Source: an uncultured bacterium (lineage in GTDB: Bacteria > Oederibacteriota > Oederibacteriia > Oederibacteriales > Oederibacteriaceae). Taken from it: 64,000 nt of DNA. Location: positions 1 to 64,000 of the forward strand of contig OZ218778.1 in the NCBI GenBank assembly GCA_965112635.1, given 5' to 3'. Position numbers and translations under genes: made by a program. The notes under the pieces are model-generated. The model was not told the origin of the DNA. It searched no databases and saw only the letters and a list, made by a program, of their open reading frames with translations. Below are positions 1 to 64,000 of this stretch, piece after piece. Positions within the stretch are counted from its first letter, which is position 1. The number at the start of each line of letters is the position of its first letter.

Positions 1-19
1 GTCACCTATGAAAAAAGAA

Positions 20-183
20 GTCAAGCCAAAAGCACACCCCAAATCCGTTCAGAACCTACAAAGGGTCTCTAGTTCCATTTAAGGACTAGGAAGCCAGTCA
101 CCTATAGATGCTCAAAGGCATATGATGAAGTAGGAACCGGTGGCACAATCACATCTTTCGGATTTAGCTGAAATAATCCTCAG
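20..183 (-). ncRNA. Putative IS110 bridge/seek RNA in the downstream non-coding end
   Basis: Structured NCR (AAATCCG/CGGATTT stem, CTAGT...ACTAG hairpin) carrying internal copies of the element's own end sequences: GTCACCTAT at 97-105 equals 1-9, and ATCACATC at 148-155 equals 1349-1356. Confidence 0.5.
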
Positions 184-1230
184 CTATTCCATGACCCCGT
201 GGTGCTCGCCGGCCTTTTCCTGCCCTAAAGCTACAAGCTTAAAGGTTTCCTTACGTCTGAGCATATACCAAATGACTTCCAAAAGCTTTCGCGCCACAGC
301 AACCCTTCCCGTATTGGCTCCATGCTTGAGTCTAACCCGTTCAAATAAGTTTTTGAACCGTTGATCCTTTTTAATTATATGATGACTGTTTTCTACTAAA
401 ATCCATCTGAGCCACTTAGAACCTTGCTTTGTTAATCCACCGTGCCTTTCATTATCTGCAGATTGATAGGTTGACGGCACCAGCCCAGCGTACGAGCACA
501 ACTTTTTTGCACCTGGAAACCTGTCTATTTCTCCAATCTCACTCAAGATCAGCAGGGCAGAATAGATTCCAATCCCAGGAATACTCTGCAACCTCTGACC
601 TTCTTCACTCAGCTCGATCTGTTTATCCAGCTTTTTCTTGTTCTTCAGCAGCTCCTTGTTCACTGCGTCTATCAGTCTCAAAAAACCATTTACTTCCTCA
701 CGGTAGCTCTCTCTCAATTCAAGACCGGCTAGCCACTTACGGCCCTTCTTGCCAAAAACATCGCTCATTTCATCTTCGCGCCCATCCTTCATTAAAACCG
801 CGTGAATCTTGCACTTTAACGATGCCCTTTGGGAGACCAGGGAGGCACGGTATCTGAGAACCTCCCTCAAGTCCCTAATCTCTCTTTTGGGAATGTAAGC
901 GCTGGGCACCAAGTCGGCTCTGGATAAGTGGGCTAGAGTCGTACTGTCTATGGTGTCTGTCTTTATCCGGGCGGAGGCGATGGCTTTGACTTTCAACGGA
1001 TGCGCTAAGGTAACTAGGGGCAGATGCTTCTCTATCGTCTCGTAAAAGAACATCCAGTTTCCGGTTGCCTCTACAACAACCTTGGTATCCCTAGGATATT
1101 TCCCGAAAAAACTCTCCATCTCCTCCCGGTTGTTATTTACTCTCCTTTTCTCTAATACCTTTCCTTTATCATCCATCGCTACGACTTGACTGAACTTCTT
1201 GTGAAGATCTACCCCCAGATGTATACTCAT
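184..1230 (-). CDS. IS110 family transposase/recombinase
   Basis: N-terminal GVDLHK, VVEATG and KTDTIDS (DEDD RuvC-like domain); C-terminal LQSIPGIG...SYAGLVPSTYQS...G.L.KQGS..LRW (Transposase_20-like); SD AAGGAGG upstream. Confidence 0.95.
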   Translation of the reverse strand: MSIHLGVDLHKKFSQVVAMDDKGKVLEKRRVNNNREEMESFFGKYPRDTKVVVEATGNWMFFYETIEKHLPLVTLAHPLKVKAIASARIKTDTIDSTTLAHLSRADLVPSAYIPKREIRDLREVLRYRASLVSQRASLKCKIHAVLMKDGREDEMSDVFGKKGRKWLAGLELRESYREEVNGFLRLIDAVNKELLKNKKKLDKQIELSEEGQRLQSIPGIGIYSALLILSEIGEIDRFPGAKKLCSYAGLVPSTYQSADNERHGGLTKQGSKWLRWILVENSHHIIKKDQRFKNLFERVRLKHGANTGRVAVARKLLEVIWYMLRRKETFKLVALGQEKAGEHHGVME

Positions 1231-1235
1231 TTTTG

Positions 1236-1336
1236 CCGCACCTCCTTAAAAGATTTGTTCCAGCCTTACGGCTGAGAACCCAGGTTCCCCAAGAACTTTG
1301 GTCCTTGAGACCCAGTATATCTTTTAGGATGTGCGG
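1236..1336 (-). ncRNA. Structured upstream non-coding end of IS110; long stem covering the transposase SD
   Basis: CCGCACCTCCTTAAAAGAT (1236-1254) is nearly perfectly complementary to ATCTTTTAGGATGTGCGG (1319-1336); internal hairpin CAGCCTTACGGCTG. Confidence 0.45.
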
Positions 1337-1354
1337 TTTTCCTTTTTCATCACA

Positions 1355-2266
1355 TCAAGTCTTGAAACTTGAATCATCCCGCCTTCTCCGCTTCCTTTAG
1401 CTTCTTACTTACTAGGCTATAGTGCACTCCCAGGTGCCTTGCTATCTCCACCTGCCGGTGCCCTTCCTTCACGGCCCTCAATATCTCCTCCCCGCTCCCT
1501 TCCTTCACCATCTCCCTTAGCTCCTTTCTCCCGGGTTTCCGGTGCCCCCTCGGATGCTCTGGCTCCTCTTCCTGCTCTTTCCTTATCTTCAATCCCTTGA
1601 TGAACTGTTCGCTCCCAAAATAGATCTGCCCCGCCAGTCTTTCCCACGGACTTTCCTTCTGTCCTATCCCCTCCAGCACATATTCCTTATATTTCCCCAC
1701 CGCCTTTGTTTTGTTCTCCCCAAACTGACCCAAGACCCAGGCTGTATCTAACCACGCTAGTTTATGCCTGTATCCAACCGTTCCCCCATAACTGCTCCAC
1801 CGAAAATCCCCTGGCCTCTCCACCATTTTCGCCCTCACCGGATTTAAGACCACATACCGGCACAGTTCAAGGGCGTGGCTCCCTTTCTCCACAACAATCG
1901 CCTTGAACCGGCCCTGGAACACATGTCCCACTCTTTTAAAGTTCCGGTTGAACCACTGCGTGTAAACGCTGTTGAGATGCCTCATCCCGTGGCTCAGGTT
2001 GGGTTCCAGGGTTTCAATGATGAGGTGATAGTGGTTGTCCATCAGGCAATAGGCATGGCATCTCCAGGTAAAACGCAATAGCGTCTGGCCCAATATCTCC
2101 AGGAACTTCTTGCGGCTCTCCCGGTCAAGGTATACTTTTTGCCGTCCGTTTCCCCGTCCCGTTATATGGTAAACGGCTCCTTGATATTGCAGTCTCAGCG
2201 CCCTGGCCATAGTGCCATCAATATATCAATATCAACCTTGTTTTTCAAGTTTCAAGACTTGACCCC
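1355..2266 (-). mobile_element. RAYT/TnpA-REP-like element bounded by inverted ends
   Basis: TCAAGTCTTGAAACTTGAA (1355-1373) is the reverse complement of TTCAAGTTTCAAGACTTGA(CCCC) (2244-2266); the two ends enclose a Y1 transposase gene. Confidence 0.75.
1374..2210 (-). CDS. REP-associated tyrosine transposase (HUH Y1, IS200-like) with C-terminal HTH
   Basis: MARALR..YHITGRGN, AYCLMDNHYHL (HUH), GHVFQGRFK, Y(VV)LNPVRA, WSSY; C-terminal HTH RQVEIARHLGVHYSLVS. Confidence 0.92.
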   Translation of the reverse strand: MARALRLQYQGAVYHITGRGNGRQKVYLDRESRKKFLEILGQTLLRFTWRCHAYCLMDNHYHLIIETLEPNLSHGMRHLNSVYTQWFNRNFKRVGHVFQGRFKAIVVEKGSHALELCRYVVLNPVRAKMVERPGDFRWSSYGGTVGYRHKLAWLDTAWVLGQFGENKTKAVGKYKEYVLEGIGQKESPWERLAGQIYFGSEQFIKGLKIRKEQEEEPEHPRGHRKPGRKELREMVKEGSGEEILRAVKEGHRQVEIARHLGVHYSLVSKKLKEAEKAG

Positions 2267-2272
2267 GTTTTG

Positions 2273-2445
2273 CAGGAACTTCTTGCGGCTCTCCCGGTCA
2301 AGGTATACTTTTTGCCGTCCGTTTCCCCTTCCCGTTATATGGTAAACGGCTCCTTGATATTGCAGTCTCAGCGCTCTTGCCATAGTGCCATCAATATATC
2401 AATATCAACCTTGTTTTTCAAGTTTCAAGACTTGACCCCGTTTTG
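2273..2445 (-). pseudogene. Truncated second RAYT copy (first ~37 codons plus end motif)
   Basis: 173-bp near-identical repeat of 2100-2272 with three substitutions, all synonymous in the RAYT frame; followed by an 11-bp duplication TGACCCCGTTT. Confidence 0.8.
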
Positions 2446-2763
2446 ACCCCGTTTTGCGGTATTATCAGCGTGCTTTTGTCCATCCTTGCTTAGCCGGTGG
2501 AATTCCACGACATCAGCCATGCCGGTCAGACCATATTCCAGCGACCGGAGCCGCAGACCCCGCACGATCCGCGCATCTACGCGAGACTCGGTTTCAGCGT
2601 CATGGGCCCTATCATGCAAAATACGCCCCTCGGCCGTCAGCCGGTTCTCCGTCCAGACACCCTCCAGATGGATCAGCCCCCACTGCCTCTCGCAAAACAC
2701 GAAGTGCTGAAGGGCCGATATGGGCAGCAGATCATCCTCGTCAAACACCGCCTCGGCCCCCAT
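2425..2763 (-). pseudogene. cas4: cas4 (type I-C-like), 5' half only, truncated at the RAYT end motif
   Basis: [44 protein letters not shown]...LRS..YGLTGMADVVEF. Lacks the PVEYK motif and the C-terminal cysteine cluster; the ORF runs into GGGGTCAAGTCTTGA. Confidence 0.85.
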
Positions 2764-4000
2764 ATCCGTTGATGATCGCGTCCAGCGCCCAGGGAAAGAC
2801 GGCGCGCGTGTCCTGAACTCGTTTGTCCAGACAACAAACATAACAAGCGGGACTTTTATACTGTTTTTTAAAATATTCGGCCTGCTCAAGATGCTTGTCC
2901 AGGCACAGCGTCTTTGCCTCGACCGGCACGGTCTCGCCCCGCGCCGGAAAATGCAGGATAAAATCAACCTCCCTGCCCTTGATCAGCCGCCAAAAATAGA
3001 CGTCCGTGGCCGGCATGTTCCGGCGCAGCTGCCCGAACACGCTCGCCTCAAACAACTGGCCGGTCACGGAACGGGAAAACGTCTTGTTCACCAGCAGATT
3101 CAACATTCCCGTATCCTCAAAATAGATCTTGGGCATCTTGGTCAGTTCGCTCCGCATGTTTTTATGGAACGGACGCACGGTTTTCACGATATAGGTGCTC
3201 TCCAGGATGAACAGGTATTCCTCGACCGTGGGTCTGGTCAGCCCCAGCGAACCGCCGATCTCCACGACGCTGACCAGCCCTCCGGACTGGGCGGCAAGCA
3301 TCTGCAAAAGACCGTTGAATTTGGCGATATTGCGGATCGCCGCGATATCCCTGATGTCCTTCTGCACGTACGCGCTGACGATCTGTTTCAACTTCGCCTC
3401 TTTTTTCTCGACCGCGTCGGCGAGGACGATGGCGGGATACCCCCCGAAAAGGACGTACTCTTCGTAGAGCGGCCTAAGCTCCAGGACCGCCGCGTCCGCG
3501 TCCGCGCCCGCGAGGGCGAAGCGGGCACCCTTGAACTCCAGGAACTCCCTGAAGTCCAGGGTGAACAGCTCGAAATCCATGATCCTGCCGGCCAGGGAAT
3601 CCTTGAATTTCCGCTTGATGTCAAAACTGGACGACCCGCTGACGATGAGCTTGACTCCCGGGGCGTAGCGGTCATGGAACAGTTTGAGGAACGCCGCGGG
3701 ATCTGCCAGATACTGCACCTCGTCAATAAGCAGAAATATTCTTTTGGAAAGATCGGCGCCTTTGGCTTTTAAATACCTGAGGGCCTCATCCGCCCCCTTG
3801 TTGCAAACGTCCAACAGGACGAAATCTTCCAGGTCAAAATAAAAAATATTCCCAGGGACGGTCAGGGCCGGTAAATGATGCTCCATGAGGTAATGCAGCA
3901 GGGAAGTCTTTCCCACCTGTCGTGAACCATGAACCGCGATAATTTCCTTTTCCCCGATAAAAGGAAGTATTTTCTCGATCAACTGACGCTTAAAGAGCAT
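2741..4000 (-). CDS. AAA+ ATPase (AAA_14 plus DUF4143-type C-terminal domain)
   Basis: Walker A GSRQVGKT, Walker B IDEVQ, SGSS, SLAGR, GGYP, PKIYFEDTG, FE, EVDF..PVEAK. Confidence 0.9.
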   Translation of the reverse strand: MLFKRQLIEKILPFIGEKEIIAVHGSRQVGKTSLLHYLMEHHLPALTVPGNIFYFDLEDFVLLDVCNKGADEALRYLKAKGADLSKRIFLLIDEVQYLADPAAFLKLFHDRYAPGVKLIVSGSSSFDIKRKFKDSLAGRIMDFELFTLDFREFLEFKGARFALAGADADAAVLELRPLYEEYVLFGGYPAIVLADAVEKKEAKLKQIVSAYVQKDIRDIAAIRNIAKFNGLLQMLAAQSGGLVSVVEIGGSLGLTRPTVEEYLFILESTYIVKTVRPFHKNMRSELTKMPKIYFEDTGMLNLLVNKTFSRSVTGQLFEASVFGQLRRNMPATDVYFWRLIKGREVDFILHFPARGETVPVEAKTLCLDKHLEQAEYFKKQYKSPACYVCCLDKRVQDTRAVFPWALDAIINGYGGRGGV

Positions 4001-4145
4001 AAATACCCGCCTTTTTCACCTTTTTGTATGCAGTAAACAACTACCATACATTTTATTCCATTAAATGTTAATTACAAGATACAATTTATGAAATAATCAA
4101 AAACACCCATAATTTCAAAGGCTTTTGCCATGAAGAAAATACACT

Positions 4146-4259
4146 CCCGTCAGCCGGTTCTCCGTCCAGATGCCTTCCAGATGGATCAGCCCCCACTGCC
4201 ACTCACAAAACACAAAGTGCTGGAGGGCTGATATGGGCAGTAAATCATCTTCGTCAAAA
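4146..4259 (-). pseudogene. cas4: Second cas4 5' fragment
   Basis: Minus-strand translation [37 protein letters not shown], a diverged copy of about 2635-2746; not present in the ORF track. Confidence 0.8.
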
Positions 4260-4261
4260 AC

Positions 4262-4403
4262 TGGCACAGTCGGTCTCACGCATTTTCCCGTCAGGAGCGA
4301 TTAATTTCAACCCGTGACAAAATGTCACGACCTCGCTTCCTTCTTGTTTTAGCCTTTGCTTCAGTTTCCTCCAATACGCCCCGCATATGTCAGTGACTGA
4401 AAA
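4262..4403 (-). pseudogene. Bro-N / phage antirepressor-like gene fragment
   Basis: [46 protein letters not shown] resembles the Bro-N family; internally deleted and lacking a proper start. Confidence 0.7.
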
Positions 4404-4428
4404 CGTGCATTTCATATAAGAAATTCGG

Positions 4429-4494
4429 GGGGTCAGGTCTTTCTTTAATGGTTTTTGAAGTTTAAAAAAAGTGGCCAATCAAAACCTGGCCCCC
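4429..4494. repeat. REP/REPIN-like unit (GGGGTCAGGTCTT...AAAACCTGGCCCC) between 46-bp direct repeats
   Basis: Inverted ends related to the RAYT ends around an AT-rich spacer; exact direct repeat at 4356-4401 and 4497-4542. Confidence 0.65.
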
Positions 4495-4560
4495 TATTGC
4501 TTCAGTTTCCTCCAATACGCCCCGCATATGTCAGTGACTGAACTCGTGTTCATAAAACCT

Positions 4561-5202
4561 CTATTTTTTGTTTTTATATGAAAGGTGCGCTTTATTTTGT
4601 TGATCCTGAAGAATTTTTATCCTTTGATTGAAATCACCTATTTTCTTTGTGACCTCTTGATCACTTAAATTCACAAAAAGACGTTTGGTTAACCCATATT
4701 GCCGTAGTGTTTTTATTGGCTTTTTTAGAGATTCATTCATCTCTTGTTCATTTTCAAAATCACTTAACGAATACTCCTCGAATGCCCACTGATAAAATAT
4801 TTTTTCCTTTTCGGGCGTTAGTTTATTTTGTAGGGTCCTACTCAACTCTTTCCTTTTGGGAAGCAAAGATTTGAATGGTTCTTCCGTCTCCATGTAATTA
4901 CTGTGTTTATTTAATTCTTTTTGTAATTTGGACAATTGGCATAATATTGCGATGTCCTTGGAGGAAAAACCAACAAGAGATTTCAAGGGATCCAATACCG
5001 TCGTATTATCATGGATATCAAGAAAAGTGAAAAATGGTAGAAAATAAATTGCTCTTTCAAAATCAGTGGACCAGGGCTGATCTGGAATTACAGCGGCAGG
5101 GTTCACGGGAGAAGGAGTTAGATCTTGTTTCACTTTGGACTGTTGCCCCCCCGCAAACAACTTTTGTCTTGCGCCTATTGGCATAAGTACGCAAGCAAGC
5201 AA
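4561..5202 (-). CDS. Hypothetical low-GC protein; 5' part possibly spurious
   Basis: 213-aa ORF, AT-rich, no recognisable motif. The QDLTP peptide near its start is a translated degenerate REP end (5114-5127). Confidence 0.4.
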   Translation of the reverse strand: MLACVLMPIGARQKLFAGGQQSKVKQDLTPSPVNPAAVIPDQPWSTDFERAIYFLPFFTFLDIHDNTTVLDPLKSLVGFSSKDIAILCQLSKLQKELNKHSNYMETEEPFKSLLPKRKELSRTLQNKLTPEKEKIFYQWAFEEYSLSDFENEQEMNESLKKPIKTLRQYGLTKRLFVNLSDQEVTKKIGDFNQRIKILQDQQNKAHLSYKNKK

Positions 5203-5332
5203 GCAAGCAGTTTCGGAATGCTTTTTTGTATATAAATATTTTAACTAGCATTTGCCTTTCCTCCCTCATTTAAATTTATTTCGAGAACTCACTGATTGGG
5301 GTCTTGATAATTGACATGCTGCGTTCGCCCAT

Positions 5333-5707
5333 CTACCGGACCACCTTGAGGCCCTTGTCGCTCCATCCCGTAAAGCCGCCTTCCATTTCCATCACCGGAT
5401 AGCCCATCTTGGCGAAATGGATGCAAGCCTTGGGGGCCAGATGGCAGGTATAGTCGTAGCAGTACAGGACGTTCACTTTGCGTTTGGAAAGGTACTGGGA
5501 ATGCTGGCTCCATTTGTCCCTGGGAAAATTGATCGCTCCGGGCACATGACCTTTGCCAAAAGTCTTGGGGTCGCGCAGGTCCAGGACATTGGCTGAACCT
5601 TGTTCGAGCCAGGTTTCCACATCCGTGGGTCCGGCTACATATTTAAGCTTGGTCTCAAAATATTTGATGGCCCCTTTGGGATTGGGCAGTTTCGCTTTTG
5701 TCGGCAT
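5333..5707 (-). CDS. Rhodanese-like domain protein
   Basis: VLDLR...F.KGHVPGAINFP, VLYCY..C, MEGGF.GW; SD GAGGAG. Confidence 0.88.
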   Translation of the reverse strand: MPTKAKLPNPKGAIKYFETKLKYVAGPTDVETWLEQGSANVLDLRDPKTFGKGHVPGAINFPRDKWSQHSQYLSKRKVNVLYCYDYTCHLAPKACIHFAKMGYPVMEMEGGFTGWSDKGLKVVR

Positions 5708-5859
5708 AAACTCCTCCTCGTTTGAATCATTTCCTTCCTGATATTAGTTTACACCTTTTAAAGACCTTTCCATACGTTCCTGCTGAGGCAGCCCGGGATG
5801 CCATTTAACCATTCAGCCAACTTACGCTGGCTGACCAAATCAATTTGCATGGGCTACAC

Positions 5860-5891
5860 TTGCAAATGCACATAATTATGTCATAATTATG
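5860..5891 (+). promoter_or_regulatory. Toxin-antitoxin promoter with tandem palindromic operators
   Basis: TTGCAA (-35-like) followed by CATAATTATG twice (5871-5880, 5882-5891), immediately before the toxin ATG. Confidence 0.6.
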
Positions 5892-5893
5892 CT

Positions 5894-6181
5894 ATGAGAT
5901 ACGGCATTCACTTGCAGCCTGAAGCTGTGAAAGACCTCGATAAGCGCAGAAAATTTGACGCCAAACAAATCCTGGACGCCATGGAAGAGCATCTCCGTCA
6001 CGGAGCGGAGCAAGTCAGCCGGTCCAGGATCAAGCGTTTGAGAGGTAAACAGCACGCTGATTACCGCCTGCTGGTTGGAAATTTCAGGGTTTTTTACACT
6101 GTGGAAGGACCGCAGGTCAGGGTTTTGCGGATCTTATCAAAAGAGGAAACACATTCTTTCTATCTGAAGGAGGATCGGTAA
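5894..6181 (+). CDS. Type II toxin, RelE/ParE family
   Basis: 95 aa, basic; A.KDL..., IKRLRG...YRL.VGNFRVFY.V. Confidence 0.85.
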   Translation: MRYGIHLQPEAVKDLDKRRKFDAKQILDAMEEHLRHGAEQVSRSRIKRLRGKQHADYRLLVGNFRVFYTVEGPQVRVLRILSKEETHSFYLKEDR

Positions 6182-6183
6182 CC

Positions 6184-6429
6184 ATGAAAATAGCCACTCT
6201 TGCAGAGGTCAGGAACCATTTCTCCCAATATATCGCTGAGAGCGGGAAGGAACCTATTTTTATCACCCGCAATGGTCATATTACGGCAGTGATGGAACAC
6301 CTCGCCGAAGAAAATATCGAGGACTTTCTCCTGGAACATAACGCGAAGTTCCGTAAAGCACTTGACCGCTCCCGGAAAAGCCGCGGCGGCATGGACCTGG
6401 AAACATACAGGAAAAGCAGGGACATATAA
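6184..6429 (+). CDS. Type II antitoxin, Phd/YefM family
   Basis: LAEVRNHFSQYI....EPIFITRNG...AVM. Confidence 0.85.
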   Translation: MKIATLAEVRNHFSQYIAESGKEPIFITRNGHITAVMEHLAEENIEDFLLEHNAKFRKALDRSRKSRGGMDLETYRKSRDI

Positions 6430-6488
6430 CACTCGCCAAACGCGCGCAGAGCGTCTGCCCGTGGGGGACCCACCTTCCTGATTTAATT

Positions 6489-7574
6489 TTACACCTTTTT
6501 CACTGGGCTTTTCAGCAATGCTTTGCAAATGGTCTGCTCTGCCGAGCCCAGGGGATAACGGCTCAGGCCGCTAAAAGCCACCCAGCAGCCTGACCTGATC
6601 TTTGGGGCTGTGCCTGACAGACCGCATCTGAACGCCTGGACATGTATCTTAAAGCGCATGATGGAATGGGTAAAATCAGCTATCCTGCCCATAACCTTTA
6701 TATTTACCCCGAATTCCTCTCTAAAATAGCCCTGCAACGCTCTTGTTTGGCTTTGCCTCCCCAATACTTCGGTCCCGGGAAACTCCCATAATCCCCTCAA
6801 TTTGCCCTGCTTCCTTTGTCTCAGTAAAACCTTCCCTAGCTGGGCCAGTACTCCAACCGCTCTTTCCAGACGCTCCGTAGGTTTCCTGGCCGGCAGTTGC
6901 GGCAGGCGTTCTGGCGAACCTTCTCTGCGGGCGACGCACACCTTGGCCCAAGGACATGCCGGACAATCCGGGATGCGCGGCAGGCAAACCAAGGCGCCCA
7001 GCTCCATCAAAGCCTGGTTAAAATCTCCCGGCCTTTTTTTATCCAGAATTTCCTGCGCTATCCCCCTCAGCTTTTGTTTGAGGGGTGAGGATAACGGGTC
7101 TCCAGCCAGGCCAAACAACCGGCAAAGCACCCGGATGACATTGCCGTCCACCACGGCAACAGGTTCCCCAAAGGCAATGCTGGCCATGGCCGCGGCTGTA
7201 TAATCGCCGACCCCGGGGAGTTTTTTGATATCCGCAAAAATTCTTGGGAACTTAGCCCCGCGGTCATTGACTATTTCCTTGGCGGCTTCCTGCAAATGGA
7301 CTGCCCGTCTGTAATATCCCAGGCCGGCCCAGTATTTCATCACTTCCCTGGAACTGGCCCTGGCCAAGACTGCCAAAGTCGGGAACCTGCGGATGAATTT
7401 TTGGTAATAAGGGATAACGGTTTTGACCTGGGTTTGCTGGAGCATGATCTCGGAAACTAAAATCCTGTAGGGAACTTTGGTCTTGCGCCAGGCCAAGTCC
7501 CTCTTGTGGCTGGAATACCAGAGTAAAAGCCTGCGCCTCAACCAGGATACATCCATGGGATCAAGGGGTGTCAA
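6489..7574 (-). CDS. mutY: A/G-specific adenine glycosylase MutY (start may be ATG 7556)
   Basis: VSEIMLQQTQV, WAGLGYYRRA, LPGVGDYTA (HhH), VDGNV.RV, FNQALMELGA, C-X6-C-X2-C-X5-C, NUDIX-like C-terminal GLWEFPG. Confidence 0.96.
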   Translation of the reverse strand: MTPLDPMDVSWLRRRLLLWYSSHKRDLAWRKTKVPYRILVSEIMLQQTQVKTVIPYYQKFIRRFPTLAVLARASSREVMKYWAGLGYYRRAVHLQEAAKEIVNDRGAKFPRIFADIKKLPGVGDYTAAAMASIAFGEPVAVVDGNVIRVLCRLFGLAGDPLSSPLKQKLRGIAQEILDKKRPGDFNQALMELGALVCLPRIPDCPACPWAKVCVARREGSPERLPQLPARKPTERLERAVGVLAQLGKVLLRQRKQGKLRGLWEFPGTEVLGRQSQTRALQGYFREEFGVNIKVMGRIADFTHSIMRFKIHVQAFRCGLSGTAPKIRSGCWVAFSGLSRYPLGSAEQTICKALLKSPVKKV

Positions 7575-8394
7575 AACTGCGTATCCTGGCCACGACCTGC
7601 TGGATAAGGTAATCCGGAGTGGAAGTGCCGGCCGTGATGCCGACCTTTTTTTTGCCTTCGAACCAGGATTGGGTCAGCTCTTCGGCGGTCTCGATATGGT
7701 AGGAACTGCCTTTCAAATACTTTTCGCAGACTTGCATGAGCTTGTTGGTGTTGCTGGAATTGCGGCCGCCGATGACGATCATCACTTCCACCTGTTTGGC
7801 CAGGTCCTCCGCGGCGTTCTGGCGGTCCTGGGTGGGCTTGCAAATGGTGTTGATGGCAATCAGGTTGGGGAACCTTTTTTTCAATTTATCCGTGAAATAG
7901 GTGAACTTTTCCTGCAGCAGGGTGGACTGGCAGATGACCCCTAACCGGATGCCGTCCGGGATCCTGGTCAGGTCCTCGTCCCGGTAAACGATATAGGGCG
8001 CTTTCATCCTGCTGGCTATGCCTTTGACCTCCACATGCTCCGGGTCGCCGATGATGACCACATGACAGCCTTTTTCCTCCAGGGCCCAGCCTTCCCTGTA
8101 TATCTTGACCACGAGCGGGCAGGTCGTGTCTATGATCTGGAGGTTTCTATCCTTCATTTCCTCTAGCTTCTTCACATCCAGACCGTGGGCGGTGATAAAG
8201 ATCTGGTTGCCCTGGAGCTCATCCAAATCATTGATGATCTTTTTGCCGGCTTCGTCCAATCTTTTCACTTCCTGGGGATTGTGGATGAGCGAGCCGTAAA
8301 TAAAGGCCTGGCGATACTCCTCGGCCTTTTCAATGGCCTTCTTGACCCCGAAACAAAACCCGACGCTGTTGGCTAAAATGATTTCCCGGCGCAT
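7561..8394 (-). CDS. ispH: 4-hydroxy-3-methylbut-2-enyl diphosphate reductase
   Basis: GFCFGV, LIHNP, AHG, DTTCPLV, H.EV.G, QST, NTICKPT..RQ, SSNT.KL, GITAGTSTP; ATG 8394 follows SD AAGGAG. Confidence 0.96.
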   Translation of the reverse strand: MRREIILANSVGFCFGVKKAIEKAEEYRQAFIYGSLIHNPQEVKRLDEAGKKIINDLDELQGNQIFITAHGLDVKKLEEMKDRNLQIIDTTCPLVVKIYREGWALEEKGCHVVIIGDPEHVEVKGIASRMKAPYIVYRDEDLTRIPDGIRLGVICQSTLLQEKFTYFTDKLKKRFPNLIAINTICKPTQDRQNAAEDLAKQVEVMIVIGGRNSSNTNKLMQVCEKYLKGSSYHIETAEELTQSWFEGKKKVGITAGTSTPDYLIQQVVARIRSFDTP

Positions 8395-8419
8395 GCTGCC
8401 TCTCCTTGAATTTCCTAAC

Positions 8420-8450
8420 AAAAAAGGGCGGCCTTTTGACCGCCCTTTTT
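8420..8450 (-). terminator. Rho-independent terminator-like hairpin after the ferredoxin gene
   Basis: AAAAAGGGCGG-loop-CCGCCCTTTTT with A/T runs on both sides. Confidence 0.7.
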
Positions 8451-8483
8451 AATCTCTGCTAAATCCGTTCCCGGCTCGCCTGG

Positions 8484-8798
8484 TTAAATGACCAGCTTGT
8501 TGTCCTTCCTTTTGGGCGGGTCATTGGAAGGCCTGGTGGGGACCGGCGGGTTGTTCTTAAAGGTCTTGGAACACTCCGCGTTGATCTTGCCGTACTCCGT
8601 GTCCTCATCCACTGAGGAAACAATGGCTCCGACAGGGCATTCCGACAGGCAGACCCCGCAGTCAATGCAGGTCTCCGGGTCAATGGCCATGAAAGGCTTG
8701 CCCTGGTATTCCCCCGGATGGATGGAATTGGTCGGGCACACGCTGGCGCAGGTCCCGTAACGCTCATCCAGGCATTTATTGGTTATGACATGGGCCAT
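8484..8798 (-). CDS. Dicluster (7Fe-type) ferredoxin
   Basis: HVIT.KC....Y..C..VCP...I and IDPETCIDCGVCLSECPVGAI. Confidence 0.9.
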   Translation of the reverse strand: MAHVITNKCLDERYGTCASVCPTNSIHPGEYQGKPFMAIDPETCIDCGVCLSECPVGAIVSSVDEDTEYGKINAECSKTFKNNPPVPTRPSNDPPKRKDNKLVI

Positions 8799-8936
8799 AA
8801 AAAACCTCCTTTTAGATTGGGAATAAATTTAAGTATTCCGTTTTGATTTTTGTACCATAGACACGGAACAATGTCAAAATGTAAGGTCATCTATTGAGCG
8901 CTCTACGCTACCTTGCCCAAAGCACCTGCATGTGGG

Positions 8937-9012
8937 TGGTGAGCCGGGAGCGGATCGAACGCTCGACACTCGCCTTAAAAGGGCGATGCTCTACCAACTG
9001 AGCTACCGGCCC
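8937..9012 (-). tRNA. tRNA-Lys(UUU)
   Basis: GGGCCGGTAGCTCAGTTGGTAGAGCATCGCCCTTTTAAGGCGAGTGTCGAGCGTTCGATCCGCTCCCGGCTCACCA: 76-nt cloverleaf with TTT anticodon and encoded CCA. Confidence 0.96.
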
Positions 9013-9074
9013 ACCGTTAATGGGCTAAAAACGATTTCTGTCAAATCCTCAAACGCACACTGGTTTATCCCAGA

Positions 9075-9193
9075 GCGTACTCGGCTGAAAGCCGAGAGCT
9101 ACAAACATGCTTGCCTTTTTGAATAATGCGTTTCCTCTCAAGCATGTTTGCACCGAAACAGCTTTCGGTGCCGGCCCACCGTTAATGGGCTAA
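9075..9193 (-). repeat. Degenerate 5' copy of tRNA-Lys interrupted by hairpins
   Basis: 23-bp direct repeat at 9006-9028 and 9171-9193. On the minus strand GGGCCG..GTAGCTC is split by CACCGAAA..TTTCGGTG and CAAACATGCTTG..CAAGCATGTTTG palindromes. Confidence 0.6.
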
Positions 9194-9204
9194 TTGAAAA
9201 AGCT

Positions 9205-9233
9205 ATTATGAATGATGCCTTTTCTAAAATCAA
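9205..9233 (-). promoter_or_regulatory. Sigma70-like promoter upstream of the tRNA locus
   Basis: TTGATT-17 nt-CATAAT on the minus strand. Confidence 0.5.
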
Positions 9234-9267
9234 TCTTAAAACATAATATCTGGGCTCTTTAAGTGAT

Positions 9268-10074
9268 TTACTTCTTGTTTGTGCACACTATCTCGATGGG
9301 CATCATTGAATTAAGCTGGGGGATGTTTCTTAACATGGCCAAGCGCTGTAAACAGTGGTTTAAACTGGCCTGGATATTTTTGGTCAGAGGTAAACCGTGG
9401 CCTGGGAAGACCAGGTCGGGCTGCAACTTCTTTATCTTTAACAACGAACGCTTATAATCACCCAGATTACCTCCAAAAGTGAAAGAGACCCAGCCAATGA
9501 TGCCCTTTCCAGTATGGGGCTGATCGCCGATCGCCGTGTCTCCGGAAAAAAATATCCGCCTGCCCCCTCGTTGCGCCGAGAGACCAATGCCCCCTGGAGT
9601 GTGTCCGGGGATATGGAGTACCTTCAATGACCATGAGCCTACCTTGAGCGTATCCTTATCGTGGAGGCAGCGGTCCACCCGGATAGGTTTTAATTTTTCC
9701 AAGCTCACAAAAGGCCAGCGATAGCCTCCCAGACGGCACCCATCACCCTTCAAAAGGATATTGGCCTCAAGGAAATGGGCAAAAACGGGTATTTTCAGCC
9801 TGCGTTGCAGATACCAGGCTCCCTGGCTGTGGTCAGCGTGGTAATGGGTAAGGATGACCTTCTTGATGCGATTCAAAGAAAAACCCGCGCTGCGGATATT
9901 AGCGCCTATTTGTTTCCAGGACTGTCCCCAGCCCGGATCAATGATGGCCAGCTCATCCCCGCCGTCAATGAGGTAAACATTGCCGTCTCCAGGTCCGCTC
10001 AAAGGTTTGAGCCCGCCCCAATCCGACCTTCCCACCAGATATATCCCGTCGAACAGCCTGATGGCTCCGGGCAT
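9268..10074 (-). CDS. MBL-fold metallo-hydrolase
   Basis: THYHADH, PGHTPG, FSGD, PGHG. Confidence 0.9.
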   Translation of the reverse strand: MPGAIRLFDGIYLVGRSDWGGLKPLSGPGDGNVYLIDGGDELAIIDPGWGQSWKQIGANIRSAGFSLNRIKKVILTHYHADHSQGAWYLQRRLKIPVFAHFLEANILLKGDGCRLGGYRWPFVSLEKLKPIRVDRCLHDKDTLKVGSWSLKVLHIPGHTPGGIGLSAQRGGRRIFFSGDTAIGDQPHTGKGIIGWVSFTFGGNLGDYKRSLLKIKKLQPDLVFPGHGLPLTKNIQASLNHCLQRLAMLRNIPQLNSMMPIEIVCTNKK

Positions 10075-10077
10075 GGT

Positions 10078-11145
10078 TTAGAGTCCCTTGAATCTAGCGA
10101 ACAACCGGTCGGCGTTCTTATGATAAATGCGTTTCAATACAGGGTCAGGCAGGTTCAGGCCGTAGATCTTCCAGCGGCCCTGGCCCGGATAACCCGTAGG
10201 CTCAAAATAGTCGTCAGCGGTCTCCAGCCAGCGGAAATAATTTTGGTAAACGCCATCTCCAGGCCTGTTGTCAATGCCGAACAGGATGCGGTCGGAATAA
10301 TCCAAAAACAGTTTCCTCGCCCGGTTGGGCTGGCGGCCCAGCTCCGCGGCGCGGGCCGCGAAATCCATCATCACGTTGGGACACCGGTCCAGCAGGTTTT
10401 CCGCGTAGTCCAGGTTCTCCGGATAGGCCATATGCACGGCCACGAAATTTGTCTCGCGGTGTTTTTTGAACAGCCTGAACTGGGCGTCCAGAACCTGCTT
10501 TAAGGACGGATAATCCTTGCCGTAAAAATGCCAGCTGGGGTTGGCGACGAGCTCGTCGTAACGCTCATTGAATTTATCCAGGGGCTTGAAAAAAGCAGCG
10601 GGGTCGCCTGAATGGATGGAGACCGGGATGCCCAGGCTGGCGCACTCTTCCCAGATGGGGTCCCACTGGGGACTATCCACCTTGATAAGCCGGCCAGCCC
10701 TGTCGCGGCACACCAGGCCCAGCTCTTTGAGGACTTTAAACCCTCTTGCCCCGCGCCTGACACTGTCCCTGACCTGCCATGCTGTCTGTTTTCCAAAATC
10801 AGGCTCCGCGGCCCTGCTATAGTCCGGCTCGGTATAGACAATGAAGCGCTTGGGATAGGGTTTGACCATTTTGTCCAGGATACTCTGCAGCTTGTCTCCC
10901 CAGCCTCCTGTCAGGATGACGATGGTCCTGACGTTCAGGCGGTCCATCATCTTGACCAGTTTGCTTGGCTCCATCTCCCAGTGCCAGTCTTGATTCTCCG
11001 GGCTGGAGGCGTCATTGATATGGTTGTGCATGTCTACTACGGGAAATTTCGCTTGCCTGACAAGATGCTCCTGGACGGCCAGCATGGAAACGGGAGCAAA
11101 ATCCTGGAGTAAAAGATTGTTTTTACGGTGAGACTGCTTTTTCAT
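10078..11145 (-). CDS. Amidohydrolase_2 family protein
   Basis: DMHNH, GARGFK, PVSIH.GDP, DRILFG.D. Confidence 0.88.
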   Translation of the reverse strand: MKKQSHRKNNLLLQDFAPVSMLAVQEHLVRQAKFPVVDMHNHINDASSPENQDWHWEMEPSKLVKMMDRLNVRTIVILTGGWGDKLQSILDKMVKPYPKRFIVYTEPDYSRAAEPDFGKQTAWQVRDSVRRGARGFKVLKELGLVCRDRAGRLIKVDSPQWDPIWEECASLGIPVSIHSGDPAAFFKPLDKFNERYDELVANPSWHFYGKDYPSLKQVLDAQFRLFKKHRETNFVAVHMAYPENLDYAENLLDRCPNVMMDFAARAAELGRQPNRARKLFLDYSDRILFGIDNRPGDGVYQNYFRWLETADDYFEPTGYPGQGRWKIYGLNLPDPVLKRIYHKNADRLFARFKGL

Positions 11146-11164
11146 AGTTAACCTTCTGGTCAGT

Positions 11165-12013
11165 TTAGAGGAGTTTCCCCAGCCTGGCGTCCACTTCCTG
11201 ACTGAAACGGTCGATAAAGCTGGACACGAACTTTTTGATATCCAGAGCCGGGTCCTTGACCAGGGGGGTTAAATCCATCCCAAAGATCAAGCCGGTGGCC
11301 GTGTCCACTCCGTGCGAGGCAAAATAGGTGGCATGGGCCCTGCGCCGGCCCTGGGAGGCCAGGTCGTACCTTTTGCCTCCGCTGACCTGGGAATCAAAGA
11401 TGCTGGTCAGGGCCATCCCCAGGTTCTCATGGCTGGAAACATCAAAGACCTTCTTATCCTCGTCCAGCATCCAATCCAGGTCCCGCCACACCTCGCAGCC
11501 GTAAACGGCCTGGGGCCTCATTGCCGCTGGCAGCTCCCGGAGCGCCTGGATGGTCCGCAAAGCCACGGCCACATGGGTGTCGTGTTTATCGGCCAGGTTG
11601 TGGGTATAGATAGTGGAAGGTTTGGCCGCCTTGACCAGTTCCACGATGTCCTGCTTGGGGTTCTGGTTCTTGGCGTCTTTCATGGCCGAACTGGGATAGT
11701 CCAGGAAAACCTGGCAGCTGTAACGGCCCACGGTCGCGGCTTTTTTTTGCTCTACCCGGCGCACCTTTTGCATCTCCTCATCCGTGTATTTCGCGTAGAT
11801 CCCGTCCCGAGGGCTGCCCGCCCCGTTGGTCACTACCACGCCGGCGAACCAGTCTTTGTCGCTCTCAAAGCATTTCAAGATGCCGTGATACATCCCTATC
11901 TCCAGGTCGTCCTGGTGCGCCACAATGCCCATCATCGTGGTGCGCTGCAGTGCCTTTTCTTCGGGCTGGTTATCCGGAACAAAAAGCTCTGATGAAAGAT
12001 TGCGAAATTTCAT
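11165..12013 (-). CDS. PIG-L family deacetylase
   Basis: AHQDDLE, VVTNG, RR.EQ..AA, H..H (DKHDTH). Confidence 0.9.
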   Translation of the reverse strand: MKFRNLSSELFVPDNQPEEKALQRTTMMGIVAHQDDLEIGMYHGILKCFESDKDWFAGVVVTNGAGSPRDGIYAKYTDEEMQKVRRVEQKKAATVGRYSCQVFLDYPSSAMKDAKNQNPKQDIVELVKAAKPSTIYTHNLADKHDTHVAVALRTIQALRELPAAMRPQAVYGCEVWRDLDWMLDEDKKVFDVSSHENLGMALTSIFDSQVSGGKRYDLASQGRRRAHATYFASHGVDTATGLIFGMDLTPLVKDPALDIKKFVSSFIDRFSQEVDARLGKLL

Positions 12014-12023
12014 GGTCTCTCTC

Positions 12024-13430
12024 CTATCTGAATTTTACGACCGGTAAACTGGCCGCCGCGATGGACTGCCCTACTCGTCGGCTTTTCTCGTCGGGCAGCT
12101 GCAGATGGATGGTTTTGGCCAAGTCGGGGAACTCCCTGGCTAGCACTTCATTGGCCTTGTCCAGGATGATCTGCCCGCCTTCACCCGAAGTCACCCTGCC
12201 CAAGATGAGAATGCTCTTGATCTCGTAAAAATCCGCGTAAAGAGCCATGCCATAACCGGTGTAAACGCCAATGGTCTCAAAAATCTTTTTAGCCCGCGCG
12301 TCTCCCTGTTTCATGAGGTCCTGCACAGCTTTGAGCTTTTCCGGAAGCCCCATTTCTTGGTCCAAGCTGATCCCGGCCTGTTCGGCCAGCCGCGGGATGG
12401 CCTGCTGGGAAAAATACTGCACCCCGCAGCCGATATCTCCGGACCATTCGTCTGCCGGAGCAGTGGGTTCGAAATCCACGGGCGTAAAGGCCAGCTCGTC
12501 CAGCCAGCCCGTGATGTTGCCCTCATGGTTGACGAATCCTCCGGCCTCGCTGGACCCCATGGCCACGCCCAGCACGCTGTTGGTATTGAGGCTCATAGAC
12601 CCGGCCAGGGCCGTCACTTCGCCGTCATTGACCACCTCAAAGGGGACTCCCCAATCTTTGCGCATGCGGATAAAGATATCTTTCCCCCTTTTATTAAAAA
12701 CGTCCTTGGGTACTCCCCGGAACAGGGACGCGATCCTCACCCGGCTGTTGATGATGACGCCGGCCGAACTCCCGCCAATGGCGTCCACCCTGGGCATGGC
12801 TGCCGCGGCCTTGTGCAGGGCCGACATGATCTCATGATAATGGTATTCGGGATCGGACTGGTTCCTGGGGTCCCATATCACTTCCTCACTGAACACGGCC
12901 TTGCCGTCAATGACCGCGCTGACTTTCCTGTCGCTGGCTCCTAGATCGAACCCGATGCGGCACCCTTTTAAATGTCTTCCCAGAGGGACTGACTTTTCCT
13001 TGTCTTGGGGGACTTTGGCGGCCTCGCATATCACCACCTGGAAAGGTTTCTCATAAATGGTGGTCATGACGTCGGCGTCAAAGACCCTTTCACCCTTGGG
13101 GCCAAAGACCTTTTTCAGATACTGCCCGATCTCCTTGGGGCCTCCCGCGTAGACCTTGTAGCCTCCGCGATAATACAGTAACCCCTTGACCAGCCGTTCC
13201 ACATACAAAAGGTTTTCCTGGAAAAGCTCGTGGCCGGAGGGGAAAACCTGCGTCTTGACCACCGACACAGAACCGTCCGCCCGCTCCAACCCGATGACCA
13301 TGGCTACTCCGCGCTTGGAACTGCGCACTTTTTCCAAAAAGGCGCGGTTCCACAGCGCTGCCGGCCGGAACTTATCGTCCAGCACAGGTTTGACCTTTGG
13401 CTTTGCCAGAGGGATCAGCCGTTCTGCCAC
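12024..13430 (-). CDS. ROK family sugar kinase with N-terminal extension
   Basis: IGFDLGASDRK, VVNDGEVTALAG, G.AMGSS..GG. Confidence 0.88.
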   Translation of the reverse strand: MAERLIPLAKPKVKPVLDDKFRPAALWNRAFLEKVRSSKRGVAMVIGLERADGSVSVVKTQVFPSGHELFQENLLYVERLVKGLLYYRGGYKVYAGGPKEIGQYLKKVFGPKGERVFDADVMTTIYEKPFQVVICEAAKVPQDKEKSVPLGRHLKGCRIGFDLGASDRKVSAVIDGKAVFSEEVIWDPRNQSDPEYHYHEIMSALHKAAAAMPRVDAIGGSSAGVIINSRVRIASLFRGVPKDVFNKRGKDIFIRMRKDWGVPFEVVNDGEVTALAGSMSLNTNSVLGVAMGSSEAGGFVNHEGNITGWLDELAFTPVDFEPTAPADEWSGDIGCGVQYFSQQAIPRLAEQAGISLDQEMGLPEKLKAVQDLMKQGDARAKKIFETIGVYTGYGMALYADFYEIKSILILGRVTSGEGGQIILDKANEVLAREFPDLAKTIHLQLPDEKSRRVGQSIAAASLPVVKFR

Positions 13431-13451
13431 TTTAAATAACCTCCCGTAAAT

Positions 13452-14459
13452 TTAAAGAGCCACTTTCTTTTTGCTGGAAAGCGACTGGAACTCCTTGAAC
13501 ACTACGCCAAGCGTTTTGAGCGCGCTCTCAGCCGTGACGATAGTCGGCTTTTTACCGGCTTTGAGGCAGTCCGCCCAGTATTTGACCTCGTTGTAATAAC
13601 CTCCCAGGTCGGAGATATTGCCGCCGCCTTTGACCTGGATCTTGACCTTGGAGATCGGGATGAGGCTGCTCTTGCCGTTCCTGTAAAGGGTCATGGGTTT
13701 GTCCTTGCTGGCGTACTCTACGACCGTGTTATCGGCGAACCGCGCCCTGAAATTCATACTGAAACCGCAGCCAGGGTCCAGGTCCCACCCGCCTTCGGCA
13801 TAGACCGCCGTGTCGGGATATTCATAGGTCGTGAACACATGGTCCCACCCCCGTTTGGATTTGGTGCCGGTGGTATTGACGGATTTGGGTTGGCCCAGCA
13901 GGTAGGTGATGTAATCCGTGTCATGGATATGCAGGTCCAGGGCCGCGCCTCCGGACAACTTTTCGTGGCCATACCAGTTGTTCCAGGCAAAGGCCGGGAA
14001 CGACCCTATCCTGGTGCAAACCAGGGAGGTCAATCTGCCGTACTTTTTCGAGTCCACGATCTTCTTGAGCTCCACATATTCCGGCCAAAAACGGCAGACC
14101 ATGCCCAGCATCATTTTTACCCCGGCCTTGCGGACGGCTCGGACCATTTCTGCGGCGTCCTTGGGGTTACGCGCCATGGGTTTTTCGCAAAAGACGTGCT
14201 TGCCGGCCTTGGCGGCCTTGAGGGTGTATTGTTTATGGAGGTAAGTCGGCACGCAGACGTCCACGGCGTCCAGGCTGGGGTCGTTGATGAGCGCATCGGC
14301 GTTCTTGTAGATCTTGCAGCCGGTCATCTTGGCCACGGCCTTTGCTTCGCTCAGGCGTATATCCGCGACCCCTACCAGCTGGCATCCCGGAATGACCTTG
14401 TAACAGTTGGAATGCATCTTACCCATGAAACCGCAACCAATGACACCGAATTTGATCAT
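13452..14459 (-). CDS. Gfo/Idh/MocA family oxidoreductase
   Basis: GVIGCGFMG..H, HVFCEKP, GGAALDLHIHD. True start is ATG 14459 or 14462 after SD AGGAGG; the ORF-track extension to 14618 crosses an intergenic element. Confidence 0.92.
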   Translation of the reverse strand: MIKFGVIGCGFMGKMHSNCYKVIPGCQLVGVADIRLSEAKAVAKMTGCKIYKNADALINDPSLDAVDVCVPTYLHKQYTLKAAKAGKHVFCEKPMARNPKDAAEMVRAVRKAGVKMMLGMVCRFWPEYVELKKIVDSKKYGRLTSLVCTRIGSFPAFAWNNWYGHEKLSGGAALDLHIHDTDYITYLLGQPKSVNTTGTKSKRGWDHVFTTYEYPDTAVYAEGGWDLDPGCGFSMNFRARFADNTVVEYASKDKPMTLYRNGKSSLIPISKVKIQVKGGGNISDLGGYYNEVKYWADCLKAGKKPTIVTAESALKTLGVVFKEFQSLSSKKKVAL

Positions 14460-14513
14460 CATACCCTCCTTAATGATTTTTTCCCTGGGCCGCGGCCCGG
14501 GGGATGGTTTATG

Positions 14514-14665
14514 ACTACTGCCGAGAAAACCCCCGGCCTCGCCCTCAAGGTGCGTGTCCATGAGGACATTAGGCCGGGGATGGACGGCAGCCCGAGTGTA
14601 ACGAGGAGGAACAAACAAAATATCTCCTCCTTACGAAAACCCCGCCCTTTAGGGCGGGGAAGTTT
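14514..14665. mobile_element. Non-autonomous IS200/IS605-type palindromic mini-element (PATE-like)
   Basis: Two IS605-like end hairpins, CCCCGGCCT..AGGCCGGGG and AAACCCCGCCCTTTAGGGCGGGG, with an internal GGAGGA..TCCTCC stem and no ORF. Confidence 0.6.
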
Positions 14666-15503
14666 ATTTTCTCCCTAAGATCGCGTCCATGCTGGACGAG
14701 GTCTCCCGGATAAGACTCTCCGGGTGGTGCTTTTGCGGAAATAGCTCGGCGGTCAGATATCCGTTGTATTTGATATCTTTTAAAGCTGCCATGACCTCGG
14801 GCCAGTTGACGTCCCCGTATAGCAGGTTGACGAACCCCTCGGCTGTCCCAACATTTTTCTTAAAATCTTTGAAATGGATCTTCTTGATACGGCTGCCCAG
14901 GATCCTGATCCATTGCTCTGGAAAACCATAGGGAATGACATTGCCCACGTCAAAATAGGAACCCACATACTTACTGCCCGTCGCGTCGATAAAATCCCTC
15001 ATTTCAGTCGGGCTCAGGAGGAATTTGTTCCACACATTTTCCACGGCAATGCAAACTTGATATTTTTCAGCGACAGGCGCCAGTTCTTTCATAGCCTTGA
15101 GCGAGCGGTCATAGACCAGATCATAGGGCTGGATCTTGAATCCTGGCTTGAAAAAAACATCCACTGCCCCGGGCACCACCAGGATGGCATCAACGCCCAG
15201 CCAGCTGGCGACTTCCAGCATCTTTTTCACGATACCTTTGGCTTTTTCGCGCTCTGCCGCGTTGTCGCTGGACAGTGAATAATCCCAGAACAAACCGGAA
15301 GCCAGGCTGCTGATCTCTATCTTGGCTGCTTTGGCAGTTTCAACAATTTTCTGGATGTCATTTTGGGTTGAGCCAAGGTTTATCTCGCCCTGTTCCGCCA
15401 TGGCCACCTCGACGCTTTCAAAACCGGCTTCTTTGGCTGATTTAAAACAATCTTTCAACTTCATGTTCCCTGGAAATGCCCACTGCGAGATGCCTTTTTT
15501 CAT
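14664..15503 (-). CDS. Sugar phosphate isomerase/epimerase (xylose-isomerase-like TIM barrel)
   Basis: AGFESVE, ENVWNKFLLSP.E, FDVGN, IHFKDF, GDVNW, GYLTAE. Confidence 0.9.
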   Translation of the reverse strand: MKKGISQWAFPGNMKLKDCFKSAKEAGFESVEVAMAEQGEINLGSTQNDIQKIVETAKAAKIEISSLASGLFWDYSLSSDNAAEREKAKGIVKKMLEVASWLGVDAILVVPGAVDVFFKPGFKIQPYDLVYDRSLKAMKELAPVAEKYQVCIAVENVWNKFLLSPTEMRDFIDATGSKYVGSYFDVGNVIPYGFPEQWIRILGSRIKKIHFKDFKKNVGTAEGFVNLLYGDVNWPEVMAALKDIKYNGYLTAELFPQKHHPESLIRETSSSMDAILGRK

Positions 15504-15636
15504 GGAAGCTTCCTCCTGTTTTATGAAATGAATGCGGGCGAATATGGGTTTGATTATCCTTTAAATTTTTTAAAAAATCAATTCCACAACAAGAACGCAA
15601 AACTGCTCTGCAAACATCAAATAAGGTCGCCTGCCC

Positions 15637-15665
15637 TTGACGGAACCACCTAGGATGTATAGTAT
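15637..15665 (+). promoter_or_regulatory. Sigma70-like promoter
   Basis: TTGACG-17 nt-TAGTAT upstream of the aminotransferase gene. Confidence 0.5.
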
Positions 15666-15731
15666 ATAAATCTAAATCCGCTCTCTATTTAACCTGAAGT
15701 GAGGGACAAATCTTATAAGGAGGTTCTTTTT

Positions 15732-16847
15732 ATGGCAAAAATGACGGTCGGCTTTTACGGCCATACCAAACAATACCACAATCTAAAAAAGGAGATCGAC
15801 CAGGCCATCAGCACGGTCCTGGAAAGCGGCAAGTATGTCATGGGCCCTGCTGTTCCCAAATTTGAAAAAGAACTGGCGGCCTACTGCGGGACCAAATTTG
15901 CAGTAGGACTCAACTCGGGAACCGATGCGCTGTGGCTTCCTTTAATGGCCATGGGGATCGGCAAGGGCGATGAAGTCATTACCACTACTAATACTTTCTT
16001 TGCCACCGCTGAGGGTATCTGGATCGCCGGCGCCAAGCCAATATTCGTGGAAATGGACCCCAAGACCTATAACATTGATGTGACCAAGATAGAAGCCAAG
16101 ATCACTCCCAAAACCAAAGCCATTATCCCCGTGCACCTCTACGGCCAGCCGGCCAACCTGCCTGAGATCTGGAAGATCGCTAAAAAACACAATTTGAAAG
16201 TCATTGAGGACTGCGCCCAAGCCCTGGGTGCCAAAGGCGACACCTTTAAGCTGGCCGAACAAAGCGATGTGCTGGCAACCAGCTTTATCATCCAGAAAAA
16301 CCTGGGTTGTTTTGGCGACGGCGGTGCTATCGTGACCAATAATGCGGCCATAGCCGAAAGAGTTACGGCTCTGCGGAACCACGGCTCTCTGAAACGCTCG
16401 GTCCACAGCATGGGTTACAACAGCCGGTTGGACGACATCCACGCCGCGACCTTGAGTGTCAAACTGACCCAGCTCGACAAATGGAGCGCTAGGCGCCGCG
16501 AGATCGCCAAGCGGTATGATCAAGGGCTCGGAAAGATCGGAGTAGAGATACCGTACTGCACACCGGGTTACTCTCATGTATATCATCTGTATGTGATCCA
16601 TACCGACAAACGGGATGACCTGCAGAAGTTCCTGCTGGACGAAGGCATTACGGCCCTCACCCACTATCCTATCAACATCCATAAACAACAGGGTTATCCG
16701 TGGGGCTATCCGGCGGACATGAATCTCTCTTTCCCCTTGTCGGAAAGGTCGGCGGACAGGTGCCTTTCCCTGCCCATGTTCCCTGAACTGACCGACGATG
16801 AGCTGGCATATACGATTGACGCCTTGAAGAAATGGTTTAAAAAATGA
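15732..16847 (+). CDS. DegT/DnrJ/EryC1/StrS family PLP aminotransferase
   Basis: NSGTDAL, GDEVIT, PVHLYGQP, IEDCAQA.G, SF...KNLG.FGDGG, GYNSRLD, LSLPMFP; ATG 15732 after SD AAGGAGG. Confidence 0.93.
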   Translation: MAKMTVGFYGHTKQYHNLKKEIDQAISTVLESGKYVMGPAVPKFEKELAAYCGTKFAVGLNSGTDALWLPLMAMGIGKGDEVITTTNTFFATAEGIWIAGAKPIFVEMDPKTYNIDVTKIEAKITPKTKAIIPVHLYGQPANLPEIWKIAKKHNLKVIEDCAQALGAKGDTFKLAEQSDVLATSFIIQKNLGCFGDGGAIVTNNAAIAERVTALRNHGSLKRSVHSMGYNSRLDDIHAATLSVKLTQLDKWSARRREIAKRYDQGLGKIGVEIPYCTPGYSHVYHLYVIHTDKRDDLQKFLLDEGITALTHYPINIHKQQGYPWGYPADMNLSFPLSERSADRCLSLPMFPELTDDELAYTIDALKKWFKK

Positions 16848-17920
16848 AAAAAGATAAATATACAGTTGTTGTAGCCGGGTTGGGCAAAAGAGGGAAAAAC
16901 CACGCCTCCCATTTTGCCAAGAACCCCAGGTTCCAGGTGGTCGGGGTCTGCGATATCGACCCGGCCAAAGTGGACGCTGTCAAAAAAGAGTTGAACGTCC
17001 CCTCAGCCGGTTCGGACGCCCGCAAACTCCTCAAAGAGCTGAAACCCGACGTTTTTTGCTTCTGCACTATGCCCAATATCCGGCTGGATTTTATCAAGGC
17101 CGGCATTGAGGCGGGCGTGCAGCTCATCGCCTATGAAAAACCCATGGCCATGTCCTTCAACGAAGCCCTGGACATGATCACGGTTTTGCGCAATGCCAAG
17201 ATGAAAAGCGTGGTCAGCCACCAGCATCGTTACGGTGAGCATTACCGCAAGGTCAAGGAGATCATCGACAGCGGCGCCATCGGCAAAGTGCACACGGTTT
17301 ACGGGATGTCCACAGGCTGGATGATGCACATGATGACCCATATGATCGATTACAGCCGCTGGTATAACGGAAACGCGGACGCCGAGTGGGTCATGGGCCA
17401 GGCCAGCGGGACCGTCAAACTCAAGGACATCCACCCGTCCCCGGACTACATCGCCGGGCTCATCCAGTTCAAGAACGGGGTCAGAGGCATCATTGAGTGC
17501 GGGGCCGGCGCGCCGGATGTGCCTGAGGTGGATTACTGGTGGCGGAAATGCCGTATCGGCGCCCAGGGAACGGAAGGTTTTGCCGAGGTTTTAACCGGCA
17601 ATGGCTGGAGAGCCGTGACTAAAGATTCCAAAGGGGTCATTTCCGGTCCGGGCTGCATGAACTACGACCTGGACATGCCTGGTTACATCCAGGATATCGC
17701 CAACTGGCTGGATGACGAGAGCAAGGTCCATCCCTGCAATAGCGAAGAGGCCTTCAAAGGTTTTGAGATCATGATGGGGATCTGCCGCTCTGTGGTGTCC
17801 GGAGGCCAGGTCAAGCTGCCCCTGGCCAAGGGGGATTCCGAGCTGGATGCCCTGGCTAAAAAAGTGGCCGGCACCCCCACCCTATCCACGACCGCCGAAA
17901 CAGCCAAACAATTCTCCTAA
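16844..17920 (+). CDS. Gfo/Idh/MocA family oxidoreductase
   Basis: VAGLGKRG..H, YEKPMA, HQHRY, I.SGAIG; 4-bp overlap with the upstream gene. Confidence 0.88.
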   Translation: MKKDKYTVVVAGLGKRGKNHASHFAKNPRFQVVGVCDIDPAKVDAVKKELNVPSAGSDARKLLKELKPDVFCFCTMPNIRLDFIKAGIEAGVQLIAYEKPMAMSFNEALDMITVLRNAKMKSVVSHQHRYGEHYRKVKEIIDSGAIGKVHTVYGMSTGWMMHMMTHMIDYSRWYNGNADAEWVMGQASGTVKLKDIHPSPDYIAGLIQFKNGVRGIIECGAGAPDVPEVDYWWRKCRIGAQGTEGFAEVLTGNGWRAVTKDSKGVISGPGCMNYDLDMPGYIQDIANWLDDESKVHPCNSEEAFKGFEIMMGICRSVVSGGQVKLPLAKGDSELDALAKKVAGTPTLSTTAETAKQFS

Positions 17921-17967
17921 GGCGGACCGCTTAATAAGGTTGAACAGTCGCGGTCAGCAGGGAAGGA

Positions 17968-18783
17968 TCAGGCCACCCCTACTTTGATATAATCCCGCAG
18001 TCCCTTCCGGCAATCGTTTTTCAGCTGGGTGAACCTTAGGCCAAGCCTGTAAGCGTGATGGTATTTTTTTATCCAGGCTATCTTCCCGGAAGCGGCGAAC
18101 TCTTCCGCCTCATTGGGAAGCTTGAACTTGACGATAAATCCCGTTCCAACATCAAAGCTCTTAGAGCAGGCGATCTGCATTCCCCCCTCGGAAATATCCA
18201 CTATATGGGACTGCAGCATGAATTCCGGAACGCCGTCATGGACCATCTGGAGGTCCACGGCAAGAGGGGCCCTCGCAAACTTTCTTCCCTCTTTGGCCAG
18301 GACAGGGTCATAAGTCCCGTGCTTGGCCAGGTCGACCCTCGAAAAAAGGCCTTTGGCTCCCCGCAGGTCTTTGACGTCAGTTGGACCCGCCCCTTTCAAA
18401 CCTCCTGGCTCTTTGAGAGCATCAGGATGCCTCTTCAGCCAATTGATAGCTTTCCAAAATTTGAATTTCACGCCCAGGGGGATCTTTTCGAATTTAACTC
18501 CGTAGAAATTCGAAACCGTGTCTTTGCGTTCCTGAGCGATCAAACCGGGCATATACGGGAAAGGGGCGCCGTTAGGAAGGATAAAACTGAAAAAATAACT
18601 CTCGCCTATCTCTAAATTAAGGGAGGTATTCAGGCCTATACCCCCCAAAGAAATATCAGCGATAAAGGCGTTGCCCAAAGGTTCACCGCCGATAACTTTA
18701 AAAAGCTCTGTTTTGAGGAGAGTAGAGATCCGCAGATGTCTTCTTCGGGTATCTTTATAAGCCACGGACTTATTCCCCCTCAA
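17968..18783 (-). CDS. Tandem PilZ-domain protein (putative c-di-GMP effector)
   Basis: Two RxxxR...DxSxxG signatures: RRHLR..DISLGG and RKFAR..DISEGG. Confidence 0.88.
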   Translation of the reverse strand: MRGNKSVAYKDTRRRHLRISTLLKTELFKVIGGEPLGNAFIADISLGGIGLNTSLNLEIGESYFFSFILPNGAPFPYMPGLIAQERKDTVSNFYGVKFEKIPLGVKFKFWKAINWLKRHPDALKEPGGLKGAGPTDVKDLRGAKGLFSRVDLAKHGTYDPVLAKEGRKFARAPLAVDLQMVHDGVPEFMLQSHIVDISEGGMQIACSKSFDVGTGFIVKFKLPNEAEEFAASGKIAWIKKYHHAYRLGLRFTQLKNDCRKGLRDYIKVGVA

Positions 18784-18897
18784 TTTGATAGTACCAATTA
18801 TTTATGATATAAAATATATAGGGGTTTTTTATGATTTTTCAACTATTAAATAGACCTTTTTGTTTATTGCCTAAATCTAAGGTTAAGGAGCGGACCC

Positions 18898-20283
18898 TTG
18901 GGGCCCATCTGGAACTCATTAAAAATCAATATTTTTTGGGGATTTTTCATACTACTCCTTGCCCTGGTTCTGGGAACGGCCCCTGCCCTATATTCTCAAA
19001 CTAGCACTGCCACCGCGACCGCCACTTCAACGGCAACGGTCACTTTCACGCCAATAGGCAATCAGCTGGTCAACACAGATTTTGAAACGGACAGTTTAAT
19101 GCCGTGGACATTGATCGACATTGCTTCAGGACCATTACCAGTCATCACCACATCCTCCCATTCCGGCAGTTACGCGGCCAACATGGGCGACCTGCCTGGT
19201 CAGGACCCCTCGACCGGATCCTCTGGCATTTACCAAGACGTCATTATCCCGGTCACCAACTGCACAGCCAAGCTGACCTTTTGGTGGTATCCCTACACTG
19301 AGGACGTCGGATACGATTACCAGGAAGCCCTGATCATGGACACCAACAACAATATACTGGCCACGATATTCAGCACCGACAGCAATACCCAGGCATGGCA
19401 GCTGCAAACGTACGACCTAACTCCCTTCATCGGGCAGACCATCCGCATCTGTTTCAGGGTAAGGCATAACGGCAATGATCTGGCGACCTACATGAATATA
19501 GATGACATCGCCCTGACGTATGCCACGCCGACCAGGACTTACACCTACACCAAGACCTGCACCGGTACCCAAACATACTCCGTGACAGCCACCAGCACCA
19601 GCACCGCTACCAACACCAGGACCGGCTCCAACACGCCAACGCCAACAGGCTCTTCCACAGAAACCGGGACCCCCACCGCGACTCCCTCAGGCACAGGAAC
19701 GATAACCGCCACGGTAACCGGCTCTCCTTCTGCGACCGTCTCCGCTACGGCAACCGGCTCTCCTTCGGCGACCGCCTCCGCCACAGCTATCAACACCGAT
19801 ACTGACTCTCCCACCGCCTCCGCCACGTTTACGGTCACAGCTACTCCATCGGCCACCGCCTCCGCCACCGCCCTGCCCACGATGACCATGACTTCCACAA
19901 GCACCTGTACCGCCACAATTACCGGATCCACAACCAACTCGCCGACCTTGACCTCTACCATGACTCCAACACCCACGACAACGCCATATATCCCGGACGG
20001 CTCTTTTGGTCTTAACCATAACGTCTTCAACCCCTTAAAAACGGGTTTGGCCGTGTCCTATCACATCCCCAATCAAGCGCATGTCAGCATAACGGTCTAT
20101 TCGCTCGTGGGCACCAAAGTCAGGACCTTGCTGGACGCGGACAGACCCCCTGGCACCTGGAGCCTCCAGTGGGACGGCAGGAATGACCAGGCTGAAATGG
20201 TCGCCTCAGACATGTATCTGATCTTTTGCAGGCTGGGTAATTCTTCCTATCTGCGAAAAATAGCTGTTCTAAAGGAGAATTAA
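18898..20283 (+). CDS. Secreted protein: jelly-roll/CBM-like domain, Thr/Ser/Pro stalk and T9SS/FlgD-like CTD
   Basis: Signal peptide; LVN.DFE....PW..IDDI domain; (TPT/TAT)n linker; C-terminal HNVFNP..SY.IP..VSITVY..G.KVRTL...WDGRND.......Y...LRKIAVL. Confidence 0.8.
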   Translation: MGPIWNSLKINIFWGFFILLLALVLGTAPALYSQTSTATATATSTATVTFTPIGNQLVNTDFETDSLMPWTLIDIASGPLPVITTSSHSGSYAANMGDLPGQDPSTGSSGIYQDVIIPVTNCTAKLTFWWYPYTEDVGYDYQEALIMDTNNNILATIFSTDSNTQAWQLQTYDLTPFIGQTIRICFRVRHNGNDLATYMNIDDIALTYATPTRTYTYTKTCTGTQTYSVTATSTSTATNTRTGSNTPTPTGSSTETGTPTATPSGTGTITATVTGSPSATVSATATGSPSATASATAINTDTDSPTASATFTVTATPSATASATALPTMTMTSTSTCTATITGSTTNSPTLTSTMTPTPTTTPYIPDGSFGLNHNVFNPLKTGLAVSYHIPNQAHVSITVYSLVGTKVRTLLDADRPPGTWSLQWDGRNDQAEMVASDMYLIFCRLGNSSYLRKIAVLKEN

Positions 20284-20299
20284 CATCAAAAGGCTGTTA

Positions 20300-21643
20300 T
20301 TGGCGCTTTTCGCCTTTGAGTCTTTTTTGTCCCTGGCCTGGGCCGGCGGCCCAGGAACCACGGGCAGCCAATTTTTGCTGATACCCCAGGGTTCCCGGGC
20401 AGCTGCCATGGGGAGTTCTTTTGAAGCTGTGTCTGACGACGCCTCGGGGGTTTTTTGGAACACGGCGGGACTCGGCGATCTTTCTTTCCCTGAGCTCTCT
20501 TTCACGCACCTCAACTGGCTGGCGGATTCGGCCTACGAGTCCCTGTCCTATGTCCAGCCAGTGCCGGACCTGGGGGTTTTGGGTGCCGGGTTTTCTCTGT
20601 TCCACATCCCCCAATACGACAACACCGCGGGCGCGGACCAGCCTTTCTCCACCTACAGCTACCAAGGCCTGCTGTCTTACAACCGTGCTCTCCAAAACCC
20701 TCTGATACCGGAACTCTTCGGAGGCCTGGCGCTCAAATATATCTCCACTGTTTTCGGGGATCTGGCCCAGCTCAACAACCTGGCCATAGACCTGCACTTC
20801 TATCACGTTTCCGCTTGGAAACCCCTGCATTTGGGTCTGTCGCTGCAAAACCTCGGGATTAGTTCCAACGCCCTGGATCCTCTGCCCTTCACCACCCGTT
20901 TTGGCCTGGCCCTGTATTTCGACAACCTGTTGTTCTCTGCTGAAGGCGACCAAGTCACCGGCCAGAATGCCCAGTACCACGCCGGCGCGGAATACTGGAT
21001 CCAAAATATATTGGGCCTCAGGGGAGGCTACGAGACCGAGGACGCCACGGGTTCTTTTTCGGGGTTTGCCTTTGGCGTGGGGACGCGGTTCGCTTTTTAT
21101 CAGATGGATTACTCAGTGGCCAGCCTGGGCGACCTCGGCTACGTCCAAAGGGGCTCCCTGCAGGTCTCTTTTGCTTCTGCTCCTGGGCAAACCGAAACCT
21201 TCCGCCCGGTCCAGCCGACTTTCACGCCGACCCGTCGTCCCACACCGCTTCCTCCGACCGCCACGCCTACCCCGGAGCAGTCCCAGGAACCGGCCGGGAC
21301 CCCGACACCGGTGCACACCAGGACCCTCCATCATGCCAAGGCGCCGGCCGAACCGGTCCTGTTCCCGCCCCAAACCATCAATGCTTCCGTGGACGGGATG
21401 ACCATCACGCTGACGTGGGAGGCTCCGGCGGTTAAACAAGAACCCATTTTCGGTTACGACGTCTATTTCAGTATGAGCCCCTCCGGGCCGTTCAGGAAGT
21501 TGACTTTTGACCCCGTGATCAGGTCACCCTGGTCGACGACGATGGGCACGAGAGGAATGACTTACTATTTCGCGATCAAAACGGTCGGGGCTAACGGGGA
21601 CGCCAGTGAACTATCCGAGGTGCAGCCTGTCCTTATCCCCTAG
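20300..21643 (+). CDS. PorV/PorQ-like outer-membrane beta-barrel with Pro/Thr linker and C-terminal FN3 domain
   Basis: FLLIPQGSRAAAMG.SF.AVSDDASGVFWNTAGL, alternating beta strands, GAEYW....LGLRGGY, MDYS...LG; FN3 ITLTWEAP..GY.VY..YYFAIK. Confidence 0.8.
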   Translation: MALFAFESFLSLAWAGGPGTTGSQFLLIPQGSRAAAMGSSFEAVSDDASGVFWNTAGLGDLSFPELSFTHLNWLADSAYESLSYVQPVPDLGVLGAGFSLFHIPQYDNTAGADQPFSTYSYQGLLSYNRALQNPLIPELFGGLALKYISTVFGDLAQLNNLAIDLHFYHVSAWKPLHLGLSLQNLGISSNALDPLPFTTRFGLALYFDNLLFSAEGDQVTGQNAQYHAGAEYWIQNILGLRGGYETEDATGSFSGFAFGVGTRFAFYQMDYSVASLGDLGYVQRGSLQVSFASAPGQTETFRPVQPTFTPTRRPTPLPPTATPTPEQSQEPAGTPTPVHTRTLHHAKAPAEPVLFPPQTINASVDGMTITLTWEAPAVKQEPIFGYDVYFSMSPSGPFRKLTFDPVIRSPWSTTMGTRGMTYYFAIKTVGANGDASELSEVQPVLIP

Positions 21644-21686
21644 CTGGGGTCAGTGACCGGGAAAGCCTTCCAGGCGGGCCGGGAAC

Positions 21687-24161
21687 CTATTCTTCTTCAG
21701 CCTTTTTCTTTAAAGTGAGGGTCGGTCGGACGCGGGTGGCGGAGATCTTGTTCCAGTATTCCTCGTTCTTGCGGATCACTTCCTGCCATTTCAGGCTGGC
21801 CTGGTTAAAGTAGGAGGTCAGGCGGCGGAACTCCTGCTCATGCTTGTCCATGATTTCTTTTTGCTGGTCCAGCATCCCCTTCAGCATTTTTTCCATCAGT
21901 CCCAGGCTTTCCACCTTGAAAAACGCTTCGGTCTTGCCCAAACCCTCTGAGATGGTTTTGAAATCCTGCTGGGAGTTGGCCTTGAGGTCTTTGGCCGCTT
22001 CGGACAGGATATTGAAATTTTCCTCTCCGGTGATCTTTAGAGATTCCAACAGAGCCACGACCCGGTTGCCTTCTCCCTGGTAAAGGCTCTTGATCTCTTC
22101 ACTCAACTTCTGTACACCAGCGCTCAAGTCATTCTGCACGGAAAGATACTCTTCCCTAAGCTTCCTGACTTCTTCGATCTGCTGGTTTTGGACCTCCCGG
22201 ACCTGTTCGACCAGCGCTATCTGGCTGGCGCCTCCAGCGCCCAACGACTCAAGAACCTTTTTAAACTCCGCTTTGAGCTCTTTGTCACGCCTCATCTCGG
22301 TATCAACCTGCCTACCCAGGGTTTCGTCGTAGCGCTCAATGAACCGTTTGAGACCGTCCGCGTACTGCATCTCGGCCTGGCGGAGCTGTTCCACCACGCT
22401 GGAATGGTTCTCTGCCGCGGCCTGTATCCTTTGGTTAATCCCGTTGAATTCGTCTTTCAGGTTGGCGTGCAGGGTATCATCCGCCACCATCTGCTTGGCC
22501 AGGTTTTGCTCGTAGCGCAGGACCAGTCCTTTTAACTCCTCGATCTGCTGGCCATGCTGCTGCCTCAAAAGTTCCAGGGAAGCCACTTGGCTGGAACCGC
22601 TGGCGGCCACGCTGTCGGCTATGCGTTTGAGCTCGGCCCTGAGGTCTTTTTCCCGTTTCGCATCGGCTTCCACTTCCTTGCCCACCGACTGGTCGAACTT
22701 CTCCGCGAACCGTCTCAGCTCCTCGGCAAGCTGGGCCTGGAAAAAGCGCACCTGCTCCAGGACCCCGCCCTGGCTGGTGGTTCCGCTGGACACGGTCTCC
22801 GTGAGCTTCCGGACTTCCTCGCCGAGGACCTTTTGCCAGTCCCGGTCCTGTTCCATTTGCTTGAACTGGGTCTGGTCATAACGCTCGATGAGGTTCTTGA
22901 GCTCTCCGGCTTGCTGGTTCTGCATCTGGTTTATCTTTTCTTCCAAACCCTCCAGGGCCTGCACGTGCCGGTTGTTGCCGGCGGACAGGCTTTCCTGCAG
23001 GTTCCACAGCTCGTTCTCTTTATCCTTGAGCGACTTCTCGTATTTCTCTTCCCTGAGAGCGTTCTGTTCCACGATCTTTTGGATGTCCGAAGCAAACCTC
23101 TGCTGCCCGTCGCTCATCTGCTTCTTGAGCTCACCGTTCTCCAGGATGCGCAAATTTTGGGTCTCCAAAAATTTATCCTGGACCCTCTTGAGCTCCTCCC
23201 TGAGCAGGGCGAGCTGTTTCTCCACGGTGCCGTTCACGTGCTCCATGGAAAGGGTCACCGTTTGCATGGATTTCTCCCTTTCCTCGATACCCAGCTGGAC
23301 GGTGTGGTTCATCTTGTCGGCCTGCTGGTTGCTCTGGGACATGGTCTGGCGCCACAGGTTGTCCAGATGCAGGTTAGCCGCTTCGTTCCACTCTTTGAGG
23401 TTCTGCCATTTTTGGCTCTCCTCGAACTGCAGCTCGCTGAATTGTTTGGATAGCCGGTTGAGCTGGCCCACGAGGGACTCGAAAGCTTTGTCCAGGCCCG
23501 GTATCTTATAAAACTCGGTCTCCGTAGATTTAAAAGCAAAAGTGACTGGTTCGCCCCCGCTCCTGCTGAATTTGGGCAGCCATCCCAAGATCCCCCTTCG
23601 AAAGGTCCACACCAGCCACGCTAGAGCCAGCACAACCAGGACCCCCAGCGCCACACCGGCCCACAACCAAAGATTTAAAGAACTCTCTTTATAAGCGATC
23701 ACGGCTCTTTGTCTGTCCTGGAGGGCCTTCAGGGCCAGGGAAACCTTGTTGTTGTCGATGACGGGGTTGAAGGACTTTTGATTTAGCATGCTTTGGGTGG
23801 GATCGCCGCAAAGGCTCACGAGTTCTTTGACCTTGATGTCGTCGGGCATGATCTCCTGCAGCCTGAGGATATCCGAACAAAAGGAGCGGAGGTCGTTGCG
23901 GTTCAAATAAGTTTCCGCTCGGTAAAGCAGGGAACCGGCCAGATATTTTTTGGCCACTACGGGGTTCTGGGCCAACAAAAGGGCATTCTCAAAGGAAAAC
24001 ACGGCGGCCTCGTAATTTTGGGCCTCCCAGGCCTGGATCCCCTGGTCGATGTAGGAAATATTGCGGTTCACCTGCCCTGAACATAAACAAGGCAGCAATA
24101 AGACCAAGGCGATCATGCCGATAACCACGTTTTTCCATGCTGGCTTAGCCTTTTGTTTCAC
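21687..24161 (-). CDS. Membrane protein: signal peptide, TPR-like periplasmic domain, TM helix, long coiled-coil tail
   Basis: GIQAWEAQNYEAAVFSFENAL (TPR-like); TM LWLWAGVALGVLVVLALAWLVW; about 600 aa of heptad-rich sequence with 61-aa repeats. Confidence 0.75.
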   Translation of the reverse strand: MKQKAKPAWKNVVIGMIALVLLLPCLCSGQVNRNISYIDQGIQAWEAQNYEAAVFSFENALLLAQNPVVAKKYLAGSLLYRAETYLNRNDLRSFCSDILRLQEIMPDDIKVKELVSLCGDPTQSMLNQKSFNPVIDNNKVSLALKALQDRQRAVIAYKESSLNLWLWAGVALGVLVVLALAWLVWTFRRGILGWLPKFSRSGGEPVTFAFKSTETEFYKIPGLDKAFESLVGQLNRLSKQFSELQFEESQKWQNLKEWNEAANLHLDNLWRQTMSQSNQQADKMNHTVQLGIEEREKSMQTVTLSMEHVNGTVEKQLALLREELKRVQDKFLETQNLRILENGELKKQMSDGQQRFASDIQKIVEQNALREEKYEKSLKDKENELWNLQESLSAGNNRHVQALEGLEEKINQMQNQQAGELKNLIERYDQTQFKQMEQDRDWQKVLGEEVRKLTETVSSGTTSQGGVLEQVRFFQAQLAEELRRFAEKFDQSVGKEVEADAKREKDLRAELKRIADSVAASGSSQVASLELLRQQHGQQIEELKGLVLRYEQNLAKQMVADDTLHANLKDEFNGINQRIQAAAENHSSVVEQLRQAEMQYADGLKRFIERYDETLGRQVDTEMRRDKELKAEFKKVLESLGAGGASQIALVEQVREVQNQQIEEVRKLREEYLSVQNDLSAGVQKLSEEIKSLYQGEGNRVVALLESLKITGEENFNILSEAAKDLKANSQQDFKTISEGLGKTEAFFKVESLGLMEKMLKGMLDQQKEIMDKHEQEFRRLTSYFNQASLKWQEVIRKNEEYWNKISATRVRPTLTLKKKAEEE

Positions 24162-24210
24162 CCCGTTTTCTCCTTCCCTACCGTTTTGAATGTGTTTTCG
24201 TTCCCTGCCC

Positions 24211-24858
24211 CTAGCCCTGCTGGGGTTGGTGTTTTTTCCCGCCCGTTTGCTTGGTTCCCATCCGGGTCAGGATAATCTCCACCCGCCGGTTTAGGGCCCG
24301 ATTAATCTCCGTGTCGTTGGGAGCGATAGGCCGGTATTCCCCATACCCGCTGGCCGCGACCCGCTTGGGGTCCAGTTTTTCCTGCTCGATAAAATACCTG
24401 GCCACATTGGAAGCCCGGGCCGTGGAAAGTTCCCAGTTGGAAGGGTACCGTTCCGTTTTGACGGGAAGATTGTCCGTATGCCCTTCGATATGGATGTCAT
24501 TGGGGGCGGATTTCAAAAACGGTCCTAGCACCACGAATATCTTCTTGGCTTCCGGTTTGAGGTCGGCCTGGCCGCGGTCGAACAGCACCTTCTCCTTGAA
24601 ATAAAGGACCAGCCCCTTGTCATTGATCTTGGTCGTGCAAGCTTCCGTCGCGTTGGCGGACCTCAGGATCCCGTCAACATCCCGCTGCAACTTCTTGAGC
24701 TGTGATTCGTTCAACGCGGAGGAAAGAGAATACAACATGACAAAAAAGACCACCATCTGGGTCATCATATCCGCGTAATTGACGAACCACGGCGGAGCCG
24801 GATTGCCGATCTCCAGCTGTGGCCCCCCGCCGACTTCGCGATTAAACTTTAGTGGCAC
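24211..24858 (-). CDS. motB: Flagellar-type stator MotB (OmpA-like peptidoglycan-binding domain)
   Basis: WFVNYADMMT..VVFFVML with the conserved Asp; LFDRGQA.L, IEGHTDN.P, SNWELSTARA..V, GYGEYRP, NRRVEI; probable GTG start at 24858. Confidence 0.92.
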   Translation of the reverse strand: MPLKFNREVGGGPQLEIGNPAPPWFVNYADMMTQMVVFFVMLYSLSSALNESQLKKLQRDVDGILRSANATEACTTKINDKGLVLYFKEKVLFDRGQADLKPEAKKIFVVLGPFLKSAPNDIHIEGHTDNLPVKTERYPSNWELSTARASNVARYFIEQEKLDPKRVAASGYGEYRPIAPNDTEINRALNRRVEIILTRMGTKQTGGKKHQPQQG

Positions 24859-25648
24859 CCGGGATCCCCTCTCTCCTGACCCCTGACGTGCCCCGTTTGG
24901 TGGGATCAAGATAGGCTTTGAGATTGGCTTCTACGATAGAGGGCGAGGCTCCCGACTGCAGCAGGAGCACCCCTCGGATGATGACTTCTTTGATCAGGAT
25001 TTCCTCGTCAGACCTTCGTCTCAACTTCCCCGCAATGGGAAGGAAGACCAAATAAGCGGACATGAGGCCGTACACGGCCGTGAGAAGGGCGATGGCCATG
25101 GCGCCGGCGATCTGGCTGGGGTCTTCCAGCTTCCGCAGCATCAGGATCAGACCGATGATGGTCCCGATGATGCCGAAAGCGGGCGAATAGGTCCCCAGGG
25201 CCGTGAACATCTCCTGCCCTATCTTATGCCTTTCCCGGATGAACAAGAGCTCAGTGTCCAGCATGGTCTGGATGAACTCCTTGTCCTGGCCGTCGATGAC
25301 CAACCGGACCCCTCTCCGGAGGAAATCGTTGTCGATATTTTTGACGTCCGTTTCCAGGGAAAGGAACCCGTCGGTCCTGGCTTTCCTGGCAAAGGTCACG
25401 AACGTCCCGATGATCTTGCTGGTGTCTTCCTGCGATTCCGAAAAGACCTTATGGAGCACCTTGACCACTCCGATGACCCGGGGCAAGGGATAATTAACGA
25501 GCAGGGCCGAGAACGTGCCTCCAAAAGTGATCAGCGCCGAGGGTAAATCCCAGAACAAGGTCAGCCCCTGCAAACCTTCATGGTAAAACACGGCGAAAAC
25601 AACTAGCCCGATGCCGACACACAGCCCGCCTATGGTTGTGAAGTCCAT
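24842..25648 (-). CDS. motA: Flagellar-type stator MotA/PomA
   Basis: MDFTTIGG, SALITFGGT, AR.DGFLSLE (Arg90/Glu98 equivalents), GVRLVIDG, PAFGIIGT.IGLI.ML, AIALLT..YG, P.AGKL. Confidence 0.93.
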   Translation of the reverse strand: MDFTTIGGLCVGIGLVVFAVFYHEGLQGLTLFWDLPSALITFGGTFSALLVNYPLPRVIGVVKVLHKVFSESQEDTSKIIGTFVTFARKARTDGFLSLETDVKNIDNDFLRRGVRLVIDGQDKEFIQTMLDTELLFIRERHKIGQEMFTALGTYSPAFGIIGTIIGLILMLRKLEDPSQIAGAMAIALLTAVYGLMSAYLVFLPIAGKLRRRSDEEILIKEVIIRGVLLLQSGASPSIVEANLKAYLDPTKRGTSGVRREGIPGATKV

Positions 25649-25714
25649 AAAATGTTTCCTCTCCCTCCCTTAAATGAATTCCGCCAAAATCGTTGTTCCC
25701 CTGTTGTCCTTTGG

Positions 25715-27460
25715 CTATTGCAAGATCTTCAAACTCTTTGATTTATCAGATGATTTCCTTATGGGCACTACCTTTTTCTTGGCTGGCTTGGGTTCTTCAA
25801 ACTCCGCGTCCTCGACCGGCGGAGCCGCCTCCCTCCTGCGGTAATACCTTTCCCTCATCATCTCTTCCCTGACTTTGTCCTCGACGGCCATCTTTTCCCT
25901 GATGCGGCGCTCCATTTCGTCCCTGTCCGTGGTGACGCTGCCTGCCACCGCCGGGGACTGCTCCGGCGAGGCCAGCTGCAGGGTCTCGGGTTTCCCGTCG
26001 ATCTCGATGAAGCGGCTCTTCTTTTTCTCTTTGAGGACGATGCGGCCGTCCCGCTCCATGGTCCGCACCAATTCCACCAAGGCCCGCTGGGCCTCCTCGG
26101 TCTCTTCCTTGGTCACATTGACCGCCAGGTCGATGGCTTCTTGCAGCAGGGCTTTGGCACCTTCAGACAGGTTGGCAAAGACCTTGTCCAACACAGGCTG
26201 CGGGACGCCCTTTAAAGCTTTGGCCAGGGATTCGGTCTTGATCTCCCGCAGGACGGATTGCAAAGCGATGTCGGGCATGCCGGGGATATCTTCTACGGTA
26301 AAGAGCTCACGCCTCAGCCTGTCCGCCAAGGCCGGACTTTGCTTCTCCACGGACGTAAGGATATTGGCCCGGGTTTCGTTGTCCATGGCGTTCAGGATCT
26401 CCACGAAGCTCTCGATGCCGCCCACCAGGAAATCGATTTTCTTCTTGATGTCCTCCTCGATCTTGAGGATGGTCTCCTTGGAGGTTTGCTTGACCTTGGC
26501 CATGTTCATGGCCACCTGGAACTGCATTTCAGGAGAAAGACTGGACAACACCAGGGCTGATTCCGCGAAGGGCAGATAGCTGATGATCAGGGCGACCACG
26601 TCCGGCCTCTCGTCCTGAATGATGTAGAAAAGGCTCTTGAGGTTCTCTTTCTTGATGAAAGCGAATGGATGGAAGACCGCCTCTTCTTCGGCTTTGCGCT
26701 TTTTCTCTTCCTCTTCTTTGGCTTTGGCCTCAATAGCTGCCGCCCCTTCCACCCCGCCCGCGCCTTTCCCGCCCCCTTGCATGTTGATCTCCGAGTTCTT
26801 ACCCTGTCCGATCATACGCGGCAAATTCCTCAAAAACCCGCCCAGGGGCCCGAACAGAAAAACGATGACGATCAAAGAACCGAAAGCGATAAGGATCCAT
26901 TTGGGGGTCAGATAGGGCTGCAGGGCCGAATTGGTGAACTGGATCTTTTTGACCGTCAGAGTGTCCCCCCTGGCGGGGTTCATCTGGAGAAAATCAGCGA
27001 TCGCGCCTTTGACGGTATCCACCATGATCTCGGGGATCGTATCCGCCATAAAGATGGTGACGCTGATCTTCTGCAGGCTGGGCAGTTTGACGACCGTTTC
27101 CACTTTCCGGTTGGTGGGAGCTTTCTCGTCCGCCTTTTTAGGCCGCGGAACGCCGGGCATAAAGAAATCCTGAGAGCCAAAGATCCCCTTGTCCTCCACG
27201 GGACTATGGGTCTCGTTCTCGGCCGTTGTCTTTTCCTGGTTCAGATAAACTTTGACCGCGACCCTTGCCTTGTCCGGCCCCAGGATCTTGTCGACGATCT
27301 CCTGAAGACGGCTCTCCAGGCTTTTCTCATAATTGATCTCGGTCTGGATCAGGGACGCCTCATCCTGGGCCGATAGGACAGCCGACCTACCCAGCAATAA
27401 AAGCCCCAGGCTAAAGAGGATCCCCAGGAATACCCATGCTTTTTTCATGCTTTTCTCCAT
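25715..27460 (-). CDS. FliF C-terminal ring domain - TM - FliG(M+C) fusion protein
   Basis: FliF-like YEKSLESRLQEIVDKILGPDKARVAVKV and ISVTIF..A..FLQMNPARGDTLTVKKIQF; TM helix; FliG-like PFAFI..QDERPDVVALIISYL..GG.E..VEILN..ELFTVEDI..LQSVLREI..LAKALKG..AQ..LV..VR.ME.DG.I. Confidence 0.85.
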   Translation of the reverse strand: MEKSMKKAWVFLGILFSLGLLLLGRSAVLSAQDEASLIQTEINYEKSLESRLQEIVDKILGPDKARVAVKVYLNQEKTTAENETHSPVEDKGIFGSQDFFMPGVPRPKKADEKAPTNRKVETVVKLPSLQKISVTIFMADTIPEIMVDTVKGAIADFLQMNPARGDTLTVKKIQFTNSALQPYLTPKWILIAFGSLIVIVFLFGPLGGFLRNLPRMIGQGKNSEINMQGGGKGAGGVEGAAAIEAKAKEEEEKKRKAEEEAVFHPFAFIKKENLKSLFYIIQDERPDVVALIISYLPFAESALVLSSLSPEMQFQVAMNMAKVKQTSKETILKIEEDIKKKIDFLVGGIESFVEILNAMDNETRANILTSVEKQSPALADRLRRELFTVEDIPGMPDIALQSVLREIKTESLAKALKGVPQPVLDKVFANLSEGAKALLQEAIDLAVNVTKEETEEAQRALVELVRTMERDGRIVLKEKKKSRFIEIDGKPETLQLASPEQSPAVAGSVTTDRDEMERRIREKMAVEDKVREEMMRERYYRRREAAPPVEDAEFEEPKPAKKKVVPIRKSSDKSKSLKILQ

Positions 27461-27565
27461 ATTGCCCGCTTGGAACTTAAAACTGTGAACTTCGAACTAT
27501 GCTTATTGTAGCTGAAAAATCAAAGAGTTACAGCCCGCCCACGGTTTTTTGGCTGTTTCACACAT

Positions 27566-29113
27566 TTATTCGATGCCCGCCTTCTTAAGCATATCCCTCA
27601 GGTCCTGGTCATTGGGATCGACCTGCAGGGCTCTTTTCCAGGTCGCGATAGCCTTATCCCTCTGCCCTATCTGGAAATAAGCGGAACCCATCCTCATCAA
27701 AGCAGTCTTGTTGTTCGGCTCCAGGTCCAGGATATCCTGGCAATCGCTGATGACCTGGTCGTACTGGCCCGAATAAAAATGGTTCAGGGAGTCGAAAAGC
27801 TTTTTGTCCACCACGGAAAGCCCCTCGATCACGCGTTTTTCCTTGAATTCCACGCCTGATTCCTGCGAGAGGTACTTGGCCACCTGCAGGATGCGGTCGC
27901 TTTCAGGATGCAGGGTCAACGCGTAGGTCATGGAATTGAGAGCCGCCGGATTGTCCCCTTCTATATAATGCTCCAGTCCGGAACGCATCAGTCTTTCGTC
28001 CGCGACCTCGCTCTTGTCGACATGCAGCTGCTCCACGATATTGGTCAGCTTGGCCACGTCCCGCGCGGTGTCCTCGGACTTTTCGTTCAGCACCAGGGAA
28101 TGCTTCATCTGGTCCAGGGCCATGGCGTAAAGCCCGCTCTTATAGCTTTCCACGCCCGCGCTGTAGTAACGCTTGGCCTCTTCAAGCTTTTGCATCAGCA
28201 CCGACTGGCCGAAGCTCGCGGAAACGGAGAACCAGTTGGTCCCGCCCAGGCTTTGGCTGCTGTAGCCGTAGTCGAACGCATACTCTCCCTGCTTCACCCC
28301 GAAACCGACCAAAAACTCCTCATAGTTGAACCCCATCCGCAGGGCCAGTTGGTTGATGGCCCAATACTCGCCCCCGCAGAACCAGTGCATGTCAGGGGCC
28401 GAGTCTTTTTCCAGGTCCACGGAGGTCAGGAATTTCCCCTGGAGGAATTTATAGCTCGCCCCGCCCCGAAACACGAAAGGCAGCACGTCGCTGGAGACAT
28501 CTCCCCATTCCACCCCCAGGATGTTCTGGATCATCAGCCCCAGCCTGAGCGAAGGCACGGGCTCGGCCAGGAACCCGGCCGCGTCCAGGATATAATCCCC
28601 GTTGATGTACTGGGCCAGCTGCTGTTCGTAGCACTTTACGTTTGCCCCCACCGAAAAACCCTCCACCACCTTGGCCCCGTAACTGAAACTGTAAACCGTG
28701 TAGGTATCCGAAAACGAACCGGTCACCACGTTGTTCACGTCGGTTTGTTCGAAACCGCCCGAGGAAAGCCTCAAAAGGCTGAGCCCATAGGTGCCCAAGT
28801 CCGTGGTGGGATAAACGTAGCTGAAAAAGTCATAGGTCGTGTCCGCCCACAGGGCCGCGTGCAAAAAAGTGGCCTGTTGCAGGCTGATCTGGGTCATCCC
28901 CGCCGGATTCCAATAAGTGGCCGAGGCGTCATCAGCCACCGACACAAAAGCCCTGCCCATTCCCAGGGACCGCGCCCCTGCTCCCCAGTTCAGCAATGCC
29001 CCCAGCTGACCGCCTGATCCCACAGGGTCTGCTTGCAAAGTCTGGGCAAGCAGCCCTGCCAGACAAAGGCATAGGCAGATAAAAATAGGTAGTTTAAATT
29101 TCCACAATTGCAT
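27566..29113 (-). CDS. PorV/PorQ-like beta-barrel fused to C-terminal TPR repeats
   Basis: GAGARSLGMGRAFVSVADDASATYWNPAG, GGEYW....ALRMG, FDYGY; TPRs AKRYYSAGVESYKSG.Y and ALMRMGSAYFQIGQRDKAIATWKRALQVDPN. Confidence 0.85.
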   Translation of the reverse strand: MQLWKFKLPIFICLCLCLAGLLAQTLQADPVGSGGQLGALLNWGAGARSLGMGRAFVSVADDASATYWNPAGMTQISLQQATFLHAALWADTTYDFFSYVYPTTDLGTYGLSLLRLSSGGFEQTDVNNVVTGSFSDTYTVYSFSYGAKVVEGFSVGANVKCYEQQLAQYINGDYILDAAGFLAEPVPSLRLGLMIQNILGVEWGDVSSDVLPFVFRGGASYKFLQGKFLTSVDLEKDSAPDMHWFCGGEYWAINQLALRMGFNYEEFLVGFGVKQGEYAFDYGYSSQSLGGTNWFSVSASFGQSVLMQKLEEAKRYYSAGVESYKSGLYAMALDQMKHSLVLNEKSEDTARDVAKLTNIVEQLHVDKSEVADERLMRSGLEHYIEGDNPAALNSMTYALTLHPESDRILQVAKYLSQESGVEFKEKRVIEGLSVVDKKLFDSLNHFYSGQYDQVISDCQDILDLEPNNKTALMRMGSAYFQIGQRDKAIATWKRALQVDPNDQDLRDMLKKAGIE

Positions 29114-29358
29114 CAGTCACTCCACCTAACCAAGAACTTAATATTTTTGTTCTATTTAAAAGGCATAGCCATAAATACTTCTTGTTGTCTTTAATAACCG
29201 CATTGAGCGTCTGTATATTCAAGCCATTTTTTAGATTATATCATTTATATAACTCTATGCGAGGAAAGGCAAGTTCAAGTCGGCTGGGTAATAAGAAAAC
29301 GGACTTAGCGGCTTGCTATTGCCTTTCTTCCCGCCATAACAAGGCCATTTTCTAAGGA

Positions 29359-32300
29359 TTAGTGTAATACCGCTATCTTGCGCAAAACTTGAGTAGTACC
29401 CTGGGAATTATGCACCACAATACGGCAGATATACCCGCCTCTGGCAACGCTCTGGGAGATATCATTGGTCCCATCCCAAAGGACATTATTGGCTCCCGCC
29501 TGACCGCCTGATTGTCCGGCTTTGATCACAAAGGTCTTCACCAGGTGGCCGGTCAAGTCGAACAGGGTGATGGTGACATCCGAATCCTGGTTGAGCAGAT
29601 AGGTAATGGTCGTCGGTCCCAGCCTGGAATCGAACGGATTGGGGTAGTTGGACACCAGGGAAACCGGCTGATTGAGATTACCCGTCAGGACCGCTGCGGA
29701 AACCGGCGACCACGGGCCCCAGCTGCCTGCGTTGTTCAAGGCCATGACCCTGTAATAAAAGGCGTGTCCTGCTGGCTTGCCTGTGACCTTATACTGAGCC
29801 GTATCGCCCGGAATGGTGGTGCTCAGGGTGGTCCACACCGGCGAAGTGTCCATCCTCTCCTGGATGGCATAGGCCCCTATTCCTGATTCCGCATCCAGGG
29901 CCGGGTTCCAGCTCACGATATAGGACGTGTTGAACTGGCCCGAAAGGGACAGGGATGAGGTCGGGGATCCTGGCGTAGAGGGCGGCGTGAGGTCCACGGA
30001 GATCGCCGCGTAACCGACGCTGCTCAGGACATTGAGCAGGCTCTTGGTCTTGACGTTGAAATAGTAGGTGTGGTTGTGCGCCAGCAAGAGCCCCTGGGCC
30101 GAGGCGCTTTGATTAGTTCCCGAGTCCTGCCAGTTCTGGAGGTCCTGGGCCGTGGGCGAGGTCCCCACCGAGTAATAGTTATCGCTGATGCCCACCGAAG
30201 AAGTGCTGATCCAGCTGGCCGCCAGCGCGTTGGGGTTGTTGGTCCACACCGGCGCATTGACCTGCGGAGTGGAAGGCGTGGACATGTCCAATATGGTGAT
30301 CGTGTTGGTCGTGGCTGGGAATCCCGCCGTGTTGACCGACCCCGGAACAATGGTCAAGAAGCTCGTGTTGGCGATCTGGAACCCGAAGGTCTGGTTGTCC
30401 GGCGCCGCGGTCGGGTCTGACGATACCGTGCCCATCAGGAAATAGGTCTGGGCCGTGGTGCTGATGGCCTGCGGGGTCAGGGGTATCTGGGCCACCCCGT
30501 TGTTAAAGTTGGCGCTGGGGTTGGTGACCGAACCGATCATGGGATCGTTGACATTGTAGACCCCGGTCCCGTTGATGTCTTTATACACGCCCAGGCTCAG
30601 GACCGCGTCGTTGGGCTTGATGGGAGCCGTCCCGATGCGGGTGACTTCGAGGTTGCTCCAGGTCGCGGTATGGGTGTTGGTGGCTACGTTGAACTTGAAC
30701 AAGGGCACGCCGGTCTGGCCCTGGTTGGCCCCTTGCGGGGAGATATTGATCGCCGTAAAGCTGACATTGATGGCCTGGATCGTGGACAACTGCGGCGAAT
30801 TCCAGGGGAACTGGCTCGTGGCCGGTATCTGGTTCCCTGCCGGCGTGAAATGGAACACGTTGTTGGCCGAGAACTGAAGCCCCACCGTGTCCGTGGCCGT
30901 GGCCGTCAGGCTGATATCGTAGACGACGAAATAGACCTTGGGCGACGTGGTGATGACCTGGGCGGTCTGCGTCAGGGACAGGAGGCATACCCCGTTGGTA
31001 AAGGTGCCCGTGGTCACCAGCGTGTCCTTGTCCGCCTCAAAGACAGTGTCGTAATTGCTGTCCTGGTATAGCGAAACCCGCGCAATATCCGTGTCCAGGC
31101 TGGAGCCGTAGCGGTTGATGTCCAGCTCCGTGAAGTTGGCTGTGGACACGTTGGTGGTCAGAGCCAGAGTGGCCATGGACACGTTCGTGTCGCCCTGGAA
31201 CACGCTGACAGGCGCCGTGGAGGTCACGGACAGCGAAATAGCGTTGGTGAACGGCGTAATGGTGGACGCGCTGCTGCCGAACCCGAAGTGGGCTACAGCG
31301 ACCGTGTTGGTCACGCCCTGGGGCGCGTCCATGCCAAAGTAGGTGTTGGCCGTCAGGGTCAACCCGACCTGGTCGCCGACATAAGCGTTGGGGCTGATGT
31401 CAAAAGTGATGTAGTAGTTCTGTCCGGCCGCGGTATTGGTGATATTTTCACCGGCGGGGTTCATCATGCTCAAGATTGTGGTCTGGTTGTTGAACAAAGC
31501 GCTGTAACTCACCTGGTCCACGGGTATCAGCGAACCGTTGGCGTTGATGTAGCTGACGCCGCTGCTGTCAGCGCGCCACAACTTGATGCCCTGGACATCG
31601 GCATCCGTGTTGTGGCCCATGGAGTTGGGCGTGCCGGTCCGGTCCACCTGCAAGGTCATGAGATTGGAGGTGAAGGGCGTCGAAGCCATATTGAATTCGA
31701 TCATGGCGATACCGGTCACGCTTTGGGCCATCGTGATAGGCGCCTGAGAACTGCCCAGGACCGTGCATACATTGGCCACCGGCACGATGGTCAGGGTATT
31801 GGACACGATGGCGCCGCCCGGCAGCTGCACGCTGTGGGGCGACAGCACCGTGAAATAGCTGAAGTCAAAATCGGACAATTGGATGGTGCCGCCTGTGGCC
31901 GTGGGCGCGATATCCACCACCACGAAATAATCCGTGGGCGTGGAGTAGACGATCTGGCCCGTCACGGTCGTGGAAGTGGGGGCGCTGATATCGCCGCTCC
32001 ACATTTGCAGCATCGCGATGCCTCCCGAGAACGTTCCCTTGGCCACGACCGGGTCCACAGCCGATCTGAAGATATGGTCGCCTTGGATCTCTTTATAGAT
32101 CCGGATCTGCTGGATGGCGCTGTCATAGGCGCTTCCTATCTGGTTTATCTGGGTCTTCATCCACGGCACGAAATAAGCGTCCGAATTGACCGTGAACTTC
32201 TCAATGAGGACATTGGTGGAGCCCTGGCTCACGGTGCCCGTGGGCGTCAGGCTCGTGCCGTTGACCGTCATGATCCTGGGCTTGGGCGAGATCGTGATAA

Positions 32301-35300
32301 CGCCGGTGGAGATAGGCAGGCCCGTGGTGGTCACCCAGCAGGGCGAAGAAAATATCTGTCCGCTGGGAGAATTCAGGCTCGCGGTCAGGGTCACCCCTGG
32401 GTTAGCCAGGTTGGCCACGTCAAAGACCACGAAGAAACTCTGATACGGCAAGGTCGCCGTGACGGTCAAAGGCGTCAGGGAGGGATTGCTGGCCAAAGGC
32501 TGGGCCGTGATGGTCAGGAAACAGATGCCGTTCACAAAAACATTGTTTTGCGGGACGCTCACCAGCGGGTCTTGCTGATACGCTCCCGCAACAGTCTGCC
32601 ACCGCATGATTTTATCATTATTGACATCCTGGTAAATACTGACGTCCTGGATGTCCGTGTCGCTGGCTGTGCCCTGATTGATGATCTGGAGGTTTTGCCA
32701 CAGGGCCGTGGAGTTATTGGCATTGACCGTAAACATGAACACCGCCGTATTGGTCACGCCCTGCATCATCTGGCTGGGCGACGGGTAACCGCCATTGGTA
32801 AAGGTCATCATGGACGGATACTTTTCGATCGTGGCGGCTATTCCGTTCAACCAGGGGAAATGCTTGTTGACCACGAATTTGGGCGGCCCCACCACCACCG
32901 AGCTTGTGTTGGTCACGGTCAAGGCGATGGTATCGTTGAGCACGGCCAGATAATTGACATCCAGGCAGATAAAGAAGTTCTGGGGCGTGGTCGTGAATAT
33001 GGGCGGCACCGAGAAATTGATCGTGGCGGTATGGCCCGTGAAGGTGACGTTCGCCGGGCTGACCAGGTCCGCCGTGTCGGTCAGTCCCGTCGCCTGGTTG
33101 AGGACCAGCATCGTATCGGCCAGCGAGGTCGTGGTGATGTTGGTGGGTTTCTCCCTATAGACCTTGATGGCCTTGATGTCCGAGTCCGCGGCTGACCCTA
33201 TCTGGTTGACCGTCAGCTGCTGCCAGAACGCCGTGTTGGAGGTGGTGGAGACGCTCACCTCAAAGAACACCACGTTCGTGTCCCCCTGCACGACTTGCGG
33301 CGGAGCCAGGCTCGTAGAGACCATGTTCACCGGGTCGACCGTCGCCGTGATAGTGATGGTGTGCGTGGTAAAGGGGAAAAAGGCCGGAGGCGCGTTAACA
33401 TAAGAGGGATTATTGATATTAAAGTTTGAGCTCCCGGAAATACCCATATTCAGGCTTCCGCCAATGGTGGCGCTGGGGTCGATGTCATAAGATATAAAGT
33501 AATTCTGGGGACCGGTGCCGATGACTTGGCCTGTGATGGTGATGTTAGCCAGGCCGTTCTTGAACGTGTCATAACCGGACGAGATCATTTGATCCAATCC
33601 CGGCTGGAATAAGCCGCTGCTCGGAGTATCTTTCCATACCTTTATGGCGTTTATGTCACCGTCATGGATGGTACTGGGAACAGTATAGGCGACTTGCAGG
33701 GAGACCAGGGTCTGGGTATAGGCGTTGGTGGACATGGTCATCCTGGCCATGCCCACGTTCTTGGCTCCCTGCCAGACCGAGCTGTTGGGAGTGCCCGGGT
33801 TTCCGGTCCCCGCCACGACCGTGATATCCATGGGTACGACCGTGACCAGGCCCGGCGTGTTACTGATAGGAGTCAGGGTGGTGCCCATGGGGAAGAAGTT
33901 CTGGGCCACCAGGATGGAGCCGTTGGCCGTGTTCACCTGGAACAGGTTGCTGCTGTTGAGGTAAAAGCCCGTCGTGTTATTGAACTGAGCCGTGCCAGCC
34001 ACATCCACGGTCAGGAAATAGACCTGGGAAGGACCGGCCGACAGCGAGGTCAATACCTGCGGCTGGGTCAGCTGGATATTGAAGGTCCCGTTAGAATTCA
34101 GGAAACTGCCGCCGCCGGACGAGGTATTGCCCAGGAAAAGGTCCGCGTTGGTATCCAAAAGACCCGTCCCCTTGATATCTTTCCACAAACTGATGTTGGT
34201 GATATCCGTATTGGGCACGGCCGTGCCGGTCAAGGAACCAGCCACGCTGAGCCAGGTGGAGGTAAAGGCCGTGTTGGTGGCGTTATTGTTCATCAGCAAA
34301 CGCAATAAGGGGATATAGTTGGAACCCTGGGCTACCGAGTTCCCGATCAGCCAAGGGGACTGGTCGGTAGGCTGCGTGATCACGCCGACGACCAAGAGGT
34401 CGATATTCCGCACGATCTGGGCGGTGTTCACCGGGTCGTATTCCACCACGCCGGTGCTGCCGGACAGGCTGCCGTCCGTGGCCGATATTTTGATCGTCTC
34501 GGCGTAGATATCCGTGACCTGGAACTGGGCCACGCCGCGGTCAGAATTCTGGAACGTGTAGGAGGTCGGGTTGGGCACCCCGTTGTTGTTGCAGGAGAAG
34601 CTCACCTTGCCGTTATAGTAGTTGCCGTTGGCCGGGTCCCCGGTGCACAGGTTGTTGTACTGGTCCCTGGCCATGACCGTGATGAGCTTGCCGAGCGTGA
34701 CGTTGGCCGGACCCTGGTAGGTCAGGGTGAACCTGGACGGCGCCGCGTTGGTGATGGTTTCCAGCTGTGAGCTGGGCAGCCAGCCTAGCAACACTGGTGA
34801 CTCGTAGGCCGTCAGGGTCACAAAATTAGCGATAGTGTCCTTATAGTAGAACGGCGCGTTGCTCCCCCCTGATTTGACCGCCAGGGTCTCCTGGCTGACC
34901 CAGTTGACCTGGTCCGTGGAGAACAGACCCTGCGAGCTGGTGGTCTGCATAGCGATGCTGGCGCCGCCGGGGAACGTGGTCTGGTTGCCGTAGAGGTCCT
35001 GCGCCTGCAGGATCATCTGGGTGGAGGACTGGCCGGCCACGGTCTTGGTGGAATTCGTGACAAAGGCCACCCTGGTTACCGGTCCAGGCAAGACCATCTC
35101 TACCTGATTGCCCGGGATCCAACCCTGGGTATTTTCCTTGGCCGTGACCGTGGCGCCTGTCGGCGACACCACGGGGTCTTTGTAATAGAAGTTCACGCTG
35201 GTCATGCCGCCCGTGATGCTCACGCTCATGGGACCGCTGCTCCAGTTGTTCTGGTCAATGGAAAAGCCGTAATTACCGTAGGAATTGCCCGGGCTGGTCG

Positions 35301-38300
35301 AAGACAGGTTGATGGCCAGCGTTCCCAGCGCCCCCGGAATGGGGCTGGGGTTGCCGAACTGGTCCTCGGTCTGGGCGGTCATGGTCTGCGAAAAACCCGT
35401 GGCCGGGAACGACTGGGGCGCCGTCGCGAACCCTATCTGGGTGATGGGGCCGGGCAGGACCGTCTGGACCTGGGAGGCCGGCACCCAGAACTGGGCCGGG
35501 CTTCCCACGCCGGTGACGGTCACGTCGGCGTAACCCGCCTTGGTGTCCTCGTAAAAGAACTGGATGGTGTTCTGGCCTTGGCCCATGATGACGCTCGTGA
35601 CCGACAGCCACGGCACGGCCGCGACCGAGAAGTAATGGGCCCAGGGAGAATCCGAGGTCAGGTTAAAGGTCGTGTTGGCTGACACGGTCTGTGGGTTACT
35701 GAACTTGTCCTGCGTTTGCACCGTCATCAAGGTGGAAGGCAAACCTGTGGTCATGATGTTGTCCGGAGGCGAAGTAAAGACCTCTTTGTTGATGACATCG
35801 GGATAGACATTGATGTTCGCTGTGGGTACGGGCGCCAAACCGCTGGAGAAGGCGCTCAGGACCCAGGCTCCGGACCTCTCGTCGTAATATTTGAAACTGG
35901 CGTTGGACGAGCCTTTGGGTATCACGACCTGCTGAGTGCTCTGGGTGGCGGGATTTAACAATTGCTGGTCCGTGAGCGGGTCCCTGAACTGCGTTACCAC
36001 GCCGGTCTGGACCGCCGTCGAGGTGGTGGTCAGGTTGATGGTGATGGCATTCAGGGCGGACTCGTTCTCATACGGGTCATAGGCGGTCACCGTGAACAGG
36101 GCGTCCGTCCCAGCCACGATAAAGGGCGCGGTGGTGGTGAACTCCAGATGGTTGGCCGCTCCGCCGATGGTGGTCATCAGGGGGCAGGTCCCGGACACGT
36201 TGGCCGTCAGGGTCATGTTCAGGGACGCGAGGGTGATGGTCGCCGTGTCTCCGGCCTTGGTCGAGACCGCGTAAAGCACGGGGAGCGTGTTCCCTATCTG
36301 GCCGGTATTGTCCGTGGCCGTGGTGGTCAGGGACAGGGACCCTGACTTGGTGCCGCCCCAATTGATGGTCAGGTTGCAGGCGATGTTGGACCACTGCACG
36401 GCGTTGCCAAAGGTGTCCGCCAGCTGGCCGATGATGTTCACGGAATTGCCCGCCGGGACAGGCAGGGCGGCCGGCGGCCCGGAGAAGGTGAACTTGGTCG
36501 GCAAGCCGGGTATGACCATGATATTGTTCTCCACCCCGGTCAGCCCGGTGGCCACGTCCTGCACCGACACGCTCTGCGTGCCGATGGACCCGTCACCGTT
36601 CCTCTTGACCGTCACCAGGGTGATGGACGGGAAGGTATGGAGCCCGTTATCCGGGCTGGGCCCTGTCGTGGTGAATTGGTAGTTCCCCAGCTGGGTGGGC
36701 AGTTGGGCGTTGAGGTCCGTGCTAAAGAACCTGATATAACCGTTGTATTCCAACACCTGGTTAGCGTAGGGGTCCCTGGCCTCTACCGTGACGCTGCTGC
36801 TGGAGCCCGCCGTGATGGTGAGGGGGATGCCCGTGACCGTGAAATAGCTGATGGCCGTGTTGGTCACCCGGATGGGCGCGCTCATCCCTGCGGTCAGACC
36901 CGTCGTGAGATCCGTAGCCGTGAGCGTGGTCAACTGGGCCGTAAATAGTTTGACTTGGAAGGGATAAGTCCCGTAGCTCAAGTTGGCCGCCCCGGGCAGA
37001 GAACCCACAGCCTGGGTATCATCGCAGCTCAACTGGACTTGCGAGGTCATGGTCACCACGTTGTAATAGCTGTCGATCGAATTGACGGTCGTGGTAAAGG
37101 TGGTCCCGGCGGTCTGGGTCAAAGGCTGGCCGGTCTTGCCCGGAGCGAACGAACCCGGCACGGCCGTTTCACCGGGCAGGATGACCTGCAGGCTACTCGG
37201 GCTGCTGGCATTCATGGTCATATGGTCCGTGCTGGAGTTATAGGAATTGAGGTTGGGATAAGAATAGGCCGTCAGGGTCGTAGCACGCGCTCCGGTAGCC
37301 GTCCTGAAGGTGATGGTAAAGTTCGCGGACCCGAGGTTCGTGGTCGGCGGGAGCGCCGGCAGGCCGGCAAAGAGGTCCGTGGCGGTCAGGGTGACCTGGG
37401 TGCTGTAGCCCGTGGCCACGTTCCAGTAGGGATCGACCAGGTTGACCGTCACGGTCACGGGCATGCCCACGACCTCGCTGGCCGGCGAGCCCAACTTGCC
37501 GTTGCCGGTCCCAGGCGCGCTGGTCTCTCCGGGCAGCAGTAACTGCAGGTTGGACGGGGGTGCTGGTTTCACCTGGACCGGCGCGCTGGGACCTGGCTGG
37601 ATGGCGTTACCCGTGTCTGTCGCGGTCAGGGTCACCCACTCGGCGGTGACCAGCTTGGTAGAGAGTTGTCCGGTCCCGTTGACCAGGCCCTGGTTGCCGG
37701 CCGGCGGGTTGGAATTGGCATCCGTGGAGGCCAGGGATACCACCGGGTTGTAAGAAGCAATGTTCCAGTTCTCGTCCACGTCACTGACCGTAGTATTGAA
37801 GGCTGTTCCGGCGGTCTCCTGGTCGGGCGAACCGGTCTTGCCGGTCAGGCTTCCCGGGTCCGGCGTTTCACCCGGCAGCAGGACCTGCAGTTTCTTGCCA
37901 GTGTCGGCCTTGACATTGAACAGGGTGCTCTGGTTGGACAGGACGCCGTGGGCCGGGTCCGTGGCCGTGATCCAACGGGTCCAATTCCCGCTGTTGGGAT
38001 TCTGGCTCGTGGCTATATTGAGCGTGACATTATAGGTCGTCGTGCCCCCCGCCATGGCCTGCGGAGCCGGCAGAACTGGATTGGCGTAACCGTCATTGGT
38101 GCTCAAGTTGGTTGTGGTCGTCATGGAATTCACGATATTCCAACGAATATCCACCCCGTTGACCACGACCGGGAAGCTGACCCCGGCGGTCTCCGTGACC
38201 GGCATGCCGGTCTTGCCTGTTAAACTGCCCGCATCAGGATTTTCACCGGGCAATAGGACCTGCAACTGGTACGGTAAGCCGGGCAGGACTGTGACCGCCC

Positions 38301-41300
38301 CCGTGCCGGCCTGAAGCCCCTGAGCGTCCATATCCGTGGCGGTCAGGACCACGTTCTTGGCTGTTACCAGGGTGACATTGAACAGGAGCATCCCGTTATT
38401 AAGAGAAGCATTGACCGGCATGGTCGCGTGCAAGTCGGTCGAGGTGATGCCCACCAGCGGGGTAGAGCCTATGCCGGAGACCTGGTTCCAGTTGGCGTCC
38501 ACGGCTGAGACCGTGATGTTGAAGGGTACCCCCGCGTTCTGGACAAAGGCCGTGCCGGAAACACCCAAAGGACTGCCAGGCACACCATACATGCCGGGCA
38601 CCAGGACCTGCAGTTGATAGGGCGCGCCAGCCTGCACCGTGATGGGAGCGCTGGTATAGGAATTAAGGGACGAGACCGGCGCCGTGTCGGTCACGGTCAG
38701 ATGGCTGGTCTTGGCTGTCTTGAAGGTGGCGCTCAATAGAGCGTAACCGGCGACCAGCTTGGTGTTGGGCGGCATGGACCCTGTGGCATAGACATCATCG
38801 GAGGTGGTCGCCACATAAGGCGTGGCCGAGGTCTGGTTCCAGTTGTTGTCCACGGCATACACGCCAAAGGTGTTGGCTGTGCCGGCTGTCCAGACCGAGG
38901 CCGTACCGGATACTCCGGTCCCTGAACCGGGCACATAGCTTTGTCCAGGCAGGACAACGAGCAGTTTGACCGGTGCGCCGGCTAGCACGGTCAGAGCCGA
39001 AGTACGGGCGGTCCAGCCGTTACCCTGGGCGGTCACGGTCATGCTGTTGGTGGCCGTCACGGGCGCTATCGCATATACTCCAGTGCCGTTGTTGAGGCCG
39101 GCCTGGGCTGGCTCCACGTCATAGAGGTCGGAAGTGGACACGGTAACCTGCGGGTTGCTCGTGGGGTTGATATTCCATTCCGCATCCACGGCATTGACCG
39201 TGACCGGGTAGTAAGAACCGGCCGTGAGTTGCTGAGGCGTTCCGCTCCTGCCTGAGGCGGAGCCAGGTACCGAGACTTCGCCCGGAGCCAGGACCTGCAG
39301 CCCTATTGCGTTGCCGGGATTGACTACGAAAGTTGAACTCGTCCCTGTGGCCAGCCCGTAAGACCCGCCATTGCCGGTAATGGTCTGGGTTGCCGCGGTC
39401 CTCAAGGTCGTACTGTAGGATTGCGTGGAAATGCCTGTGAAATTAAGGGTTGTCGGCAAGCCCACCGGGAAATTATCCGAAGTGGTCATATCGACCAGGG
39501 CATAGCTGGGCGCTGACGGGTTGAACCAGTTGTCCACGATATTGACCGTAAAGGTAAAGGCGTACCCTGCGGTTTCAGCCGTGGTCGCGGTCTGGGTCTT
39601 GCCGGTCGGTGATCCCGGCACAGCCTGTTCACCCGGAAGCAGGACCTGCACCTTGGTCGGATTGCCCGGATTAAGGGTGAAGATGGGGCTGGTATAGGGT
39701 GTCAGACCCAGGCCGCTGGGCAGCCACTGGGCCGTCACCGTCAAGCTCCTCTGCCCTGCGGTCAGCAGGGTGATGTTATAGACAGTTTTGCCGTTGCTCA
39801 AGACCTGCGGCCCGAACGAAGGCGCGTAAACGTCATTGCTGGCCAAATTCGAAGTCGGGGTGACCGGTACCCCGAGGGTCACAGGCACCGTGTTCCAGAA
39901 AGTGTCCACAGCCGTGACCGTGACAGGGAAAGCCGTCCCGGCCTGCAGGCTGGTATAAGGCGTCCCGCTCTTGCCCGTGCTGAAACCCGGGTTGGCGGTC
40001 TCGCCGGGTAAGAGGAGCAGCAACTTGATGGGGCTGCCCGGATTGACCGCAAAGAAACTGCTCGTGCCCGCGGCCAAGCCCAGGGTGCTTTCGGTGGCCA
40101 TGATCTGGCGGCCAAAACCCGTGGTGGCCGTATTGAGGGTCACGCCGATGGTGGCTGTGCCGTTGGTCAGGTTCCAGCTTCCCGGAATGGTCAGGAGATT
40201 GGGGTCGTTGGAGGCCAGGGATACGGTCGTCGCGGTGGTGGTCACCATGTTCCAGTAGTTATCCGTGGCGTTCACGGCTACATTGAAAGCGACCCCGGCG
40301 TTTTGCGTCAAGGGCGTGCCCAAAACCCCGCCGGTATAATTGCTGCCCGGTACCGCGGCCTGGCCGGGCAGGACCACCTGCAGCCTGCTGACCGTGTCAT
40401 GGTTGACAATAAGCGGCGTGGTCACGGACGGGGTATGGGTCCCGTCATTGACCGTGACGGTCGAGGTCCCGGCGATCCTGAGGGTCAGGGCACCGGAGTA
40501 GTTCCTGGTGCCGTTGACCAGTTGCTGGACCCCTGGCAGTGTCGCGAAATTATCCGTGCTGGTAAAGGTGATCGAGGGCTGCTGGGCCGGCAGCAGATTG
40601 GCCTTGTTCCAATAATTATCCGTGACCCAAACCTGGGCGCTGAAAGCATGCCCCGCGGTCAGCACAGCAGGCGTCCCTAACCTGCCGTTATTGGCCATAT
40701 TGCCGGGATCATAAACCTCATTGGGGACAAGGATAAGCAGTTTGGTATCCGTATTGGCCGTGACCGTTACCAAAGAGCTGATTGCTTGCGGATTGGCCAA
40801 CAAGTGGGCCGTGTCTGTGGCAGATATGGTGAGGGGCCTGCCTGCCGTGATCAGGGTCGCGTAGAAAGTACCCGTGCCACTGGCTAAATAGGCCGGAAAT
40901 ACAGGGAAATTGGCGTTCCCATAGATGTCCGAAGAAGAAAGGGCCACCTGCGGGTTGGCGGTCATATCTATGTTCCAGTGAGCGTCAACGGCGTTGACCG
41001 TGACGGTCACCGGGTTGCCCGCGACTTGATTGATGATATTGGACGAATCCTTCCCTGTCGAGCTGCCCGGCACGGCCACCTCGCCCGGCAGGAGGATCTG
41101 CAGCTGCGAGGCCGGGGCATTGGTCACCGTGATGGCTGGCGCGTTGTTGGCGTAAAGCGATTCGGTCGCTTCAAAGCCGGTCAGGGTCAAACTCCCGGCC
41201 GTGTAAGGCGTATAACTGAAAACTCCGATCCCTCCGGCCAGGCCCATCTGGGCCGGATTCAACTGGGCATAATCATCCGTGGAGTCAATGCCCACGGTCG

Positions 41301-44300
41301 ATGTCGCGGTCAGGTTCACGTTCCAGTAGTGGTCCACGGCGTTGACAGTGATGCTGTAGGATGTGCCCACCATCATTGGGCTGGCTGAACCGGTATAGCC
41401 CGTGGTCAGGCTGCCCGGGTCAGGGGTTTGGCCGGGAACAAGGATCTGCACCTGGTAAGCGCCGCCCGGATAAACGCCGAACCTCGCGCTGTTGCAGGTG
41501 GAAGTCAGACTAGTGATCTTGATCTGTGCGGTCAGGGTCGTGTATTGGGCTGTATAGAGCGTGACCGGTATATTACCGCTGGTGCCGTTGGTCAGAGAGA
41601 CCACGCCCTGGTTTGGCGCGTGCGGGTCTGTGGAGGTGATGGTCACGTTAGTATAATTGGTATAATTGGCGGTCGTGGCCACGTTCCAGTTGGAGTCCAC
41701 CGCGTTGACCTTGATGTTAAACGACACGCCGGCGGTCGGGAAATTGGGCGTCCCGGTCTTGCCCGAAGCTGTCCCCGGCGCCGCGTTTTCGCCAGGCATC
41801 AGGAGCTGGAGTTTGACCGGCGGCCCAGGCTGGACCGGGATGGTCCCTGAGCCGGTCGGCCCAAGGTTCCACCCGTAACCGGCAGGCAGGCCGACCTGGG
41901 CTGTGGCCGTCACGACCCTGTTCCCCACGGTGATCAGGGTGATGGGCATGGTCGTGGTCCCCTGGTAAAGCGCGGTCGCCACCCCCGGATTGGGCACATT
42001 GGGATCGTTGCTAAGAAGAGCCGCGGTCGGGGTCACCGGGATGCCGTTCCAGGACTGGACCTTATTCCAGTAGGGGTCCACGGCATTGACGGTCATACCA
42101 AAAGATGTCCCGGCAGTCTGGGTCACGGGCAAAGCCGTGGCCAATTTGCCTTTATCAGAGGTATTGCCCGGGTCAGCGATTTCGCCCGGAGCCAGGATCT
42201 GCAGTTTGGTCACGGCACTCGGGGTAACGCTCACCATCGTGCTGGTGTCGCCGTTCAGGGCACCGGGATTCGGGTCCGTATTATTTGCGTAAATGACCTG
42301 GTTGGTGGCGGTATAAAGCTTGACCCCGTTGGTCATGGTGATAACACCGCTGGAAAACCCTGTTTCACCCGGCAAGGAAGCGTAATGCCCGGGGTCGGTG
42401 CTCAAGGTCACGGCATCGGACGAATCCGTGGTGTCGATATTATAGTAGGGGTCAACGGCATAAACTTTGGCCGTAAAGGCCTGGCCGGCGGTCTGGGCGA
42501 ACGGCGTGCCGGTCTTGCCCGAAGCAGAGCCGGGCTCGGCCGATTCGCCGGGCAGCAGGATCTGGACCCCTACGGCCGGCTGGGCCTTGACCGTGAAATA
42601 GGGGCTGGCATAGGTGGTCATCGCTCCGGCGTTGTCCGAGGCCGTGATGCTGGTGCTCTGGGCCGTCAACAGGGTCACAGGATTGAAAATATAAGATCCG
42701 GAAAGCAGGTTGTGGCTGCCCAGGTTGGGCACATTGGGATCGTTGGAGGTCAGGTTGACCAGCACATTGGAAGCCGTGGTGACGTTGTTCCAATAGGCGT
42801 CAGCCAGGTTGACCGTCACTCCAGGAATCACACCATTCGTTAAAGGAACTCCGGCGGTCTGGGCGAACGGCGTGCCGGTCTTGCCCGAAGCAGAGCCGGG
42901 CTCGGCCGATTCGCCGGGCAGCAGGACCAGGAGCTTGACGGGAGAACTGACCGATACCGTGAAGGCCGCGGAATTCTGGCCCTGGATGTTCTGGTCCGCG
43001 TCCACGACCTGGAAATTCCACTGGCCGGCTGTCTTGATGACCGCGTTGAAGGTGGTCGTGCCCGAGCTATAGGTCTTGACCGTCGACTGGTCGTTGACAT
43101 TGACCGGGTTAAAGTCCGTGTATCCGTTGCCCGAGGACATGTAGTTGGCCCAGATCTGGCCATGATACAAGCCGGTCGTGACCACGTTCCACAGGGCGTC
43201 CGTGACATTGGCCGTGATGGTCAGGTAGTTGCCGGCCGTCTGGTTGCTGGGGCTGCCGGTCTTGCCTGACGCGCTGCCTGGAGCCGCGTTTTCGCCGGGC
43301 ATCAGGATCTGCATATAGGTCACCGTGCCTGGCGTGACCACCAGTCCCGGGCTGCTCGATTTGACCAGGTTGTAGGATGAGGCCGTGATGGTTGTGCTAT
43401 TGCCATTGACTGGTAATGAAGCTGTATTTAAAGTGACCGACTGAGTATAAGTGCCGTTGACCAGGGATACGACCCCCAGATTGGCCGCGTTGCTATCCGT
43501 GGAGGTGAGGGTCACTCTGGTCGCCACGGCACTGGTATTGATGTTCCAGCCGCTGTCCACCGCGTTGATGACCACGTTAAAGGAAGTCCCCGCTTTCTGG
43601 ACGATCGGGGTGCCGGTCTTGCCCGAGGCGGTCCCTGGAGCCGCGTTTTCGCCGGGCGCCAAAACTTGGAGCTTGACCGCCGGGCCCGGATTGACCTGGA
43701 CCTGGGCGCTGGGCCCGTTGGCGAGGGTCCAGTTCTGGGCCGTGGCTGTGAGGACCCTGACCCCGCTGGTGATAAAGGTGTACATGAAAGTCCCTGTTCC
43801 GCTGACCAGGGCCTGCGCGGCCGGGGTGACCCCGTTGGGGTCGTTGCTCGTCACCAGAGCCGTGGGAGTGACCGGCGAGACGTTGAACCAGTTGTCCACG
43901 GCGTTGACCGTGATGGTCACCGGCACGCCGACCAATTCCACCATTGGCGACAAAGTCTTGCCCGAGGTCGTCCCAGGAGCGGGATTCTCGCCCGGAAGCA
44001 GGAGCTGCAGCTTGGTGGCGGTGTTGGGGTTCACGTTGACGAGCGCGCTCGTATAGGGTGCCAGGGTTCCCGGATTGGTATCCGTGGCGGTCACGGTCCA
44101 GGTCCCCGCGGTTTGGAAGATCATGTTGAAATTCCTGCCGCCGTTGACCAGGGTCCCGGACACGGGGTAAGGAAGCTGTGCGTTCAAGTCAGAACTGCTG
44201 ATGGTCGCCTGGTTGGCGGCGGAGAAGTTCTGGTTCCACCAATCGTCCACTCCCAGCACGGTAAAGGTCGTGGCCACCCCGGCGGTCAGGGTGTTGGGCG

Positions 44301-47300
44301 ACCCTGTCTTGCCTGAGGCGGTGCCCGGGGCCGGCGATTCGCCGTTCATCAGGACCAGCAGTTTATGGGCCGTATTGGCCGCCACGGTGATGGCCGGGCT
44401 GCTGTTGGCCGTGTAATGGGTCGTCCCGCTCACGTCCGTGGCGGTCAGGGTCACGTAGGTCGCCGTGACCAGGGTGGTGCTGAAATTCCCCGAACCGGCT
44501 GACAGATAGATATCGCCGGGCATGGTGGAGTTGCTGTCCGTGGAGGTCAGATGCACCTGGGGCGTGGCCGAAGAAACGATATTCCACCTGGAATCCACGC
44601 AGTTGACCGTCACGCTAAAGGCGGTCCCGGCCGTCTCCTGGTCAGGCGTGCCGATCTTGCCGGTCGTTGAGCCCGGCACGGGAGATTCGCCGGGCACCAG
44701 GAGCTGCAGTTTGGTGGCTGCCGCGGCCGTCACGGTCAGATAGGCCGAGGTCCCCGCGGAAAGGTAATGGGATTCATCCGTCGTGTTGACGCTGGCACTG
44801 CCGGCCGCGGCCGTGTTCAGGGTCACGCCAAAACCGGCCGTGCCGTTGACCAGGCTTTGGGAGGCCGGGTTGTAGGCCCCGTAGGTATCCGAAGAACCTA
44901 TATCCACCACGTTGGAATTGCTGGTATTGACATTCCAATGGTTGTCCACCGCGTTGACGGTCACGGTAAATTGGGCGCCCACGATCTGGCCTGCCGGGGT
45001 CCCGCTCTTGCCCGTGGCTGAACCCGGCAACGGGGTCTCTCCGGGCAGCAGGACCTGCAGTTTGTGGGCTGTATCCGGATTGACCGTGAGGGCCGGACTG
45101 CTGCTGGCTATAAGGCCGGCCACGCTGGCCGTGAGGGTCGTATTTCCCGCGGTGATCAGGGTCACGGGCATGATCGTCGTCCCGGTCGCCGTGATGGAGG
45201 TGACACCCAGGTTAGCCGCGTAGGTATCGGTCGAGGTGACGGCAATGTTGCTGGGCGTGGCGCCGGTCACGATATTCCAACGGCTGTCCGTGGCGTTGAT
45301 GACCACGTTAAAGGAAATTCCTGATGTTTCCGGGTTGGGCGTGCCGGTCTTGCCCAAGGTCGTCCCGGGAGCGGGATGCTCTCCCGGCAGCAGGAGCTGG
45401 AGCCTGGCGGGCGTACCGGGTATGACCAGGAAGTTCGGGCTGGTCTGGCTGGCGTAATTGGTCGCCTGCGTGTCGCTCGCCTTGACCCACTGCGTCCCCG
45501 CCGCGTTGATGCTGATGTTGGTCGTCCCCGTGCCTCCGGTCAGGGTCACGTAGGCCGGGCTGAAGGTCGCGTTGGTGTCGGAACTGCTCAGGGCCGCCAA
45601 AGCCGTCAGGGTCACCGGGTTCCAATTGGCGTCGGTCAGGTTCAAAGTAGCCGGGAACGCCACGGTCGCGGTCTGGGTGACCGGGTAACCCGACTTGCCG
45701 CTGCTTGACCCGGGCACGCTGGCTTCGCCCTGCAGTAAAAGCTGTAATTTAGAAGGAGTTCCCGCCTGGACCGCGAAAGAGGGGCTGCTATTGGCGGTAT
45801 AGTGTGTCGTCCCGCTCACATCGGTCGCTGTCAAAGTCACGCTCTGGCTCGCCGTGACCAGCAGGACGTTAAAGGTCAAGGCGCCGTCGCTCAGAGACGC
45901 GGACGGCGGCGGAGAGGCATTGGTGTCGGTGGAAGAAATGGCCACGAGCGGGGTGGTCCCCCGCACCCTGTTCCAGGTGTTGTCCACACAGTTGACGATC
46001 ACGGTAAAGGAAGTGCCGGCGGTTTCGGGGTTGGGCGTGCCGGTCTTGCCCACGCTGTTGCCTGGATTGGGATTTTCGCCAGGCAGTAAAAGCTGCAGTT
46101 TGACCGGAGCGCCCGGAGCCACATAAATGGCCGGGCTGCTGTCCGGGGTAAACCCGTGGGCTTGGTCGGAAGCCGTGATGGTCAGGCTCCAGGCCGTCGC
46201 CGGCGTGAAATAGAAGATGCCGGTGCCGTTGGACAACCCGCTCGGGGACGGAGGCGTGGCGTTGCTGTCCGTGGTGGTGACGACCACGATGGGGTTGGCC
46301 GTGGACACGATGTTCCAGAAAGTATCCACGCAATTGACCGTGATGGTCACCGGCGAACCCGTGGCCTGGTTGCTCGGTGAACCTCCTAATCCGGTCGGCG
46401 AACCCGGCACAGCCCACTCGCCGGGCACGATGACCTGCAGTTTGACCGCGCTCGGTTCGGGGTTGACCGTGATGGCCGGGCAGGTATTGGCCGGATAGTT
46501 CGGGATGCCCAGGACATCCGTGGCCGTGATATTGGACGACCCTGCGGTCTTGAGAATGATACCAAAAGTGGCCGACCCGCTGCCCAGGTTGCTGTTGGCC
46601 GGCAGGCTCGCGTAAGTGTCGCTGCTCGTGATCTGGATGGTATGGTTGCCCGCCGAAGAATAGACGTTAAAGTTGGCGTCCACCGCGTTGACCTGGATGT
46701 TAAAGGAAACCCCGGCCGTCTCCGGCGAAGGCGAGCCGGTATAGCCGGTCGCGGAACCCGGGTCAGGCGTCTGGCCCGGCGCCAGGAGCTGGAGCTTGAG
46801 CCCCACGGAGTTGGGCGAGACCACGAATACCGTCGAGGTATTGGAGGCAATGTTCCACCCGGCCGGCACTGAGGCGGTCAGGCTGCGGTTCCCCGCTGTC
46901 TTTAAGATGACGTTATTGAAGGTATAAGTCCCGTTGACCAGGGCCGCGCTCCCGATGGTGGGAACATGCGGGTCCGTGGAGGATAAGGTCGCCGTGGGCG
47001 TGATGGAGACCACGTTCCAGTAAGAGTCCACGCTGTTGACGATGACGCTAAAGGCCACGCCCGCGGTCTGCCCCGCGGCGGTGCCGGACTTGCCCGAGGA
47101 AGAGCCTGGGACGGGCGATTCACCGGGTAGCAGCACCTGCATGCTCACCGCGCTGCCGGGATTGACCGTGATAGAGCCGGTCGTATTGCCGGTCAGGCCC
47201 GCCAGGGTGCTGGCCGAAACCGTCTGGGCACCCGCGGTCTTGAGGGTCACGTTCATGGTCCCATAACCGGCGGTCAGAGTCAGGCCTGGCGCTACGGAGC

Positions 47301-50300
47301 TGAAATAGGTATCAGAACTGCTCAGGGTCACGTAGGGCGTGGCCGAGAAGGCCCTGTTCCAGTAGCCGTCCACCGCGTAGACCGCTACTGTAAAGGCCGT
47401 TCCGGCGGTCTGTGGGCCGGGCGTGCCGGTCTTGCCGTTGACGGTGCCTGGAGCCGGGTTTTCGCCCGGAGCCAGGATCTGCAGCCTGGAAACGGTCCCG
47501 GCCGAGACCGTGATACTCGCTGAAGTATAAGGCGCGAACACCCCTGCCGTATCCGTGACCGTGATGGGCCACAGGCCCTGCGTGACCATGTTGATCGTGA
47601 AGGTACCCGTGCCGCTGTTGAGCGAAGCCGGTGTCGGCGGCAGGGCGTTGGTATCGCCCGGGATCACCGTCACCAGCGGATGGTCGCTGGTATTGATGTT
47701 CCAGTAAGTATCCACCGCGTAGACCGCGATATTGAAAGGCGTCCCTGCCGTCTGCGTGTTGGGCGTGCCGGTCTTGCCGTTGGCGGTGCCCGGCGCCGGG
47801 TTCTCACCCGGCAGGATGGACTGCAGCATCACGCCCGTCCCTGGCAATAAGGTAAAGTTACCGCTCGAGGTGGAGGTCAGGGGCGTGGCCGTTGTATCGG
47901 TCAGGGTCAGGGTCCTGCTCGGGCCGGCCGTGACCAGGGTCACGGTCATCATGCCGGTCCCGTTGGTCAGACCGTAATTGGACGGCATGGTGGCATTGGT
48001 GTCGTTGGAGGTCATGGCCACTACCGGGTTGGCGGTCGGCACGATGTTCCAGTAAGTATCCACGGCGCTCACCGTGATGGAGAACGGTACCCCGACGTTC
48101 TCCGCGGAGGGCGAACCGGTCTTACCCAGGGTCGAGCCGGGATTGGCCGCTTCGCCGGGCATGACCATCTGCAGTTTGAGGGCCGTGGCCGGGTCGACCG
48201 GGATGGTGCCGGTGGTGGAACTGCCGTACTGCGGCACGCCGGACACGTCGGTCCCTGTCACGTTCTGGTTGCCCGACCGCTTGAGGGTGACCGGAAGGGA
48301 GATGGTGCCGTTGGACATGGTGTTGTTACCGGCCAAGACCGCGTAAGGATCGCTGCTCGTTAAGCCCACCGTGGGATTGGCCGTATTGACCACGTTCCAA
48401 AAGGGATCCACGCAGTTAACCGTCACATTAAAAGAAGTCCCCGCGGTCTGGTGGCTGGGCGTGCCGGTCTTCCCTGCCGTGCTGCCAGGCGCCGGGTTTT
48501 CCCCAGGTGCCAAAGTCTGCAGTTTGACCGCTCCGGCCGGCGACAAGGTCAGGACCGAGCTCGTATTGGGAGCCAGGGCCGGGGCGCCGCTCTGGTAAGT
48601 GGCCGTGATGGTGATGGAACCGGCGGTCTTCAGGGTTACGCTGAAGCCGTAGGAGCCCGTGGGGGTCAGGTACTGCGGCGAAGGCATGGTGGCGTTGCCG
48701 TCGTTGGAGGTCAAGCCCACCAGTTCCGAGGCCGAACCGACCTGGTTCCAATAGCCGTCCACGGCCATGACCGTCGCCGTAAAGCCTGTCCCGGCGGTCT
48801 GGATACTGGGGCTGCCGCTCTTGCCGTTGGAGGAGTTGGGCGCGTTGTTTTCTCCAGGCAGCAGGACCAGGAGCTTGACCGCGGTCCCGGCCGTGACCGT
48901 AATGCCGCTCATCTGATTGGTCAGGTTGTTTTGCACGTCCTGGGCCTTGACCGCTTGCAGTCCGACCGTAAAGAAGGTGATGTCGTTGGTGAATACGTGC
49001 ACCCCGGCGTCTCCCGCGTTAAAGGTATAGCTGGTCGGGGTCAGGCTGGCCGCCGAGTCCGTGGTGGTCATGTTGATAGTGCCGCGGTAACCGGTGCCGG
49101 TCAGGTTATTGGCCGCAAAGGCTCTGACCCGGTAACTGTAAGGCACCCCGACCACGGCCGGGTTGCTGATGCTGTCCACCACGATATTGGTGATGGGCGA
49201 GTAGTAGGTGAATGTCCAGCCGGCCGAAGGCGTTTCCACGTTGGTGGCCTGGTCCGTGGCCTTGGTCCGGACCAGATAGGTATGGCCGTCGGTCATCTTG
49301 CTCGTCGGCGGGGCGGTAAAGCTCCAGGAACTGCCGCCGGTGCAGGGCAGCCAGGTCTCGGAGCCGGCGTTGAATTGGCCGCCGTCGTACCAGACATTGC
49401 CCGCCGTAGTGTCTTTGAGGCTGAGGACCACCGAGGCGGTGTCAGAGGATGAACTGCCCTGGATGGACAAAAGCCCGTTGACCGAGGAACCCGGCGAAGG
49501 CGAGGTCATGAGAGAAGTGGGCGGCGTCATGTCGTAGGTGAAGGTGATGCCGCTGCCCGGCGTCTCCGGGTTGCCCGGCTGGTCGGTCGACTTGCTGATG
49601 ATCTGGTACTGGTTGCTGTCCAGCCAGAAGATAGCGGAGCTGTTGTAGGCCCAGTTGACGCTGGCCGTGACCGTCAGCCAGGTCGGGGTGGCGGTCCAGG
49701 TCACCGAGTTCCAATACAGGTTGCCCGCGGTCGTGTTCTTGATCTGGATATAGACGCTGGCGATCGCCGAGGAGGCGTCGATGGCCGTGCCGGCGACGGT
49801 CGTCACGCTGTTGTAACGCCAGTTATTGGCCGGATAAGCGACCGTGCTCACGGGCGGCGTCGTGTCATACACAAAATTGGACAGCGTCGTGGGCGACTGG
49901 TCATTCTGGGCGATATCCGTGGCCTTGCTCTCGATCTGGTAGGCCAGTCCTTCCTGCCACGGGTTGGAAAGCGGCGAATAGGTCCACACCGTGGTCCCGG
50001 TCGCGCCAAGCCAGGGCTGGCTGCCGGTATCGAACTTGTTGCCGTTCCAGTAGGCGCCGTCCCAAACTCTCTTGATGCGGATGAGCACATAGTTGACCGT
50101 ACCGCTGTCCGGATCGCTGGAAGTCCCCGCGAGGGTCGTCAGGCTGTTGTAGTTCACGCTGTTGAGCGGCAAAGTGATCGCCGAATTGGGCGGCGTGATG
50201 TCGTAAGTGAAGGTCACCCCGGCCCCTATCGGGCTCTCGGGATTGGTCGCCTTGTCAATGGCCTTGGATTGAATGAGGTAGCTGGTCCCGTCCGACCAGG

Positions 50301-53300
50301 TCGGGCTGGCATAGCTCCAGTAGCTCCAGCTGGCCGTCGTGGTGCAGTTGAGCCAGGTCTGGGTGGTGACGCCCGGCCAGCTGCCGTTGTAGTAAGAGCC
50401 GGTCCCCACGTTCTTGATGGACACCTGGACCTGGGCGACCCCGACATTGTCATTGGCCGTGCCGGTGATGTAACCGAGACTGTTTATGCGCAGCCCGTCC
50501 GTGGGCATGGAAATGACGGAATGGGGCGGGTCGGTATCATAGGTGAAATACACGCCCGAGGTGGGGCTTTCGGTGTTGCTGGCGGAGTCCGTGGCCATGG
50601 ACTGGATGTAATAGGTATGCCCGCTGGTAAAGCCCGTGGGCATGGCGTAGGTCCAGTTGTTGGTCCCGCTGGAAACGGGGTTCCACAGCGGCCCCGGTGC
50701 CCAGCCGCCGCCGGTCCAATAGGAGTTACCGTAATAGGTGTCTTTGATGGCCACCTGGACCCCGGCGATACCGGCCAGGGCTGAGGTCGCCGTCCCTGAA
50801 ATATTGGTCAAATAGTTCAAAATAGCGTTATTTCCGGGCACTGTGACCGCGGAAGTGGGAGGCGTGGTCACGAAAGTAAAGGATGTCCCGATGCCGGGGA
50901 CTTCCTGATTGCTCGCCAGGTCCGTGGCCTTGGTCTGGATGATATAGACCCGTCCGTTGATCCAGGCCGGCGAATTAAAGGTCCAGTAGGAGGTCCCGGA
51001 CACCTGGATCCATTGCTGGGTGGAGTTCCAGGCCGTATAGGTATTGCCCTGGTAGTAAACCCCGCCGTCCGTGGCGTTCTTGATGGAAATGTAAACCTTG
51101 TCCAGACCGGCCGGTCCGTTGGCCAGGGCTGAACCGGAGATCACGGTCAGGGAGTTGGTATCCTGGCCCTGGTAAGGCACGGTGACGGATGAAGAAGGCA
51201 GCGCGTTGTCAAAGATGAAGGAAACTCCGGCTCCCGGGGTCTCCTGTCCAAAGTTGACGTCTATCGCCTTGGACTGGAGGGCATAGCTCTTGCCGGTCAT
51301 GAACCAGGTCTGGTTGATGCCTCCGGTATAGGTCCAGGAAGTTGACCCCACCGCGTTGACCCAGAAAGGCGAAGCGTAAGCGGTCCAGGTCGTGCCGTTC
51401 CAGTAGGTCGAATCCGTGGAATTCCTGATCAAAAGCTGGACGCCGGTCGTTAACGGAGAGGCGGAACCGGAAATGACCGGGATGTTGTTGTAATAGGTCT
51501 TGCTGTTGTCAGGGAAGCCGATGGTCGAGGTCGGCGCCGCCGTGACGGTCAGGATGCTGTAGGAAGTAGAGAGACCGTAGTCGTTGCCGTTCACGACGGT
51601 CATATTATAAGGTCCGATAGGCACCGCCCCGCTGATGCTGATGTCCACATTGATGGAGGTATTGCTCCAGTTGGTAGGCACCGCCACGATACCGCCGTTA
51701 TTGAATACGACATGGCCGGTACTGGAACCGAAGTAGTTCCCGGTGATAACGGCTGTCACGCTGACCGCGCCCTGGCCGATAATACCCTGCGACAGGGTGA
51801 TGACAGGCTTGGGATCGATCGTCAGCGCGCCCGGCAGAGTATAGGTGCCATAGTCGGGGTTGAACAAGGTCAGGGTCCGCGCGGTCGTGGTATCCGCCGT
51901 CGCGTCCACGTTGACCGTGACCGTGGCTGAAGTGCCGTTGTTATAGGTTAAAGCGGTCTGGGTAATGCCGTTGTAACCGACCGTTGCCGTGAAAGTGACC
52001 CCGAACCCGGCGCCGTTCGTGAAATTGGTGCCGGTGATCACGATGTCTTGGCTGGAAGCGCCCTGCCCCAGGGCCACAGGGAGGATGCTGGTGATGGTCG
52101 GCCGGCCGTTGACCGTAAAGGCGATAATGGAGGAACCGTTGCCCGCGCCGTCCGTATCCGAAGCCGTTACGGTGATCATCACCGGCCCGGTCGGTGCCGT
52201 GGCCAGGATATCGATGGGAACAGCGATGGAACCGCTGTTCCAGCTGGTGGGCGCGTGGACGACGATGCCGCTGTTGGCGAACTGGACCGTGCCCGTATTG
52301 GCGCCAAAATTGGAGCCGGAGAGGGTGATGGTGCGGCCCGTAGCACCCTGGCCCAGGCTGCTGGGCGCGGCCGAGGTGATGGAAGGCTTGGCTAAAATGT
52401 TGAATTTATTGGCAAAAGTAGCCTGGCCGGCGTCAGAACCCTTGATGATGGTGATATCGCCCAGGCCCTGGGGCGTGGACCCCGCGATGTTGACGGTCAG
52501 GATGATGGAAGAAGTGTTCCAGTTGTAGTTGGTGACGCTGATGCCCGAGGCACTGAAGCTGACCGTGCCGGTGATGCCGTCAAAATTGTTGCCCAGGATG
52601 GTCAGGGTCTGGTTCAAGGCGCCCTGGCCGCGGGTGTTGGGAGTGATGCTGGTGAAGGTCGGCGCCGCTCCCACGATAAAGAACCCGTTGCTGGAGGTCG
52701 CGTTGCCCGCGTTGTCGTTGTTGGCGATGGACACGGTCGCGGGCCCGGCGGAAGCGCCGGACAGGTCCAGGGTGGCCGTGATGGAGGTATTGCTCCAGTA
52801 ACCCACGCTGCTCACCAGAACTCCGTTGCTGAAGGTCAAAGTGCCGTTGGACACGCCGAAATTGTTGCCGCTGAGGACCACGGTCTGGCCCGTGGACCCG
52901 TAACCGCGGGTGTTCGGCGTGATGGAACTGAAGCTGGGAGCCGGGTTGACCGTAAATTGATTGCTGAAGGTCGTGCGGCCCTGGTCGCTGCCGTTGACGA
53001 CCGTGATGTTGCACAACCCCGTGGTGGCGTTCGAGGCCACGTTGACCAGGAGCACGATCTGGCCGGAGTTCCAGCTGCTGTAACCGGTCACGCTCACTCC
53101 GCTGGCGCTGAAGCTGACCGAGCCCTGGGTGTTCCCGAAGTTGGTGCCCAGCAGGGTGATGGTCTGGGCCGAGGCGCCCTGGCCGCGGTTAGCTGGGTTC
53201 ACGTTGGTCAAGGTCGGCTGTCCATTGACGGTAAAGAAGCCCAGGCCCGAGGTGCCCACGCCGTTGTTGTCCCCGTTGGTGATCGTGACCGTGGCCGCTC

Positions 53301-56300
53301 CGGAAGTGGCCAGCGTGCAGTCCAGGGAGACCAGGACCGAGCTGGTGGACCAGCCCTTGACCGTGGCCAGGACCCCGTTGCTGAACGATACGGAACCGGC
53401 GCTGCCGAAATTGTTCCCGGTGATGGTCACATAGGTGCCGGACGCTCCCACCCCCAGGTTGGTCGGAGAGATGGCGGAGAAGCTGGGTTTGGGATCGACC
53501 GTGAACGCGCCGTTGAAGGTGGCCTGGCCGGCGTCATCCCCGTTGACCACGGTGAAGCTTCCGGCCCCGGTCGCGGAGTTGGAGGACAGGTTCATGTTAA
53601 GGTTGATCTGGGTGTTGCTCCAGTTGTTGTAACTGGTCACAACCACCCCGCTGGCGCCAAAGGTCACGGTCCCCTGGCTGTTGCCGAAGTTGTTGCCGGT
53701 GATGGCGATGATCTGGCCCGTCGCTCCCTGCCCGCGGTCAGCGGGATTGATGTTACCCAGCGTGAAGGTAGGCGCCGGATTGACGGTGAAGATGCCCACG
53801 GTGGACCAGACGCCGGCGTTGTCGCCGTTGGTCACCGTGATGGTCACATTGCCCGCCGTGGCGGCGGCCAGGTTGAGATTGAGGGAGATGGACCCGTTGG
53901 CCCAGCTGTTGATGCTGGAGCCGACCCCGTTGGTCAGGGTGATGGTCCCCGTCGCGTTGCCGAAATTACCCCCGCTGATAATGACGGTTTGGTTGGTCGC
54001 CCCGATACCGCGGCTGGGCGGATTGGCGCTGGTAAAGCTGGGGTGGCTGTCCACCGTGAACACGCTGGTAAAGGTGGTCTGTCCGGCATTGGCCCCGTTG
54101 ATGACCGTGATATTGCCTGCCCCGGGCGTGGCCCCGCTGCTGATATTGGCCGTCAGGACGATCTGAGCATCCGCCCAGCTGGTGTAACCTGTGACGTTGA
54201 TGCCCGGATTGCTGAAGGTCACCGTACCCTGGGTCGTGCTGAAATTGCTCCCGTTGATCGTGAGGGTCTGCCCCAGTGCCCCCTGGCCGCGGTCGCTCGG
54301 GGTCATATTGGTAAAGGTCGGCGCTCCGTTGACCGTGAAGAACCCGGCCACCGAGGTCGCCTGGCCCGCGTTGTCGTTGTTGATAATGGTCACCTGTGGC
54401 CGCGCCGGCCGTGGCCGAGGCCAAATTCAGGGTGACCGTGACCGAGGTGTCGCTCCAGCTGTTGACCGAGGACACCACGACTCCGTTGCTGAAGTTAATG
54501 GTCCCTTGCGTGGTCCCGAAGTTGCTCCCGCCGATGATCACCTGCTGGCCCGTGGAACCGATACCGCGGCTGGGCGGAGCGCAGGTAATAAAGCTGGGTT
54601 TGGGATCGACCGTGAACTTATTGGTGAACAAGGTTTGGCCCGCGTCAGAGCCATTGACCACCGTGATATTTCCCAAACCGGTCGCTGCCGAGGACCCGAT
54701 AGTGGCGGTCAAAACGATCTGGGTCATCCCCCAGTTGCTGTAACCGGTGACCGAAACGCCGCTGGCGCTGAAGGTCACGCTCCCCTGGCTGTTCCCGAAA
54801 TTATTGCCGTTGATGGTGATGGTCTGGCTGGACGCTCCCTGTCCGCGGTCAGACGGGTTGACACTGGTGAAGCTCGGCGCCGGGTTGACCGTGAAAATGC
54901 CCGCCGTGGACCACAGGCCGGCGTTGTCGCCGTTGGTCACCGTGATGGTCACGTTGCCGGCCGTCGCGTTGGACAGGTCCATGGAGACCGTGATGGAGGT
55001 GTCCGACCAGCTGCTGATATTGGAGACGATGCCGTTGGTCACGGTGATGGAACCCGTCGCGTTGCCGAAATGGCTGCCGCTGATGACCACGCTCTGGTTG
55101 GTCGCCCCGATACCGCGGCTGGATGGATTGGCGCTGGTAAAGCTTGGTTTGGGATCCACCGTGAACTTATTGGGGAACAGGGACTGGCCTGAGTCGGCTC
55201 CGTTGATGACCGTGAGGTTGCCCAGTCCCAGAGTGGCGGTGTTGAGGATGTTGGCCTTGAGCACGATCTGCGTGTCGGACCAGCTGGTATAGCTGGTCAC
55301 CGAGACGTTGGCCGCCCCGAAGATCACGGTCCCCTGGGTGTTGCTGTACCCGCTGCCGGTGATGGTGATGGTCTGGTTCAGCGCCCCTTGGCCGCGGTCG
55401 CTCGGGTTCATGCTGGTGAAGGCCGGCGGCCCGTCCACGGTAAAGAACCCGGCGTAGGAAGTGGCCCGGCCCTGGTCGTCGTTATTGATGATGGTCACGG
55501 TAGACGCGCCGGCGGTCGCGTTGGTCAGGTCCAGGGTGACGCTGACGGAATTGGCGGACCAGTTATTGACCGCTGAGACCACGACCCCGTTGCTGAAATT
55601 GATGGTCCCTTGCGTGGTCCCAAAATTACTGCCGCCGATGACCACGGTCTGCCCTGAGGAGCCGATTCCAAGGTTCCCTGGAGCGCAGGACACAAAACTC
55701 GGTTTAGGATTGACCGTAAAGACATTGGCAAAGGTGGCGATACCGTTGTCAGTTCCGTTGGTGACCGTGATACTGCCCAGGCCGGTGTTCGCGGAAGAAC
55801 CGAAGTTAGCCATCAGGACGATCTGGTTGTTGTTCCAGCTGCTGTAGCCGGACACCGACACCCCGCTGGCGCCGAAGACCACGGTTCCCTGGGTGTTGCC
55901 GAAATTGTTGCCGTTGAGGGTGATGGTCTGGTTCGGCGCTCCCTGCCCGCGATTGGTCGGATTGACGCTGCTAAAGATGGGCGCTCCGTTGACCGTGAAG
56001 AACCCGCTGGCCGAAGTGGCCTGGCCGGCGTCATCCCCGTTGGTGACCGTCACGGTCGCCGCGCCTGGCGTGGCTCCGGTCAGGTCCAGGGTCACGGTGA
56101 TGGCGCCGGTCCCCCAGCTGTTGACGTTGGAGACCACGACGCCGTTGCTGAAGCTGATACTGCCGTTGGCCACGCCGAAATTGCCGCCGTTGATCGTCAC
56201 CTGCTGGCCCGAGGAGCCGTAACCGCGGCTGCTGGGCAAGGCTGAGGTGAAGGTCGGCTTGGCGTTGACCGTGAATTTATTGGCAAAGGTGCTTTGGCCG

Positions 56301-59300
56301 GAGTCGGAACCGTTGATGACCGTGATGCTGCCCAGCCCCTGGGTGGCGGTTTGGGCGATATTGACGGTCAGCACGATCTGGGTGCTGTTCCAGCTGCTGT
56401 ACCCGGTCACGCTGATGCCGCTGGCGCCGAAGATGACCGCGCCCTGATTGGTCCCGAAATTGCCGCCGTTGATGGTGATGGTCCGGTTTTGCGCCCCTTG
56501 CCCATAGTTATTAGGGTTCATGCTGGTAAAGGTCGGAGCAGGGTCAATGTTAAAGAACCCTAAGGACGAGGTATTTCGTCCCGCGTCATCGTTATTGACG
56601 ATTGAAATAGTGGCCTGTCCGGTCGTGGCTGCCGTGCAGTCCACCAGGACCAGGATCGAAGAATCGGTCCTTTGGGCGATCGTGTTGGACACCCCGTTGC
56701 TGAAGGTAATCGTGCAGGTGTTGGTGACCCCGAAATACGAACCTGTGATGGTGACGCTCTGGGCCGTGCAGCCGATACCTTTGGCCGACGGAGAGCAGGT
56801 TATGAACAAAGGCTTGGGATCGACCATGAACTGGTTGACCAGGACCGCCTGGCCCGCGTCGTCGCCTTTGATGATGGTGACGTTATTGGCGCCCTGCGTG
56901 GCGTTGGGGTCGATATTGACGGTAATGACCACCGAGCCGTTGCCCCAGCTGGTGTAGCCCGTGACGCTGATACCGGCCGAGGCGAACACCACCTGGCCCT
57001 GGGTGTTGCCAAAGTTGATACCGGACAGGGTAATGGTCTGGTTTTGCGCCCCCTGGCCTCGGTTGGCCGGGCTGATACCGGAAAGGGTAGGCGCGCCGTT
57101 GACCGTGAAGAACCCTAGGCCGGAGGTGATCTGGCCGGCGTTGGCGCCGTTGATCACGGTGATAGAGGCTGGCCCGGCCGTAGCTCCGGAAAGGTTGAGC
57201 ACCGCGGTGATAGAGTTGTCCGCCCAGCTGGTGATGGAGGAAACCATCACTCCGTTGCTGAAGGACAGGCTTCCCTGGGTGTTGCTGAAATTACTGCCCG
57301 TGATGACCACGGTCTGGTTGACCGCGCCTACGCCGCGGTTATTGGGGGACACACTGATGAAGCTCGGTCCATTGTTGACCGTAAAGACACTGCTGACTGT
57401 GGTGCGGCCAAAATCCGCTCCATTGACGATGGTGATGTCGGAAGTGCCTACCGTGGCGCTCGTGGTCAGGTTGGCGGTCAGGACGATCTGGTCATTGTTC
57501 CAGCTGTTGTATCCGGTCACGCTGACCCCGGTGTTGGCAAAGATGACCTGGCCCTGATAAATGCCGAAATTATTGCCGTTGAGGGTGATGGTCTGGTTTT
57601 GAGCTCCCTGGCCCCGGTTGGCCGGGTTCATCCCGGAATAGGAAGGAGGCAGGTTGATCGTGAAGAATCCGGGAGCCGAGGTCACCACGCTGGCGTCGTC
57701 GGAGTTATACAAGGTCACGGTAGCCGGACCGGTCAGGGCCGCCGCGCAGTTAAGGGTGGCCAGGACATAGGTATTGATCCAGGTATCGATCACGCTGCTG
57801 ATATTGTTGCTGAAGGTCAAAGTACTGAGGTGATCGCTGTCGCTTCCAAAGGGAATACCCGTGATGGTCACGCTCTGGCCCATGGCACCCTGGCCCAGGC
57901 TGGCGGGAAAGGCGCTCGTCAGGGTCGGTTTGGCGTTGACCGTGAACACGTTGACAAAAGTGGACTGGCTGGCATCCGTGGGGTTGACCACCGTGACATT
58001 ACCCGCGCCCAGGGCCGCGTTCTGGGCCACATTGACGATCATATCGATCTCGGTGCTGCCCCAGCTGGTATAGCTGGTCACGCTGATGCCATTGGCGCTG
58101 AAACTCACGGTCCCCTGGTTATTGCCGAAATTGTTGCCGATGAGCCGCATCAGCTGGTTGGTAATACCCTGGCCGCGGCTAGAGGGCGAGAGGCTGGTGA
58201 AAGTGGGCGGCGGGTTCAAGGTAAAGAAGCCCAGGGCTGAGGTTACGGCGCCGCCGTTGTCGCCGCTGGTCACGGTGACCGTGGCCTGGCCGGCCGTGGC
58301 TGAGGAGCTGTCCAGGGTCAATTGGATCTGGGCCGGACTCCAGCTGGTGATGGACGAGACGACCGCGCCGTTGCTGAAGGCCACCTGGCCCGTGGAAGTG
58401 CCGAAATCGCTCCCCTGGATGGTGATGGCCTGCCCGGTCGAACCCACACCGCGGCTGGCTGGGTTGATGGAGCTGAGGGTCGGCGCGGGGTCCACGGTAA
58501 ACACGCCGCTAAAGGTCGCGCGGCTCGCGTCCGAACTGTCGTAAATGGTGATGCTCCCCAGCCCCAGAGTGGCCGTGGAATTAAGGTTGGCCACAAGCTG
58601 GATCTGGTTGTTGCCCCAAGCCGGATAGCTGGTGATGCTGATGCCGCTGGCTCCAAAGGTGACGGTCCCGACATTGGTGCCGAAATTGGAACCGTTGATG
58701 GTGATGAGCTGGCCCACGCCTCCCTGGCCGCGGTCGCTCGGGTTCACGCTGGTGAAGGTCGGCGCCGGGTCCACCGTAAAGAACCCGCTGGCCGAGGTGT
58801 TTTGGCCGCCGTCGTCGAAATTGTGCACCGTGACCGTGGCCGGACCGGCTGTGGCGCTGGAGCAGTCCATCGTGACATTGATGGAGGTGTTGGTCCAGCT
58901 GCTGACCACGGCCACGATGCCGTTGGAGAAGCTGACCGTGCCGGTGCCATTGCCAAAATTGGAGCCGGTGATGGTCACGCTCTGGGCCGTGGCCCCGACG
59001 CCGCGGTCAGCCGGATAGATGCTGATAAAGGTCGGTTTGCCGTCCACCGTAAAGACTCCGGTGAACCTGGCTTTGCCCTGGTTGTCGTTATTGAGCACCG
59101 TGATGTCGCCCGCACCCAGGGTCGCGTTGGAAGCGATATTGATGACCATGCTGATCTGCGTGTTGCCCCACGAGGAGTAGCTGGTCACGCTGACGCCGCT
59201 GGCGCTGAAGGTCACGGTCCCGATGCTGCTGCCGAAGTTGTTTCCGGTCATGATGATGGTCTGGTTGCTGGTCCCCTGTCCGCGGGCGTTGTAGTTCAAA

Positions 59301-62300
59301 TTATTGAAGGTCGGGGCCGGATCGACCGTAAAGATGCCGGAAGAGGTTGCCCGGCCGGCATTGTCGTTATTGACGACCGTGACCGTGGCCGTGCCGATTA
59401 CGGCGCTGGTCAGGTCGAGGTTCAGGGAGATGGAGTTCATGCCCCAGCTGTTGACGCCGGTGACATTGATGCCGTTGCTCATCGAGACGGTCCCGTTGGT
59501 CAGACCGAAATAGTTTCCGCTCAAGACCACGGTCTGGTTGTTGTTCCCTGCCCCGCGGTCAGGCGGGTTGGTCCCCGTAAAGGACGGGGCCGCGTCAACC
59601 GTAAAAACATTGGAAAAGGTGGTCTTGGCGCCGTCAGACCCTCTGGTCAGGGTGAGGCTGCTCAGACCCTGGGTCGCGTTGCCTGCGATTGTGACCATGA
59701 AGATGATCTGGGTGTCGCTCCAGCTGCTGTAACCCGTGACGCTCACTCCGGCGGCGCTAAAGGCGATGGTGCCCTGGGTGCCCCCGAAACTGGCACCCTT
59801 TAAGGTCAGGGTCTGGGCAATGGCTCCCTGACCCAGGTCACCTGGCTGCAGGCTCGTGAAGGTCGGCAAACCGTTGACCGTGAAGAATCCGCTCGCTGAG
59901 GTCGCCTGGCCTTGGTTGTCGTTGTTGACGATGGACACCGTGGCCGGCCCTACCGTGGCGCCGGTGCAATCCACGATCGTCAGGATCTGGGTATTGCTCC
60001 AGGTGGCGATGACATTATTGATGCCGTTGCTGAAAGTCACCGAGCCTGTCGAAGTGCCGAAGTTATTGCCCGTAATGGTCACGCTCTGGGCCGTGGCTCC
60101 GAGACCGCGGCTGCTGGGCACGCAGGTGTTGAAGGTCGGGGCTGGATCCACGGTAAAGGCGCCGGAGTCCGTGGCCTGGCCCATATCAGAACCTTTGACC
60201 ACTGCGATATCCCCTGCCCCCGGCGTGGCTCCGCTGGCAATATTGACCTTTAAGATGATGGCGGTGTTGCCCCAGCCGGTATAGCTCGTGACGCTGATGC
60301 CCAGTGCGCTGAAGGTCACGGTCCCCTGGATGGTCCCGAAATTATTGCCGTTGATAGTGACCGTCTGGTTGGCGGCGCCCTGGCCGAGGTTGTTGGGCGA
60401 AATGACCCCAAAGGTAGGGGCTGGGTTCACGGTAAAGAATCCGCTGGCCGAAGTGGCCTGTCCTTTATCGTCATTGTTCAAAATGGTGACCGTGGCCGGC
60501 CCGGCGGTCGCGCTGGCGCAGTTCAGGGAAACCGTGATGGAACCGCTGGCCCAGCTGACCACATTGGAGACCACGATGCCGTTGCTGAAGTTGATGGTGC
60601 CCTGCGTGTTGCCGAAATTATTGCCGGCGATGACCACGGTCTGCCCGGTGGCTCCCTGGCCGCGGCTGGAGGGCGTCGTGGAGGTGAAGCTCGGGGCGGA
60701 ATTGACCGTGAACACGTTGTTAAAGGTCGCTTTGCCTCCGTCCACCAGGTTCTGTACCGCGACATTGCACTGGCCCTGGGGGGTGGAGGAGCTGATATTG
60801 ACCGTCATCACGACCTGGGTGGCGCTCCAGCTGGTATAGCCGGTCACGCTGATGCCTGTGGCGCTGAAGGTCACGATGCCCTGTGACCCGCCGAAATAGT
60901 TGCCGCTCAAGGTAATGGTCTGGTTGGTGGCGCCCTGCCCGCGGCTGGTCGGGTTGATGCTGCTGAAACTCGGCGGCGCGTTGATGGTAAAGAGGTTGGT
61001 CCCGGAAGTGGCCACGCCGGCATCGTTGCCGTTGGTGACCATCACCGTGGCGGCACCGCCTGTGGCTGAGGAGCAGTCCAGGGTCACCAGGATGGAGCCG
61101 TTGCTCCAGCTGTTGATGGCGGTCACATTGATGGTGTTGCTGAAAGACACCGAGCCTGTCAAGGTGCCGAAATTGTTGCCTGTGACGGTCACGTACTCGC
61201 CCGTGGCCCCGGCGCCCAGACTGCTGGGGCTGACCGCGATAAAGCTGGGTTTGGAATCGACCGTGAAATCACCCGTAAAGGTGGATACGCCGGCATCGTC
61301 GCCGTTGACCACCACGATATTGCAGGCCCCCGCCGCCGCGGAGCTCCCGACGTTCACCACGAGCTGGACTTGGTTGTTGCTCCAGTTGGAATAGCTGGTC
61401 ACGCTGACCCCGGTGGCGCTGAAGGTGACCGAACCCTGGCTGTTGCCGAAATGGTTGCCGTTGAGGGTGAGGGTCTGGTTTTGGGCTCCCTGCCCGCGTG
61501 TCGCGGGGTTGATGCTGGTAAAGGAAGGCGGGGCGTTCACAATGAACAGGCCGCTGGCCGAGGTGGCCGTGCCCTTGTCGTCGTTGTTCAGGACCGTGAC
61601 GGTGGCATTGCCGACCGTGGCGCTGGAACAGTCGATATTGACCGTGATGGAGCCGCTGCCCCAGCTCGCAATGGAATTGACTAAGATACCGTTGTTGAAA
61701 GTGACGGTCCCGTTGGTCAGGCCGAAATTCGCGCCTGCGATGGTCACGTTCTGGTTGGTGGCGCCCTGGCCTCGGCTATTAGGCGTCGTGGAGGTAAAGC
61801 TGGGTTTGGCGTTGACCGTGAAAGCCCCGTTGTCGGTCCCCTGGCCGCCGTCCGTGCCGTTGACGACCGTCACGTTGCAGGCCCCCAGGGTCGCCGTGGC
61901 GGCCACGTTGAGGGTGACCTGGATAGAGGTATTGGTCCAGGTGCCGTAACTGACCACGCTGACGCCGGTAGCGCTGAAGGTCACGGTGCCTTGGGTAGTG
62001 CCGAAGTTATTGCCCGTGATGGTCACGCTCTGGGCCTGAGCACCCTGGCCGCGGCTGGCCGGGCTGATGCCGGTAAAGCTGGGCGCGCTGTTGACCGCGA
62101 ATAGGCTGTTCGAAGAGGTCGCCACGCCTTTATCGGTGTTGTTGGTGACCGTGGCCGTGGCCCCGCCCGTCGTGGCGTTGGTCAGGTCCAGGATCACGTT
62201 GATAGCGCTATTGCTCCAGCTGTTGATGGAGGTCACGTTGATGCTGTTGCTGAAAGAAATGGAGCCCTGGGTGGCGCCGAAGTTATTGCCGGTGATGGTC

Positions 62301-64000
62301 ACGCTCTGGCCCGTAGCTCCCTGGCCGCTGCTGCTCGGCGTGGCGGCAATAAAGCTGGGCTTGGGGTTCACAGTAAAATCGTTGTTAAAGGTGGCCACGC
62401 CCGCGTTATCGCCGTTGACCACGATGAGCGGGCACGACCCCGTGGCCGCGTTGGTGCCAAAGGAGACCGTCATCACCACTTGGCTGTTGTTCCAGCTGGC
62501 GTAGCCGGTCACGCTCACGCCCGTGGCGTTAAAGGTGACGGTGCCCTGGTTGGTGCCGAAATTCCCGCCGACCAGGGTCAGAGTCTGGCTGGTAGCGCCC
62601 TGGCCGCGGCTGGTGGGATTGATGCTGGTAAAGGTCGGGGCGGGATTGACCGTGAAGAAGCCGCTGGCCGAAGTGGTCTGGCCGCCGTTGTCGCCGTTGA
62701 CCACCGTGACCGTGGCCGCCCCGCTGGTGGCCGAGCTGCAGTCCAGAACGACCGTGATGGCCGTCGAGCTCCAGCTAGTGATCGAAGAGACCATGACCCC
62801 GTTGCTGAAGGTGATCGTGCCCGTGCTGTTGCCAAAATTGCCGCCGTTGACCGTCACGGTCTGGCCGGTGGAACCCTGGCCGCGGCTGCTGGGGTTGGTA
62901 TTGGTGAAAGTTGGCGCGCCGTTGACCGTAAAGACCCCGGCGAAGGTCGCCTGGCCCTGGTTGCTGGAGTTGTAGATTGTGATACTGCCGGCCCCGCTGG
63001 TGGCGTTGCTGGCCACGTTGATGGTCAGGGTAATGCCTGTGTTGTTCCAGCTGGTATAGCCGGTCACGCTGATGCCGCTCGCCCCAAAGGTCACGACCCC
63101 CTGGGTGTTGCCGAAATTGTTGCCGGCGATGGAAATGCTCTTGTTATTGGTCCCCTGTCCGGCGTAGTTCGGGGTGGCGCTGGTGAAGGTCGGGGCCGGG
63201 TTGACCGTAAAGAAACCGGCGGCTGAGGTGTTGACGCCGGCATCGTCGTTGTTGGATACCTGGACCGTGGCCGCTCCGGCCGTGGCGCTGGTCAGGTCCA
63301 GCTTGACCAGGATGGCGGTATTGGACCAGGTCTGGACCGAGGTCAATCCGATATTGTTGCTGAAGGAGATAGTCCCATTCGTCGTCCCAAAGTTACTTCC
63401 CGTGATGGTCACATACTGGCCCGAGCATCCCGCGCCCAGACTGGCCGGCTGGGCCAGGGTGAAGCTGGGTTTGGGATTGACCTGTAAAGTCGTTGCTGAA
63501 GGTGGCCTGGCCCGCATCCTGTCCGTTGACGACCTGGATGGAGGTTAGGCCCAGGGCCGCCGTGGAGGCCAGCGACACGGTCACCTTGATCTCCCCGTTG
63601 CTCCACAGGGAGTAACCGCCCACGTTGATACCGGGATTGGTGAAGGAAACACTGCCGCTGCCCTGAGTGGCCCCGAAATTATTCCCAAGCAGGTCCAGGG
63701 TCTGGTTGGTCGCGCCCTGGCCGCGGCTGGACGGCAAAATACTGGTGAACGAAGGCGCCGCGTTGACGGTAAAAAGACCGCTGACCGAAGTGGCCTGGCC
63801 GGCATTGTCTCCGTTGACCACGGTCACGGTCGCCGGCCCGGCTGTGGCGCTGGTCAGGTTCAAATTGACCGTGATGGCGCTGTTGCTCCAGTTGGTGATG
63901 GAGGAGACCACGATCCCGTTGCTGAAAAAGACCGCGCCCTGGCTGTTCCCAAAATTGTTCCCGTCGATGATCACGGACTGTCCCGAGGAACCGATACCGC
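29359..64000 (-). CDS. Giant repetitive Ig/IPT surface protein with T9SS/FlgD-like CTD; >11,500 aa, 5'-truncated by the window, two frameshifts
   Basis: ORFs 29359-54393, 53966-63517 and 63393-63974 continue the same repeat register across single extra bases at about 54395 and 63483. C-terminus NYPNPF..TITYLL..DVTITLFDLTGHLVKT..WDGTND....V.RG.Y...LRKIAVLH. Confidence 0.88.
30290..34380 (-). repeat. Eight longer beta-sandwich repeats followed by two FN3-like domains
   Basis: V.QG..N(V/T)..(M/L/F)....W..L.V...G...D.DI..(I/V).(L/V/I)(Y/W).D motif seen eight times; FN3-like YYFNVK and YYRVMALN.AG..GPWS downstream. Confidence 0.7.
36860..48890 (-). repeat. About 34 LPGE-type ~117-aa repeats
   Basis: KLQ(L/V)L(L/A)PGE...PG...GKTG.P...TAG..F.(V/I)TVNAVD..WN, counted 34 times by eye. 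Confidence 0.85.
49200..51545 (-). repeat. Seven Trp-rich bacterial Ig-like repeats (~111 aa)
   Basis: PP.S.(I/V)..P...(I/L).G(T/S)A...V...IK....Y(W/Y).G..W...W....G...W.Y.....W..G..Y.I.SKA.D.A.N.E. Confidence 0.75.
51545..64000 (-). repeat. About 44 IPT/TIG-like ~93-aa repeats in an alternating A/B pattern
   Basis: Recurring P.FTS..P..RG.G...Q.(V/L)T(I/L).G.NFG...G.V.F...W....I...N.D..G......FTV; count estimated from length. Confidence 0.85.

Follow-up and report, generated by a model that had tools for sequence, protein, structure and literature searches.

The window analysed here spans 64,000 nt of an uncultured Oederibacteriaceae bacterium (GCA_965112635.1, contig OZ218778.1, positions 1–64,000). 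Its minus strand carries a run of genes for a giant protein with a C-terminal domain (CTD), a PorV-TPR barrel protein, a FliF/FliG fusion, MotA, MotB and a transmembrane (TM)/coiled-coil protein, in the order and orientation given by the original prediction (Table 1). A pair of genes for a CTD protein and a PorV-family barrel converges on this run and is adjoined by a tandem PilZ gene, both at the positions described. Pfam and NCBIfam scans find no fliM/N, export-gate, rod, hook or gld genes in the window, as had been claimed. The gene-level observation is confirmed as real, and the interpretation placed on the locus is partly supported. Judged by its sequence, the module looks like a flagellum-derived rotor and an ion-driven stator set beside an outer-membrane (OM) barrel and a giant surface protein, and not like a machine that builds a flagellum.

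Table 1 Features of the motor locus and its neighbours in the window.
Feature	Position (nt)	Strand	Evidence
Double-PilZ protein	17968-18783	-	2 PilZ stretches, Pfam E 1.9e-23
461-aa Thr-rich CTD protein	18898-20283	+	Weak FlgD_ig C-terminus E 0.003; genome-built CTD profile
447-aa PorV-family barrel	20300-21643	+	PorV_fam 119.4 bits (cut-off 90)
824-aa TM/coiled-coil protein	21687-24161	-	Two hydrophobic segments, 7-32 and 160-192
MotB	24211-24909	-	MotB_plug 42 bits, OmpA 75.5 bits
MotA	24842-25648	-	MotA_ExbB; top NCBIfam models MotP/PomA/MotA
FliF(RBM3)-TM-FliG(M,C) fusion	25715-27460	-	FliG_M 58 bits, FliG_C 91 bits, YscJ_FliF_C 31.4 bits
PorV-TPR barrel protein	27566-29113	-	PorV_fam 116.5 bits (cut-off 90) and TPR families
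Giant secreted repeat protein, C-terminal ORF	29359-54393	-	C-terminus passes TIGR04183

The fusion protein consists of a signal/TM segment (residues 5–32), a FliF RBM3-like periplasmic domain (~33–185), a TM segment (182–214), FliG M and C domains (264–477) and a charged tail. When the N-terminal 240 aa are scanned alone, they pass the YscJ_FliF_C (PF08345) cut-off of 23.8 bits. The N-terminal profile matches FliF chains 9yh6, 8z5s and 6scn and finds the genome's own flagellar FliF at 1e-17, while the FliG part matches the solved T. maritima FliG 1lkv (E 2e-36). The claim of a FliF/FliG fusion stands for FliG, of which the M and C domains are both present, but the FliF part is limited to the RBM3-like domain. 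PF01514 (YscJ_FliF, RBM1/2) has no match in the fusion, and its sole match in the genome is the flagellar FliF at 2063657. FliG_N is absent from its expected N-terminal place, with a weak FliG_N match over the FliG_M/C region instead, and the TIGR00207 score of 147.9 lies under the cut-off of 226.7.

An N-terminal signal/TM segment, an RBM3-like domain, a TM segment and FliG M and C in one chain form the architecture that defines a family, and the window protein has all of them. Among the best 150 family representatives, 108 of the 113 proteins of at least 440 aa contain both the RBM3-like and the FliG M/C parts, and most relatives of the fusion carry a C-terminal TPR after FliG_C. The FliM-binding EHPQ(R) motif reads ERPD in the window protein and is variable across the family alignment. 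At the two acidic positions of the torque helix, Glu predominates in the family (66 and 72 of 114 representatives), and the window fusion retains one of these two acidic residues (E-A). In 79 of 114 family members, Gly occupies the column aligned with the Arg of the 'SKR' motif of T. maritima FliG.

The stator genes carry the features of a flagellar-type stator. Solved MotA/PomA proteins, of flagellar type, are the best matches of the window MotA (Clostridium sporogenes MotA 6ysf, E 4e-55), which maintains the torque-interface charges, with R and E at the columns aligned with the R and E of the solved-MotA stretch RKARREGLLSLE; the basic position is K, R or H in 29 of 30 aligned sequences. MotB contains a plug, the conserved TM aspartate (YADM) and an OmpA-type peptidoglycan-binding domain, as judged by Pfam and by alignment with the genome's two other MotB proteins. 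Because the motB ORF overlaps motA by 68 nt, the true motB start is probably downstream of 24909. The stator misses the NCBIfam equivalog cut-offs (MotP, 249 against 394; MotS, 170.7 against 264), and MotAB here is therefore a distinct subfamily. A MotA orthologue with 56–64% identity is present in all 18 other fusion-carrying genomes, and further MotA paralogues adjoin further fusion genes (13 at less than 500 nt, 3 more within 3 kb).

The genome also encodes a complete flagellum in a separate cluster (FlgB/C/E/F/G/H/I/K, FliE-R, FlhA/B/F, FliF, FliG, FlbD, MotA and MotB). An orphan rotor–stator had been claimed for the window, with a flagellar set lacking its own fliF/fliG/motAB as the competing case; since the cluster has its own FliF, FliG, MotA and MotB, the window rotor–stator genes are extra copies, other than the flagellum's motor. 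A second locus of the same genome, at 1.81 Mb, contains a fusion, MotA, MotB, a TPR protein, PorV and a giant 3,740-aa protein. FlhA, which in this genome belongs to the separate flagellar cluster, occurs in 1 of the 18 other fusion-carrying genomes and is missing from 17 (MAGs, with completeness not given). The module is independent of flagella.

The PorV-TPR protein is composed of a PorV/PorQ-family OM barrel (residues ~30–300) and a C-terminal TPR domain (~303–515), presumed to be periplasmic, and shares 32–41% identity with the other 14 sequences in the alignment. Only the broad PorV/PorQ subfamily model passes in the window, for this protein and for the barrel of the converging pair (Table 1); against PorV proper (T9SS_OM_PorV, NF033710) the two score 32.6 and 36.7 bits, respectively, with a cut-off of 250. 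Starting from the fusion, PorV-TPR is directly upstream in 17 of 21 loci. Starting from PorV-TPR, 70 of 79 loci have the fusion as the next gene downstream, which is 70 of the 74 assessable ones; of the remaining nine, five are on contigs that end too early and four are without a fusion. In 60 of these 79 loci, the ORF immediately upstream of PorV-TPR ends in a CTD; 50 of the 60 ORFs either reach 1,000 aa or more or extend past the edge of the locus. The neighbourhood is conserved, as the original prediction had proposed to check, and the arrangement recurs at the second locus of this genome. MAG relatives of Elusimicrobiaceae and Endomicrobiia members are among the carriers of the module. In two same-phylum relatives, an AAA_22 ATPase is found upstream of the fusion instead of PorV-TPR.

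The giant gene is made up of ORFs 29359–54393, 53966–63517 and 63393–80156, which form one repeat-continuous frame series with two +1 shifts, one near 54395 and one near 63485. Neither junction, each located at ACAGGTS, interrupts the repeats. In contigs from two public runs one letter is missing at 54395, so the frameshift is absent there, which is shown for this junction only. A giant protein with a CTD is present as claimed, but its gene exceeds the window and continues to genome position 80156. Read through, the protein has ~16,900 aa, with TIG-like repeats/TIG domains, a weak FlgD_ig C-terminus and an N-terminal signal-like segment encoded outside the window. Its C-terminus (29383–29646) reaches 25.3 bits against the T9SS type-A CTD model TIGR04183 (cut-off 23) and 2.8e-16 against the genome-built CTD profile.

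At the other end of the operon, the 824-aa protein is bitopic, with a signal-like segment, a ~130-aa TPR-like region presumed to be periplasmic, a TM segment and ~630 aa of cytoplasmic coiled-coil-type sequence (49% E/K/Q/R/L in residues 201–824). Its description as TPR-TM-coiled-coil holds for the TM segment and the tail, but Pfam finds no TPR. The sole phmmer match is weak and TPR-like (E 6e-4) and lies in the TPR tail of a fusion protein from one relative; phmmer finds no homology to the relatives' coiled-coil proteins. In those relatives the fusion is followed by one or two large cytoplasmic proteins with no TM segment and 49–68% E/K/Q/R/L, many of them with Pro-rich N-termini.

The CTD/PorV cassette (18898–21643) is one of 24 CTD-then-PorV pairs among the 37 PorV-like ORFs of the genome. 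It converges on the motor operon, and no specific link between the two was found. Its barrel matches PorV_fam, but the FN3 tail attributed to it is undetected by Pfam at E<=0.01. Control by c-di-GMP, which had been raised as possible, is not supported by the related loci: none of the 21 and none of the 79 has a PilZ gene, and the second locus has none either. An Rfam scan of the window, of 64001–84000 and of the region upstream of the second locus returns only a tRNA at gathering score, and no riboswitch. Two opposite-strand genes separate the PilZ gene from the motor operon, and the double-PilZ protein is a neighbour whose membership in the system is unsupported.

Taken on balance, we lean towards the view that the operon encodes a stand-alone flagellum-derived rotary motor acting via the PorV-TPR barrel on a giant surface fibre. 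The rotor would be one protein that joins a periplasmic RBM3-like ring domain, a membrane helix and the cytoplasmic FliG M and C torque domains, and the stator would be the operon's own flagellar-type MotA/MotB, anchored to peptidoglycan. We infer that the fusion protein assembles into a ring, which ion flow through MotAB would turn or push on, and cytoplasmic coiled-coil proteins probably replace the FliM/FliN ring. Motion of the ring would then pass across the periplasm to the TPR tail, in putative contact with the ring, of a dedicated PorV-family OM barrel. This barrel would hold the C-terminal domain of the ~17,000-residue surface fibre, and the predicted output is that the motor moves, tensions or deploys the fibre, by analogy with GldLM, which drives SprF-SprB in gliding Bacteroidota.

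Several observations run against the motor model. A TPR domain of ~200 aa and one RBM domain may fall short of spanning the periplasm and the peptidoglycan. The 'SKR' Arg position is Gly in most of the family, and the window fusion keeps a single acidic residue of the torque helix. The AAA_22 gene takes the place of PorV-TPR in two same-phylum relatives, and 4 of 74 PorV-TPR loci are without a fusion. MotAB is found within 6–10 kb in only 6 of the 21 loci identified from the fusion side and 26 of the 79 identified from the PorV-TPR side. The giant gene carries two frameshifts here, one of them shown to be absent elsewhere.

The motor might instead energise secretion in the stead of GldLM, driving the giant CTD protein across the OM or releasing it, which we consider unlikely. 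Such a role agrees with the genome's 34 TIGR04183-type CTD matches at E<=1e-3, of which 29 exceed the cut-off, and with the linkage of the motor to a PorV-family barrel and a giant gene that encodes a CTD. Genome-wide searches, which had no positive-control genome, also agree with the claimed absence of gld and sprA: GldK/L/M/N (TIGR03513, TIGR03517, TIGR03523 and TIGR03525, three of the four models having no positive control) give no match, and SprA_N stays below threshold (21.2 bits, cut-off 27) in a 1,846-aa ORF. This ORF was considered as SprA and rejected, as Pfam finds no family in it. However, multiple copies of PorV_fam genes occur in every one of 99 genomes of the phylum and strong fusion matches in 4 of the 99, and CTD/PorV export therefore works without this motor. 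Within this genome, 37 PorV-like ORFs, 77 CTD ORFs and the 24 CTD-PorV cassettes stand against two motor loci, and a translocon candidate is missing from the operon. On these counts, the replacement of GldLM suggested by the original prediction is not supported as a general role.

An even less probable reading is a cytoplasmic or structural output, in which the ring, the TPR tail and the coiled-coil partners form a membrane scaffold, a polar organiser or a mechanosensor, with MotAB as an anchor or sensor and the barrel merely tethering the assembly to the envelope. The TPR that follows FliG_C in most relatives, together with the one or two large E/K/Q/R/L-rich proteins after it, would suit a scaffold, as would the diverged EHPQ motif and the same-phylum relatives in which the barrel does not adjoin the fusion. 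Against it, the conservation of MotA in 18 of 18 carriers and the retained torque-interface charges argue for working torque generation, and the fusion is tightly linked to PorV-TPR and giant CTD genes in most loci. Finally, the proposal that these genes are auxiliary or alternative rotor–stator paralogues of an ordinary flagellum, like MotCD or MotPS, is close to refuted: the genome is flagellated and its window MotA best matches solved MotA/PomA, but 17 of 18 other carriers are without FlhA, the fusion is missing RBM1/2, has FliG_N off its expected position and a diverged FliM-binding motif, and its neighbours are PorV/CTD genes instead of flagellar ones.

SiiA and SiiB of Salmonella are MotAB-like. 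They are auxiliary proteins of the system, encoded in SPI-4, that secretes the giant adhesin SiiE (10.1101/641415). SiiAB is set apart from the module: it serves a type 1 secretion system and is not known to have a FliG/FliF partner. The Chlamydiaceae FliF-FliG fusion, as described in Bergeron 2016 (PMC4768692), is ~330 aa long, with an RBM2-like part, a second RBM-like part and a FliG M-like region only, and is discussed with regard to the injectisome. Like the window protein it is a natural single-chain FliF-FliG that has two TM segments and a reduced periplasmic portion, and it comes from non-flagellated bacteria; on the same description it differs from the protein here, which has an RBM3-like domain, FliG M and C and a dedicated MotAB.

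The Bacteroidota T9SS and gliding machinery, with its GldLM motor, GldKN track, SprF barrel and SprB adhesin, is alike in outline: it has an inner-membrane ion motor, an OM barrel holding a giant adhesin CTD and a periplasmic link that propels OM proteins laterally (PMC12635249, PMC8986121), and type-A-like CTDs and PorV-family barrels are present here too. It differs in its motor, which is GldLM where this locus has MotAB and a FliG ring, with no GldK/L/M/N matches and SprA below threshold. In the gliding machinery, the barrel is PorP/SprF with a Cys tail and the CTD is of type B, whereas the barrel here is PorV-like with a TPR tail and the CTD is type-A-like. The PorP-like/type-B CTD pairs and the PorV-PorU and PorQ-PorZ complexes, covered in PMC9143113 and PMC5562754, also place a CTD cargo gene beside its own FadL-like OM barrel, as do 24 of the 37 PorV-like ORFs here; the genes here come from outside Bacteroidota and combine a type-A-like CTD with a PorV/PorQ-family barrel. 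In the literature searched, no description of a FliF-FliG/MotAB module with PorV-like barrels was found. Look-ups in PMC12505986 give no passage on Elusimicrobi or TPR and a single FliG mention, for the flagellar rotor; those in PMC13277936 give none for Elusimicrobi, Firestone, fusion or remnant.

With the flagellar motor core, the module has in common a homologous RBM3-like domain, FliG M and C, MotA, and MotB with its plug, Asp and OmpA domain. In all 3 relatives tested, FlbD precedes MotA, whereas the window's motor locus has no FlbD. The module differs from that core in its single-chain rotor without RBM1/2, with a misplaced, weak FliG_N match, in the diverged EHPQ motif and the loss of the torque-helix Arg, and, by the FlhA search, in the absence of an export gate, rod, hook and filament from 17 of 18 carriers. 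Its neighbours here are an OM barrel, giant CTD proteins and coiled-coil proteins.

To our knowledge, the FliG/MotAB rotor–stator pair has no described role other than powering the flagellum. By tests of membership, the conserved module falls outside both the flagellum and the T9SS, and it is genetically tied to an OM barrel and to proteins that rank among the largest in bacteria. Clustered at 50% identity, the fusion family comprises 108 or more protein groups, mostly from bacteria without an export-gate gene. More tentatively, the module could possibly represent a third kind of ion-driven machine for surface motility or adhesin handling, in which a MotAB-turned FliF-FliG ring drives a PorV-like barrel, together with a fibre of ~17,000 residues, either along the cell or around it, giving flagellum-less Elusimicrobiota and their relatives gliding or active adhesion. 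Since it holds the torque core only, without the type III export apparatus, the module may show what a flagellar motor is capable of without a flagellum, which bears on the origin of the flagellum. If it rotates, the classic motor would gain a new output and poorly known phyla a candidate mechanism of motility or adhesion, and the module would be a natural experiment on flagellar-motor parts working alone.

The motor genes of the window lie in a tight co-directional run on the minus strand that leads from a giant ORF to an 824-aa gene, with successive spacings of 246, 105 and 66 nt, an overlap and 49 nt. Neither Pfam nor NCBIfam matched a family in the 824-aa protein. A double-PilZ gene sits past the converging plus-strand pair, and the remaining window genes encode transposases, housekeeping proteins and sugar-modifying enzymes; none is flagellar or gld, as the original prediction had stated. 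Control of the module by c-di-GMP, which it had also raised, found no support. The 461-aa protein, which ends in a T9SS type-A-like C-terminal domain (CTD), carries long alternating-Thr runs (T-x-T-x), and the sugar-modifying genes at 10078-17920 (DegT aminotransferase, GFO/IDH/MocA oxidoreductases, PIG-L deacetylase and ROK) might glycosylate proteins like it. IS110-family and IS200-like transposase genes occupy 184-2210, the very start of this single-contig genome.

Genes of the motor locus, the giant gene and the converging CTD/PorV pair
Feature	Position	Strand	Description
Giant gene ORF 1	63393-80156	-	5,587 aa, signal-like N-terminus
Giant gene ORF 2	53966-63517	-	3,183 aa
Giant gene ORF 3	29359-54393 and onwards	-	8,344 aa, carries CTD; first of the co-directional run
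PorV-TPR	27566-29113	-	515 aa, PorV/PorQ-family barrel with C-terminal TPR repeats; PorV_fam 116.5 bits, cut-off 90 (Pfam, NCBIfam)
Fusion	25715-27460	-	581 aa; FliG_M 58 bits, FliG_C 91 bits; two-TM N-terminal part, weak YscJ_FliF_C (Pfam, NCBIfam)
MotA	24842-25648	-	268 aa (Pfam, NCBIfam)
MotB	24211-24909	-	232 aa, overlaps motA; MotB_plug and OmpA (Pfam, NCBIfam)
824-aa protein	21687-24161	-	last gene of the run
461-aa CTD protein	18898-20283	+	Thr-rich; converges on the operon
447-aa PorV-family barrel		+	follows the 461-aa gene; PorV_fam 119.4 bits; converges on the operon

Hydropathy places transmembrane segments of the single-chain rotor protein (the fusion) at residues 5-32 and 182-214, and residues 264-477 align with the solved Thermotoga FliG (1lkv, E 2e-36). 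A profile built from the FliF-like N-terminal part of 19 fusion proteins matches FliF RBM3 chains (9yh6, E 1.8e-4; Vibrio 8z5s; Salmonella 6scn) and the genome's own flagellar FliF (E 1e-17); against SpoIIIAG it gives E 0.12. PF08345 is matched in 12 of the 19, with 31.4 bits for the window's N-terminal piece, and PF01514 (RBM1/2) is matched in this genome by the flagellar FliF only, not by the fusion. Because of the RBM3 and PF08345 matches and the absence of PF01514, the fusion is a miniature FliF, containing RBM3 only, with a membrane helix linking it to FliG M and C. The FliM-binding EHPQ motif of FliG reads ERPD in the window's protein, MFVFEDI reads LFTVEDI, and the torque helix SKRAAALLKDELE reads SEGAKALLQEAID. 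Across the 114 fusion-family representatives with a FliG part, the torque-helix columns that we take to be E. coli R281, D288 and D289, assigned rather than aligned to the E. coli protein, hold Gly in 79, Glu in 66 (Gln in 39) and Glu in 72 sequences, respectively, so the acidic pair is largely retained and the Arg lost. Residue numbers follow the E. coli numbering cited in PMC12505986. In the literature searched, the nearest published item is a chlamydial FliF-FliG fusion (PMC4768692).

The top solved relatives of the window's MotA are flagellar MotA and PomA (6ysf, E 4e-55), and MotB retains the transmembrane aspartate (YADM), the plug and the OmpA domain. Both stator proteins score below the NCBIfam equivalog cut-offs, and they form a separate subfamily of flagellar-type stators. 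The Arg and Glu of the solved-MotA stretch RKARREGLLSLE, presumably E. coli R90 and E98, correspond to K/R/H in 29 and to E in 20 (Q in 9) of 30 module MotA sequences, which are not all independent since the two locus sets share some contigs. PMC12505986 names R90 and E98 as partner residues of FliG D288/D289 and R281.

The PorV-TPR and fusion genes, which the original prediction had placed in one system, proved to be conserved neighbours. PorV-TPR lies directly upstream of the fusion in 17 of 21 loci surveyed from the fusion side; of the remaining four, two loci start within the gene and two carry an AAA_22 ATPase in its place. Among 79 loci with full-length PorV-TPR orthologues, the fusion follows directly in 70, five end too early and four have no fusion within 6 kb. 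In 60 of the 79, the gene immediately upstream of the barrel is an ORF that ends in a CTD (15 have none, 4 no room), and 50 of these 60 ORFs are at least 1,000 aa long or run off the locus. MotA falls within the fetched flanks in 6/21 and 26/79 loci, respectively, and in relatives it is separated from the fusion by one or two large proteins without TM segments, composed to 49-68% of E/K/Q/R/L and many with Pro-rich N-termini. The cytoplasmic part of the window's 824-aa protein is comparable (49%); a sequence comparison did not show homology. The AAA_22 (ExeA-like) ATPases lie at L007:3958-4758 and L012:9112-9945, loci of same-phylum relatives both labelled Firestonebacteria, and L007 carries two fusion genes in tandem.

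The three ORFs of the giant gene overlap at their ends, and one TIG-like repeat runs on over both junctions after a +1 shift. Both junctions (near 54395 and 63485) fall at the heptamer ACAGGTS, and all four in-frame ACA-GGT-T sites of the gene are read normally. Public metagenome contigs from two runs of different studies, matching 54212-54512 and 54261-54422, are one letter short at 54395 and otherwise identical, so the frameshift there is probably an assembly error or strain variant; this check covered the 54395 junction alone. Together with the shared heptamer, the missing letter favours a systematic error of assembly or base calling in this sequence context over a pseudogene. If both shifts are read through, the protein would be about 16,900 residues long. 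A third giant-protein locus, at 2629475-2659808 of the same contig, holds a 6,061-aa ORF, a 580-aa PorV-TPR-like barrel, a 1,988-aa CTD protein and a 767-aa protein with an OmpA-type domain, with no fusion or MotA nearby.

The giant protein's C-terminus passes the type-A CTD model, which has 34 matches in the genome, 29 above cut-off. Iterating a profile within the genome gave 77 ORFs that terminate in a CTD, together with 37 PorV-like ORFs; 24 of the 37, including both window pairs, have a CTD gene directly upstream. Examples from this gene set lie at 168976-170924, 326750-330750, 1241153-1245195 and 2468901-2476320. Searches of this genome for GldK, GldL, GldM and GldN gave no match and SprA_N a sub-threshold match only. 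Absence of the Gld core and SprA is likely but not proven, since control genomes failed to match properly: three of the four Gld models and SprA_N matched none, and GldK matched three, all below cut-off. PorV_fam is multi-copy in 99/99 genomes of the phylum versus the motor in 4/99, so the CTD/PorV cassettes are independent of the motor, and the proposal that it substitutes for GldLM in CTD/PorV export generally is not supported. The CTD/PorV genes look like a phylum-wide cargo-plus-own-barrel display system. The motor is specialised, being added to a single type of barrel, the TPR-tailed one, and its giant cargo. Less probable roles for the module are energising secretion and a cytoplasmic or scaffold function.

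As the original prediction had supposed, the motor genes are distinct from those of a flagellum. The genome, a single 2.88-Mb contig (96.9% complete), has a full flagellar cluster at 2.05-2.09 Mb with its own FliF, FliG, MotA and MotB, alongside FlgB/C/E/F/G/A/H/I/K, FliE, FliH/I/J, FlbD, FliL/M/Y, FliO-R and FlhB/A/F. The window's MotA shares 40% identity with the flagellar MotA versus 56-64% with orthologues in other phyla. At 1.81 Mb, a second paralogous locus reads fusion, MotA, MotB, a 496-aa protein, a TPR protein, a PorV-like barrel and a 3,740-aa protein; its fusion matches PF08345 at full length (E 3e-11). FlbD directly precedes module MotA in 3/3 relatives tested and is absent beside MotA at both loci here. 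A second, orphan FlbD (C1:1531712-1531885, 80.9 bits) lies at 1.53 Mb, distant from the flagellar cluster and both motor loci. An auxiliary flagellar role is nearly excluded, because FlhA is present in only 1 of the 18 genomes holding fusion loci, all of which have orthologous MotA.

MAGs with Elusimicrobiota, Endomicrobiia and Firestonebacteria labels hold homologues of the fusion, and most of these homologues have an additional C-terminal TPR. Most of the 18 genomes hold two to three fusion paralogues, and further MotA paralogues lie near a further fusion gene, 13 at <500 nt and 3 more within 3 kb. When the whole library was searched with the N-terminal profile, E<=1e-30 was reached by 47 representatives and E<=1e-10 by 482. 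Of the best 150, 113 have lengths of 440 aa or more, and 108 of these also have the FliG M/C part. Within the window's own phylum, strong matches came from only 4/99 genomes, two coinciding with records labelled Candidatus Firestonebacteria.

Single-chain FliF(RBM3)-FliG proteins form a distinct, widespread family. Each is accompanied by its own flagellar-type MotAB, and most occur in bacteria that lack a flagellar export gate; the module is genetically coupled to a TPR-tailed PorV-family barrel, giant CTD proteins and coiled-coil proteins. The literature searched gave no description of a FliF-FliG/MotAB module with PorV-like barrels, and the module did not show the defining features of a flagellum or a T9SS that we tested. 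In Bacteroidota gliding, a GldLM-driven periplasmic track propels adhesin-holding outer-membrane barrels (PMC12635249). This is the closest functional analogy for the module: the fusion protein would build a ring that MotAB would turn, and the motion may be passed on to the barrel and its fibre.
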